The notes under the pieces are model-generated. The model saw only the letters and a program-made list of their open reading frames with translations, was not told the DNA's origin and searched no databases. A program made the position numbers and the translations under genes. Source: Mytilus edulis (lineage: Eukaryota). Taken from it: DNA of 64,000 bases. The DNA lies in contig NC_092345.1 in NCBI RefSeq assembly GCF_963676685.1, positions 82,460,001 through 82,524,000 on the forward strand. The letters are read 5' to 3'. Below, piece after piece: positions 1-64,000 of the stretch; position 1 is the first letter of the stretch, and every line of letters begins with the position of its first letter.

Positions 1-465
1 CTTGATAGAGGTTTACTGCTCACAAGGAAGCTATTAAATCAAGAGTTCCAAATGGTGAAGTTGAAATCATCCCTTCGTAAATTTTACGGACGCCATCACG
101 AGTTGGTTGACCGTTATGGAATAACCATTTCACAAATGATATCGGATATGTTCCTCACGTCGTAACTACAATCCCCTTCCCTTTCATGAATTTGACCTAC
201 CGAATTAGACTATTTACCGGATTTGTAATCACATAAGCAACACGACGGGTGCCGCATGTGGAGCAGGATCTGCTTACCCTTCCGGAGCACCTGAGATCAC
301 CCCTAGTTTTTGGTGGGGTTCGTGTTGTTTATTTCTTTAGTTTTCTATGTTGTGTCATGTGTACTATTGTTTTTCTGTTTGTCTTTTTCATTTTTAGCCA
401 TGGCGTTGTCAGTTTGTTTTAGATTTATGAGTTTGACTGTCCCTTTGGTATCTTTCGTCCCTCTT
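1..465 (+). mobile_element. 3' end of a Penelope-like retroelement (RT C-terminus plus 3' tail)
   Basis: Frame 1 reads LDRGLLLTRKLLNQEFQMVKLKSSLRKFYGRHHELVDRY, resembling a Penelope-like RT C-terminus. The tail recurs reverse-complemented at about 63480-63745. It is absent at the equivalent position of units 2 and 3. Confidence 0.6.
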
Positions 466-674
466 TTAAGTGATCGTACTTTTGTCGCAAAGACTCATCC
501 TGAGAAAAAATCAATTATAAAGCGGATCGAATCCCAGTTGTATATCTAGTATTCTTTATTTCAGTTTTAATTGGATATGAGATGATCATTATAGGTTTCC
601 AAACGAGTGTCGATTAAATATTATTACTAGGGATGTCAACTCGTTGAAGATTTACTAATCGATTACTCGTTCAT

Positions 675-1150
675 AACACTGCAGGACGTCAAACAAGCAG
701 CATATAAAAGTACAGGAAATAAATGGCAGAGAAGATAGGAAATATCTGAGAGAGGCAGGGACCTTTATGAAAAAATACCAACTACAAAACACCCAATTAT
801 GTATGATTTCCCAACTAAAAGACATTACAGTATATTCGCCCAACTAAGAACTGGCCATACAGAACTAAACTACTACATAAACCGAGTAGGCCAAACCAAC
901 GCCATAGAGTCATGCAACTGTGGAGCACCTGAAACGCCTCTCCATTTCCTTTTGGAGTATCCCTGCTTTGAGAACGAACGAGAAGATATATAACATCAAA
1001 TATCCAAAGAGGTCGGGTCAAAAACCTGAATTTAGCTACTATGCTAACGAGACTGGACGACGAGAACACAGAAGAGACAAAAGCCAAACTACAAACACTG
1101 GCACATTACATTGACAGAACAGGCAGATTTAATACTGCTGTTCCTCAATC
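675..1150 (+). pseudogene. Degenerate C-terminal fragment of a non-LTR retrotransposon ORF2 (CCHC-like region)
   Basis: AQLRTGHTELNYY...CNCGAPETPLHFLL resembles the LINE ORF2 C-terminal zinc-knuckle region. Copies at about 17480-17950 and 45395-45810. Confidence 0.6.
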
Positions 1151-1635
1151 CCAATCCTAACCAGCGCATACCATTTTCTAATCACAGAGAAGAAAATACG
1201 TCGAGGAAAACGCACCATTGGGACAATTCGTGCCAACAGGCCTTAAGGTTGAGGATTGAGGATCGTTTGATTTACCTAGCGATACTCTATACACGGTGCA
1301 ACAAAATTGTTTTTGTCTGTGACTTTTTGTCCGTGACTTCTTGTCCTACTTTCATATAACCCTAACCCTAAATAATCAACTTACTTACTTATAGCATGTG
1401 TAAAATATTTATGTAAGTTTACAACATTGTTTTAGCATTGTATTTGATCATCGTTAGTATTTTTAATGTTTTGTCATTTGGTCTACATCTTACTGGTCTG
1501 AACACTTTGTTTCGACAGGAGCGGATGTGGCAGGTATCAGGTATTGCTTGATCATACGATGTGTGGATAGAGGAGGGAATGTGTTCCTATTAACTTGTCA
1601 ATACATTAAGGGGTATTTTGACAACTCAGAAATGA

Positions 1636-3352
1636 AGCCATTCGACACAGTTTGGAGAAACGGCCTATGGTTTAAGATGGCATTGAATCACATTGATGGA
1701 AAAATGCATACAGTAATACATAGTATGTACAACAATATAAAATCACGAGTTATATATAATGATAAAAAATCTGATTTTTTCCCATGTAACACTGGAGTTA
1801 GACAAGAGGAAAATCTTTCCCCTCTATTATTCTCTTTATATATCAATGACCTCACTGATTTTTTGCTATCACATAATGTGAAAGGTTTGTCATCAATATC
1901 GAACTCTCTTGAAACTAACCTCAATATCTATTTAAAGCTGTTCATTTTATTATATACCGATGATACTGTTGTAATGTCAGAAACAAAGGAAGACCTTCAA
2001 ATGCAATTAAATTGCTTCAGTGAATATTGTGATACTTGGAAACTTAAAGTAAATACATCTAAGACTAAAGTTTTAATTTTCTCTAAAGGAAGACAGCCTA
2101 ATAATATTAATTTCATTAATGAAGAAAATGAAATTGAAATAGTGAAAGAATTTAACTACATTGGACTATTGTTAACCAGATCTTATCCTCAATAAAGCAA
2201 AGAAAAGACTATCAGAAAAAGCAGCAAAAGCTATGTACAACGTTATTCAAAAAAAGGGAAGCAGTGTAATTTATCAATTGAATGCCAATTAGAGTTATTA
2301 AAAAACTGGTGAAACCAATTCTTTTATACGGATGTGAAGTATGGGGATATGGAAAAAATGACATTATTGAACAAGTTCACCTCAAATTTTTAAAGCATTT
2401 ACTACACCTCAAGAGATCTACCCCAAGCTTGATTGTGTACGGTGAAACTGGACGATACCCATCGAAAATAAGCATTAAATGTCGAATGATATCATATTGG
2501 TGCAGGCTGCTTATAGATAAAAATAAGTTATCATCAATCTTGTATAAATTTGTATATTTCCGATATCACACAAACAATGATGATATTTTATGGATAAAGA
2601 ACATTAAAAATATATTGGACAATGCCGGATTTTTTAAACTAATTTTATGTGCAAAATACAGACCTCGCCAAATGGTTACCAAATAGTATCAAACTAAGAT
2701 TAATTGACCAGTTAAAACAAATTTGGAATTCAGCTATTCAGAACACATCAAAATGCATTACTTATAGGCTCTTTAAGGAAAAGTTTGAATTTGAGAATTA
2801 TTTCAACATCATAAACGATCGAGATATATATACAATTGTAAATTCCGAACATCAAATCATTCACTGCCAATAGAAAAGGGGAGATGGCATAACATTGACA
2901 GAAGTGATAAAAAATGTCCAATATGTACGAAAAGAGATATCGGAGACGAATATAACTATATTTTTGTTTGCCCGGATTTACAAGATGAAAGAAGAAGATT
3001 TATTCCAAATGAACTAATACTCAGACACAACATTATCAAATTTAACACACTGTTTAATTCAAAACAACCAAAGACACTAAGAGACATCTGCAATTTTATA
3101 CGATGTATTAATACTAAGCTTACTCCTTCTTTTAAAACAACCATAATTTATTTATCATACTTATACACAAAAAGTATTTCTTTATACAATTTTAGCTATT
3201 ACATTTGACTGTATAAGTATATATATATTCTTTTATATGTTATTTGATCCGAAATTTTATGCATTTTTATTTTTGTTATTATGTATATTATTTTTTTTAA
3301 CTTCTCTGTAACCTTTGTACTTACATGGTTGTATGAGAATAAACTATCTATC
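1636..3352 (+). mobile_element. 5'-truncated LINE (RTE-X-like) RT pseudogene, copy 1
   Basis: Motifs GVRQ(E)ENLSPLLF, LY(T)DDTV, KPILLYGCEVWG, VYGETGRYP and a C-terminal CxxC. Several frameshifts. AT-rich tail ending (CTAT)n. Confidence 0.85.
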
Positions 3353-5262
3353 TATTAAACATAATATTATATAGGAATAAATTAAAAATTTGTCCCTGTT
3401 TTTTATCACTTTATAATTATCCAAAAGTATGCTTGTCATTAGATTGAAAATAATTTTAGTACAACAAATGTATAATGTGTAATTATTTCCAATATTTTGC
3501 TAACGAGATAATCATGATAATATACATGTAATAATGACATTGTCCCTAGGCTGTTTTATTACACATTTAGTCTGATTAATTGCCATTTGTCTTTAGAGCT
3601 GATAATTTTTATTTCTATAATCCTTTTGTGTTTACTTACTTGACAAAATGATTGTGTGCAGTGATTTAAAATTCTAAATGAACTGTCTTAGAAAGATTTA
3701 CACATTTTTTTAACCATACATACATGTATTGATGGTATTTACAAACATGTTATCACTCTATGTAGATAAAGATATTTCTTAAAAACTAAACAACACCAAT
3801 ATGTGATTCAATTTTTTTTAAAGTTAAAAGACTATTTATCAAACATTTCTGTGTGTCAAATAAATAATATGTATATCAATAACACAATTTCTTATCATTT
3901 ACATCATAAAAGTACATGTAATTGAAACGTAATTGAAAAGTTATTTAGCATTACATGCATTTTTCATTGTAATTAATTAAATTTCCTACATGTAATTACA
4001 AAAATGCTCAATTACACATTACATTCAATTACATGGAAAATTACAATGCATTACACTTAATAACCTTTACATTTTCAATTACCTCATTCCTGTGTGGGAG
4101 GGACTTAGATAAGCTAAAAGTGTAAGCCTTGGAAAAAAAATGCTCGTGTTCATATATCCTACACGTTTTTCTGTTTGGAGAAATTTTGAATGACAGTTAA
4201 ACGCAAACATTCGAATTGTATTTTATTTATTTTTTCATTTTGATTAATATATAATTTCCAGGAAAGCGCTCTCAATAAAACTATTTTTTGTTTAAACAAC
4301 AACATTATAACAGGAAAACAATTAGTCGAGTATCATTTTGATAATCGATACTCGGTACTACCGAGCGATACTCGAGTACTCGTTGACACCCCTAATTATT
4401 ACTACTTTAATTAAATAACGAAATTTGATATCAATCAATATCCAATTCGCATAAGTTGTTATACCTATATCTCTTATGTTTGTCTTTTTTTAGCCATGGC
4501 GTTGTCAGTTTATAATCGATCTATGAGTTTGACTGTCCCTCTAGTATCTTTTGTCCCTATTTTATGTCAACACTCTCATTCCGCGAATCGTTGCACTAGT
4601 CTTTTGAACATTTTAGTATGACGTCATATGTACTTTTCCGTTGTCAAAACAAACATTTTCAGACTTTTTGTGTGCTTCAAAATGTAATAAAATTTCACAT
4701 CATGAATATTGTCCGGTGAAAAGTGTGAGTGTTTTGTATATTATTGAATATGTCCGTTGCCATGGACAAAATGTACATCGTCGTAAATTTTAAAAGGCAT
4801 CAATGGCATAACGAATAGCCAATTGAAATGTTGTAATAACGTCTTATGATACTTGATAAACCAATCAGATTAACGCAAATTACCGTATCAATTTTTCGTA
4901 ACACACTTCGTGCGGTGTGATACGAGAAATATCTATTCATGCAAGACATAGATAACAGGCCAGATAATGCTCACGTTAATAATTTTATACACAATAATCA
5001 ATAAAGTATAACATATTTTTTGGGGGGTATTACAAAAAAACATCACAAACCTTTTTCTTCGCGACAATTGACGCTCGAAGAAGATAAACAACAATGAAAA
5101 ACAAAGTCCTTTTAGCCCGACTTGGAAAAGACACAACATTTGATGGGGTTACACAAGCATGATTGTCGTGCGCACATGCCTCTTCTGTTGGCTACCTTAA
5201 CCATTTGCTGCCTTATTCGAATAAACAAAATTAGGTGAAAAGACGAAAACAGCTGTGAATGA

Positions 5263-6525
5263 TTATGAAGTTCCCTGTACTACATCAATGATAAACATTA
5301 AATTGGAACCAATAAACATCATCATATAAGATATAAGAGAAATGTAATCAAATGTTTTCGAGACATCTTGCCACGTAACTTCCTTTTCATTTCTATGCGA
5401 ATCGTCAACCTTCTCTTTCCTAAATAAAGCTTCATCTTTATCTTTATGTCTGCCAGCCCCAGTACTTTGGCCATCATGAACTCTGTTTTTAGCTCGACAA
5501 CAAAGCTGGAATGCAACAATTTTCTTCATCCAATTCGGAATTGGCTCATCCTCTGATTTGAAATAAAATCTAGAGCTCACGATGACGGATCCTACAATTA
5601 AACCACTCATCATGAAATCAATCATGAGAAATATACAAATCGAAGAAAGTCTTGGTAAAGCGGTGGCCGGAAGAAGCGCTTGTGCGATCGTTAGATATAA
5701 TACAACAGCTAATAAAAGAGTTACTGCAAATCCAATCCTTTCTCCAGAGTCGGTCGGCAGGAGGAAGACACCAATGTTCAAAAGAACAAGAAAAACACAC
5801 GGAAGTATTAAAGTCATTGTTAAGAACAGTGGACGTCTCTTGAAGTAGAAGGTAAAACTTGCATTTGGTGTTCCTGTGTTATCTACTGTAACATATGTAT
5901 TACTTAGTTCCCATTCACTATTTATAGAATATAAAGATGTCTGAATCGTTGAATTAAGAGAGTCAAAAGTAATGTCTTGAGCAGCATGTCCCCATGTTAC
6001 TATAAGCAAAGTACATTGTTGAGTATCAAAAGGAAAGTACGTTATATCGAAGCTGCAAGTGAACTTCAAATTTTGTCCCGGAAGCCATGTAATTTGTCCG
6101 TTATAACGTACATACAAGGATAATTCATCCATACCAAACATTGCCATTTCTTGTGCACTATTTGAATTTATCAGGGGAGGTTTCCAAATAACATTTTCAG
6201 GTAAAACAATATACTCTGCATTACCGTGATCGGCAGGGGTCCATGCCATATTATTATCTGTCCATTGAATGTTAAAATAACCAGTTATAGAAACTGTTCC
6301 ATCTACTTCATTAATATCCTGCAAATTCAGTAAATGAAAGTCTATAGATATTACTGTAGAACTGCTTAAATCTACCTCAGGTCTTAAGTGCTTGTTATGT
6401 CCGGAGGTAAGTGTTGTGTACAAAGAATCCATATCCACAAAAGATGTTGCATCGGTGAGGGAAAGAAAACATACACATAGAATTACAAATTTACAACTTG
6501 CTTTTCGGTTATTACTGAACTTCAT
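5263..6525 (-). CDS. Single-ORF nAChR-like Cys-loop channel subunit, type A copy 1 (420 aa)
   Basis: Signal peptide, LRP, WxD..W, WKPP, Cys-loop CSFDITYFPFDTQQC, EW, RRP, M1 to SGER to M2, and four TM segments. No YxCC. Confidence 0.95.
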   Translation of the reverse strand: MKFSNNRKASCKFVILCVCFLSLTDATSFVDMDSLYTTLTSGHNKHLRPEVDLSSSTVISIDFHLLNLQDINEVDGTVSITGYFNIQWTDNNMAWTPADHGNAEYIVLPENVIWKPPLINSNSAQEMAMFGMDELSLYVRYNGQITWLPGQNLKFTCSFDITYFPFDTQQCTLLIVTWGHAAQDITFDSLNSTIQTSLYSINSEWELSNTYVTVDNTGTPNASFTFYFKRRPLFLTMTLILPCVFLVLLNIGVFLLPTDSGERIGFAVTLLLAVVLYLTIAQALLPATALPRLSSICIFLMIDFMMSGLIVGSVIVSSRFYFKSEDEPIPNWMKKIVAFQLCCRAKNRVHDGQSTGAGRHKDKDEALFRKEKVDDSHRNEKEVTWQDVSKTFDYISLISYMMMFIGSNLMFIIDVVQGTS

Positions 6526-7329
6526 TGTATATCAATTGATATTTATTATAATTGCACTTCCAATGCTACCTTCAACTTTTAAAAGTTGAACTAAGTATTT
6601 CTTTCGCAATAGTAGTTAACGTTGATAATAATTTAAAAGAACACAAGTGTATAATGTATTTAATTAAGTTAATGACCCTCGTGTTTACGTAGCATTAAAC
6701 AATAGATAGCAAAATCTATTTGAACTTAATGGACCTTTTAAATAAATTGTGAGCGACAACTTATGTGATATTTGATAGAGTCATTTGTCATATAGACAAC
6801 GTCATTTGATCGTCAAATGTTTGGTTTGAAATTTGTAAAATAAATAATAATCTGAATAGCAGTAACTATCATACAATAAAACAAAGTAAATCATTTAAAT
6901 TTTTCGTGGAGCAAGTAATATATTGATAATTCACTCTCCTTTTTTTTTAACAGCAGGACGATAAGCAAACAATCATCAATCAATTAATATTTATCTTTTA
7001 AAACAATTACTAAGAAATGTTGACAAGAAACGAAACTGTTCAATAAATCATTTTTGATCTTTGTACTCGGGAAACGCACAAATTAATTGAGTAAAGTTTG
7101 AAAAATTCGGTGCTGAGAAGTATGCTTTTGTCCTTATAAATTACGTTAGATTAAACTGAATAACGTCTCTTCATTGAAACTATTTGGACATTCAAAACCT
7201 AATACAAACGTTTCTTAGAATTGATATTACCAAACGGACCTCAAGTATAACCAAACTCAGACAAAAAAATCAAAGACCTGCATTTAAAAAAAAAAAAAAG
7301 TAAAACCACAAAATACTAAACTTCTAGAA

Positions 7330-7700
7330 AATTTCAAAACGAAAAATACCCTAAACAACACGAATAGACAACAACTTTCGTATTCCTGACTTGGTACTGG
7401 CATTTTCTTATGTAAAAAATGGTGGATAAAACCTGGTTTAATAGCTTAGCTAGCTTAACCTCTCATTTTTATGACAGTCGCATAATGATCCATTATATTG
7501 ATAACGATGTGTGAACAAAAACACAATAGGTAAAAATGTTAAAAATAGGGGTACAGCAGTCAACATTGACTGTGCTATTATCTTAACCACTATAAAAAAA
7601 AACAAATATGTTAGCACAAATTTATCATGACGGGATGTACAAGTACAGAGCCACGTCATTTGTAACAAAGAAACACAAAAAGGCATATAGACAAACAATT
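7330..7700. repeat. Interspersed SINE-like repeat (core ATTCCTGACTTGGTAC)
   Basis: Related copies at about 8620-8950, 16950-17250, 27580-27950, 44880-45170, 55020-55460 and (reverse) 60200-60320. Confidence 0.55.
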
Positions 7701-9323
7701 TCCTTCGTTTTTCAATGCATATTTCACAAAAATAAATCGTATTTTCTGGTAAATATCGAAGTACTGAACTACTGGGCCGAGGATACATTCGAAGACTTAC
7801 AGTTCACCAGTGGGGGTATTTGCCCAGTAATGATTATACTAAACGATGCCAATTTAACTCGACCAGATAGGCATTTCGAAAAATAGTGTTTCTTCACAGA
7901 GGCTTAAGTCCAAGATTACAAATAAACAATCAATGTATGTCAATCTCATTTATACTGATCAAAATAAATTTGAATTGAAAATTAAATACAGGAGTTACAA
8001 TTAATAGTTTAAAGGGTTATTTAAAGTACACTTCGGGTTTTAAATATTTCATATCTGTTGACTTTTGTTAAGGTAGCTCAATATCCGTGCAAATATTACA
8101 TTAATATTTAGAATACGGTTTGACTAGTTATACAGTTGCTAATTGAGAGAGGTTTTACCGGAAGGATATTTTGACTGCCATTAAAAATTTGGACAGAAAT
8201 TTTCATTCTTCTTCATTGCTTTCAATCTAAGAAAATAAACACATGAAGAATGAAGACTTTCAAAAATCAATTACCTCAAATTCCCCCTTATAAAGCACTC
8301 ACTTTATAAAGAAAGATATTCAATGATGAGACTCCAGACATAGGACAGACACAGGCACTTTAACATTAATTCCATAACAACAAAGTAGCAAAGAAAAAAA
8401 TACAAAAATATCAGATTGAAAAAAAATTATGATATAGGTGGTATATCAACAAAATCTCAGGTGCAGGTATAACACTAAATAATTCTGTTTTAAGGAGTAA
8501 TCTCGGTTATTCATATAATTGTGTGCCGTACCATGGTCATTTTCGGAATATATCACATACACCAACATCACGAATACTACAGGAAAACACGTTATTGGGA
8601 AATGCCAAAATGACAAATAAAGGCAACAGTAGTATACCGCTGTTCGAAATTCATAAATCGATTGAGAAAAAAGCCGGATTATAATCTAAAACTGAGGGAA
8701 ACACATCAAATATAAGAGACCTACGACACAACAGAAACACGACATTAAAATGGAACACACACAGAAACGAACTATAATATAAAAATGGCCATTTTCCTGA
8801 CTTGGTACAGGACTTCAATAAAGCAAAATGGTGGGTTGGACCTGGTTTTGTGGCATGCCAAACCCCCCACTTTTATGGCAATGTCGAATATAACATTACA
8901 ATGAAAACATTACATGATAGGACTATACACTACAAATAAATGGGAAAACAAACGTTTTACTATCTCGACTGTTACCAATGCTATATGATTTAGAGTCTTA
9001 GAATATGATATGACATGTAAATGATTGGATATATAAACAAGTAAACATTGTTTATCAATCTTCGTTTACTTTTCATTGATAAAAATCGTGTCTCCATATT
9101 GAATTAATTCAAATATTCTTTTATTCACTTTTGATATACTTTTCCATCATTACTCATTAGCTAATACAAAAAGACTATAAGAAAGAATTGTGTACAGCTA
9201 TTCAACTAACATCTACTATTGTCAATCTAACATTATTTCCGGTTTCGTCAAGACTCTTGTGGCTACATTTATGCTGGATACATACATAATAGACGATACG
9301 TATCGTGTGAGCCACCTGGTCAT

Positions 9324-9741
9324 GATTCGGGCGTCACTGATGAGTCTTTTGTAGACGAAACGCGCGTCTGGCGTAAATTTAAAAAATCAATCCTGGTATC
9401 TATGATGAGTTTATTTACAACCACTGGGTCGATGCCAATGCTGGTGATTTATTTCCCCGAGGGTATCACCAGACCAGTAGTCAAATCACTTCTGTGCTGA
9501 CATGAGTTATCATTGATATGTTTATAATCATAAATTAGCTGTTACCAAAACTTTGAATTTTTGAAATACTAAGGCTTTCTACCTCAGGAATAGATTACCT
9601 TAGCTGTATTTGGCAAATCTTTTAGGAATTTTTGGTCCTAAATTCTCTTCAACTTCGTCTTTAATTGGGTTTTTAACATTTTTTGATCGAGCGTCTGTCG
9701 CAAATAAAAAATTTCAATCCTGGTATTTATGATGAGTTTAT
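9324..9741 (+). mobile_element. Retrozyme-like repeat (about 360-nt monomer between hammerhead-bearing direct repeats), unit 1
   Basis: Direct repeats GCGTC...AATCCTGGTAT(C/T)TATGATGAGTTTATT at both ends. The 5' copy has an intact hammerhead; the 3' copy has lost the 33-nt core. Confidence 0.8.
9331..9374 (+). ncRNA. Minimal type I hammerhead ribozyme
   Basis: Stem I GCGTCA/TGGCGT, core CTGATGA, stem II GTCT-tttgt-AGAC, GAAA, palindromic stem III ACGCGCGT, GUC cleavage site after 9368. Confidence 0.88.
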
Positions 9742-10390
9742 TTTATACATATCTAGTTCGAATTCACTCCACGTCTGTGTGTTATTTATTATGTGTATCA
9801 AGTATAATGGACTGCCAATGATACAACTATCTACCGAACTTCAAATGAAGTGGATGTGTCTTCATGAATGAGAAAAACACATATCGAATAGTCGGCTTTA
9901 AAAGGCCTGACATAACAAATATGAAACAATTTAATTGAGTAAACCAACGGCCTAATTTATAACAAATTAATTACCAAAATATACTTAACAACTTAAGTAA
10001 CACACCACCTTCATCAATTTCTTTGCAGTACAAATGAATTTTTTAAATTATTATATATGGTCAAATGTGGTATGTAAATGTATTACTGAAAATACGCCTA
10101 TTAAAACGTTTAAACCCGCTTTATTTGTATGCACCTATCGTTAGTTAGGAACCTGATGTTCAGTGGTAGTCGTTTGTTGATGTGTTTTATAAGTGTTTCT
10201 GGTTTGTTGTTTTTGCATAGATTACCCCGTTGGTTTTCGTATTTGATTGGTTTTTTTTTTCGGGATGGGGGATTGATAGCTTGTGTTTGGTCTAAGATAA
10301 GGCTTCGTGTGTAAGGCCGTACTTTGACCTATAATGGTTTACTTTTAATGGACTTGAATGGAGAGTTGTTTCATTGGCACTACATCTTCT

Positions 10391-11588
10391 ATTATTATAC
10401 CTTACATATATTTCAAACAATTCTATTGGGTGATACGTTATCACGTGACATGGAATAATTCAGTTAATTAAGGAATAACAGTACTATAGTTGAAGAGTTG
10501 CCACCGTCAATTGTAGATTTGACGGTCGAAAATGCAGTTTTACTGGCGACGCGTAGCGGAGACCGTCAAACGGAGATTTGCGACCGTCAAATCAAAATTG
10601 ACGGTGGCAACTCTTCAACTACAGTACTGTTATTCCGATTCTGTTGCATTACAAAAAGAAAAAATACGATAAAACTTGATAAGTTGTCTAAATTTGACAA
10701 ATAGAAAAAAAATCCGCGAAACGTCATGAAAGCTTTTGGCACAAAGACGTCATGGCTAAACGTGACGTCATACAAATGAAAAATTACAAACTGGAGGTTA
10801 TTACGTTACCTGTACGCTTCAAATTCGGATAAAATTACATTAAAACGGCGAATTCGAGGTAGGTGTCGTTTTATTTTCGATTATATAGTAGTAATCGAAC
10901 ATTTGTTGATTCAACCAATTCAAAATGGCGGGTCCCTTCTTAGTTACGCCTGGTCAACTGTGGATTTGACGACAACTTTTAGCCAATGAAAAAAAATATT
11001 ACATCCAAATTGCATTCGAAATTTCTTTCAATTGCAAGGAAGGACGAATAACCCTAAACATTTACACTAGCGTTGAATAACCCTATTATTAACCGGGGAA
11101 TAACCTTTTGAGTTTGTTGATTTGTACTTGAGTTACATGAAAATGACGTAACAGACGTAAATAAACAAAATGGCAGCATTCACGCTACACTGGAAGCCCA
11201 TCGAGAGACGACGAAATAAGGCATTGGACAGGAATAGAGCTGAGAGTGCCAGAAGCAGATGATATCTCTTATAAACGGTCCTTTTCGGGGCCATCAATAT
11301 TTTACGAAAAGATTCTACTTTTGTTGTAATTTCAAGAAATGCGAACACAAATGTATTTTCAAATGTCAGTCTGTGTGTTATGTTAAAAATATAGACTAGT
11401 TAGTGTTCGAAATGCCCTTCCACTGTTAATTCGGTATAATAAAACAATTGTTGCCCCTTAGAATGGATGAATATCCAAAATTGTCAACCCTTAAAAGTTA
11501 TTTCACTTCGGGCTGCGCCCTCAATGAAATAACCTTCTCGTGTTGCCAATTTTGGATATTCACCTTTTCAACAGTCCATAATTGTATA
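10391..11588. mobile_element. Insertion with two long internal hairpins (possibly nested non-autonomous Crypton-like elements)
   Basis: Absent from unit 3 (empty site at about 59078). Hairpins at about 10472-10636 and 11443-11585. Copy at about 30639-31836. Superfamily call is tentative. Confidence 0.6.
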
Positions 11589-13438
11589 ATATCTATCCAA
11601 AAATAAGTAGTCCAAGAAGGACTATACCATTATAGTGTTTTTTTATTGGAACATCACTAATAAATCAGGACAGTATATCTTTGCTAAAAAAGAAAATATT
11701 GCCATAAAGACATTGATTAACTTATTCATGTTTTCTTGAATTTGATACATTCACTATAATATGTGCAAATTCGACAAGTTCTCAAAACATCTATTCTTGT
11801 TTGGCCAAAATTGAATCTTCACGTCCTGCTCTTGTAAGACTTGATGATTTTATATATGGTGTCTTGAATTTTTTTACCTTTAACGGGTTTAAGATAAGAT
11901 ATTTTTTTTTATATTCTATCAATTGTACGTGATTAAATGTTGGTTTTGCATTAATCAATTTATATAACTATAACGGTAATAACAATTTCTCCCTTTAGAA
12001 TGTAACCTAAACATTGTTTTCGTCTAAATTATATGACGTTATACAAATACAGTGCAAATTTACGGAACAAATAAGTTTATTCTTTTGATAAATTAATAGC
12101 ATTTTAGTATGAATTAATTTCAGGTTCTTAAACATTTATTTGACGTAATTACTTCATTCATTACTAATGAGTACATTAATGATTTTTATCTTCATGATGT
12201 AGTCAATGTTTCATCATCAGTCATGACCTTAATTTGACTGTCGATTTTTCCCCTGCGAAAGCTATGGATGCTAAGTACTTGACTAGTAAATGTGAACTCC
12301 TCATATTTTGGCTGTCTTAATTATAAGCGTAGAGTGTTAAAGATGATTTGTTTCCTCTTTTTAACGGAAAGGAGGCATATTATTATTTTTTCTGCTTTGT
12401 CTACCATAATGTTTTAGTAAAATAAAAGATGTGGAAGATACTAAGGGGACATTCAAAACTCATAAGTCGAAGACACAGTAACAATGCCTTAGCAAAAAAT
12501 CGATGATAACAAAAAGACAAACGAGTCCACATACACTTCATACAAAACTAAAAATGAACGCCACAAAATACTGTAAGTGATCTTAGGTGCTCCCATGGGA
12601 TAAGAAAATGTTTTCAACTAGTGGCATGGATCAACTTAATTGGTCAAGATCAGTACAATTTAGGTAATAAGTCTCATTCTGTCATGTTACAATCGTGTAC
12701 AAAATGGGGAAGATTGTGGTAATGATATTTTAAAGCATATCCGCTGATATCTCCGACACAGATATCCCATAAATTTCGTAAAAGTGTCAATAAAAATTTC
12801 AAAGGGGTGAATTCAACCTAAATACTTCGAACCCTTGTTTTAATAGCTTCCTTGAAAGCTGTTATCATCTAACAAGGAAATCATTATAAGAAACATGGAA
12901 TATCGTATCAACTGGGAGATATATATATTCATCTTACCTCCTATACATTTCTAAGAATATCATTGGTTAAAAGCAACCTCGGGGAGACCGTGTATATTCC
13001 ATTTTAGGTTAGTAGGTGGGTGGAGCTTTTCAATACACGGTTAGTAGGGGTGTTACGTCCCTTTATAAAAGCAAAATGGAACTGAGAAAAAATCATAAAG
13101 GTTTCAACAGACAATGAATGATAGAAATAAATACATAAAACACATTTAAAGCGTACAAGTGGTTCTTGTTGACATTCGTTTTTGAATAATCAACGATCAA
13201 TGATCAAAGGAAGTATAAAATTGAGAATGGAAATGGGAAATGTGTCAAAGAGACAACAACCCGACCATAGAACAGACAACAGCAGGAGGTTACAGTTTCT
13301 TAATGCTTATGATATTGAAGACTATGATATGTCACTAGACTAATGCAACATGTTAAAGTAGTCGGTAAGATAAATTTGTTACATAGTGCACTAGTGACTT
13401 AATACGGTATATATGTGGGCAGTAAATTCCATATGGGG

Positions 13439-13960
13439 TTTTTAAGTCAATATGCAAAAAACTAATCTCTGATTCTGGATAAAAACGAGGATTCTCTTAA
13501 ACAAGCTTTGTATATATTTGACTGCCTCGCTGCTGGTGCTGGTTTGCTATTAAATATAGATAAAACTGAAGCCATATGGGTTGGCAAAAGATCAGCCTGT
13601 AATGCAACTCTGCTACTAAATAAGAAATTATAATAGAATGCATCAGGAAAGTTTAAATTGTAGTGAATTCGTACTGACTGTTCTGATATTAATGCCAAAT
13701 CCACCAGTTTAGGTTATGCAAAAAATGAAAGGAATTTTAATCAAATTATTATGAGCTGGAAAGCCAGACAAAATAAAAAGGAAGTATTAATGACAAGGGA
13801 GGTTTAAAACTCTTCCATATAAAAAGTGTTGGTATGTACCTTGAAATGATTAGATCCCTTCAAGTTTCCCCTTGCAAGATTTCATCATTAAGTTATATAG
13901 AAAACAAGTGAGGGAATAAACTCGTGCACCTAACTTAAGAGGGTTTTGAAGCTATTGCAA
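13439..13960 (+). pseudogene. Degenerate L1/Tx1-like RT fragment
   Basis: LSQYA..., DSLKQALYIFDCLAAGAGLLLNIDKTEAIWVG. Copy at about 41650-42290, with further upstream RT remnants at about 40800-41100. Confidence 0.55.
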
Positions 13961-14553
13961 AAATGTTAGATTAGATTTAATAAAATAATGATCTAGTATT
14001 TTAACATATGTTTTTAAAGTTAACTTTTATTAATCTATAAAGAGTTACCGTTGTGAAATGCCTAAGGGAAAATTTTAATAAGTCAAGTGTTTGAGGTTAA
14101 TTACATTTTTACAGTTAAAAGGGAAAGTACAAGATTTTTCGAAAAATTCACACCAAATTAAAAGACCTTTATTATTGATTTAACATTATCCAATTGGTAT
14201 CAATTCATGACACAAAATCACTACGAAAAAAAACCCCAAAAAAAGTAATAGCACTTTTTTGCTGTTCCTCATCTTCAATTCCAATCTGAGAGAGGGCTCC
14301 ACTATGGTGTAAGTTTGTTCTCTCATTGCAGTTTTAAGACAACTCATAGCACTTGTTTGGATAGAAATCTTTACAACATTTCAGCCACGATACAAGTCGG
14401 CATAAAAGGGGCACTTTTGCACGATTCCAACCGTTTAGTTAAAATATATGTATATAAGATTTGTTTTGTCCCAATTTAAATAGTATTTATATATGCGATG
14501 AGCACGTCCTTTCTATCTATTATGAAGTTTGAGTTACTATCAGTTCTAGACGT

Positions 14554-15780
14554 TTATTCCATTCCCTGTGCAACATCAATGATAAACATTAAGTTCCCAG
14601 CAATGAATGCCACGATATAAAATATAAGTGAAATTGTATCAAAAGTTTTTGAGACATCTTGCCAAGTAATTTTCTTCGTATCACCATTGTATGCTATGCA
14701 ATGCTCAACTTTCTCCTCGTTTCCAAGATCATGAACTTGATTTTTTTCTCGACAACAAAGCTGGTATGTAACGATTTTTTTCATCCAATTTGGAATTGGC
14801 TCATCATCACTTCTGTAATAAAATCTAGAGCTCACGATGATGGATCCTACAATTAAACCACTCATAACAAGATCAATCATAAGAGTTACACAAATTGCAG
14901 AAATTCTCGGTACAGCGGATGCTGGAAGTAGTCCTTGTGCAATCGTGAGAAATACTACTACAGCTAATAAAAGAGTCACTGAAAATCCAAACCTTTCTCC
15001 TGACTCTGTCGGTAATAGAAAAACACCTATGTTCAAAAGTGCAAGAAAAATAACCGGAATGATCAATGTCATGAGTAAAAACATTGGACGTCTCTTAAAG
15101 TGGAAGGTATATGTTACCGTTGGTGTTATGGTGTTGGATACATTGACTGACGTTTTACTTAGTTCCCATTCACTATTCGTAGAATATGAAGATGTTTGAA
15201 CGGTAGAAAGTGGCGAGTTGAAAGAAATATCGGAAGAAGAAACTCCCCATCCTATAATTTGCATAGAACACACTTGTGTATCAAATGGAAAATAAGTTAT
15301 ATCAATATCACATGTGAACTTCAAATTTTGTGCTGGGAGCCATTTAACTTGTCCGTCATAAAGTACATATAATGATAAATCATCTGGATTGAAAATTGAA
15401 AATTCTTTAGCACTGTTTGAATTAATCAACGGAGGTTTCCAGATAGCGTCTGCAGGTAATATCATATACCATGCATTGTCGTAATCGGTTGTAGTCCATA
15501 TCATACTGTTATCTGTCCATACAACATCAAAATAACCAGTCATTGAAACTATTCCTTCAACTGCATTTATTTCCTGCAAGTTTATTATATAAAATTCTAT
15601 GGTAATTACTGTAGGATCGTCAAGATCTACCTCAGGTCTTAAGTATTTGTTATGTCCAGATGTAAGGTTTTGGTACAAAGAGTTCATTACGTTAAAAGAT
15701 GCTGCATCGGTGAGAGTAACAAATAATACACATAAAAATGCTCCTGTGAATTTGGCTTTTTTATTGTAATTTGATTCCAT
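14554..15780 (-). CDS. Single-ORF nAChR-like Cys-loop channel subunit, type B (about 408 aa)
   Basis: First ATG (15780) precedes the signal peptide; the track's GTG start at 15819 is unlikely. Cys-loop CDIDITYFPFDTQVC, SGERFGFSVTLLL, four TM segments. No YxCC. Confidence 0.93.
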   Translation of the reverse strand: MESNYNKKAKFTGAFLCVLFVTLTDAASFNVMNSLYQNLTSGHNKYLRPEVDLDDPTVITIEFYIINLQEINAVEGIVSMTGYFDVVWTDNSMIWTTTDYDNAWYMILPADAIWKPPLINSNSAKEFSIFNPDDLSLYVLYDGQVKWLPAQNLKFTCDIDITYFPFDTQVCSMQIIGWGVSSSDISFNSPLSTVQTSSYSTNSEWELSKTSVNVSNTITPTVTYTFHFKRRPMFLLMTLIIPVIFLALLNIGVFLLPTESGERFGFSVTLLLAVVVFLTIAQGLLPASAVPRISAICVTLMIDLVMSGLIVGSIIVSSRFYYRSDDEPIPNWMKKIVTYQLCCREKNQVHDLGNEEKVEHCIAYNGDTKKITWQDVSKTFDTISLIFYIVAFIAGNLMFIIDVAQGME

Positions 15781-18700
15781 CGTGATATAGTAATATTTTT
15801 CTTCAACTGCTACGTTCACCTGGTTTTAGGTACTTTTGGACTGACCAAGTATATATTTTTAAATTTAATTATGAGATTAAATATTAATGACTTGTTCGTG
15901 ACTAGAACACAATAACCATTGGATTAAATCATAAATATTTTCATTGGAGCAAACGATACATAAGTATATTTCTGTTGACCATTTAAAATCATATTTACCT
16001 TATAAAATTTAAAGTGGCATAATGCAAGTGATTCTCTTGCATTTCTTTTGTTTGTTAAAACACTGTTGTAAATCAAATGTAATGTTTAAACGAAAGTTTA
16101 AAGTTATATGATGAATTAAGTCTGTATTTACTTGACACAAGGTCAATATGAAAGCTCAATTTATGTAATTTGAGATTCTTTCAAGGTATATATGATGCTC
16201 TTTATATAATTCATGAAATTTTGCATACTATCCCAAAGGAAACACCAAACCAGTTTAGTAAAATATATTCCTTGCTATGAAAACGTATATATACATGTTA
16301 AGATTGCTATACGAATGCATTTTCTTGCTTATCTATTCATATTCACATGTATGATTAGAAAGGATCGTATGCAAAGAGTAAAATCATAAAAATACTGCAA
16401 GCAATAGTCTTCAGAGGTCATTCAGATGGTATATTTTCTAAATACTGATACATGAAAACGGGTCCATGCATTGTTAATTGCCTTTTGGACAAAAAAAAAA
16501 CACTCACCAAAGTTACCAGCTTTTAATTTTGTAAGTAAAACTCGCATATCGTCTTCAACAGACTCATCAGTGAGGTTCAGATAAAAAGGTCAATGGTAAA
16601 ACGAAGTACACATTATGAGAGGCGCCAATTTTGTTTTGTGTCAAACAGAGCGATAGCTCATGTAAACACATGAATACTTTAATACTACTGAGCTGAGGAT
16701 AACCTTGGTGAACCTTCATCAGCAGTGGCATCAACCCAGTGATTATAAGCTTCTTATTTTCTTTTCTTAATAAATAATAAAGATAAGTCAATATGTATTA
16801 TCATGGATGCTAAAAGAACATAGTTAAACAGACAATCATACAAAAATAATTAAATGCGATTGTACTCAATATGAGGTGAGGATGGGAAGTTGCCACATAA
16901 ACTGTACTCAACTCGCAGAATAAAGTAAACAAAACAACCCAAGGAAAATGCAAAACAGAAAGTCCCTTATTGTAAAATCAAAAGCTCAAAGAGATCAAAC
17001 GAATGGATAACAACTGTTATATTCCTGACTTGGTACAGGCATTTTCTTATGTCGAAAATAGTGGCTTAAACATGGTTTTATAGCTAGCTAAACCTCTCAT
17101 ATGTATGACAGTGAAAAACGAAACAGGGAAGCCGTGAATCTTAATCACTAAAAACAAACAAATATGTCAACAAAATGACATATAGACAAGGCATATTTGA
17201 AAAAACGAAAGAAAAGAATACAAATATAGAAAACCATAGAATGTTACTATAAATTTTAAAACGGACTAATTTAAGTGATCGTACTTTTGTCGCAAAGACT
17301 CATCCTGAGAAAAAATCAATTATAAAGCGGATCGAATCCCAGTTGTATATCTAGTATTCTTTATTTTAGTTTTAATTGGATATGAGATGATCATTATAGG
17401 TTTCCAAACGAGTGTCGATTAAATATTACTACTAGGGATGTCAACTCGTTGACGATTTACTAATCGATTACTTGTCATAACACTGCAGGACGTCAAACAA
17501 GCAGCATATAAAAGTACAGGAAATAAATGGCAGAGAAGATGGGAAATATCTGAGAGAGGCAGGGACCTTTATGAAAAAATACCAACTACAAAACACCCAA
17601 TTATTTATGATTTCCCAACTAAATGACATTACAGTATGTTCGCCCAACTAAGAACTGGCTATACAGAACTAAACTACTACAAGAACCGAGTAGGCCAAAC
17701 CAACGCCATAGAGTCATGCAACTGTGGAGCACCTAAAACGCCTCACCATTTTCTTCTGGTGTATCCCTGCTTTGAGAACGAACGAGAAGATATATAACAT
17801 CAAATATCCAAAGAGGTCGGGTCAGTAACCTGAATTTAGCTACTATGCTAACGAGGCTGGACGGCGAGAACACAGAAGAGACAAAAGCCAAACTACAAAC
17901 ACTAGCACATTACATTGACAGAACAGGCAGATTTAATACTGCTGTTCCTCAATCCCAATCCTAACCAGCGCATACCATTTTCTAATCACAGAGAAGAAAA
18001 TACGTCGAGGAAAACGCACCATTGGGACAATTCGTGCCAACAGGCCTTAAGATTGAGGATTGAGGATCGTTTGATTTACCGAGCGATACTCTATACACGG
18101 AGCAACAAAATTGTTTTTGTCTGTGACTTTTTGTCCGTGACTTCTTGTCCTACTTTCATATAACCCTTACCCTAAATAATCAACTTACTTACTTATAGCA
18201 TGTGTAAAATATTTATGTAAGTTTACAACATTGTTTTAGCATTGCATTTGATCATGATCGTTAGTATTTTTAATGTTTTGTCATTTGGTCTACATCTTAC
18301 TGGTCTGAACACTTTGTTTCGACAGGAGCGGATGTTGCAGGTATCAGGTATTGCTTGATCATACGATGTGTGGATAGAGGAGGGAATGTGTTCCTATTAA
18401 CTTGTCAATACATTAAGGGGTATTTTGACAACTCAGAAATGAAGCCATTCGACACAGTTTGGAGAAACGGCCTATGGTTTAAGATGGCATTGAATCACAT
18501 TGATGGAAAAATGACAAATAGTATGTACAACAATATAAAATCACGAGTTATATACAATAATAAAAAATCTGATTTTTTCCCATGTAACACTGGAGTTAGA
18601 CAAGGGGAAAATCTTTCCCCTCTATTATTCTCTTTATATATCAATGACCTCACTGATTTTTTGCTATCACATAATGTGAAAAGTTTGTCATCAATATCGA

Positions 18701-19213
18701 ACTCCCTTGAAACTAACCTCAATATCTATTTAAAGCTGTTCATTTTATTATATGCCGATGATACTGTTCTAATGTCAGAAACAAAGGAAGACCTTTAAAT
18801 GCAATTAAATTGCTTCAGTGAATATTGTGATACTTGGAAACTTAAAGTAAATACATCTAAGACTAAAGTTTTAATTTTCTCTAAAGGAAGACAGCCTAAT
18901 AATATTAATTTCATTAATGAAGAAAATGAAATTGAAATAGTGAAAGAATTTAAAAAGGCCAGGGCTGACCTAGATAGAAATCCGGTTGGAGAGCAATTAA
19001 GCCAATAAGGAAATGGGAGGGACCTAACTATATTATCAATTATTTATAGAAATCAGCATGGTTAAAGAAAACAAACACATGTGGAATTTACCTTTGTGTA
19101 GAAATTTATAATCCAGACTAAAACTAATAACAAATAACAAGATTATGATGATCAAAAATATTTGCATGATAATAGTTAACACTTGTAAATTAAATAGTGT
19201 AATTATTCTGTTT

Positions 19214-20811
19214 TTAATAGAAACTAGAAATGTAGTGGTTCCAAATGTTTATCCTGTAATTATATGTTAGTTTTTTGTAAATTTTCTTTCCTTTCTGTGA
19301 AGCTGGTGCATTGGGATTCCTTGATTTCCACACTGATGTAAAGCCTCTGTCCACATTCTCATTCCAATGGCATACTGCCAAATTTGATCTCAATTTATAT
19401 TGATCATCACCAAAGCAAATTCTTTTGTCTTGAAATATGTTCACCACATTATTGAAACTTTCAACATAAAATGTGTCTTTAGCAAGAATGTAATCTTGAG
19501 GATATTTATAAATAGTTGAACTTTTTATAGCAATCTCTAACATTTTTCTGGCTTTTAAATTTGTAAGTACAGTCCTAGATGGTTCATAGTTTGAATCAAA
19601 TCTGCACCTTGATGAATGATGACAATTTTCATGGCTATCACAATAATGGTTAACAATGTTATCCAAACTTTCCTTCAGTTTTAGAGAATTTTGCTCACAG
19701 TTACGGACAGCCTAGTTAATGTGTGTTGCTATGGGTTCAACTTTATCTCCTAGCTGTACACTCCAACTTATACCCTCTGAACGTTTGGTACCTTTGGAAA
19801 TCTTGGTGACAGCTTTTTTTACAGCCTTGACAGCATGCCATAAGTCATTCTGATTGACAGTAAATTGAGTGTCCCTCACAAATTTATTTACAGCCAAATT
19901 TCTATCATGTGCATGAATTTTTATGGACACATTTTATTCTCCAAATTTTCATAAATTATTTGTGTTCCAAGTCTTTCATGTCGTTGGGCAACTTTATCCT
20001 GTGACTTTGTAATATGTTCACAATCCATCATTTTGTGAGTTTTTTCTCCTAATGCTACAACTGTAGTATCTTTTGCATTTTTCCTCCAACCGTGCCTAGC
20101 ATCTGTCATGATGTTGATGCCATCTAGGTCGTCATATGTAGAAATTTCATCATTTATGGCATTGTCAACTGATTGAACACTTTCATTTTCAGCATGTTCT
20201 TTATATTTTCTAAAGAATTTTGATCTTCTCTCTTTAGTGATGCAGCCAATTCCTGCCCCATTAACAAATCTAGTGTAATGTACTGGCAAAAGTCCACTGC
20301 TATAAAATGCATGACAAATCCTGTGATTGACCAAGAACTCATCATTCGGAAGGTAAGATGATGACGACCATAAATAGGAATGTGATTTCTCCTTGGTACA
20401 CATCAGTCTTACAGATGCTACATGTCCTTTCATAGTTCTTTTCAATACTTTTAACTTTCCATTACAAATACTGGTATGTGCCTCAAAGAGTTCTCCATAT
20501 GTGTCCAAAGATTTTTCTGCAGTAACAAACAGTCCTTGGTCTACATCCTGGGTTCTTGTTTGGGAATAGGTGGATGGAAAAGGATGAAGTTCTTTCAAAT
20601 TGTCACTTCCAAGTTGTTGTTTAATCCAAAAGTCTAAAAGTTCCTCTATAATTAAACTATTGTTAACTGGCTTATTCAAAGTTGAAGTCAAATAACCCTT
20701 TACTTTTTGAAGTTTTTCCAAAATTCTACTTTTGACAGTTTCGTCACCAGGAATTTCTATTCTAAAATTGGGTGGACGTTTTCGTGAAGAATCTTGTTTT
20801 TCAGTAGCCAT
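19214..20811 (-). pseudogene. Kolobok DDE transposase (about 530 codons; frameshift near 19925, W-to-stop at 19712-19714)
   Basis: Motifs TDARHGW, HAHDRN, NDLWH, VESFNN...KR and LAVCHWNEN across three adjacent ORFs. Confidence 0.82.
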
Positions 20812-21273
20812 GACTGAAGAAACTGAAGAAATGAGCAGAAATTGGATATGAAATAATCAGGAGATTATGTTTCATGATATTCAGTTTCAACTTAGAAAAA
20901 TGTGTCTCAAGGGTTCATGATAGTTGATTTTTATATAAATAATAGTGATCTATGCAAATTTCTTTGATCATTACATGGCTTTTTCAATAAATTATTTTTA
21001 TTTTTTTTTTTAATTTCTGTGATTTGTTGTAAAAAATAGTATTTCATTTCTTGCTAAATGAATAACTACATGTACTCCCCTAATTGCCTCTGGAATTGAC
21101 ATGCAATCCCCTAATTGCCTCTGGACTTGTTTACATCTATTGAACAAATTTATGAGGTCACCTGCAGAGTCAGCAACTTTCTGTACACATAACCTGGTGA
21201 TAAAATCCAGACCAGATTATCTTTGAAGTCAGTGTAAATATGTTGTTTGTGTGCTTTCTAAATAATCCTAAAA

Positions 21274-21808
21274 ATGAGTGATAAGAAAGTTACTATGGAA
21301 TTAAGTGATATTCAATTAGAAACTATAAAACCTTTGTTTTGGCATAATGATTGGGAAATTAAAATTCTTGATGACTCTGCTGTTGCTTTTGAAAATGGCG
21401 GGAATGCACAAAATCTACACATGACCACAGAACAGAGTACTCAAACAGACAATAATGATGAAGATGAAGATGATGAAGACAATGACCAGCCTGGATTTGT
21501 TATACAGCAAGACCCGTCCAAAGAAGAATGCAGATATTGCTTTTGTAGGCCATGCATTACTGATGATCAAAACAGACAAATGTGGTGACATGGTCAGTCA
21601 GAAGTAGCCCATCAAAGAAACTCAAGGTGGTGCCTGGAATGATGATAGATATATGCTTATGAAAGCAGATGCCATGACCAGGGACCACAGAAGCCAAAGA
21701 TTTGACTGGCACAAGAGAGACATTATGCCAAAATGTGTTGTGACACTTGTGCGTTGTTGGTTTCCTAATCCTGGTGGGTTTCCATATATGGGACACATGT
21801 GGGAATAG
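21274..21808 (+). pseudogene. KolX-like accessory protein (P2X7 ballast/nanor-like), disrupted
   Basis: CRYCFCRPCIT, then a stop and a frame change, then GAWNDDRY...KRDIMPKCVVTLVRCWFPNPGGFPYMGHMWE*. Confidence 0.75.
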
Positions 21809-24800
21809 TTTTTTTGTATTCTCCTGCAGGATTTTTTATTAATTATATCGAAATCCTTTGTTTTGTATATAACACAGTTTTGGAGGGAAAATGATTGTGA
21901 CTGGATAAAATTCAATATTATGACTGTAATTACATTTTTGGCAAATTAGCTGCATATTTATTTGGTTCTTTGAATTATGAAAGAAATATAAAATGGATAT
22001 GAGGATTAAATAGGAATGGAATGAATTTATCACAACAGGTAAGGTGTTTGTTGATATTTTGCATGGAAGCATGGCTGCATGCATGGCAACATCTACTTCC
22101 TGTGTAAACAAAAACAATGTATATATCCGCCCAGCTATCAAACAAAATATATTTCAAATGAAAAGTACCTCTGCTTCATGATTTGTTTTAGGAATATAAC
22201 AAAATAGAATTAGTTAATAATTTTTATTTTTCTTGCAACAGATAATATAGTTCAGTTCTAGGTTCTGTGACAATTTTTTTTCTAAAAATCACTCTTTGAA
22301 CAAGGTTATTCTAAAAAATATGTCCCTGATATGAATGTGGCAAAGAAATTTGAATTTACCACTATTTCGTTCATTGGCTGCTATTTATACTCTTTCCCTG
22401 GCCTTTAACTACATTGGACTATTGTTAACCAGATCTGATCCTTCAATAAAACAAAGAAAAGACTATCGGAAAAAGCATGTACAACGTTATTAAAAAAACA
22501 AGGGAAGCAGTGTAATTTATCAATTGAATGCCAATTAGAGTTATTTGACAAACTGGTGAAACCAATTCTTTTATATGGATGTGAAGTATGGGGATATGGA
22601 AAAAATGACATTATTGAACAAGTTCACCTCAAATTTTTAAAGCATTTACTACACCTCAAGAGATCTACCCCAAGCATGATTGTGTACGGTGAAACTGGAC
22701 GATACCCATCGAAAATAAGCATTAAATGTCGACTGATATCATATTGGTGCAGGCTGCTTATAGATAAAAATAAGTTATCATCAATCTTATATAAATTTGT
22801 ATATTTCCGATATCACACAAACAATGATGATATTTTATGGATAAAGAACATTAAAAATATATTGGACAATGCCGGATTTTTCAAACTTATTTTATGTGCA
22901 AAATACAGCACTCACCAAATGGTTACCAAATAGTATCAAACTAAGATTAATTGACCAGTTAAAACAAATTTGGAATTCAGCTATTCAGAACACATCAAAA
23001 TGCATTACTTATAGGCTTTTTAAGGAAAAGTTTGAATTTGAGAATTATTTCAACATCATAAACGATCGAGATATATATACAATTGTAAATTCCGAACATC
23101 AAATCATTCACTGCCAATAGAAAAGGGGAGATGGCATAACATTGACAGAAGTGATAAAAAATGTCCAATATGTACGAAAAGAGATATCGGAGACGAATAT
23201 AACTATATTTTTGTTTGCCCGGATTTACAAGATGAAAGAAGAAGATTTATTCCAAATGAACTAATACTCAGACACAACATTATCAAATTTAACACACTGT
23301 TTAATTCAAAACAACCAAAGACACTAAGAGACATCTGCAATTTTATACGATGTATTAATACTAAGCTTACTCCTTCTTTTAAAACAACCATAATTTATTT
23401 ATCATACTTATACACAAAAAGTATTTCTTTATACAATTTTAGCTATTACATTTGACTGTATAAGTATATATATATTCTTTTATATGTTATTTGATCCGAA
23501 ATTTTATGCATTTTTATTTTTGTTATTATGTATATTATTTTTTTTAACTTCTCTGTAACCTTTGTACTTACATGGTTGTATGAGAATAAACTATCTATCT
23601 ATTAAACATAATATTATATAGGAATAAATTAAAAATTTGTCCCTGTTTTTTATCACTTTATAATTATCCAAAAGTATGCTTGTCATTAGATTGAAAATAA
23701 TTTTAGTACAACAAATGTATAATGTGTAATTATTTCCAATATTTTGCTAATGAGATAATCATGATAATATACATGTAATAATGACATTATCCCTAGGCTG
23801 TTTTATTACACATTTAGTCTGATTAATTGCCATTTGTCTTTAGAGCTGATAATTTTTATTTCTATAATCCTTTTGTGTTTACTTACTTGACAAAATGATT
23901 GTGTGCAGTGATTTAAAATTCTAAATGAACTGTCTTAGAAAGATTTACACATTTTGTTTAACCATACATACATGTATTGATGGTATTTACAAACATGTTA
24001 TCACTCTATGTAGATAAAGATCTTTCTTAAAAACTAAACAACACCAATATGTGATTCAATTTTTTTTAAAGTTAAAAGACTATTTATCAAACATTTCTGT
24101 GTGTCAAATAAATAATATGTATATCAATAACACAATTTCTTATCATTTACATCATAAAAGTACATGTAATTGAAACGTAATTGAAAAGTTATTTAGCATT
24201 ACATGCATTTTTCATTGTAATTAATTAAATTTCCTACATGTAATTACAAAAATGCTCAATTACACATTACATTCAATTACATGGAAAATTACAATGCATT
24301 ACACTTAATAACCTTTACATTTTCAATTACCTCATTCCTGTGTGGGAGGGACTTAGATAAGCTAAAAGTGTAAGCCTTGGAAAAAAAATGCTCGTGTTCA
24401 TATATCCTACACGTTTTTCTGTTTGGAGAAATTTTGAATGACAGTTAAACGCAAACATTCGAATTGTATTTTATTTATTTTTTCATTTTGATTAATATAT
24501 AATTTCCAGGAAAGCGCTCTCAATAAAACTATTTTTTGTTTAAACAACAACATTATAACAGGAAAACGATTAGTCGAGTATCATTTTGATAATCGATACT
24601 CGGTACTACCGAGCGATACTCGAGTACTCGTTGACACCCCTAATTATTACTACTTTAATTAAATAACGAAATTTGATATCAATCAATATCCAATTCGCAT
24701 AAGTTGTTATACCTATATCTCTTATGTTTGTCTTTTTTTAGCCATGGCGTTGTCAGTTTATAATCGATCTATGAGTTTGACTGTCCCTCTAGTATCTTTT

Positions 24801-25510
24801 GTCCCTATTTTATGTCAACACTCTCATTCCGCGAATCGTTGCACTAGTCTTTTGAACATTTTAGTATGACGTCATATGTACTTTTCCGTTGTCAAAACAA
24901 ACATTTTCAGACTTTTTGTGTGCTTCAAAATGTAATAAAATTTCACATCATGAATATTGTCCGGTGAAAAGTGTGAGTGTTTTGTATATTATTGAATATG
25001 TCCGTTGCCATGGACAAAATGTACATCGTCGTAAATTTTAAAAGGCATCAATGGCATAACGAATAGCCAATTGAAATGTTGTAATAACGTCTTATGATAC
25101 TTGATAAGCCAATCAGATTAACGCAAATTACCGTATCAATTTTTCGTAACACACTTCGTGCGGTGTGATACGAGAAATATCTATTCATGCAAGACATAGA
25201 TAACAGGCCAGATAATGCTCACGTTAATAATTTTATACACAATAATCAATAAAGTATAACATATTTTTTGGGGGGTATTACAAAAAAACATCACAAACCT
25301 TTTTCTTCGCGACAATTGACGCTCGAAGAAGATAAACAACAATGAAAAACAAAGTCCTTTTAGCCCGACTTGGAAAAGACACAACATTTGATGGGGTTAC
25401 ACAAGCATGATTGTCGTGCGCACATGCCTCTTCTGTTGGCTACCTTAACCATTTGCTGCCTTATTCGAATAAACAAAATTAGGTGAAAAGACGAAAACAG
25501 CTGTGAATGA

Positions 25511-26773
25511 TTATGAAGTTCCCTGTACTACATCAATGATAAACATTAAATTGGAACCAATAAACATCATCATATAAGATATAAGAGAAATGTAATCAAA
25601 TGTTTTCGAGACATCTTGCCACGTAACTTCTTTTTCATTTCTATGCGAATCGTCAACCTTCTCTTTCCTAAATAAAGCTTCATCTTTATCTTTATGTCTG
25701 CCAGCCCCAGTACTTTGGCCATCATGAACTCTGTTTTTAGCTCGACAACAAAGCTGGAATGCAACAATTTTCTTCATCCAATTCGGAATTGGCTCATCCT
25801 CTGATTTGAAATAAAATCTAGAGCTCACGATGACGGATCCTACAATTAAACCACTCATCATGAAATCAATCATGAGAAATATACAAATCGAAGAAAGTCT
25901 TGGTAAAGCGGTGGCCGGAAGAAGCGCTTGTGCGATCGTTAGATATAATACAACAGCTAATAAAAGAGTTACTGCAAATCCAATCCTTTCTCCAGAGTCG
26001 GTCGGCAGGAGGAAGACACCAATGTTCAAAAGAACAAGAAAAACACACGGAAGTATTAAAGTCATTGTTAAGAACAGTGGACGTCTCTTGAAGTAGAAGG
26101 TAAAACTTGCCTTTGGTGTTCCTGTGTTATCTACTGTAACATATGTATTACTTAGTTCCCATTCACTATTTATAGAATATAAAGATGTCTGAATCGTTGA
26201 ATTAAGAGAGTCAAAAGTAATGTCTTGAGCAGCATGTCCCCATGTTACTATAAGCAAAGTACATTGTTGAGTATCAAAAGGAAAGTACGTTATATCGAAG
26301 CTGCAAGTGAACTTCAAATTTTGTCCCGGAAGCCATGTAATTTGTCCGTTATAACGTACATACAAGGATAATTCATCCATACCAAACATTGCCATTTCTT
26401 GTGCACTATTTGAATTTATCAGGGGAGGTTTCCAAATAACATTTTCAGGTAAAACAATATACTCTGCATTACCGTGATCGGCAGGGGTCCATGCCATATT
26501 ATTATCTGTCCATTGAATGTTAAAATAACCAGTTATAGAAACTGTTCCATCTACTTCATTAATATTCTGCAAATTCAGTAAATGAAAGTCTATAGATATT
26601 ACTGTAGAACGTCTTAAATCTACCTCAGGTCTTAAGTGCTTGTTATGTCCGGAGGTAAGTGTTGTGTATAAAGAATCCATATCCACAAAAGATGTTGCAT
26701 CGGTGAGGGAAAGAAAACATACACATAGAATTACAAATTTACAACTTGCTTTTCGCTTATTACTGAACTTCAT
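25511..26773 (-). CDS. Single-ORF nAChR-like subunit, type A copy 2 (420 aa)
   Basis: Five amino-acid differences from copy 1; all family motifs intact. Confidence 0.95.
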   Translation of the reverse strand: MKFSNKRKASCKFVILCVCFLSLTDATSFVDMDSLYTTLTSGHNKHLRPEVDLRRSTVISIDFHLLNLQNINEVDGTVSITGYFNIQWTDNNMAWTPADHGNAEYIVLPENVIWKPPLINSNSAQEMAMFGMDELSLYVRYNGQITWLPGQNLKFTCSFDITYFPFDTQQCTLLIVTWGHAAQDITFDSLNSTIQTSLYSINSEWELSNTYVTVDNTGTPKASFTFYFKRRPLFLTMTLILPCVFLVLLNIGVFLLPTDSGERIGFAVTLLLAVVLYLTIAQALLPATALPRLSSICIFLMIDFMMSGLIVGSVIVSSRFYFKSEDEPIPNWMKKIVAFQLCCRAKNRVHDGQSTGAGRHKDKDEALFRKEKVDDSHRNEKEVTWQDVSKTFDYISLISYMMMFIGSNLMFIIDVVQGTS

Positions 26774-29571
26774 TGTATATCAATTGATATTTATTATAAT
26801 TGCACTTCCAATGCTACCTTCAACTTTTAAAAGTTGAACTAAGTATTTCTTTCGCAATAGTAGTTAACGTTGATAATAATTTAAAAGAACACAAGTGTAT
26901 AATGTATTTAATTAAGTTAATGACCCTCGTGTTTACGTAGCATTAAACAATAGATAGCAAAATCTATTTGAACTTAATGGACCTTTTAAATAAATTGTGA
27001 GGGACAACTTATGTGATATTTGATAGAGTCATTGGTCATATAGACAACGTCATTTGATCGTCAAATGTTTGGTTTGAAATTTGTAAAATAAATAATAATC
27101 TGAATAGCAGTAACTATCATACAATAAAACAAAGTAAATCATTTAAATTTTTCGTGGAGCAAGTAATATATTGATAATTCACTCTCCTTTTTTTTTAACA
27201 GCAGGACGATAAGCAAACAATCATCAATCAATTAATATTTATCTTTTAAAACAATTACTAAGAAATGTTGACAAGAAACGAAACTGTTCAATAAATCATT
27301 TTTGATCTTTGTACTCGGGAAACGCACAAATTAATTGAGTAAAGTTTGAAAAATTCGGTGCTGAGAAGTATGCTTTTGTCCTTATAAATTACGTTAGATT
27401 AAACTGAATAACGTCTCTTCATTGAAACTATTTGGACATTCAAAACCTAATACAAACGTTTCTTAGAATTGATATTACCAAACGGACCTCAAGTATAACC
27501 AAACTCAGACAAAAAAATCAAAGACCTGCATTTAAAAAAAAAAAAAAAGTAAAACCACAAAATACTAAACTTCTAGAAAATTTCAAAACGAAAAATACCC
27601 TAAACAACACGAATAGACAACAACTTTCGTATTCCTGACTTGGTACTGGCATTTTCTTATGTAAAAAATGGTGGATAAAACCTGGTTTAATAGCTTAGCT
27701 AGCTTAACCTCTCATTTTTATGACAGTCGCATAATGATCCATTATATTGATAACGATGTGTGAACAAAAACACAATAGGTAAAAATGTTAAAAATAGGGG
27801 TACAGCAGTCAACATTGACTGTGCTATTATCTTAACCACTATAAAAAAAACAAATATGTTAACACAAATATATCATGACGGGATGTACAAGTACAGAGCC
27901 ACGTCATTTGTAACAAAGAAACACAAAAAGGCATATAGACAAACAATTTCCTTCGTTTTTCAATGCATATTTCACAAAAATAAATCGTATTTTCTGGTAA
28001 ATATCGAAGTACTGAACTACTGGGCCGAGGATACATTCGAAGACTTACAGTTCACCAGTGGGGGTATTTGCCCAGTAATGATTATACTAAACGATGCCAA
28101 TTTAACTCGACCAGATAGGCATTTCGAAAAATAGTGTTTCTTCACAGAGGCTTAAGTCCAAGATTACAAATAAACAATCAATGTATGTCAATCTCATTTA
28201 TACTGATCAAAATAAATTTGAATTGAAAATTAAATACAGGAGTTACAATGAATAGTTTAAAGGGTTATTTAAAGTACACTTCGGGTTTTAAATATTTCAT
28301 ATCTGTTGACTTTTGTTAAGGTAGCTCAATATCCGTGCAAATATTACATTAATATTTAGAATACGGTTTGACTAGTTATACAGTTGCTAATTGAGAGAGG
28401 TTTTACCGGAAGGATATTTTGACTGCCATTAAAAATTTGGACAGAAATTTTCATTCTTCTTCATTGCTTTCAATCTAAGAAAATAAACACATGAAGAATG
28501 AAGACTTTCAAAAATCAATTACCTCAAATTCCCCCTTATAAAGCACTCACTTTATAAAGAAAGATATTCAATGATGAGACTCCAGACATAGGACAGACAC
28601 AGGCACTTTAACATTAATTCCATAACAACAAAGTAGCAAAGAAAAAAATACAAAAATATCAGATTGAAAAAAAATTATGATATAGGTGGTATATCAACAA
28701 AATCTCAGGTGCAGGTATAACACTAAATAATTCTGTTTTAAGGAGTAATCTCGGTTATTCATATAATTGTGTGCCGTACCATGGTCATTTTCGGAATATA
28801 TCACATACACCAACATCACGAATACTACAGGAAAACACGTTATTGGGAAATGCCAAAATGACAAATAAAGGCAACAGTAGTATACCGCTGTTCGAAATTC
28901 ATAAATCGATTGAGAAAAAAACCGGATTATAATCTAAAACTGAGGGAAACACATCAAATATAAGAGACCTACGACACAACAGAAACACGACATTAAAATG
29001 GAACACACACAGAAACGAACTATAATATAAAAATGGCCATTTTCCTGACTTGGTACAGGACTTCAATAAAGCAAAATGGTGGGTTGGACCTGGTTTTGTG
29101 GCATGCCAAACCCCCCACTTTTATGGCAATGTCGAATATAACATTACAATGAAAACATTACATGATAGGACTATACACTACAAATAAATGGGAAAACAAA
29201 CGTTTTACTATCTCGACTGTTACCAATGCTATATGATTCAGAGTCTTAGAATATGATATGACATGTAAATGATTGGATATATAAACAAGTAAACATTGTT
29301 TATCAATCTTCGTTTACTTTTCATTGATAAAAATCGTGTCTCCATATTGAATTAATTCAAATATTCTTTTATTCACTTTTGATATACTTTTCCATCATTA
29401 CTCATTAGCTAATACAAAAAGACTATAAGAAAGAATTGTGTACAGCTATTCAACTAACATCTACTATTGTCAATCTAACATTATTTCCGGTTTCGTCAAG
29501 ACTCTTGTGGCTACATTTATGCTGGATACATACATAATAGACGATACGTATCGTGTGAGCCACCTGGTCAT

Positions 29572-29989
29572 GATTCGGGCGTCACTGATGAGTCTTTTGT
29601 AGACGAAACGCGCGTCTGGCGTAAATTTAAAAAATCAATCCTGGTATCTATGATGAGTTTATTTACAACCACTGGGTCGATGCCAATGCTGGTGATTTAT
29701 TTCCCCGAGGGTATCACCAGACCAGTAGTCAGATCACTTCTGTGCTGACATGAGTTATCATTGATATGTTTATAATCATAAATTAGCTGTTACCAAAACT
29801 TTGAATTTTTGAAATACTAAGGCTTTCTACCTCAGGAATAGATTACCTTAGCTGTATTTGGCAAATCTTTTAGGAATTTTTGGTCCTAAATTCTCTTCAA
29901 CTTCGTCTTTAATTGGGTTTTTAACATTTTTTGATCGAGCGTCTGTCGCAAATAAAAAATTTCAATCCTGGTATTTATGATGAGTTTAT
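29572..29989 (+). mobile_element. Retrozyme-like repeat, unit 2
   Basis: Near-identical to 9324-9741. Confidence 0.8.
29579..29622 (+). ncRNA. Minimal type I hammerhead ribozyme
   Basis: Identical to 9331-9374. Confidence 0.88.
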
Positions 29990-32900
29990 TTTATACATAT
30001 CTAGTTCGAATTCACTCCACGTCTGTGTGTTATTTATTATGTGTATCAAGTATAATGGACTGCCAATGATACAACTATCTACCGAACTTCAAATGAAGTG
30101 GATGTGTCTTCATGAATGAGAAAAACACATATCGAATAGTCGGCTTTAAAAGGCCTGACATAACAAATATGAAACAATTTAATTGAGTAAACCAACGGCC
30201 TAATTTATAACAAAACAATTACCAAAATATACTTAACAACTTAAGTAACACACCACCTTCATCAATTTCTTTGCAGTACAAGTGAATTTTTTAAATTATT
30301 ATATATGGTCAAATGTGGTATGTAAATGTATTACTGAAAATACGCCTATTAAAACGTTTAAACCCGCTTTATTTGTATGCACCTATCGTTAGTTAGGAAC
30401 CTGATGTTCAGTGGTAGTCGTTTGTTGATGTGTTTTATAAGTGTTTCTGGTTTGTTGTTTTTGCATAGATTACCCCGTTGGTTTTCGTATTTGATTGGGT
30501 TTTTTTTTCGGGATGGGGGATTGATAGCTTGTGTTTGGTCTAAGATAAGGCTTCGTGTGTAAGGCCGTACTTTGACCTATAATGGTTTACTTTTAATGGA
30601 CTTGAATGGAGAGTTGTTTCATTGGCACTACATCTTCTATTATTATACCTTACATATATTTCAAACAATTCTATTGGGTGATACGTTATCACGTGACATG
30701 GAATAATTCAGTTAATTAAGGAATAACAGTACTATAGTTGAAGAGTTGCCACCGTCAATTGTAGATTTGACGGTCGAAAATGCAGTTTTACTTGCGACGC
30801 GTAGCGGAGACCGTCAAACGGAGATTTGCGACCGTCAAATCAAAATTGACGGTGGCAACTCTTCAACTACAGTACTGTTATTCCGATTATGTTGCATTAC
30901 AAAAAGAAAAAATACGATAAAACTTGATAAGTTGTCTAAATTTGACAAATAGAAAAAAAATCCGCGAAACGTCATGAAAGCTTTTGGCACAAAGACGTCA
31001 TGGCTAAACGTGACGTCATACAAATGAAAAATTACAAACTGGAGGTTATTACGTTACCTGTACGCTTCAAATTCGGATAAAATTACATTAAAACGGCGAA
31101 TTCGAGGTAGGTGTTGTTTTATTTTCGATTATATAGTAGTAATCGAACATTTGTTGATTCAACCAATTCAAAATGGCGGGTCCCTTCTTAGTTACGCCTG
31201 GTCAACTGTGGATTTGACGACAACTTTTAGCCAATGAAAAAAAATATTACATCCAAATTGCATTCGAAATTTCTTTCAATTGCAAGGAAGGACGAATAAC
31301 CCTAAACATTTACACTAGCGTTGAATAACCCTATTATTAACCGGGGAATAACCTTTTGAGTTTGTTGATTTGTACTTGAGTTACATGAAAATGACGTAAC
31401 AGACGTAAATAAACAAAATGGCAGCATTCACGCTACACTGGAAGCCCATCGAGAGACGACGAAATAAGGCATTGGACAGGAATAGAGCTGAGAGTGCCAG
31501 AAGCAGATGATATCTCTTATAAACGGTCCTTTTCGGGGCCATCAATATTTTACGAAAAGATTCTACTTTTGTTGTAATTTCAAGAAATGCGAACACAAAT
31601 GTATTTTCAAATGTCAGTATGTGTGTTATGTTAAAAATATAGACTAGTTAGTGTTCGAAATGCCCTTCCACTGTTAATTCGGTATAATAAAACAATTGTT
31701 GCCCCTTAGAATGGATGAATATCCAAAATTGTCAACCCTTAAAAGTTATTTCACTTCGGGCTGCGCCCTCAATGAAATAACCTTCTCGTGTTGCCAATTT
31801 TGGATATTCACCTTTTCAACGGTCCATAATTGTATAATATCTATCCAAAAATAAGTAGTCCAAGAAGGACTATACCATTATAGTGTTTTTTTATTGGAAC
31901 ATCACTAATAAATCAGGACAGTATATCTTTGCTAAAAAAGAAAATATTGCCATAAAGACATTGATTAACTTATTCATGTTTTCTTGAATTTGATACATTC
32001 ACTATAATATGTGCCAATTCGACAAGTTCTCAAAACATCTATTCTTGTTTGGCCAAAATTGAATCTTCACGTCCTGCTCTTGTAAGACTTGATGATTTTA
32101 TATATGATGTCTTGAATTTTTTACCTTTAACGGGTTTAAGATAAGATATTTTTTTTATATTCTATCAATTGTACGTGATTAAATGTTGGTTTTGCATTAA
32201 TCAATTTATATAACTATAACGGTAATAACAATTTCTCCCTTTAGAATGTAACCTAAACATTGTTTTCGTCTAAATTATATGACGTTATACAAATACAGTG
32301 CAAATTTACGGAACAAATAAGTTTATTCTTTTGATAAATTAATAGCATTTTATTATGAATTAATTTCAGGTTCTTAAACATTTATTTGACGTAATTACTT
32401 CATTCATTACTAATGAGTACATTAATGATTTTTATCTTCATGATGTAGTCAATGTTTCATCATCAGTCATGACCTTAATTTGACTGTCGATTTTCCCCTG
32501 CGAAAGCTATGGATGCTAAGTACTTGACTAGTAAATGTGAACTCCTCAAATTTTGGCTGTCTTAATTATAAGCATAGAGTGTTAAAGATGATTTGTTTCC
32601 TCTTTTTAACGGAAAGGAGGCATATTATTATTTTTTTCGCTTTGTCTACCATGTTTTAGTAAAAAGAAAAGATGCGGAAGATACTAAGGGGACATTCAAA
32701 ACTCATAAGTCGATGACACAGTAACAATGCCTTAGCAAAAAATCGATGATAACAAAAAGACAAACAAGTCCACAAACACTTCATACAAAACTAAAAAGGA
32801 ACGCCACAAAATACTGTAAGTGATCTTAGGTGCTCCCATGGGATAAGAAAATGTTTTCAACTAGTGGCATGGATCAACTTAATTGGTCAAGATAAGTACA

Positions 32901-33618
32901 ATTTAGGTAATAAGTCTCATTCTGTCATGTTACAATCGTGTACAAAATGTGGAAGATTGTAGTAATGATATTTTAAAGCATATCCGCTGATATCTCCGAC
33001 ACAGATATCCCATAAATTTCGTGAAAGCGTCAATAAAAATTTCAAAGGGGTGAATTCAACCTAAATACTTCGAACCCTTGTTTTAATAGCTTCCTTGAAA
33101 GCTGTTATCATCTAACAAGGAAATCATTATAAGAAACATGGAATATCGTATCAACTGGGAGATATATATATATTCATCTTACCTCCTATACATTTCTAAG
33201 AATATCATTGGTTAAAAGCAACCTCGTGGAGACCGTGTATATTCCATTTCAGGTTAGTAGATGGGTGGAGCTTTTCAATACACGGTTAGTAGGGGTGTTA
33301 CGTCCCTTTATAAAAGCAAAACGGTACTGACAAAAAATCATAAAGGTTTCAACAGACAATGAAAGATAGAAATAAATACATAAAACACATTTTAAGCTTA
33401 CAAGTGGTGCTTGTTGACATTCGTTTTTGAATGATCAACATGATCAAAGGAAGTATAAAATTGAGAATGGAAATGGGGAATGTGTCAAAGAGACAACAGC
33501 CCGACCATAGAACAGACAACAGCAGAAGGTCACCAGTTTCTTAATGCTTATGATATTGAAGACTATGATATGTCACTAGACTAATGCAACATGTTAAAAT
33601 AGTCGGTAAGATAAATTC

Positions 33619-33758
33619 GTTACATAGTGCACTAGTGACTTAATACGGTATATATGGGGGCAGTAAATTCCATATGGGGATTTGAGCTCTGCTCTCACCC
33701 CATATGGAATTTACTGACCCCATATATACCGTATTAGGTCACTAGCACACTATGTAAC
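33619..33758. repeat. 140-bp imperfect palindrome (about 60-bp arms)
   Basis: GTTACATAGTG...CCATATGGGG / CCCCATATGG...CACTATGTAAC. Only the left arm is present in unit 1 (13378-13438). Confidence 0.9.
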
Positions 33759-33954
33759 TAATAGTACAGGCGATAATTGAATGTTGTTAGGTATCAAATT
33801 TGGTATGAGTGCCAAAGAGAAAACTCTCAATCAAAGTCACAATTTTTAAAAAGTAAACCATTATAGGTATCCATTCATAGAGATGAAAAGTTCACATTTG
33901 ACATCATACCTTTTGTCGTAAAGGCTTTCAACCGACCTTAAGTTTCAATATATA

Positions 33955-36313
33955 TGTCGTGACCATGTTATTATTTTGTACAGGATATTACTTGTACAAA
34001 CATTTTATACAAGTTATTACTTGTATGAATCCATCATACAAGTAATTACTTGTATGAATCCATCATACAAGTAATTACTTGTACAAATACAATTGTACAA
34101 GTAATTACTAGTACAATTTTTACTGAGAAAAAGATAATAACTTGTACAAATCATTATATTTGATTTTCTCAAGAAATCGCTTCCCTTCAAACAAATAATG
34201 TATGACTTAGACATAAAGGTATAAATTTTCAACATGTGTACTTTTTGAAAAACAAATATATAAGCATAACTTTTAAAAAAAAACTTAAGGGTAAAGATGG
34301 AAAACAGTGTAGAAAAAAAATATCAAGAGATAATTAACTCTAATAATTGGATTTCACACGCGTAAGATAGTACAGAGAGAAAATAAGTAATGTAAAGGAA
34401 GCCAAATTAAGTTCCAAAACAAAAGCACTTCAAATATATTTCTTATGACAGAATGGTGTTTTGAATGTAGCAGTAATTGAAAAACACATTCGCAAAGGAG
34501 ACAAAATTGTTTATATTGTGCAGTTCATGAACTTTACCCTTTGATAAGAACAGCACATGCCAAAAGATGATTTAAAATATTTAGAAATTGGAGACAATGT
34601 TACAGTGAAATAGTACACAGAGGTCTGATTGACTGTAGAAATATCGAAGGAGTTGTACTGAATATTGCCGAAAATTGAAAAATAGGAACAAAAATTTGGA
34701 ATCATGATTGGTTTAATGAGTCGAAATTAAATTGAAAAGATTCAGAGAAAGGATTTGACAATGTTGGACATACCAGAGAGCACTAAGGTTAACGTCATGG
34801 AAGCAGCAAAAGTGCTTTCTCTAAGTGGTGACCAAGATTATGTTCACTGCAGTTATCGGGGTGGCTGTAAGACCGGCAAATGTAAATGAAAAGATGGAAC
34901 TTATTTGGTAATTCCAGGTGTCATGCTTCCTTGTATTGTGCAAACAAATAGGTTATTTGATCTATTAGGCTTTACCTTTAATTCAAATATATGATATTAC
35001 ATATGCAACTTTTTATCATGATTTATTTTTGAAAATAAATTGTAGAAGGGTTTTATTTTATTTTTGATTTTAACGACTTTGTCACTTTGCACCAGTAGTC
35101 CGTATTTAAGAGACAACAAGCAGTTAAGCTAAATTTGCTCAAGGTCTCCTGCTAGGTTACTTTATAACTCTGCGTTCGTCGTGTGTCTGAATTCTTCTAA
35201 CATTTAAAACATAATACTAATATAAAAAGATGTTATAGAATTGCCAATGAAACAACTCTCCACAAGAGCCCAAATGGCACAGAAATTGAAAACTATAGTT
35301 CACCGCATGGCCTTCAACAGTGAACAAAGCCAATACCACATAGCCAGCTTTAAAAGGCCCCGAAATGGCAAATGTAAACAATTCAAACGAGCCTTATTTG
35401 TGTATAAAAATGAACGAAAAAAATATGTAGCACATCCACAAGCGACAACCACTGAATGACAGGCTCCTGGCATGGAACAGGCACATACATAATGTGGCGG
35501 GGTTAACCATGTTAGTGGGATCCCAACCCTTCCCATTCCTGGGACAGTGGTGTAACATTAGAAAATAAGAACGAACTATAAAAATCAGTTGAAAAAACTT
35601 AACTCATCAGATGGATACAATCAGAAATGCTTTACAGAGTGGACGTGGCCGGATACTTGTATATCCCATGCAACAACCAAAAAACAACAACAACACCAAG
35701 TTCAGAATACACATTTGAAAAAAAAAACCAAAAAACAAACAAACACATAAGGCCGTTAGTTTTCTCGTTTGAATTGTTTTACATTGTCTTATCGGGACCT
35801 TTTATAGCTGACTATACGGTATGGGCTTTGCTCATTGTTGAAGGTCGTACGGTGACCTATAGTTATTAATGTCTGTGTCATTTTGGTCTTTTGTGGATAG
35901 TTGTCTCATTGGCAATTATACCACATCTTCTTTTTTAAACAATAAAGATTTCAAAAATACATACGCTCTATGACAAGAAAATATAAACAAACACATAAAT
36001 AAATACGAGCAAACAGTTAAAGAAAAATAATACCCGACAATTGACAAAAAAATCCCAGACTTACTTACTCAAACATCTCAAAGAGAGGAGTTTTTCAATA
36101 AAACATTTTGTTTAAAGCAAAAGTAAAAGCACATACAACTCGAAGATATTGTGTTGTACAAGTTATTATCTTTTTCTCAACAAAAAATGTACAAGTTATT
36201 ACTGGTACAATTATATTTGTACAGGTAATAACTTGTATGATGGCATTATACAAGTAATTACTCATACAAAGTTTTTGTAATAACCTGTACAAAATAACAA
36301 AATGTACACGATA
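33955..36313 (+). mobile_element. Ginger2/Tdd-like integrase DNA transposon relic with about 200-bp subrepeated TIRs
   Basis: Termini TGTCGTG...CACGATA in TA-rich flanks, and TIRs built of TACAAGTAATTACTTG units. The internal remnant at about 34750-34951 reads EAAKVLSLSG..VHCSYRGGCKTGKCK..NSRCHASLYCANK*, like the Cys-rich tail of KRBA2/SCAND3-type integrases. Confidence 0.68.
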
Positions 36314-36611
36314 TATGTAAGTCAAGACATGATGCTGACTTTCTCTAATTGTGGAATATTTTTTTTCAAATTTGAAGAGATAAATGCGTCCAACGAAGTC
36401 CCTTAACTTTAAATTATTTGTTGAGAGGACATTATCTATAATGCTGAAACATGAAGTTGAAGGAAAACTATGAGAAGTTTTACAGCGCCCGTTGAGTGGG
36501 TAGTTTTACAATTATCCCTAAAACGTATGTGAATAAATGGTTACGAAATTTAGTGATGTAGGTTTTTTGACATTTATTTGTAATGTGTTTTTATGTGTTT
36601 TTTCTATAAAG

Positions 36612-38424
36612 GAGTCAGAATATTCAGTGGGCCTCTAGTTTGGCCTACCACAGATGAAAATGGATTGCATTATGTAAAATATCCAGTAAGTCATCCATTC
36701 AACTTAACTTTTTTAATTAGCGTGGTCTCCTTATGTCTCTTTGAAACTTCTTCCAAATGATTTCAAAAAATATTTAGAATAAATAATCAGCTCAGCAGTG
36801 AGTGCTTCAATATTGACAGGATTTACAATATAATGACATAGATGTGCTATTGATAACATTAGAAATTAATATTAAGAAACTAAGGTTCCAACTCCCGTTG
36901 CAGAGATGGATTTGGCTATTCTTTATGGTCCCATTCGGTCTCATCTCCTCAAAAACTCAAATACTATAAGATCCTTGACTTTCAAAAATTAAGTGAGCAT
37001 CTTTTATCGAGAAAATTATTTCTGATGGCCAAAAGCTATGGCAGATTCAAGTTGGATCATTGTATCTTTTTATATATTCAATACTGGTAGTTGACTCCTA
37101 TTCCAGTCAAGTCACAATATTGGTTAATTGTATGTCAAAGTAATTCTATGTCAATGGAATCCCTTAATTGAAATGTGAGGTGATATTGTCACAATCTGTG
37201 AAATTTTGATATATAGAAAATACAATTTACATCCAAAAAATCTTATTGAGATGTTGCAGTTTGCTGTGGTCGGTTCACTGGCTCAAGTATAAAAATGTTC
37301 AAACTGAGCAAAAGAAAAAGTTGAATGACGTTGCTTTCATGAAACAACAATGTTTTGATATATATTGGTAACTAAATGAAGGCTTGATTTGCTATACCAT
37401 GTATTCACTATACAAACTATACATATATAGTATTTACAAGAAGTGTCCTTTTCTTTTTACCACATCAGACTATTAGGATATTTTTTCTTTTCCTCAAAGA
37501 AATATTTCACTAAAACTTTTGAATTTTTATCATTTATTGGGAAAATTCTATTTTATGTCAAATCTGACATATCAAAATATTGGTACATTCATGGTAGATA
37601 ACTTTTATCCACAGCACATGCAGATATTAAAATACCAGCCATTTGCCTGCCCATGCTGCCTTCCAGCACTGATCAACTACTTTTACAGGAGTTATGTTCC
37701 CTAGAAATGTAAATTCTATATAGATAGAAAATTGCATTGTACTTAAATGCTAATATCAAAGGTTTATGTCTTGAACAACATTGAAAATCAATGCCTATCA
37801 ACTATTTATTCAAGAATAGTTTCCCTTTGAAATGGAAATTTTATTGAATTTTGGACAGATAAAATATATGTTTTGGCAGGGCACTGCAGAAAGTTTTATT
37901 TTCTTAAAATTAGTTTTAAAGTTTTATCTTTCTTGCATGCTTAAATTCTTATTTTATTAAAGTTTTGTTTTTACTTTCCAGGTAATTGGTAAAAATGAAG
38001 TTTCAGTGCCGACCCTTTGTATAAAGTGATAATTATAGAAAATGACAAATCAGAACCATTAGGACTTGGTGCTTTTATTGTTCCAAATCAGCCAATAGGA
38101 TTTGAGCATAGCTTGAAAGATTTCCAAGTTGATCTGAAAAAACTTGAAAGGTCTTCTGGAATAATATTCACACCAAAACTTGACACTGTGAAAATCCCTG
38201 ATTTGTGTCAGATAGATTCATGTAATTTGATTAAACGAGACAAATTTGAATTGTACATGATTGGGAGAAAATTACAAGGAGCTAGAAGTCTAAAATATTT
38301 AGAGAAAATTTGGTCAGAAATTGAAACAAAAAACTTAACTCCTGATAATTATTTGATTAATCTTTACAATAGCCGAAAACTGGAACTAAATTATGAAGAA
38401 AAAGTTGTAAGAAATAAAGGTTGA
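36612..38424 (+). pseudogene. EXOG: 3' fragment of mitochondrial nuclease EXOG (two exons, one intron, 1-bp frameshift)
   Basis: Exon 36612-36685 reads VRIFSGPLVWPTTDENGLHYVKYP, followed by GTAAG...TTCCAG. Exon 37982-38424 reads VIGKNEVSVPT, frameshift, LYKVII..EPLGLGAFIVPNQPIGF..FQV..LE..SG..C..DSC..RKLQGARSL, matching the EXOG C-terminus. No N-terminal exons were recognised. Confidence 0.82.
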
Positions 38425-38550
38425 AAAAAAGTCATTGGGTTTTTTACTGGTTTTAGTAAACTTATGAAGAACAGGCACATAGTAATATTAACAATAGCTT
38501 TTACTTTTATTATGGTAAAAGCTTATATTATGAAGTTGTGTCTGTTGTTA

Positions 38551-38950
38551 ATTAGGGCCCTGCCGAAATTGCAGAAGCCCTATAGGGATCAGTTTGTCTG
38601 TCAGTCCATCCGTCCATCCCTCTGTAACAAATTGTGTACGCTCTATACCTAGAGAACCCTTATAACTTCATACTTTATACTTGACATGTATATTAACAAA
38701 CACCAGAGGGTGTGTCATAATGTCTGTATAACTTCCTAGATCAAAGGTTAAGGTCAAAAACTTTAGTTTCAGTTGACAACCTCATGTCCTATAGTAAAGA
38801 CAGTTCAGTTCTATATCTTGAGATCCGTTATGATTTCAAAGTTTATACTTGACATGTATATTGATCGACACCAGAGGGAGTGTCATAATGTATGTACAAC
38901 TTCCTAGGTCGAAGGTCAAGGTAAAAAACTTTGAATATGTCCTGTTCCTC
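38551..38950 (+). mobile_element. Helentron-associated (HINE-like) element fragment
   Basis: 5' stem-loop AGGGCCCTGC..GCAGAAGCCCT, (GTCC/GTCT)-type microsatellite, and two repeats spaced about 170 bp containing TCAAAGGTTAAGGTCA-like motifs. Confidence 0.55.
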
Positions 38951-39159
38951 AGAAAACCACATTCCAATGAACTTTAAATTAAGAACAATTTTGATGGAAG
39001 GAGGTCATCTTAATATCTTGATCTTTTTCTTGATATTGACACAGGTAGACGATTTCAAACTAGAATCAATGACAAACGTGATGATTACAACTCTCTAAAT
39101 GTCAACTTCACATTTCCCAACAGTAAACCATTCTCTGTTATTTTTACTGTTTGCAAAAG

Positions 39160-39380
39160 TATGAATTATCCGAAATACTAAGAATTTTCTTATCCCAGGC
39201 ATAGATTACCTAAGCCGAATTTGGAATATCTTTTTTGGAATTGTTGGTCCTTGATGCTCTTCAGTTTTGTACTTGTGTTGACTTTCTAACTATTTTGATC
39301 TGAGCGTCACCGTTGAGTCTTATGCAGACGAAACGTGCGTCTGGCATATCAAATTATAAGCCTGGTACTTTTGATAACTT
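39160..39380 (+). mobile_element. Truncated retrozyme-like repeat of a second subfamily with a mutated hammerhead
   Basis: GCGTCA-CCGTTGA-GTCT..AGAC-GAAA-CGTGCGTC-TGGC at about 39304-39345. The core CTGATGA is mutated. Confidence 0.65.
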
Positions 39381-39789
39381 TTGAATGGAGTTTGCATATC
39401 CAATTGATAAGTCAGGCCTGCATGATTACACCATACGGACTGCATTGACAGTGGTTTTGTTCCCACAGTACTCATACCCCAGAGGTATAATCAGTTATGC
39501 GGAAGATCGACTGAAACCGACAGTGCATAAGTCTTACAAAAACATTCACAAATAGCTTCACAGAAATCCGTATCAAGAATATATAGCCAGGTGGTATTTA
39601 TGTTTGCCTTACATCTTTCCCAAGTTCTTACAACCATTCTTTGTTCAGAAATTGATGAGTCTCCGAAATGTTGTGATGACATATATGCAGAGACGATTTT
39701 TCATCACTGTATTAGATATCTAAACTACATAAGTACTCTAACAAGCAACAGTATATTGCTAGGTCTTCCGAGTGCTCCACGAAACCTCT

Positions 39790-40410
39790 TTCTAAATTAT
39801 TAACATCAATTTTAACAGCTATCAAAACCGGATTCAAAGTTATTATGAAACTGCCAATCATAGAGGTGAAATGAAGACTGTCAGGGTATATACAATCTAA
39901 GACTCTTTCATCTTGCAATAGTAGTAACACATTTGACTTTTCTACACTCAACACGGGTATTCCCCATTCTAAACTAAAAGACAAATGGATAGAGATAATA
40001 TTGCTTTGTTTCATAAAGAAGAATGGACAACGTAGATACAATTATCTTGGAGAGATACATCCTACTTTGTAAAAAGCACTTTGATTCAAACATTTGTTTT
40101 TAAACTGACATTATCAAGATGCTTGATTTCTTGATTGACAAAATTTGTTACGTTTGGATGACCTGAACAACAATCGGCATTTCAATGACAATCAACTGTG
40201 CCCCTATTAAACCGAGCTTTCATTTATTCCTATTAAACCGAGCTTATACAAGAAATTTATAGGAAGAAAGAAAAAGAAGTTAGCAATATCCTTCAATTTT
40301 ACTTTCCGCTATATAGATGATGTTCCCTAACTAAATAATTCAAAATTTTGTGACTATGTTGAACGAATCTATCTAATCGATACAGAGGAAAGAACAGACA
40401 CAGTTAAGTG
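39790..40410 (+). pseudogene. Degenerate Penelope-like reverse transcriptase
   Basis: FDFSTL..IPHSKLK, MLDFLID, IGISM..NCAP and FRYIDDV motifs, with frameshifts. Confidence 0.72.
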
Positions 40411-42845
40411 TGCTCGTGTTTAAGATTGTGTTTAAGATCCATGTCAATTGAGATTGTTTTTGTTTGTTGGAAACGCCTGTGGTTCTGCATCTAGATGGTC
40501 TTTGTGATCCAGGTAAATTGGTATATTTTTGTTTGAAGGAATTGCCGGCTCGTCTAGATCGTCAAGTGGCAATTACTTCCTTAGTGGGCATCATCACCCG
40601 GGAAAAAAGTTACGGGTCCTGTAAAACCCTTAACTAGTTTCCATCAAACGGAGCAATCTTCCCTCTCCCCCCCCCCCTTTAGTGTTGATGTGTTCCGTTT
40701 ACTACTTATTTTTCAGCTCATTTAATTGTGTGTGTTAGTGATGACGTCTCATATTTCAATGAAATAACATTTCCTTTAAAATGGGACTACAGTACATTTA
40801 AACACTTTTGATTTTTTTCGTTGATGGATCTGGACAGACTATTTCATTTTTATTACAAACCCGCTTTTGACGTTATAGATTACATTCAAAAAGACGATAA
40901 AACATTTTCATCAATTTGGGGGAAAAAAATTGGATATGTTTATATTAAATCATTGTCTTACAAATCCATGAAATGGTGGTTATTTTTTAACAAATTCTTA
41001 ACAAATAAAGTGTTTGAATTTATCCTAGATTATAAACGAGAATAGATCAATCGATTTCTTCAATGTCAAGACATTTGTATGGATGGATTTGAAACGTTAA
41101 ATATAAATTTACAAGGACAAGAAGGTTGTATGAATCTAATTCAAAATTAATGAGATAATTTCCCTTTGTTACCTTAATTCGTTTGTGATCTACTTTGAAT
41201 TAAGCTACAATCTGTCGACAAAAGATCGACAAATTAGGACTTAGTTTTGGCATGATGTTTTTGGTGCTTGGGAAACTGAAGCACCAAAGTTTTGCTGCTA
41301 TTTTAAAGTAACATTTTATTAAACAAATAACATAAATGTTTGCTATTTTTATTTAAGTATGATATTGGTTTAAAGATTTTCAGACGTTTGGCCAAGTTTT
41401 CTTCGACGGTTTTGGATTGTTCCTGTGTTATCTTCTTCGTTTTAGAAGATGCGTAGTTTAAGAAAACCACATTAGAAAACCATATTACGAAGGAAATTGC
41501 TAAACCAAGTCAGAAATATGACAGTTATTTTCCATTCGATTGATGTGTGTGAGCTTTTGATTTTGCTTTTTGATGAGGGACTTCCCTTTTTGTTTTTTCC
41601 TAGAGTTAAGACATAGGAAGTCAAAATTTGTCATTGGCATTTATTAGAGTTTTTAAGTCAATATGCAAAAAACTAATCTCTGATTCTGGACGAAAACGAG
41701 GATTCTCTTAAACAAGCTTTGTATATATTTGACTGCCTCGCTGCTGGTGCTGGTTTGCTATTAAATATAGATAATACTGAAGCCATATGGGTTGGCAAAA
41801 GATTAGCCTGTAATGCAACTCTGCTACTAAATAAGAAATTATAATAGAATGCATCAGGAAAGTTTAAATTGTAGTGAATTCGTTTCAATTTCTTGAAAAC
41901 TATACTGACTGTTCTGATATTAATGCCAAATCCACCAGTTTAGGTTATGCAAGAAATGAAAGGAATTTTAATCAAATTATTATGAGCTGGAAAGCCAGAC
42001 AAAATAAAAAGGAAGTATTTATGACAAGGGAGGTTTAAAACTCTTCCATGTAAAAAGTGTTGCTATGTACCTTGAAATGCCATGGCTTTATAAAAAAAGT
42101 AAAATCACAAAAATACTTAACTCCGAGGAAAATTTAAAACGGAAAGTCCATAATCAAATGGCAAAATCAAATGATTATTAGATCCCTTCAATTTTCCCCT
42201 TGCAAGATTTCATCATTAAGTTATATAGAAAACAAGTGAGGGAATAAACTCGTGCACCTAACTTAAGGGGGTTTTGAAGCTATTGCAAAAATGTTAAATT
42301 AGATTTAATAAAATAATGATCTAGTATTTTAACATATGTTTTTAAAGTTAACTTTTATTAATCTATAAAGAGTTACCGTTGTGAAATGCCTAAGTGAAAA
42401 TTTTAATAAGTCAAGTGTTTCAGGTTAATTACATTTTTACAGTTAAAAGGGAAAGTACAAGATTTTTCGAAAAATTCACACCAAATTAAAAGACCTTTTT
42501 TTATTGATTTAACATTATCCAATTGGTATCAATTCATGACACAAAATCACTACGAAAAAAAAACTTTTTTGCTGTTCCTCATCTTCAATTCCAATTCTGA
42601 GAGAGGGCTTCACTATGGTGTAAGTTTGTTCTCTCATTGCAGTTTTAAGACAACTCATAGCACTTGTTTGGATAGAAATCTTTACAAGTCGGCATAAAAG
42701 GGGCACTTTTGCACGATTCAAACCGTTTAGTTAAAATATATGTATATAAGATTTGTTTTGTCCCAATTTAAATAGTATTTATATATGCGATGAGCACGTC
42801 CTTTCTATCTATTATGAAGTTTGAGTTACTATCAGTTCTAGGCGT

Positions 42846-43076
42846 TTATTCCATTCCCTGTGCAACATCAATGATAAACATTAAGTTCCCAGCAATGAAT
42901 GCCACGATATAAAATATAAGTAAAATTGTATCAAAGTTTTTGAGACATCTTGCCAAGTAATTTTCTTCGTATCACCATTGTATGCTATGCAATGATCAAC
43001 TTTCTCCTCGTTTCCAAGATCATGAAATTGATTTTTTTCTCGACAACAAAGCTGGTATGTAACGATTTTTTTCATC
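42846..43076 (-). pseudogene. Type B nAChR-like pseudogene (about 1022-bp deletion removes the start, ECD and M1-M3)
   Basis: Matches 14554-14785, then jumps to the equivalent of 15808. There is an extra 1-bp deletion before M4. Confidence 0.92.
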
Positions 43077-43953
43077 TGCTACGTTGACCTGGTTTTAGGT
43101 ACTTTTGGACTGACCAAGTAAATATTTTGAAATTTAATTCGGAGATTAAATATTAATGACTTGTTCGTGACTAGAACACAATAACCATTGGATTAAATCA
43201 TTAATATTTTCATTGGAGCAAACGATACATAAGTATATTTCTGTTGACCATTTAAAATCATATTTACCTTATAAAATTTAAAGTGGCATAATGCAAGTGA
43301 TTCTCTTGCATTTCTTTTGTTTATTAAAACACTGTTGTTAATCAAATGTAATGTTTAAACGAAAGTTTAAAGTTATAGGATCAATTTAGTCTGTATTTAC
43401 TTGACACAAGTTCAATATCAAAGCTCAATTTATGTAATTTGAGATTCTTCCAAGGTATATATGATGCTTTTTATATAATTCATGAAATTTTGCATACAAT
43501 CCCAAAGGAAACACCAAACCAGTTTAGTAAAATATATTCCTTGCTATGAAAACGTATGTATACATGTTAAAATTGCTATACGAATGCATTTTCTTGCTTA
43601 TCTATTCATATTCATATGTATGATTAGAAAGGATCGTATGCAAAGAGTAAAATCATAACAAGACTGCAAGCAATAGTCTTCAGAGGTCATTCAGATGGTA
43701 TATTTTCTAAATACTGATACTTCCTTCGTATAATTGAAGCGTATGTATTTCTATATCTTATAAAAAAAAAAACACTCACCAAAGTTACCAGCTTTTAATT
43801 TTGTAAGTAAAACTCGCATATCGTCTTCAACAGACTCATCAGTGAGGTTCGGATAAAAAGGTCAATGGTAAACGAAGTACACATTATGAGAGGCACAATT
43901 TTTTTTTTTGTGTCAAACACAGCGATAGTTCATGTAAACACATGAACACTTTA

Positions 43954-44611
43954 GGGTCTTTGCATCGGAACTAAACACATTTATTCAAAAACCAGTTGTT
44001 GGCATGACACGGGTTATGTTCTTCTCATATATGTTATGATGGTATGATACTTAACCCCTAACGGGAAGGATTGTGCCTGATGTTCATATGATGAAATCAT
44101 AATCTTTCAGTCAGTTTAATTGAAGTCTGGAGCTGGCATGTCAGTTAACTGCTAGTAGTCTGTTGTTATTTATGTATTATTGTCGTTTTGTTTATTTTCT
44201 TTGGTTACATCTTCTGACATCAGACTCGGACTTCTCTTGAACTGAATTTTAATGTGCGTATTGTTATGCGTTTACTTTTCTACATTGGCTAGAGGTATAG
44301 GGGGAGGGTTGAGATCTCACAAACATGTTTAATCCCGCCGCATTTTGCGCCTGTCCCAAGTCAGGAGCCTCTGGCCTTTGTTAGTCTTGTATTATTTTAA
44401 TTTTAGTTTCTTGTGTACAATTTGGAAATTAGTATGGCGTTCATTATCACTGAACTAGTATATATTTGTTTAGGGGCCAGCTGAAGGACGCCTCCGGGTG
44501 CGGGAATTTCTCGCTACATTGAAGACCTGTTGGTGACCTTCTGCTGTTGTTTTTTTCTATGGTCGGGTTGTTGTCTCTTTGGCACATTCCCCATTTCCAT
44601 TCTCAATTTTA
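43954..44611 (+). mobile_element. Young retroposon-like insertion (ends CCCCATTTCCATTCTCAATTTTAT)
   Basis: Absent at the unit 1 site (about 16680). Same family as 47427-47695 and 47990-48948. Confidence 0.75.
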
Positions 44612-47426
44612 TTTAATACTACTGAGCTGAAGATAACCTTGGTGAACCTTCATCAGCAGTGGCATCAACCCAGTGATTATAAGCTTCTTATTTTCTTTTC
44701 TTAATAAATATTAAAGATAAGTCAATATGTATTATCATGGATGCTTAAAGAACATAGTTTAACAGACAATCATACGAAAATAATTAAATGCGATTGTACT
44801 CAATATGAGGTGAGGATGGGAAGTTGCCACATAAACTGTACTCAACTCCAGAATAAAGTACAAAACAACCCAAGGAAAATGCAAAACAGAAAGTCCCTAA
44901 TTGCAAAATCAAAAGCTCAAAGACATCAAACGAATGGATAACAACTGTTATATACTTGACTTGGTACAGGCATTTTCTTACGTCGAAAATAGTGGCTTAA
45001 ACATGGTTTTATAGCTAGCTAAACCTCTCATATGTATGACAGTGAACAAAAGAAACAGGGAAGCCGTGAATCTTAATCACTAAAAACAAACAAATATGTC
45101 AACAAAATGACATATAGACAAGGCATATTTGAAAAAACGAAAGACAAGAATACAAATATAGAAAACGATAGAATGTTCCTATAAAATTAAAAGCGGATTA
45201 AGTGATCGTACTCTTGTCGCAAAGACTCATCCTGAGAAAAAATCAATTATGAAGTTGTATATCTAGTATTCTTTATTTCAGTTTTAATTGGATATAAGAT
45301 GATCATTATAGGTTTCCAAACGAGTGTCGATTAATAATTATTACTAGGGATGTCAACTCGTTGAAGATTTACTAATCGATTACTCGTTCATAACACTGCA
45401 GGACGTCAAACAAGCAGCATATAAAAGTTCAGGAAATAAATGGCAGAGAAGATGGGAAATATCTGAGAGAGGCAGGGACCTTTATGAAAAAATACCAACT
45501 ACAAAACACCCAATTATGTATGATTTCCCAACTAAAAGACATTACAGTATATTCGGCCAACTAAGAACTGGCTATACAGAACTAAACTACTACAAGAACT
45601 GAGTAGGCCAAACCAACGCCATAGAGTCATGCAACTGTGGAGCACCTTCTGGAGTATCCCTGCTTTGAGATATCCAAAGAAGTCGGGTCAGAAACCTGAA
45701 TTTAGCTACTATGCTAACGAGACTGCACGGCGAGAACACAGAAGAGACAAAAGCCAAACTACAAACACTGGCACATTACATTGACAGAACAGGCAGATTT
45801 AATACTGCTGTTCCTCAATCCCAATCCTAACCAGGGCATACCACTTTCTAATCACAGAGAAGAAAATACGTCGAGGAAAACGCACCAGAGAGGAAAACTG
45901 CACATTGGGACAATTCGTGCCAACAGGCCTGAAGATTGAGGATTGAGGATCTTTTGATTTACCGAGCGATACTCTATACACGGTGCAACAAAATTCTTTC
46001 ATATAACCCTAACCCTAAATAATCAACTTACTTACTTACTTATAGCATGTGTAAAATATTTATGTAAGTTTACAACATTGTTTTAGCATTGCATTTGATC
46101 ATCGTTAGTATTTTTAATGTTTTGTCATTTGGTCTACATCTTACTGGTCTGAACACTTTGTTTCGACAGGAGCGGATGTGGCAGGTATCAGGTATTGCTT
46201 GATCATACGATGTGTTGAGATTGAGGAGGGAATGTGTTCCTATTAACTTGTCAATACATTAAGGGGTATTTTAAAAACTCAGAAATGAAGCCATTCGACA
46301 CAGTTTGGAGAAACGGCCTATGGTTTAAGATGGCATTGAATCACATTGATGGAAAAATGCATACAGTAATACATAGTATGTACAACAATATAAAATCACG
46401 AGTTATATACAATAATCAAAAATCCGATTTTTTTCGTTGTAACACTGGAGTTAGACAAGGGGAAAATCTTTCTCCTCTATTATTCTCTTTATATATCAAT
46501 GACCTCACTGATTTTTTGCTATCACATAATGTGAAAGGTTTCTCATCAATATCGAACTCCCTTGAAACTAACCTCAATATCTATTTAAAGCTGTTTATTT
46601 TATTATATGCCGATGATACTGTTCTAATGTCAGAAACAAAGGAAGACCTTCAAATGCAATTAAATTGCTTCAGTGAATATTGTGATACTTGGAAACTTAA
46701 AGTAAATACATCTAAGACTAAAGTTTTAATTTTCTCTAAAGGAAGACAGCCTAATAATATTAATTTGATTAATGAAGAAAATGAAATTGAAATAGTGAAA
46801 GAATTTAACTACATTGGACTATTGTAACCAGATCTGGATCCTTCAATAAAGCAAAGAAAAGACTATCAGAAAAAGCAGCAAAAGCTATGTACAACGTTAT
46901 TAAAAGAGGGAAGCAGTGTAATTTATCAATTGAATGCCGATTAGAGTTATTTGACAAACTGGTGAAACCAATTCTTTTATACGGATGTGAAGTATGGGGA
47001 TATGGAAAAAATGACATTATTGAACAAGTTCACCTCAAATTTTTAAAGCATTTACTACACCTCAAGAGATCTACCCCAAGCATGATTGTGTACGGTGAAA
47101 CTGGACGATATCTATCGAAAATAAGCATTAAATATCGAATGATATCATATTGGTGCAGGCTGCTTATAGATGAAAATAAGTTATCATCAATCTTATATAA
47201 ATTTTTATATTTTCGATATCACACAAACAATGATGATATTTTATGGATAAAGAACATTAAAAATATATTGGACAATGCCGGATTTAACTTATTTTATGTG
47301 CAAAATAAAGACCTTACCAAATGGTTACCAAATAGTATCAAACTAAGATTAATTGACCAGTTTAAACAAATTTGGAATTCAGCTATTCAGAACACATCAA
47401 AATGCATTACTTATAGGCTCTTTAAG

Positions 47427-47695
47427 TCTGTCCCAAGTCAGGAGTCTCTGGCCTTTGTTAGTCCTGTATCATTTTAATTTTAGTTTCTTGTGTACAATTT
47501 GAAAATTAGTATGGCGTTCATTACCACTGAACTAGTATATATTTGTTTAGGGGCAAGCTGAAGGACGCCTCCGGGTGCGGGAGTTTCTCGCTACATTGAA
47601 GACCTGTTGGTGACCTTCTGCTGTTGTTTTTTTCTATGGTCGGGTTGTTGTCTCTTTGGCACATTCCCCATTTCCATTCTCAATTTTATTTATTA
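47427..47695 (+). mobile_element. Truncated retroposon-like insertion with 8-bp TSD
   Basis: TSD TCTTTAAG at 47419-47426 and 47696-47703. Empty site in units 1 and 2. Confidence 0.8.
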
Positions 47696-47989
47696 TCTTT
47701 AAGGAAAACTTTGAATTTGAGAATTATTTCAACATCATAAACGATTGAGATATATATACACTTTGTAAATTCCGAACATCAAATCATTCACTGCCTATAG
47801 AAAAGGGGAGATGGCATAACATTGACAGAAGTGATAGAAAATGTCCAATATGTACGAAAAGAGATATCGGAGACAACTATCGCTATATTTTTGTTTGCCC
47901 GGCTTTACAAGATGAAAGAAGAAGATTTATTACACTGTTTAATTCAAAACAATCAAAGACACTAAGAGACCTCTGCAATTTTATACGAT

Positions 47990-48948
47990 AAAATTGAGAA
48001 TGGAAATGGGGAATGTGCCAAAGAGACAACAACCCGACCATATAAAAAAACAACAGCAGGAGGTCACCAACAGGTCTTCAATGTAGCGAGAAATTCCCGC
48101 CCCGGAGGCGTCCTTTAACTGGCCCCTAAACAAATATATACTAGTTCAGTGATAATGAATGCCATACTAATTTCCAAATTGTACACAAGAAACTAAAATT
48201 AAAATAATACAAGACTAACAAAGGCCAGAGGCTCTTGACTTGGGACAGGCGCAAAAATGCGGCGGGGTTAAACATGTTTGTGAGATCTCAACCCTCCCTC
48301 TATACCTCTAGCCAATGTAGAAAAGTAAACGCATAACAATACGTACATTAAAATTCAGTTCAAAAGAAGTCCGTGTCTGATGTCAGAAGATGTAACCAAA
48401 GAAAATAAACAAAAATGACAATAATACATAAATAACAACAGACTACTAGCAGTTAACTGACATGCCAGCTCCAGACTTCAATTAAACTGACTGAAAGATT
48501 ATGATTTCATCATATGAACATCAGGCACAATCCTTCCTGTTAGGGGTTTAGTATCATACCATCATAACATATATGAGAAGAAAATAACCCGTGTCATGCC
48601 AATTTGTTTAGTTCCGATGCAAAGACCCTATAAGTGAATCAATATTAACGCCAACATATGCAATCTTTAATGACCTGACAACAGTATCGTAACTATATCC
48701 CTTCTTAATAAGTCTATTCAAAGGTTTTGTTAGTTTTTGAGGTGAATACTGACACCTTTGTGCTTTATAAAGAATATGTCCATACAAAATTGGATGTGAA
48801 ATACCTGAACGTATAAGAAGTCTGCATGTTGACCTGTATTTACGAATGATGTCCTTATACCGATGATAAAATTTAGTAAATGTTTTGACTAGTTTGTGAT
48901 ATCGAAAACCCTGGCGTAATAATTTTTCAGTAATACATAAATTTCTTA
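47990..48948 (-). mobile_element. Longer copy of the same retroposon-like family, opposite orientation
   Basis: Reverse complement of 43954-44611 plus about 320 bp. Empty site ACGAT|GTATTAA in unit 1. No TSD seen. Confidence 0.75.
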
Positions 48949-50378
48949 GTATTAATACTAAGCTTACTGCTTCTTAACAACCATAATTTATTTATCATAC
49001 TTATACACAGAAAGTATTTCTTTATACAATTTTAGCTTTTACATTTGACTGTATAAGTATATATATATTCTTTTATATGTTATCTGATCCGAAATTTTAT
49101 GCATTTTTATTTTTGTTATTATGTATATTATTTTTTTTTTAACTTCTCTGTAACCTTTGTACTTACATGGTTTTATGAGAATAAACTATCTATCTATTAA
49201 ACATAATATTATATAGGAATAAATAAAAAATTTGTCCCTTGTTTTTTATCACTTTATAATTATTCAAAAGTATGCTTGTCATTAGATTGAAAATAATTTT
49301 AGTACAACAAATGTATAATGTCTAATTATTAGCAAAATTTTGCTAATGAGATAATCATGATAATATACATGTAATAATGACATTGTCCCTAGGCTGTTTT
49401 ATTACACATTTAGTCTGATTAATTGCCATTTGTCTTTAAAGCTGATAATTTTTATTTCTATAATCCTTTTGTGTTTACTTACTTGACAAAATGATTGTGT
49501 GCAGTGATTTAAAATTCTAAATGAACTGTCTTAGAAAGATTTACACATTTTTTTAACCATACATACATGTATTGATGGTATTTACAAACATGTTATCACT
49601 CTATGTAGATAAAGATCTTTCTTAAAAACTAAACAACACCAATATGTGAGTCATTTTTTTTAAAGTTAAAAGACTATTTATCAAACATTTCTGTGTGTCA
49701 AATAAATAATATGTATATCAATAACACAATTTCTTATCATTTACATCATAAAAGTACATGTAATTGAAATGTAATTGAAAAGTTATTTAAGCATTACATG
49801 CATTTTTCATTGTAATTAATTAAATTTCCTACATGTAATTACAAAAATGCTCAATTACACATTACATTCAATTACATGGAAAATTACAATGCATTACACT
49901 TAATTACCTTTACATTTTCAATTACCCAATCCCTGTGTGGGAGGGACTAAAATTAGCTAAAAGTGTAAGCCTTGGAAAAAAATGCTCGTGTTCATATATC
50001 CTACACGTTTTTCTGTTTGGAGAAATTTTAAATGACAGTTAAACGCAAACATTCGAATTGTATTTTTTTTTTTTCATTTTGATTAATCTATAATTTCCAG
50101 GAAAGCGCTCTCAATAAAACTATTTTTTGTTTAAACTTAAGAGAGCAACAACATTATAACAGGAAAACGATTAGTCGAGTATCATTTTGATAATCGATAC
50201 TCGATACTACCGAGCGATACTCGAGTACTCGAGTACTCGTTGACACCCCTAATTATTACTACTTTAATTTCATCAACTAATTTTAAATAGGAAACAACAA
50301 ATTGTTTGTGTATATTTCAGAGGAGAACATTTATGAGAAATTTAAAGATGGATATAACAGTAATTTCTATAATTTTAG

Positions 50379-50471
50379 GTAGAGGATAATAATCCTGGCT
50401 ATAAATTGGATAACTTCTGTATACCTAAACATTATGAAGAGGATCTAAAGAGAGTTTTAGTTCCAGCAGGA
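50379..50471 (+). pseudogene. HPRT1: Orphan HPRT exon-2-like fragment with upstream splice acceptor
   Basis: TTTTAG followed by [31 protein letters not shown], compared with human HPRT [31 protein letters not shown] (recalled sequence). Confidence 0.8.
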
Positions 50472-51322
50472 AAAATAACGAGATTTGATATCAATCGATA
50501 TCCAATTCGCACAAGTTGTTATACCTATATCTCTTATGTTTGTCTTTTTTTAGCCATGGCGTTGTCAGTTTATAATCGATCTACGAGTTTAATTGTCCCT
50601 CTTATATCTTTTGTCCCTCTTTTATGTCAACACTCTCATTCCGCGAATCGTTGCAATAGTCTTTTGAACATTTTAGTATGACGTCATATGTTCTTTTCCG
50701 TTGTCAAAACTAACATTTTCATACTTTTTGTGTGCTTCAAAATGTAATACAAATGACATCATGAATATTGTTCGGTGAAAAGTGTGAGTGTTTTGTATAT
50801 TATAGAATATGTCCGTTGCCATGGACGAAATGTACATCGTCGTAAATTTTAAAAGGCATCAATGGCATAACGAATAGCCAATTGAAATGTTGTAATAACA
50901 TCTTATGATACTTGATAAGCCAATCAGATTAACGCAAATTACAGTATCACTTTTTCGTAACACACTTCGTGCGGTGTGATACGAGAAATATCTATTCACG
51001 CAAGACATAGATAACAGGCCAGATAATGCTCACGTTAATAATTTTATACACAATAATCAATAAAGTATAACAGATATTTTTTTGGGGGTATTACAAAAAA
51101 ACATCACAAACTTTTCCTTCGCGACTATATACGCACGAAGAAGACAAACAACAATAAAAAAAACAGTCCTTGTAGCCCGACTTGGAAAAGACACAACATT
51201 TGATGGGGTTACACAAGCATGATTGTCGTGCGCACATACCTCTTCTGTTAGCTACCTAAATCATATGCTGCCTTATTCGAATAAACAAAATTAGGTGAAA
51301 AGACGAAAACAGCTGTGAATGA

Positions 51323-52585
51323 TTATGAAGTTCCTTGTACAACATCAATGATAAACATCAAATTGGAACCGATAAACATCATCATATAAGATATAACGGA
51401 AATGCAATCAAATGTTTTCGAGACATCTTGCCACGTAATTTCTTTTTCATTTCTATGCGAATCGTCAACCTTCTCTTTCCTAAATAAAGCTTCATCTTTA
51501 TCTTCATGTCTGCCAACCCCAGTACTTTGGCCGTCATGAACTCTGTTTTTAGCTCGACAACAAAGCTGGAATGTAACAATTTTCTTTATCCAATTTGGAA
51601 TTGGCTCATCTTCCGATTTGAAATAAAATCTAGAGCTCACGATGACGGATCCTACAATTAAACCACTCATCATGAAATCAATCATAAGAAATACACAAAT
51701 TGCAGAAATTCTCGGTAAAGCGGTGGCCGGAAGTAGCTCTTGTGCTATAGTTAGATATAATACAACAGCCAATAAAAGAGTTACCGCAAATCCAATCCTT
51801 TCTCCAGAGTCAGTTGGCAGGAGAAAGACACCAATGTTCAAAAGAACAAGAAAAACACACGGAAGTATTAAAGTCATCGTTAAGTACAGTGGACGTCTTT
51901 TGAAGTAGAATGTGAAATTTGTCATTGGTGTTCCTGTGGTATCTACTGTAACAGATGTATTACTTAGTTCCCATTCACTATTTATAGAATAAAAAGATGT
52001 CTGAATTGTTGAATTAAGAGCGTTAAACATAATGTCTTGAGCGGCATGTCCCCATGTTATTATAATCAAAGTACATTTTTGAGTATCAAAAGGAAAGTAC
52101 GTTATATCGAAGCTGCAAGTGAACTTCAAATTTTGTCCCGGAAGCCATGTAACATGTCCATTATAATGCACATACAAGGGTAATTCATCCATTCCAAACA
52201 TTGCCATTTCTTGTGCACTATTTGAGTTTATCAGAGGAGGTTTCCAAATAACATTTTCAGGTAAAACAATATACTCTGCATTACCGTGATCGGCAGGGAT
52301 CCATGCCATATTATTATCTGTCCATTGAATGTTAAAATAACCAGTTATAGAAACTGTTCCATCTACTTCATTAACATCCTGCAAATTTAGTAAATAAAAG
52401 TCTATAGATATTACTGTAGAACTGCTTAAATCTACCTCAGGTCTTAAGTGCTTGTTATGTCCTGAGGTAAGTGTTGTGTACAAAGAATCCATATCCACAA
52501 AAGATGTTGCATCGGTAAGAGAAAGAAAACATACACATAGAATTACAAATTTACAACCAGCTTTTCGATTATTACTGAACTCCAT
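51323..52585 (-). CDS. Single-ORF nAChR-like subunit, type A copy 3 (420 aa)
   Basis: About 92% identical to copy 1 by eye. Cys-loop CSFDITYFPFDTQKC. Confidence 0.95.
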   Translation of the reverse strand: MEFSNNRKAGCKFVILCVCFLSLTDATSFVDMDSLYTTLTSGHNKHLRPEVDLSSSTVISIDFYLLNLQDVNEVDGTVSITGYFNIQWTDNNMAWIPADHGNAEYIVLPENVIWKPPLINSNSAQEMAMFGMDELPLYVHYNGHVTWLPGQNLKFTCSFDITYFPFDTQKCTLIIITWGHAAQDIMFNALNSTIQTSFYSINSEWELSNTSVTVDTTGTPMTNFTFYFKRRPLYLTMTLILPCVFLVLLNIGVFLLPTDSGERIGFAVTLLLAVVLYLTIAQELLPATALPRISAICVFLMIDFMMSGLIVGSVIVSSRFYFKSEDEPIPNWIKKIVTFQLCCRAKNRVHDGQSTGVGRHEDKDEALFRKEKVDDSHRNEKEITWQDVSKTFDCISVISYMMMFIGSNLMFIIDVVQGTS

Positions 52586-53044
52586 GGTATATCAATTGAT
52601 ATTTATTATAATTGCTTTTCCAGTGCTACCTTCAACTTTTAAAAGTTCATCTAAGTAGTTCTTTCGCAATAGTAGTTAACGTTGATAATAATTTAAAAGA
52701 ATACAAGTGTATAATGCATTTAATTAAGTTAATGACCCCGTGTTTGCGTAGCATTAAACAATTACTATAGATAGCAAAATCTATTCGAACTTAACGGAGC
52801 TTTTAAATAAATTCTGAGCGACAACTTAATCTGAATGTATGTGATATTTGATAGAGTCATTTGTCATATAGACAACGTCATTCGATTCGTCAAAAAACAG
52901 GAACCGTTTGAAACTAAGTGTTTGGTTTGAAATTTGATCGCAAAATAAATGATAATCTGAATAGCAGTAACTACAATACAATAAAACAAATTATATCACT
53001 TAAATTTTTCGTGGAACAAATAATATTTTGATAATTCTGTCTCA

Positions 53045-54483
53045 TTTTTAGCTCACCTAGCCCAAAGTGCCAAGTGAGCTTTTTCCATCACTTTGCGTCC
53101 GGCGTCCGGCGTCCGGCGTCCGGCGTCCGGCGTCGTTAACTTTTACAAAAACCTTCTCCTCTAAAAATACTGGGCCAAATTAAACCAAACTTGGCCACAA
53201 TCATCCTTGGTGTATCTAGTTTTAAAAATGTGTCCGATGACCCGGCCAACCAACCAAGATGGCCTCCATGGCTAAAAGTAGATCATAGGGGTAAAATGCA
53301 TTTTTTTGCCTTATAACTCAAAAACCAAAGCATTTAGAGCAAATCTGACATGGGTAAAATTATTTATCAGGTCAAGATCTATCTGCCCTGAAATTTTCAG
53401 ATGAATCGAACAACCCGTTGTTGGGTTGCTGCCCCTAAATTGGTAATTTTAAGGAAATTTTACTGTTTTGGGTTATTATCTTGAATATTATTATAGATAG
53501 AGATAAACTGTAAACAGCAATAATGTTCAGCAAAGTAAGATTTACAAATAAGTCTACATGACCGAAATGGTCAGTTGACCCCTTTACACAGCTACTTTTT
53601 CATAGGTACTATTTCTGTACTAAACATTTGTAGTACTGGAAATTTACTTTTAATATTTAGTACTATTTTTTTACTTTAAAAATATTGTAATATTTAGGTA
53701 CTTGTATTTTACAGTACTTGATTTGTACTAAATATTTTGGTACAAAAATAATACAATATTCCATGTTTGAAAATCATAATTTAAAGAGATTTGAAATAAG
53801 AAAAACTTTCAAAATGCTGAAAATGTAACGGTAGTAACCAAAAATCTAAAGTACTTAAATTTCAAGTACAAATTAAGTACTGTAAAAAACAGGTACCTAA
53901 ATATTACAATAATTTTAAAGTAACAAAATAGTACTGAATATTAAAAGTAAATTTTCAGTACTACATATTTTTAGTACAGAAATCTGACTGGGTAAAATTG
54001 TTAATCAGGTCAAGATCTATCTGCCCTTAAATTTTCAGATGAATCGGACAACCTGTTGTTGGGTTGCTGCCCCTAAATTGGTAATTTTAAGGAAATTTTA
54101 CTGTTTTGGGTTATTATCTTGAATATTATTATAGATAGAAATAAACTTTAAACAGCAATAATGTACAGCAAAGTAAGATTTACAAATAAGTCAAATGACT
54201 GATATGGTCAATTGACCCCCTAAGGAGTTATTGTCCTTTATAGTCAATTTTTAACCATTTTTATAAAATTTGTAAATTTTTACTAACATTTTCCACTGAA
54301 ACTACTGGGCCAAGTTCATTATAGATAGAGATATCTGTAAGCAGCAAGAATGTTCAGTAAAGTAAGTAAGTACAAACACATCACCATCACCAAAACACAT
54401 TTTTTTCATGAATCCATCTGGTTCCTTTGTTTAATATTCACATAGACCAAGGTGAGCGACACAGGCTCTTTAGAGCCTTTAGT
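53045..54483 (+). mobile_element. Non-autonomous Helentron (HINE-like) element
   Basis: Begins TTTTTAGCTCACCT, subterminal inverted repeat AGGTGAGC at 54450, (GCGTCCG)n microsatellite, internal repeats, and 3' hairpin AGGCTCT-tt-AGAGCCT. Absent from units 1 and 2. Confidence 0.8.
53586..53983. mobile_element. Foldback/MITE nested in the HINE
   Basis: About 120-bp inverted arms (53611-53730 vs 53865-53983) rich in AGTAC. Right terminus truncated. Confidence 0.7.
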
Positions 54484-55956
54484 ATATATTTGCTTTTGCT
54501 ACTAGACGGTAAGCAAACAAACATCAATGAATAAATATTTATATAATTTAAAAATTTTACTAAGAAATATTGACATGAAACGAAACTCGGAAAACGTACA
54601 AATTAATTGAGTGATGTTTGAAATTGACAGCCACAGGACAGTAACACGACAAAAAATCGTAGAGCAAACAAGGTGTATATGTCCAATTTTCCTCCCACGA
54701 CACACGACAGCGCCACGATGCTCAAAATATCGTGCGACTGTCGTGCGAATGTCGTAAGACGATCACAGATGACCCGCGATTTGACCAAATTTTATGTCGT
54801 GGCGCTGCATATATGTGTCGTGGGTTCGTTGTGACCAGGGCTTTACTGCACGAGATGCGTATTTCGACAAATAATGTCTCTTCATTGATTCTCGAGGACA
54901 AAGTATTTGGACATTCAAAATCTAATACAAGCGTTTCTTGGAATTGATATTACAAAAACTGACATCATGTATAACCAAACTTAGACAAAAATTCAGAGAT
55001 CTGCATTTCCTTGGTTTCAAAAAAGTTAAATCGCAAAATACTAAACTTTAAAAAAAAAATCAAAACGAAAAGTCCCTATTAAACCAAATTGCAAAATCAA
55101 AACCTGAAACACATCAAACGAATAGATAACAACTGTCATAATCCTAAGATGGTATATACAGGCATTTTATCATGTAAAAAATGGTGGATTAAACAGGGTT
55201 TAATAGCTAGCTTAACCTCTTACTTGTATGAGAGTCGCATAAAGATCCATTATATTGACAACGATGTATGAACAAAACAAACAGACATAATAGGTAAAAA
55301 TGGGTAACAAATGGGAACAGCAGTTAACATTGTACTATTATATTATCCACTATTTAAAAAATACGTAAACAAATATTTACCATGGCACATTAATATCATG
55401 ACGGGATGTATAAGTACAAAGCTACGTCATTTGTAACAAAGAAAACCAAAAAGTCATATAGACACGCCATTTCTTTCGTTTTTCAATACATATTTCACAA
55501 AAATAATTCGTATTTTCTGGTAAACATCGAAGTACTGAACTACTGGGCCGAGGATACATTTGAAGACCTACAGTCATGATTATACTAAACGATGCCAATT
55601 AAAAAATAGTGCTTCTTTACAGAGGGTCCAAGATTACAAATAAACAATCAATGTATATCGATCTCATTCATATTGATCAAAATAAATTTGAATTGACTAG
55701 TAAATGCAGGAGTTACAATTAAAAGTTTGAAAGGTTATTTAATGTACACTTGGGATTTTAAATATTTCATATCTGTTGTCTTTTGTTCAGGTAGTTCAAT
55801 ATCCGTGCAAATATTTCATTATTATTTAGGATAAGGTTTGACAAGTTATACAATTACTAATCGAGAGAGGTTTAACCGGAAGGATATTTTGAATATAGAA
55901 ATTTTCATTCTTCTTCCATGTTCAAGAATATTTGACATTTCCAAGCGAGATAACCC

Positions 55957-56540
55957 AAAGGAGTAGGTCCGGTAAGGGCCGATTTTGGCCTCAAATTTCA
56001 GGTTTATCTAACGAAAGATTTTTGGCACTTTTTAAACACTTAAGTGTCTATTTCAATTGATTCAATTAGTTTATGTGACAGATTTTAACTGATTAAGTCA
56101 TTAAAAACCCTCCGATTCAAGCTAAAATATAAAAAATCTATCAAATATGCATAAAATCGTCACTTTTCAGATGGTTTTTGTCAAAAATGAAAGTGGCCGC
56201 ATCCGTGTTCATCCTTAACCTTTATATATGTTATGTATTATCATCAAATGCAACTTACATTTCAATATTATGAATGAACACGAATGCGGCCACTTTCATT
56301 TAAGACGGAAACTGTCTAAAATCTAACTAAAATGCTAAAATTGTGACTATTTCAGTAATTTAGCATGACTTCATGATGTTAGTACCCGATATATGTGCAT
56401 TGTAGTGTCAAAAACATCCCATATTTGTGTGACAGAAACATTCAACTTTCCAATAAATAACTAAAAAATTACATTTTCACAATTTTGCAAAACTGCTTTA
56501 TTTTGGGGCCAAAATGGGGTCTTACTGAACCTACTCCTTT
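55957..56540. mobile_element. Non-autonomous TIR element, Kolobok-like termini
   Basis: AAAGGAGTAGGTCCGGTAAG ... CTTACTGAACCTACTCCTTT. The TTAA TSD is not cleanly preserved. Confidence 0.65.
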
Positions 56541-57948
56541 ATTAAAGATTGTTTTTTTATAAAAAAAACCTCTGATAGTTCTAAATTGCTCACCGAGATA
56601 TAATTTATTATAACACGTGATATCTCGTATGTGTATTTTAATTAAGTCTTCATAATTCTGGTAAATTGACATAACCTCGGTTTTGAATGTATCTGAGTTA
56701 TTCTATTGTTCATTTTTTTTATCGAATTATATCATGGTCATGCACGGTATATCAAATTCATAAACAAAATACGTAATCTTGATACATTTTTCTGTATCAA
56801 ATCTCTTAAAATTCGATAGAACTTTCAATAACAATTACAACTTTTTAATTCTAAATGATGAAATTGGGCAAAACAGAAACTTTTATAAAGTCAACCTTTC
56901 TATTATGTCGATCCATTTGTATACTGTACATACGACATCTGTCGAACGGAGGTTTGCAGTATGCATTTCAAAATGCAGTTGACAACAGAAAACATTGATT
57001 TAAAAAAGAAATGTCTTGATAAATTGATTGTTTCATCATTTTTCAATCTTATCTGCTATGTCTGCGACGATAAATGGAATTTTTATGATTTTTGTAAAGT
57101 CAAAGGTACAATAACGGTAACCACAATAGAAACATAGGGGGAATTAAAATGGCCAATGACAACAGTAAACGCTGACTTAAAATTATTATTTTTTTAAGAA
57201 TCATATTTGGAAATCCTTCTAAAATTTCACTTGCTATGGACGTTTAAGGTAAAAAAAGATATATTGCAAATTATAACAGGGTATAAGTGTTTCCCGTTTA
57301 AATCAAGGATAACTATTTATACGATTTGTCAATGACATATAATGTAAAAAATTAAATGTCCTTCGTTCTTGTGTATGATCGCTCCAGATCAAGAAAAAAA
57401 AACATGAATAATGAGGACCTCAGGTGCAGGTATAACACTAAATAATTCTGTTTTAAGGAGTAATCTCGGTTATTCATATAATTGTGTGCCGTACCATGCT
57501 CATTATCGGAATATCTCACACACACCAGCATCACGAATACTACAGGAAAACACGTTCTTGGGTAATGCCAAAATGACAAACATTTTACTATCTCGACTGT
57601 TGTTACCAATGCTATTTGATTCAGTCTCTTAGAATATGACATGACATGTAAATGATAGGATATATAACTAAGTAAACATTGTTTATCATCAGTCTTCGTT
57701 CATTGATAAAAAGTCTTTTGTCTCCATATTCAATTAATATATGTTCTTATTAATTCAAATGATCTTTTATTCACTTTTAATATACTCTTCCTTCATTAGT
57801 TAATACAAAAAAAAAACCTAAAAGAAAGAATATGTACAGTTGGTCAACTAACATCCATCTAACATTATTACCGATTTCGTCATGAATCTGGTGGCTACAT
57901 TTAAGCTGGATATATACAAGATACGTATCGTGTGAACCACCTGGTCTT

Positions 57949-58400
57949 GATTTGAGAGTCATTGATGAGGTGTTTTTTTTAGGTTAAACGCGCGTCTGGC
58001 TAAAAAATTCAATCCTGGTATCTATGATGAGTTTATTAACAACCACTTGGTCGATGTCACTGCTGGTGGAGTTTTAATTCCCAGAGGGTATCACCAGCCC
58101 AGTAGTGAGCACTCATGTGTTGACTTGAGTTATCATTGATATGTTCATAATTATAAATTAGCTGTTATTAAAACTGATTTTTTGAAATACTAAAGCTTTT
58201 CTACCCCAGGAATAGATTACCTTAGCTGTGTTTGGCAAAACTTTTAGAAATTTTTGGTCGTCAATGCTCTTCAACTTCGTACTTAATTTTGTTTTTAACA
58301 TATTTTTATTCGAGCGTCACTGATGAGTCTTTTGTAGACGAAACGCAAGTCTGACGCAAATAAAAAATTTCAATCCTAGTATCTATGTTGAGTTTATTTA
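57949..58400 (+). mobile_element. Retrozyme-like repeat, unit 3 (355 nt between GUC sites)
   Basis: Degenerate 5' hammerhead (GUC at 57996) and intact 3' hammerhead (GUC at 58351). Confidence 0.8.
58314..58357 (+). ncRNA. Minimal type I hammerhead ribozyme (variant stem III)
   Basis: Perfect stem I GCGTCA/TGACGC, CTGATGA, GTCT/AGAC, GAAA, AC-GCAA-GT, C. Confidence 0.82.
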
Positions 58401-61125
58401 ATACATACTAGCTAGTTCGAATTCACCCCAAGTGTGTGTGTTATTTATTATGTGTATCAAGTTTATATGAAAAAAAAAGATTTTGTATGACTGCCAATTA
58501 TACAACTATCTACCGAAGTTCAAATCAATTGGATGTAGGCAACCGTACGGCTTCATGAATGAGAAAAACACATATCGAATAGTCGGCTATAAAAGGCCTG
58601 ACATATTAAATATTAAACAATTCAATTGAGGAAACCAACGGCCTAATTTCTAACAACACAATTACCAATATATACTTAACAACATAAGTACAAATGAAAT
58701 TTTAAAATTATTATATATCATGTATATGGTCAAATGTGGTGTATAAATGTATTACTAAATATACGTCTATTAAAACGTTTAAACCCACTGCATTTGTTTG
58801 TACCTGTCCTTAGTCAGGAACCTGATGTTCAGTGGTTGTCGTTTGTTGATGTGGCATATAAGTGTTTCTGTTTTCTTGGTTTTTTGCATAGATTAGACCG
58901 TTGGTTTTCGTGTTTGAATGGTTTTATACTACTCTTTGTTTTAGGGGGGGGGGGGGGGGGGAATTTATAGCTTGCGTTTGGTCGAAGATTAGGCTTCGTG
59001 TTGAACTTCATGCTTTACTTTTAAAAATTATGACTTGGATGGAGAGTTGTCTCATTGGCACTCATACTACATCTTCTAATATCTATCTAAAAATAAGTAG
59101 TCCAAGCAGGACTATACCATTATAGTGATTTTTCATTGGAACATCACTTATATAAATCAGGACATTTATTTTGTTTAAAAAAAAGAAAATGTTGCTATAA
59201 AGACATTGATTAACTTATTCATGCTTTTTTTTATTTGAAAAAAGTAAAATGACAAAAAAACTGAACTCAGAGGAAAATCCAATCGGAAAGTCCATAATCA
59301 CATGGCAAAATCAAATGACAAAACACTTCAAAAACGAATGATACATTCCCTATAATATTTGCAAAATTTGACAAGTTTTCAAAACATTTTATCTTGTTTG
59401 GCCACAATTGAATCTTCACGTCCTGTTCTTGTAAGACTTGATGATTTTATATATGCTGTGTTGAATTTTGGACCTTTAAAGGGTTTAGGATAAGATATTT
59501 TTTACATTCTATCGATTGTACGTGATTAAATGTTGGTTTTGCATTAATCAATTTATACAACTATAACGGTTATTACAATTTCTCCCTTTAGATTTTAACC
59601 TAAACATTGTTTTCGTCTAAATTATATGACGTTATACAAATACAGTGCAAATTTACGGAACAAATCATTTAATTCTGTTGATAAACTAATAATAGCATTT
59701 TAGTATGAATTAATATCAGGTTTTCAAATATTTATTTAACTTAATTATTCAATTCATTATTAATGAGTACATTAATGATTTTTATCTTTATGATGTAGTC
59801 AATGTGAAACGCGCGTCTGGCGTATGTACAAAATTTAGTCCTGGTATCTATGATGAGTTTATTTTCATCATCAGTCATGATTTTTAACCTTATATTAATT
59901 TGACTGTCGATTTTTTCCCCTGCTAAAGCTCTGGATGCTACTTGACGAGTGAATGTGAACTCCGCAGATTTTGGCTGTCTTAATTATTAGCGTAGAGTGT
60001 TAAAGATGACTTGTTTCCTCTTTTTAACGGAAAAAGAGGCATCGTTTTATTTTTTCCGCTTTGTCTATCATTATGTTTTTGTTATAGGGGACAAAAGATG
60101 CAGAAGATACTATGGGTACATTCAAAACTCATAAGTCGAAGACACAGTAACAATACCTTAACAAAAAAATCAATGATGACAAAAAGACAAAAAAGTTCAC
60201 AAGTAAATATAACGGAAATTGATGAGACTGTCATCAAAGTGAGAGGGTTAGCGCTATAAAACCAGGTTTAATACACCATTTTCTACATTTGAAAATGCCT
60301 GTACCAAGTCAGGAATATAAAAGATAAAGATAAAAGATAAAGATATTTTATTTCTAATCATAGGGCTCATAACAAGCATGTAATCACATAAAGTAAAAAT
60401 AAAAAGCCTTCTCTCCCATTCGCATACACTCACACATACAACTATCGTTCTGATTAAGAATGATTGATTAAACAGTACAACATGTAAATGAAAAATAAAA
60501 TACAGATAAAAATACAGACACAAATGTATTTTTTTAAGGAGAGTCAGTTACCTACATTGAATATGACAGTTCTTGTCCATTCGTTTTTAATTAAGGTTCA
60601 TACTCCGTCGGCAAACTTGACATGCAGGATTTTGGTGTATTCTTTTTGTATTCTTTTTGTTATATAACTCCTCCAGCCTCCAGTATTCTACTTTTATTGT
60701 TATACATCCTTTGTTTCATTCTTTTTATTTGAACGTTTCTGTTGAAGGCAACGCAATGGAAAGCATTGTTTTCATTTTATGACAGCACATTGAACCGCCT
60801 TACAAGTCCCTCTATCTAAATACTCAAATGAATTTCCTGTAGTAAACTTACTTGATCTTTAATCATAAGTTTATTAAAAATGATTACAAAACATTTGTTT
60901 AATATATTATATTGATAATGCCCACGTCAGTTTAGGTTATTTAATGAGAACGATTAACTTGAAAAATATAATAAGTTGTTTTCATAGTACTATTATTTTT
61001 AATCGAATACACTCGTTATTATACAAACATATCGTTTATAACTAAGCGACAAGGTTTGTAACAAATTCTATTTTAACTTGGAACGTTTAGATATTTGTTT
61101 TTTTTCTTTCTCTTTTATCGATATA

Positions 61126-62340
61126 ATGGACATTGCTTGGCTGTTAGTTTTATTATCAGTTCCACAAGTTCTTCAGATAAATGCATCGACATATTCTGAA
61201 ATCAGCTCTCTTTATCATACATTGACGACTGGATACAATAAATATCTGCGACCTCAATCGGATTATTCGGAAGCAGCACACCTCTACATCTCAATGAATA
61301 TACTAAATCTAAAGGAAATAAATGCTGTTGAAGGAACTGTTACAATATCCGTGTATTTCACTTTACAGTGGGACGACTTCAACTTGAAATGGACGCCAAG
61401 TAGCTTCAACAACACAGAGTATGTAGTTTTACCAACAGACCAAGTCTGGAAACCACCACTTATTAATTCCAATACCGCTAAGGAATTCAGCATGTTTGGC
61501 AATACAAATTCATATGTTATAATACATAACAGTGGAATAGTCACTTGGCAGCCTGGCCATCAGTTGGAATTCTCATGTAATATAGACACGACATATTTTC
61601 CCTTCGACACACAGAAATGTACACTGGATGTAATAACTTGGGGGTACAATATGGGTGATATTTATTTCACACCAACCCGTTCAAATATAGATACAATACA
61701 TTATGTTGAGAACAGTGAATGGGATATGACATTTACTTCCGTTGTATCAGAAGATGGTCCGCCTCCAACCACAAAATTTACAATGCATTTAAAGCGTCGT
61801 CCATTATATTTGATCATTAATTTGATATTTCCAGTAATTCTATTAGCACTTCTTAATATAACAGTATTTCTTTTGCCACAAGATTCTGGGGAACGTGTTG
61901 GATTCGCAATCACTCTGCTGCTTTCTATTGTTGTATTTTTAACCATTGCGCAAGGACTTCTTCCAGCAACTGCGCAACCAAGACTCTCCGCTGTTTGCAT
62001 AGTGCTAATCTTGAATATGGTAATGAGTGGTATGATAACTGTGTCTGTTATTGTAAGCGGGTGGATTTATTACAAGCCAGAAGATTATGATGTACCAAAC
62101 TGGATTCAAAAAGTTATTCGCTTTAAACTGTACCATCGACCCACTAATACAAACCAGGTACATGTGATAAATGTTCAAAATGAAAAGACAATAGACAAAC
62201 CACTATTCGACGGAAATGAATCAAAAGTTACTTGGCATATGGTCGCTAAATACTATGACAGGATTTCGCTCATATTTTATGTTATTTGTTTTGTGTGCGG
62301 ACATGTCTCTTACGCTATTGATATTGTAAAAGGAGAATGA
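61126..62340 (+). CDS. Single-ORF nAChR-like subunit, type C (about 404 aa)
   Basis: ATG at 61126 directly precedes the signal peptide; the track's TTG start is unlikely. Cys-loop CNIDTTYFPFDTQKC, SGERVGFAITLLL, four TM segments. No YxCC. Confidence 0.94.
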   Translation: MDIAWLLVLLSVPQVLQINASTYSEISSLYHTLTTGYNKYLRPQSDYSEAAHLYISMNILNLKEINAVEGTVTISVYFTLQWDDFNLKWTPSSFNNTEYVVLPTDQVWKPPLINSNTAKEFSMFGNTNSYVIIHNSGIVTWQPGHQLEFSCNIDTTYFPFDTQKCTLDVITWGYNMGDIYFTPTRSNIDTIHYVENSEWDMTFTSVVSEDGPPPTTKFTMHLKRRPLYLIINLIFPVILLALLNITVFLLPQDSGERVGFAITLLLSIVVFLTIAQGLLPATAQPRLSAVCIVLILNMVMSGMITVSVIVSGWIYYKPEDYDVPNWIQKVIRFKLYHRPTNTNQVHVINVQNEKTIDKPLFDGNESKVTWHMVAKYYDRISLIFYVICFVCGHVSYAIDIVKGE

Positions 62341-63479
62341 TTTTATCAATAATTTTTTTCTGTCGTTTTAAACTGAAAATAATTTGAGGTATTACTTAAG
62401 AATGTCAATTTACGAAAACGTTTACCTAAACGTTTTATAACTTGGCCTGTGTACTAAAACATGCTATATTTTGTATATTTTTTTCAAACTGTAATATAAA
62501 TCATGTATAATATTAAATTAATAATCCAACCGTTAAGTGAGATCGAAAATAATATAATGTGATCATTACCTTGAATATTATCGTAAAGGCACTGACAATG
62601 ATCGATTCGGAAAGAAAATATTGCGACTTTCATTTTAAGATAATGCACATAGTTGTAACTACCAAACACTGTGAATAAAATGTTATGTTAGTAGACGTCA
62701 TTCAAACAACAGCACAAACAATACCATACTAATTTACATACATTTTTGTCTTACTTTTAGACATTAGCAGGTAGGCTTTGAACAAAAGACATGTGTCCAA
62801 AATAAATTTGTCAAAATGTAAAATTTCCCAAACCTCTTAAGAATTAGTCGAAGAAACATTGTCAAAACTGATGCCATAAACAAAAATTTCTTGAAAAGCA
62901 TTAAGACATCGTCAGTGATATTGGCTGGCGAGGTTCCAGTCTTTATACGGACGCGCTATTTTGCAACTGGGATAAATTAGCTTTTTTGGGTTCTCACGCC
63001 TTCCCGTCATCACCATATATTGACAGTAGTGATGATGTCGGTAGTCTTTATACAGACGCACTAAAAGACCCAAGACCACAATTAATGACCCCGCTTTTCG
63101 TTGTTCACGAATATAGTTCCCTTTAATTATAGTGTATTTTGTCTTTATTTTTTTTTCTTTCCCTTTCTTATTCATTTCTTAGTTTTTCTGGGATGGAAAT
63201 GAAAGAAGAGAGCTGAAATAAACTTTTAGATGTTTTATTTTAACTGATTTTAATAAGGAAAGAGTGATTAGGCCAGGTGCAAAAAGGTAATATTTACACT
63301 TTTCGGATCATCTCTTGACTTGCCTATAGGGGTATGGATGTGTATTGGCCAAATTTGTATGATGTTTTTTGGACTTACATTACACACACACAAAAATAGA
63401 CAAAAAGAATAGGCAAAACTGTTTTAATGCGAAAAAACGTTATAAAGAAATGATAGAGGAATTAATTGTGGTCTCGGGC

Positions 63480-63745
63480 CAAAAGAGGGGCGAAAGATAC
63501 CAGAGGGACAGTCAAACTCATGGATTGAAAATAAACTGACAACGACATGGCTAAAATATAAAAAAGACAAACAGACAAATAATAGTACACAAGAAACAAC
63601 ATGGAAAACTAAAGACTAAGCAACACGAACCCCACCAAAAACCGGGGGTGATCTCAGGTGCTCCGGAAGGGTAAGCAGATTCTGCACCCGTCGTGTAACT
63701 TATGTTATTACAAATTCGGTAAATAGTCTAATTCGGTATTTCACA
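63480..63745 (-). mobile_element. 3' tail of the Penelope-like element family seen at 1-465
   Basis: Reverse complement of about 190-465. Confidence 0.7.
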
Positions 63746-63749
63746 TAAT

Positions 63750-64000
63750 ATCCAGCAGGAACATACAACTGTTTTGGTACTAAACCCTTCACACTATCAC
63801 AAGATATCGACAGTGATGACGACTCACGACTCACGACTCACGAGGTTCTTGTATTTATACAGACTCTCTATTATGCAGCAGGGATATACTAGCTTGGATC
63901 TCTACCCTTCCCATCACTATTACAAGATATCGACAGTAATGATGACTGGTGAGGTTCCTAGCTTTAAAATGAAACACTATTATGTTGCGGGGATATTCTA
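63750..64000. repeat. Diverged tandem repeat of about 120 bp
   Basis: CAAGATATCGACAGT...GAGGTTC...CTATTATG recurs twice. Related units at about 62900-63062. Confidence 0.65.

What the first reader, a model, noticed from the sequence alone, without database searches (positions are those of the whole stretch)
5263..62340. Tandem array of intronless nAChR-derived channels lacking the ACh site: candidate bivalve chemosensory receptor family
Seen: five intact single-ORF Cys-loop subunits of three types. Loop C is short and has no YxCC or Tyr (e.g. VTVDNTGTPNAS), loop A has no Tyr (PPLINSNS), and loop B keeps W (TWG/GWG). Known: intronless, tandem, ACh-insensitive nAChR derivatives form the cephalopod chemotactile receptors, and bivalve nAChR expansions are reported but largely uncharacterised. 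Inference: these are non-cholinergic ligand-gated cation channels, possibly a convergent contact-chemosensory system (foot, mantle, larval settlement). Heteromers of types A, B and C are possible.
Basis: partly seen in the sequence, partly recalled or inferred. Interest (0 to 1): 0.85.

Follow-up and report, generated by a model that had tools for sequence, protein, structure and literature searches.

The report
Mussel orphan nicotinic-like channel gene array
This stretch of a blue-mussel chromosome carries five intact, intron-free genes for nicotinic-receptor-like ion channels that have lost the acetylcholine pocket; the sequence reading holds, but this is one ordinary example of a bivalve gene expansion already described, and the proposed taste or smell role is untested.

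Summary
The window comes from a Mytilus edulis chromosome. It holds five intact single-ORF Cys-loop subunit genes of three types (A1, A2, A3; B; C), plus a deleted B relic. A sixth, frameshifted B copy lies just upstream of the window.

All five genes keep the channel core: the Cys-loop, the -1' Glu of the GER motif and the 9' Leu. They also keep the loop B Trp. They lack the loop A Tyr, both loop C Tyr and the vicinal Cys pair. Loop C is 7 residues shorter than in human alpha3, and the loop D Trp is replaced by Tyr.

The genes are under purifying selection (dN/dS 0.17-0.35), and orthologues exist in four other Mytilus species. The array grew by duplication of a segment of about 17-20 kb carrying one B and one A gene.

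This is not special to the window. The same genome holds at least 100 scored such loci out of 364 candidates. None of the 30 nearest paralogues has YxCC. Jiao et al. 2019 described this intronless, tandem bivalve expansion, and a 2026 preprint raised an ionotropic chemosensory role for divergent molluscan nAChR clades. This scan has already noted at least seven like arrays elsewhere in this genome.

A non-cholinergic cation channel is the best reading.

The parts
5263..6525 (-). Gene A1: intact single-ORF non-alpha nAChR-like subunit, 420 aa
   Evidence: ORF. Pfam LBD and TM domains. Alignment to human alpha3 at E 4e-45. AlphaFold2 model with mean pLDDT 80.8 and canonical pLGIC fold.
14554..15780 (-). 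Gene B: intact single-ORF subunit, 408 aa from the ATG at 15780; 65% identical to A1
   Evidence: the exact 408-aa protein is on record. Sister clade to A in the tree.
25511..26773 (-). Gene A2: 99% identical copy of A1, with 5 amino-acid differences including N221K in loop C
   Evidence: dS 0.007. It lies in an 11.3-kb block that is 99% identical to the A1 block.
42849..43075 (-). B-type pseudogene relic: only the 3' 230 bp or so of the CDS remain, with a frame break
   Evidence: tblastn at 85-94% identity to the B C-terminus in two frames. The flanks align to the B block, with B CDS 14786-15782 deleted.
51323..52585 (-). Gene A3: intact, 92% identical to A1; groups with the M. trossulus A orthologue
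   Evidence: (dS 0.16, dN/dS 0.22).
61126..62340 (+). Gene C: intact single-ORF subunit, 404 aa from the ATG at 61126; 47% identical to A1; opposite strand
   Evidence: Sister to the L008/L009 clade at C2:72.2 Mb.
2151..13442 (.). A1 duplication block, matching 22404-33683 (the A2 block) at about 99% identity
   Evidence: Self-blastn, run with places 7272-7315 masked.
13438..18953 (.). B duplication block, matching 41649-46808 at 93-95% identity; the later copy has lost about 1 kb of the B CDS
48949..53049 (.). A3 block, matching 3105-6944 and 23352-27192 at 92-96% identity
465..2777 (+). Reverse-transcriptase (RVT_1) retroelement fragment that is part of every duplication unit; further copies at 17270-18953 plus 22404-23024, and at 45198-47426
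   Evidence: Pfam RVT_1, ORFs, self-blastn.

Best explanation
The window holds part of a seven-locus array on a Mytilus edulis chromosome. The order is B2 (frameshifted, just upstream of the window), A1, B, A2, B relic and A3 on the minus strand, then C on the plus strand. The genes are intron-free and encode non-alpha nAChR-like Cys-loop subunits. They belong to the large bivalve expansion of such genes that is already published. Each intact gene encodes a complete subunit with a signal peptide, a ligand-binding domain, four membrane helices and a short M3-M4 loop. The pore keeps the hallmarks of a cation-selective gated channel. The orthosteric pocket has lost four of the five acetylcholine aromatic-box residues and the loop C disulfide. 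As homomers, or as heteromers among themselves, these subunits therefore cannot bind acetylcholine in the canonical way, and they most likely respond to another, unknown ligand. The array grew by unequal recombination of a unit of about 17-20 kb (B gene, retroelement fragment, A gene), and copies are also being lost. The shown steps are gene integrity, family placement, loss of pocket residues, conservation of pore residues, purifying selection, orthology within Mytilus and the duplication history. The inferred steps are pentamer assembly, cation conductance, non-cholinergic gating and any physiological role.
For: Five intact ORFs carry the Pfam LBD and TM domains. The best solved relatives are human alpha3, alpha6 and alpha4, Torpedo alpha and 5-HT3A, at E 4e-45 to 3e-41. 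The AlphaFold2 model has mean pLDDT 80.8. VIA Z is 30-32.5 to muscle, alpha7 and alpha4beta2 nAChR chains and 28.9 to 5-HT3A. Pocket residues against alpha3 are Y93S, W149W, Y190V, CC to VD, Y197T and W55Y, and loop C is 7 residues shorter. The DSGER -1' Glu and the 9' Leu are invariant in 42 relatives. dN/dS is 0.22-0.25 for A1 or A2 against A3, 0.31-0.35 for A against B and 0.17 for B against C. It is lowest in the TM helices (0.08-0.24) and highest in loop C (0.5-0.95). Column entropy is highest in loop C (2.03), loop B (1.79), loop F (1.76) and loop E (1.60), and lowest in M2 (0.60), loop A (0.72) and the Cys-loop (0.74). Types A, B and C each have orthologues in M. trossulus, M. galloprovincialis, M. 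californianus or M. coruscus. The genome holds at least 100 scored single-frame paralogues out of 364 candidates, in tandem arrays on many chromosomes. None of the 30 nearest has YxCC. Jiao et al. 2019 (PMC6896357) report 99-217 nAChR genes per bivalve, mostly intronless and tandem, with few conserving the ACh site. The duplication blocks are shown.
Against: There are no expression data. No RNA run on record holds the gene, and 14 small runs that hold 46-73% of its words are only guessed to be RNA. There is no functional assay. Vertebrate non-alpha subunits also lack the loop C Cys and Tyr residues yet serve in ACh-gated receptors, so loss of the principal face alone does not prove ACh-independence. 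The orphan relative Alpo4 gave no current with any ligand tried (PMC10338036), so some members of such expansions may not be classical ligand-gated channels. A1/A2 and B/B2 differ by dS of only 0.007-0.008, which is within the range of allelic divergence in mussels, so part of the copy number could be an assembly effect.
Confidence: 0.75

Rival explanations
1. These are peripheral chemosensory receptors. In this reading the channels sit in foot, mantle edge, gill or larval sensory cells, are gated by environmental molecules, and are convergent with cephalopod chemotactile receptors.
For: They share the intronless, tandem, ACh-site-less architecture of the chemotactile receptors (PMC11526382). 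Variation is concentrated in pocket loops C, F, E and B, while the pore is conserved. Evolution is by gene birth and death, with a relic and a frameshifted copy. The subfamily was found only in Mytilus and unnamed metagenome or Logan sequences. Jiao et al. find the highest expression of bivalve nAChR genes in gill, where ChAT is not expressed. The MolluscaGenes preprint raises an ionotropic chemosensory role for divergent clades.
Against: No expression or ligand data were obtainable. Loops C and F are the most variable parts of all Cys-loop families, so that pattern is not specific. dN/dS in loop C stays below 1. Chemotactile receptor structures show no special closeness: CRT1 has Z 23.0 at 26% identity and CRB1 has Z 22.8 at 20%, below nAChR, 5-HT3A and GABA-A chains. 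Jiao et al. link the bivalve genes to early development, stress and immune responses instead.
Confidence: 0.18
2. These are structural or complementary non-alpha subunits. In this reading they co-assemble with canonical YxCC alpha subunits into ACh-gated receptors and diversify cholinergic signalling.
For: Vertebrate beta, gamma, delta and epsilon subunits likewise lack the loop C cysteines and tyrosines (established knowledge). Human beta2, beta4, beta1 and delta chains match at E 1e-35 to 1e-38. The loop B Trp and an aromatic residue at the loop D position are retained.
Against: The canonical complementary-face Trp (loop D W55) is replaced by Tyr or Phe in most of these 30 paralogues. Loop C is unusually short. 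More than 100 such genes is far more than a set of alpha partners would seem to need. Oysters have only 13 alpha subunits with the principal ACh-binding site fully conserved.
Confidence: 0.15
3. The genes are silent or decaying duplicates, and the A1/A2 and B/B2 copy number is partly an assembly artefact in which two haplotypes were laid out in tandem.
For: dS is 0.007-0.008 between A1 and A2 and between B and B2. B2 has a 1-bp homopolymer frameshift and one B copy is deleted. Jiao et al. report that more intron-poor nAChR genes have no or low expression.
Against: dN/dS is 0.17-0.35 between types and against A3. Intact orthologues exist in several species. A single M. galloprovincialis contig also carries two A-type and two B-type proteins. 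The window has no N gaps. The two units differ by a 3.45-kb transposon insertion and have different downstream flanks.
Confidence: 0.07

Closest known systems
Bivalve/lophotrochozoan expanded intronless nAChR-like genes (Jiao et al. 2019, BMC Genomics, PMC6896357)
   Same: Bivalve host. LBD-NTM architecture. Intron-free coding sequence. Tandem arrays made by stepwise lineage-specific duplication. Most members do not conserve the ACh principal site. Pseudogenised copies occur.
   Different: That study did not include Mytilus; its mytilids were Bathymodiolus and Modiolus. The subfamily here has the loop A motif WKPPLINSNS and was found only in Mytilus and unnamed environmental or Logan sequences. 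It has not been described individually.
Cephalopod chemotactile receptors (CR518, CRT1, squid CRB1)
   Same: nAChR-derived, intronless and expanded in tandem. The ACh aromatic box is lost. The pore is pentameric and cation-type.
   Different: Different class of mollusc. No special sequence or structural closeness: 20-26% identity and Z 22.8-23.0, below vertebrate nAChR chains at Z 30-32, and not among the 60 best PDB sequence hits. The CR pocket is rich in aromatic and hydrophobic residues (Y58, W122, F124, F192), whereas loops A and C here are polar and carry glycosylation sequons (S, N, T, D). Sensory expression and ligands are known for CRs and unknown here.
Alvinella pompejana Alpo4 orphan nAChR-like receptor (PDB 8bx5; PMC10338036)
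   Same: Lophotrochozoan nAChR-like subunit without the loop C vicinal disulfide. The loop B Trp is kept. ACh-insensitive orphan from an expanded family.
   Different: [quoted passage not shown] The mussel proteins have T at 16' and have lost most of the aromatic residues. Identity is 20% and Z is 25.2.
Vertebrate non-alpha nAChR subunits (beta2, beta4, delta) and 5-HT3A
   Same: Same fold and same cation-selective branch. E values are 1e-35 to 1e-41. No vicinal Cys in loop C.
   Different: The vertebrate genes have multiple exons, keep the loop D Trp and have long M3-M4 loops. The mussel genes are single-exon, have Tyr at loop D, a short loop C and an M3-M4 loop of about 60 residues.

Membership tests
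Cys-loop pentameric ligand-gated ion channel superfamily | Neur_chan_LBD plus Neur_chan_memb domains | tested here: met
   All five ORFs match at E 1e-39 to 1e-42 (LBD) and 1e-12 to 1e-15 (TM).
Cys-loop pentameric ligand-gated ion channel superfamily | C-x13-C Cys-loop with the FPFD motif, four TM helices and the pLGIC fold | tested here: met
   A1 reads CSFDITYFPFDTQQC, and the same pattern is in all five. The model has helices at 232-255, 262-281, 295-321 and 385-417. Foldseek E is 1e-32 and VIA Z reaches 32.5 to nAChR chains.
Cation-selective nAChR/5-HT3 branch | -1' Glu (GEK or GER) intermediate ring and 9' Leu gate, not the PAR motif | tested here: met
   DSGER with E262 and L272 is invariant in 42 aligned relatives. 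Conductance itself was not tested.
nAChR alpha subunit (ACh principal face) | Loop C YxCC vicinal cysteines | tested here: not met
   There is no Cys in loop C of any of the five genes or of the 30 nearest paralogues.
nAChR alpha subunit (ACh principal face) | Aromatic box: loop A Tyr, loop B Trp and two loop C Tyr | tested here: not met
   Only the loop B Trp is kept. Y93 becomes S, Y190 becomes V and Y197 becomes T against human alpha3.
Bivalve expanded intronless nAChR-like genes (Jiao 2019) | Bivalve genome, intron-free CDS, tandem array, LBD-NTM architecture | tested here: met
   Mytilus edulis. Single ORFs. Seven loci in 67 kb. Domains. Many further arrays in the genome.
Cephalopod chemotactile receptors | Membership of the CR clade in a phylogeny | tested here: inconclusive
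   CR sequences could not be brought into a tree with these tools. Indirect evidence gives no special closeness: CR chains are not among the 60 best PDB sequence hits, and CRT1 and CRB1 score Z 23.0 and 22.8 at 26% and 20% identity. The preprint PMC13174522 reports a CR-like clade that includes bivalves, but these genes could not be placed in it.
Cephalopod chemotactile receptors | Expression in sensory epithelium and gating by poorly soluble environmental ligands | not testable with these tools
No RNA holder is on record. No assay was possible.

The most novel reading that the evidence does not exclude
The Mytilus-restricted WKPPLINSNS clade (types A, B and C and their relatives) is an environmental chemoreceptor family. 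In this reading it acts in gill, mantle edge, foot or pediveliger larvae, and it arose independently of cephalopod chemotactile receptors from the same nAChR stock. Bivalves would then sense surfaces or water-borne cues through hundreds of ionotropic nAChR-derived receptors.
Probability: 0.15. Interest if true: 0.7.

Novelty: new member of a known kind. Interest (0 to 1): 0.3.

Why it matters
Bivalves carry 100-200 or more nAChR-like genes whose ligands and roles are unknown. If even some prove to be environmental sensors, that would be a second independent recruitment of nicotinic receptors for chemosensation. It would also be relevant to mussel settlement, biofouling and aquaculture. This window adds no new principle. 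It gives a clean, recently duplicating example: three intact types, datable duplications, orthologues across Mytilus species, and a conserved pore with a variable pocket. Those genes could serve as expression constructs for de-orphanisation. As a discovery it ranks low, because the class is published, the genes are annotated in RefSeq, and the same pattern recurs across this genome.

Tried and rejected
- **Read laying.** The call was counted and the cap is 1, so no read-level expression, UTR or splice evidence was obtained. No letters of 7272-7315 were sent to any search tool afterwards, and they were masked with N in the self-comparison script.
- **Sequencing runs.** The look-up of sequencing runs found no holder on record as RNA. 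Fourteen small runs, guessed to be RNA, hold 46-73% of the words. This is a hint only.
- **Paper search by accession.** A search for the protein accession numbers found nothing. A Mytilus coruscus settlement transcriptome paper mentions only alpha-9-like and alpha-10-like receptors, not these genes. The van Giesen 2020 paper was not held.
- **Tree with chemotactile receptors.** No tool gave CR sequences as usable ids. Two homologous-protein searches returned named hits mostly from Mytilus, with single distant hits from a clam, a nemertean and a hemichordate, plus unnamed sequences. The tree therefore has no CR, and it is the quick SH-aLRT tree, because the careful search did not finish.
- **Protein atlas.** It returned only generic Neur_chan clusters.
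- **Complex prediction.** It was not run. Any two Cys-loop extracellular domains would be expected to dock, so a pass would not separate homomers from heteromers.
- **Pfam on neighbouring ORFs.** ORFs at 19214-19666, 19921-20811, 27760-28134, 35241-37704 and 39712-40041 gave no family.
Full report
**What is there.**
The window has no N runs and is about 32% GC. Six ORFs exceed 250 aa, and five of them are Cys-loop receptor subunits:
- A1 at 5263-6525(-)
- B at 14554-15819(-)
- A2 at 25511-26773(-)
- A3 at 51323-52585(-)
- C at 61078-62340(+)

The ORF lister uses bacterial start codons. The real starts of B and C are the ATGs at 15780 (408 aa) and 61126 (404 aa), and those exact proteins are on record in public collections. 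All five match Pfam Neur_chan_LBD (E 1e-39 to 1e-42) and Neur_chan_memb. Each ORF contains a signal peptide, the extracellular domain with a C-x13-C Cys-loop, M1-M3, a short M3-M4 loop of about 60 residues, M4 and a stop. The coding sequence therefore has no intron. Introns in untranslated regions could not be examined.

**Source.**
The proteins are held by NCBI on a contig of 108,102,362 bases that also carries a named Mytilus edulis RefSeq protein. Close relatives are named in M. trossulus, M. galloprovincialis, M. californianus and M. coruscus as 'acetylcholine receptor subunit alpha-like' or 'hypothetical'. The window is G000:C2:82460001-82524000 of a 1.37-Gb assembly.

**The binding site.**
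HMMER aligned A1 to human alpha3 (6pv7_A). I counted the binding-site positions from that alignment by hand:

| alpha3 residue | Loop | A1 residue |
|---|---|---|
| Y93 | A | S121 |
| W149 | B | W178 |
| Y190 | C | V212 |
| C192, C193 | C | V214, D215 |
| Y197 | C | T219 |
| W55 | D | Y83 |

Loop C is 7 residues shorter than in alpha3. Only one of the five aromatic-box residues is conserved, one more is a conservative Trp-to-Tyr change, and the vicinal disulfide is gone. The same holds for types B and C.

The pore is conserved. The sequence LP(T/Q)(D/E)SGER carries the -1' Glu. The 9' Leu and a Thr at 6' are present. E262 and L272 are invariant in a 42-sequence alignment of relatives. This is the cation-channel signature, not the anion-type PAR motif.

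**Fold.**
An AlphaFold2 model of A1 has mean pLDDT 80.8, and only the M3-M4 loop is disordered. Foldseek gives E of about 1e-32 to muscle, alpha7 and alpha3beta4 nAChR chains. An all-against-representatives structural search gave the following:
- muscle nAChR, alpha7 and alpha4beta2: Z 30-32.5
- 5-HT3A: Z 28.9
- GABA-A and GluCl: Z 26-27
- Alpo4: Z 25.2, 20% identity
- octopus CRT1: Z 23.0, 26% identity
- squid CRB1: Z 22.8, 20% identity

The protein is a canonical nAChR-branch subunit with no detectable special closeness to the cephalopod chemotactile receptors.

**How the array arose.**
Self-comparison, with places 7272-7315 masked, shows three blocks:
- 2151-13442 matches 22404-33683 at about 99%.
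- 13438-18953 matches 41649-46808 at 93-95%.
- 3105-6944 matches 48949-53049 at 92-96%.

The third unit has lost B CDS 14786-15782. This leaves the relic at 42849-43075, which also has a frame break. A sixth copy, B2, lies about 3.6 kb before the window start. It is 99% identical to B. A 1-bp insertion in an A-run right after the start codon leaves only a 377-aa frame without a signal peptide.

The order on the minus strand is A3, B relic, A2, B, A1, B2. This is a unit of B gene, reverse-transcriptase fragment and A gene, present three times. C sits at the end on the other strand. Synonymous divergence is 0.007-0.008 for A1/A2 and B/B2, 0.15-0.16 for A3 against A1 or A2, and about 0.65-0.73 for A against B. 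It is saturated for comparisons with C.

**Are the genes functional?**
dN/dS is 0.22-0.25 for A3 against A1 or A2, 0.31-0.35 for A against B and 0.17 for B against C. It is lowest in the membrane helices (0.08-0.24) and highest, though below 1, in loop C (0.5-0.95).

Across 22 members of the subfamily, column entropy is highest in loop C (2.03), around loop B (1.79), in loop F (1.76) and in loop E (1.60). The mean for the extracellular domain is 1.45. Entropy is lowest in M2 (0.60), loop A (0.72) and the Cys-loop (0.74).

In a quick maximum-likelihood tree:
- A and B are sister clades, each with 100% SH-aLRT support.
- The A clade contains M. californianus, M. coruscus, M. trossulus and M. galloprovincialis sequences. 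The B clade contains M. californianus, M. trossulus and M. galloprovincialis sequences.
- C has M. trossulus and M. edulis orthologues and is sister to a pair at C2:72.2 Mb.
- A3 groups with the M. trossulus A gene, and A1 and A2 group with the M. galloprovincialis A gene.

These are maintained genes with a conserved channel and a variable pocket. The same pattern is common to Cys-loop families in general.

**Context that lowers the novelty.**
Searching the same genome with A1 scored 100 of 364 candidate loci. All 100 match at E of 6e-40 or better, and 95 have no internal stop. Nearly all have open frames of about 390-440 aa. They lie in tandem clusters on at least 13 of the large contigs. Among the 30 nearest, none has YxCC, all have a short loop C, all have GER or GEK, and most have Tyr or Phe at the loop D Trp position.

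Jiao et al. 2019 (PMC6896357) reported the following:
- 99-217 nAChR genes in five bivalves, two of them mytilids
- mostly intronless genes, in tandem arrays formed by stepwise lineage-specific duplication
- in C. gigas, 33 of 132 genes are alpha-type, and only 13 of those 33 conserve the principal ACh site
- highest expression in gill, where ChAT is not expressed
- responses to stress and infection, and more silent genes among the intron-poor ones

The MolluscaGenes preprint (PMC13174522) describes a CR-like clade that extends to bivalves. It explicitly raises an ionotropic chemosensory role for divergent molluscan nAChR clades. The Alpo4 study shows that a lophotrochozoan receptor of this kind can remain an orphan after extensive ligand screening (PMC10338036). 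This scan's own notes list at least seven other windows of the same genome with the same reading.

**What could not be shown.**
Expression could not be tested:
- The look-up of sequencing runs found no holder on record as RNA. Fourteen small runs guessed to be RNA hold 46-73% of the words of a stretch that is 70% CDS. This is compatible with transcripts but is not evidence.

A tree containing cephalopod CR sequences could not be built, because no tool returned them as usable sequences. The two homologue searches returned named hits mostly from Mytilus, plus unnamed sequences. Heteromer formation was not tested.

**Verdict.**
The statement that these are non-alpha, probably non-cholinergic, cation-type channel subunits is well supported by sequence. 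The rival reading, that they are complementary partners of alpha subunits, is not excluded. The chemosensory interpretation is an analogy without data. It applies equally to more than a hundred paralogues and has already been raised in the literature. The finding is a new, cleanly resolved member of a known kind.

Noticed in passing
window 18954-22403: A 3,450-bp insertion interrupts the reverse-transcriptase fragment of the second duplication unit only. It is flanked by a TT(T)AA target duplication and has short terminal inverted repeats (AAAGGCCAGGG... / ...CCCTGGCCTTT). It carries two ORFs without a Pfam match (19214-19666 and 19921-20811, minus strand). About five further full-length copies at 90-97% identity lie on other chromosomes. 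It looks like a recently mobile, low-copy DNA transposon of unclear superfamily; the TTAA target recalls piggyBac.
   Followed up: partly
L005:2560-2800 (G000:C2:82455202-82456401, about 3.6 kb before the window start): A sixth array member, B2, is 99% identical to B. It has a 1-bp insertion in an A-run just after the start codon. Only a 377-aa frame without a signal peptide remains, and RefSeq annotates that frame. It is either a very young pseudogene or a homopolymer sequencing error.
   Followed up: partly
window 38017-38424 (+): An isolated ORF matches the C-terminal end of Endonuclease_NS plus the EXOG C-terminal domain (E 4e-12). It lies in the 8-kb unique stretch between units two and three. 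No other endonuclease exon was found among nearby ORFs, so it may be a last exon or a gene fragment.
   Followed up: partly
window 465-2777, 17270-18953, 22404-23024, 45198-47426 (+): Fragments of one retroelement with an RVT_1 reverse transcriptase (broken ORFs) lie in the same orientation in every duplication unit. They could have served as the substrate for the unequal recombination that copied the B-A unit.
   Followed up: no
window 5850-5915 (loop C of A1) and its counterparts in A2 and A3: N-glycosylation sequons in loop C differ between the near-identical copies. A1 has NTG and NAS. A2 loses NAS through N221K. A3 loses both through N216T and N221M.
   Followed up: partly
(proteins P0007, P0008, P0012 and their clusters): Relatives at 44-50% identity come from ENA and JGI/IMG metagenome assemblies, and some are named 'nicotinic acetylcholine receptor' there. 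They are probably host DNA of another mytilid in symbiont or environmental metagenomes.
   Followed up: no
They lie in the duplicated intergenic block upstream of A1. They were left alone and masked in later work.
   Followed up: no
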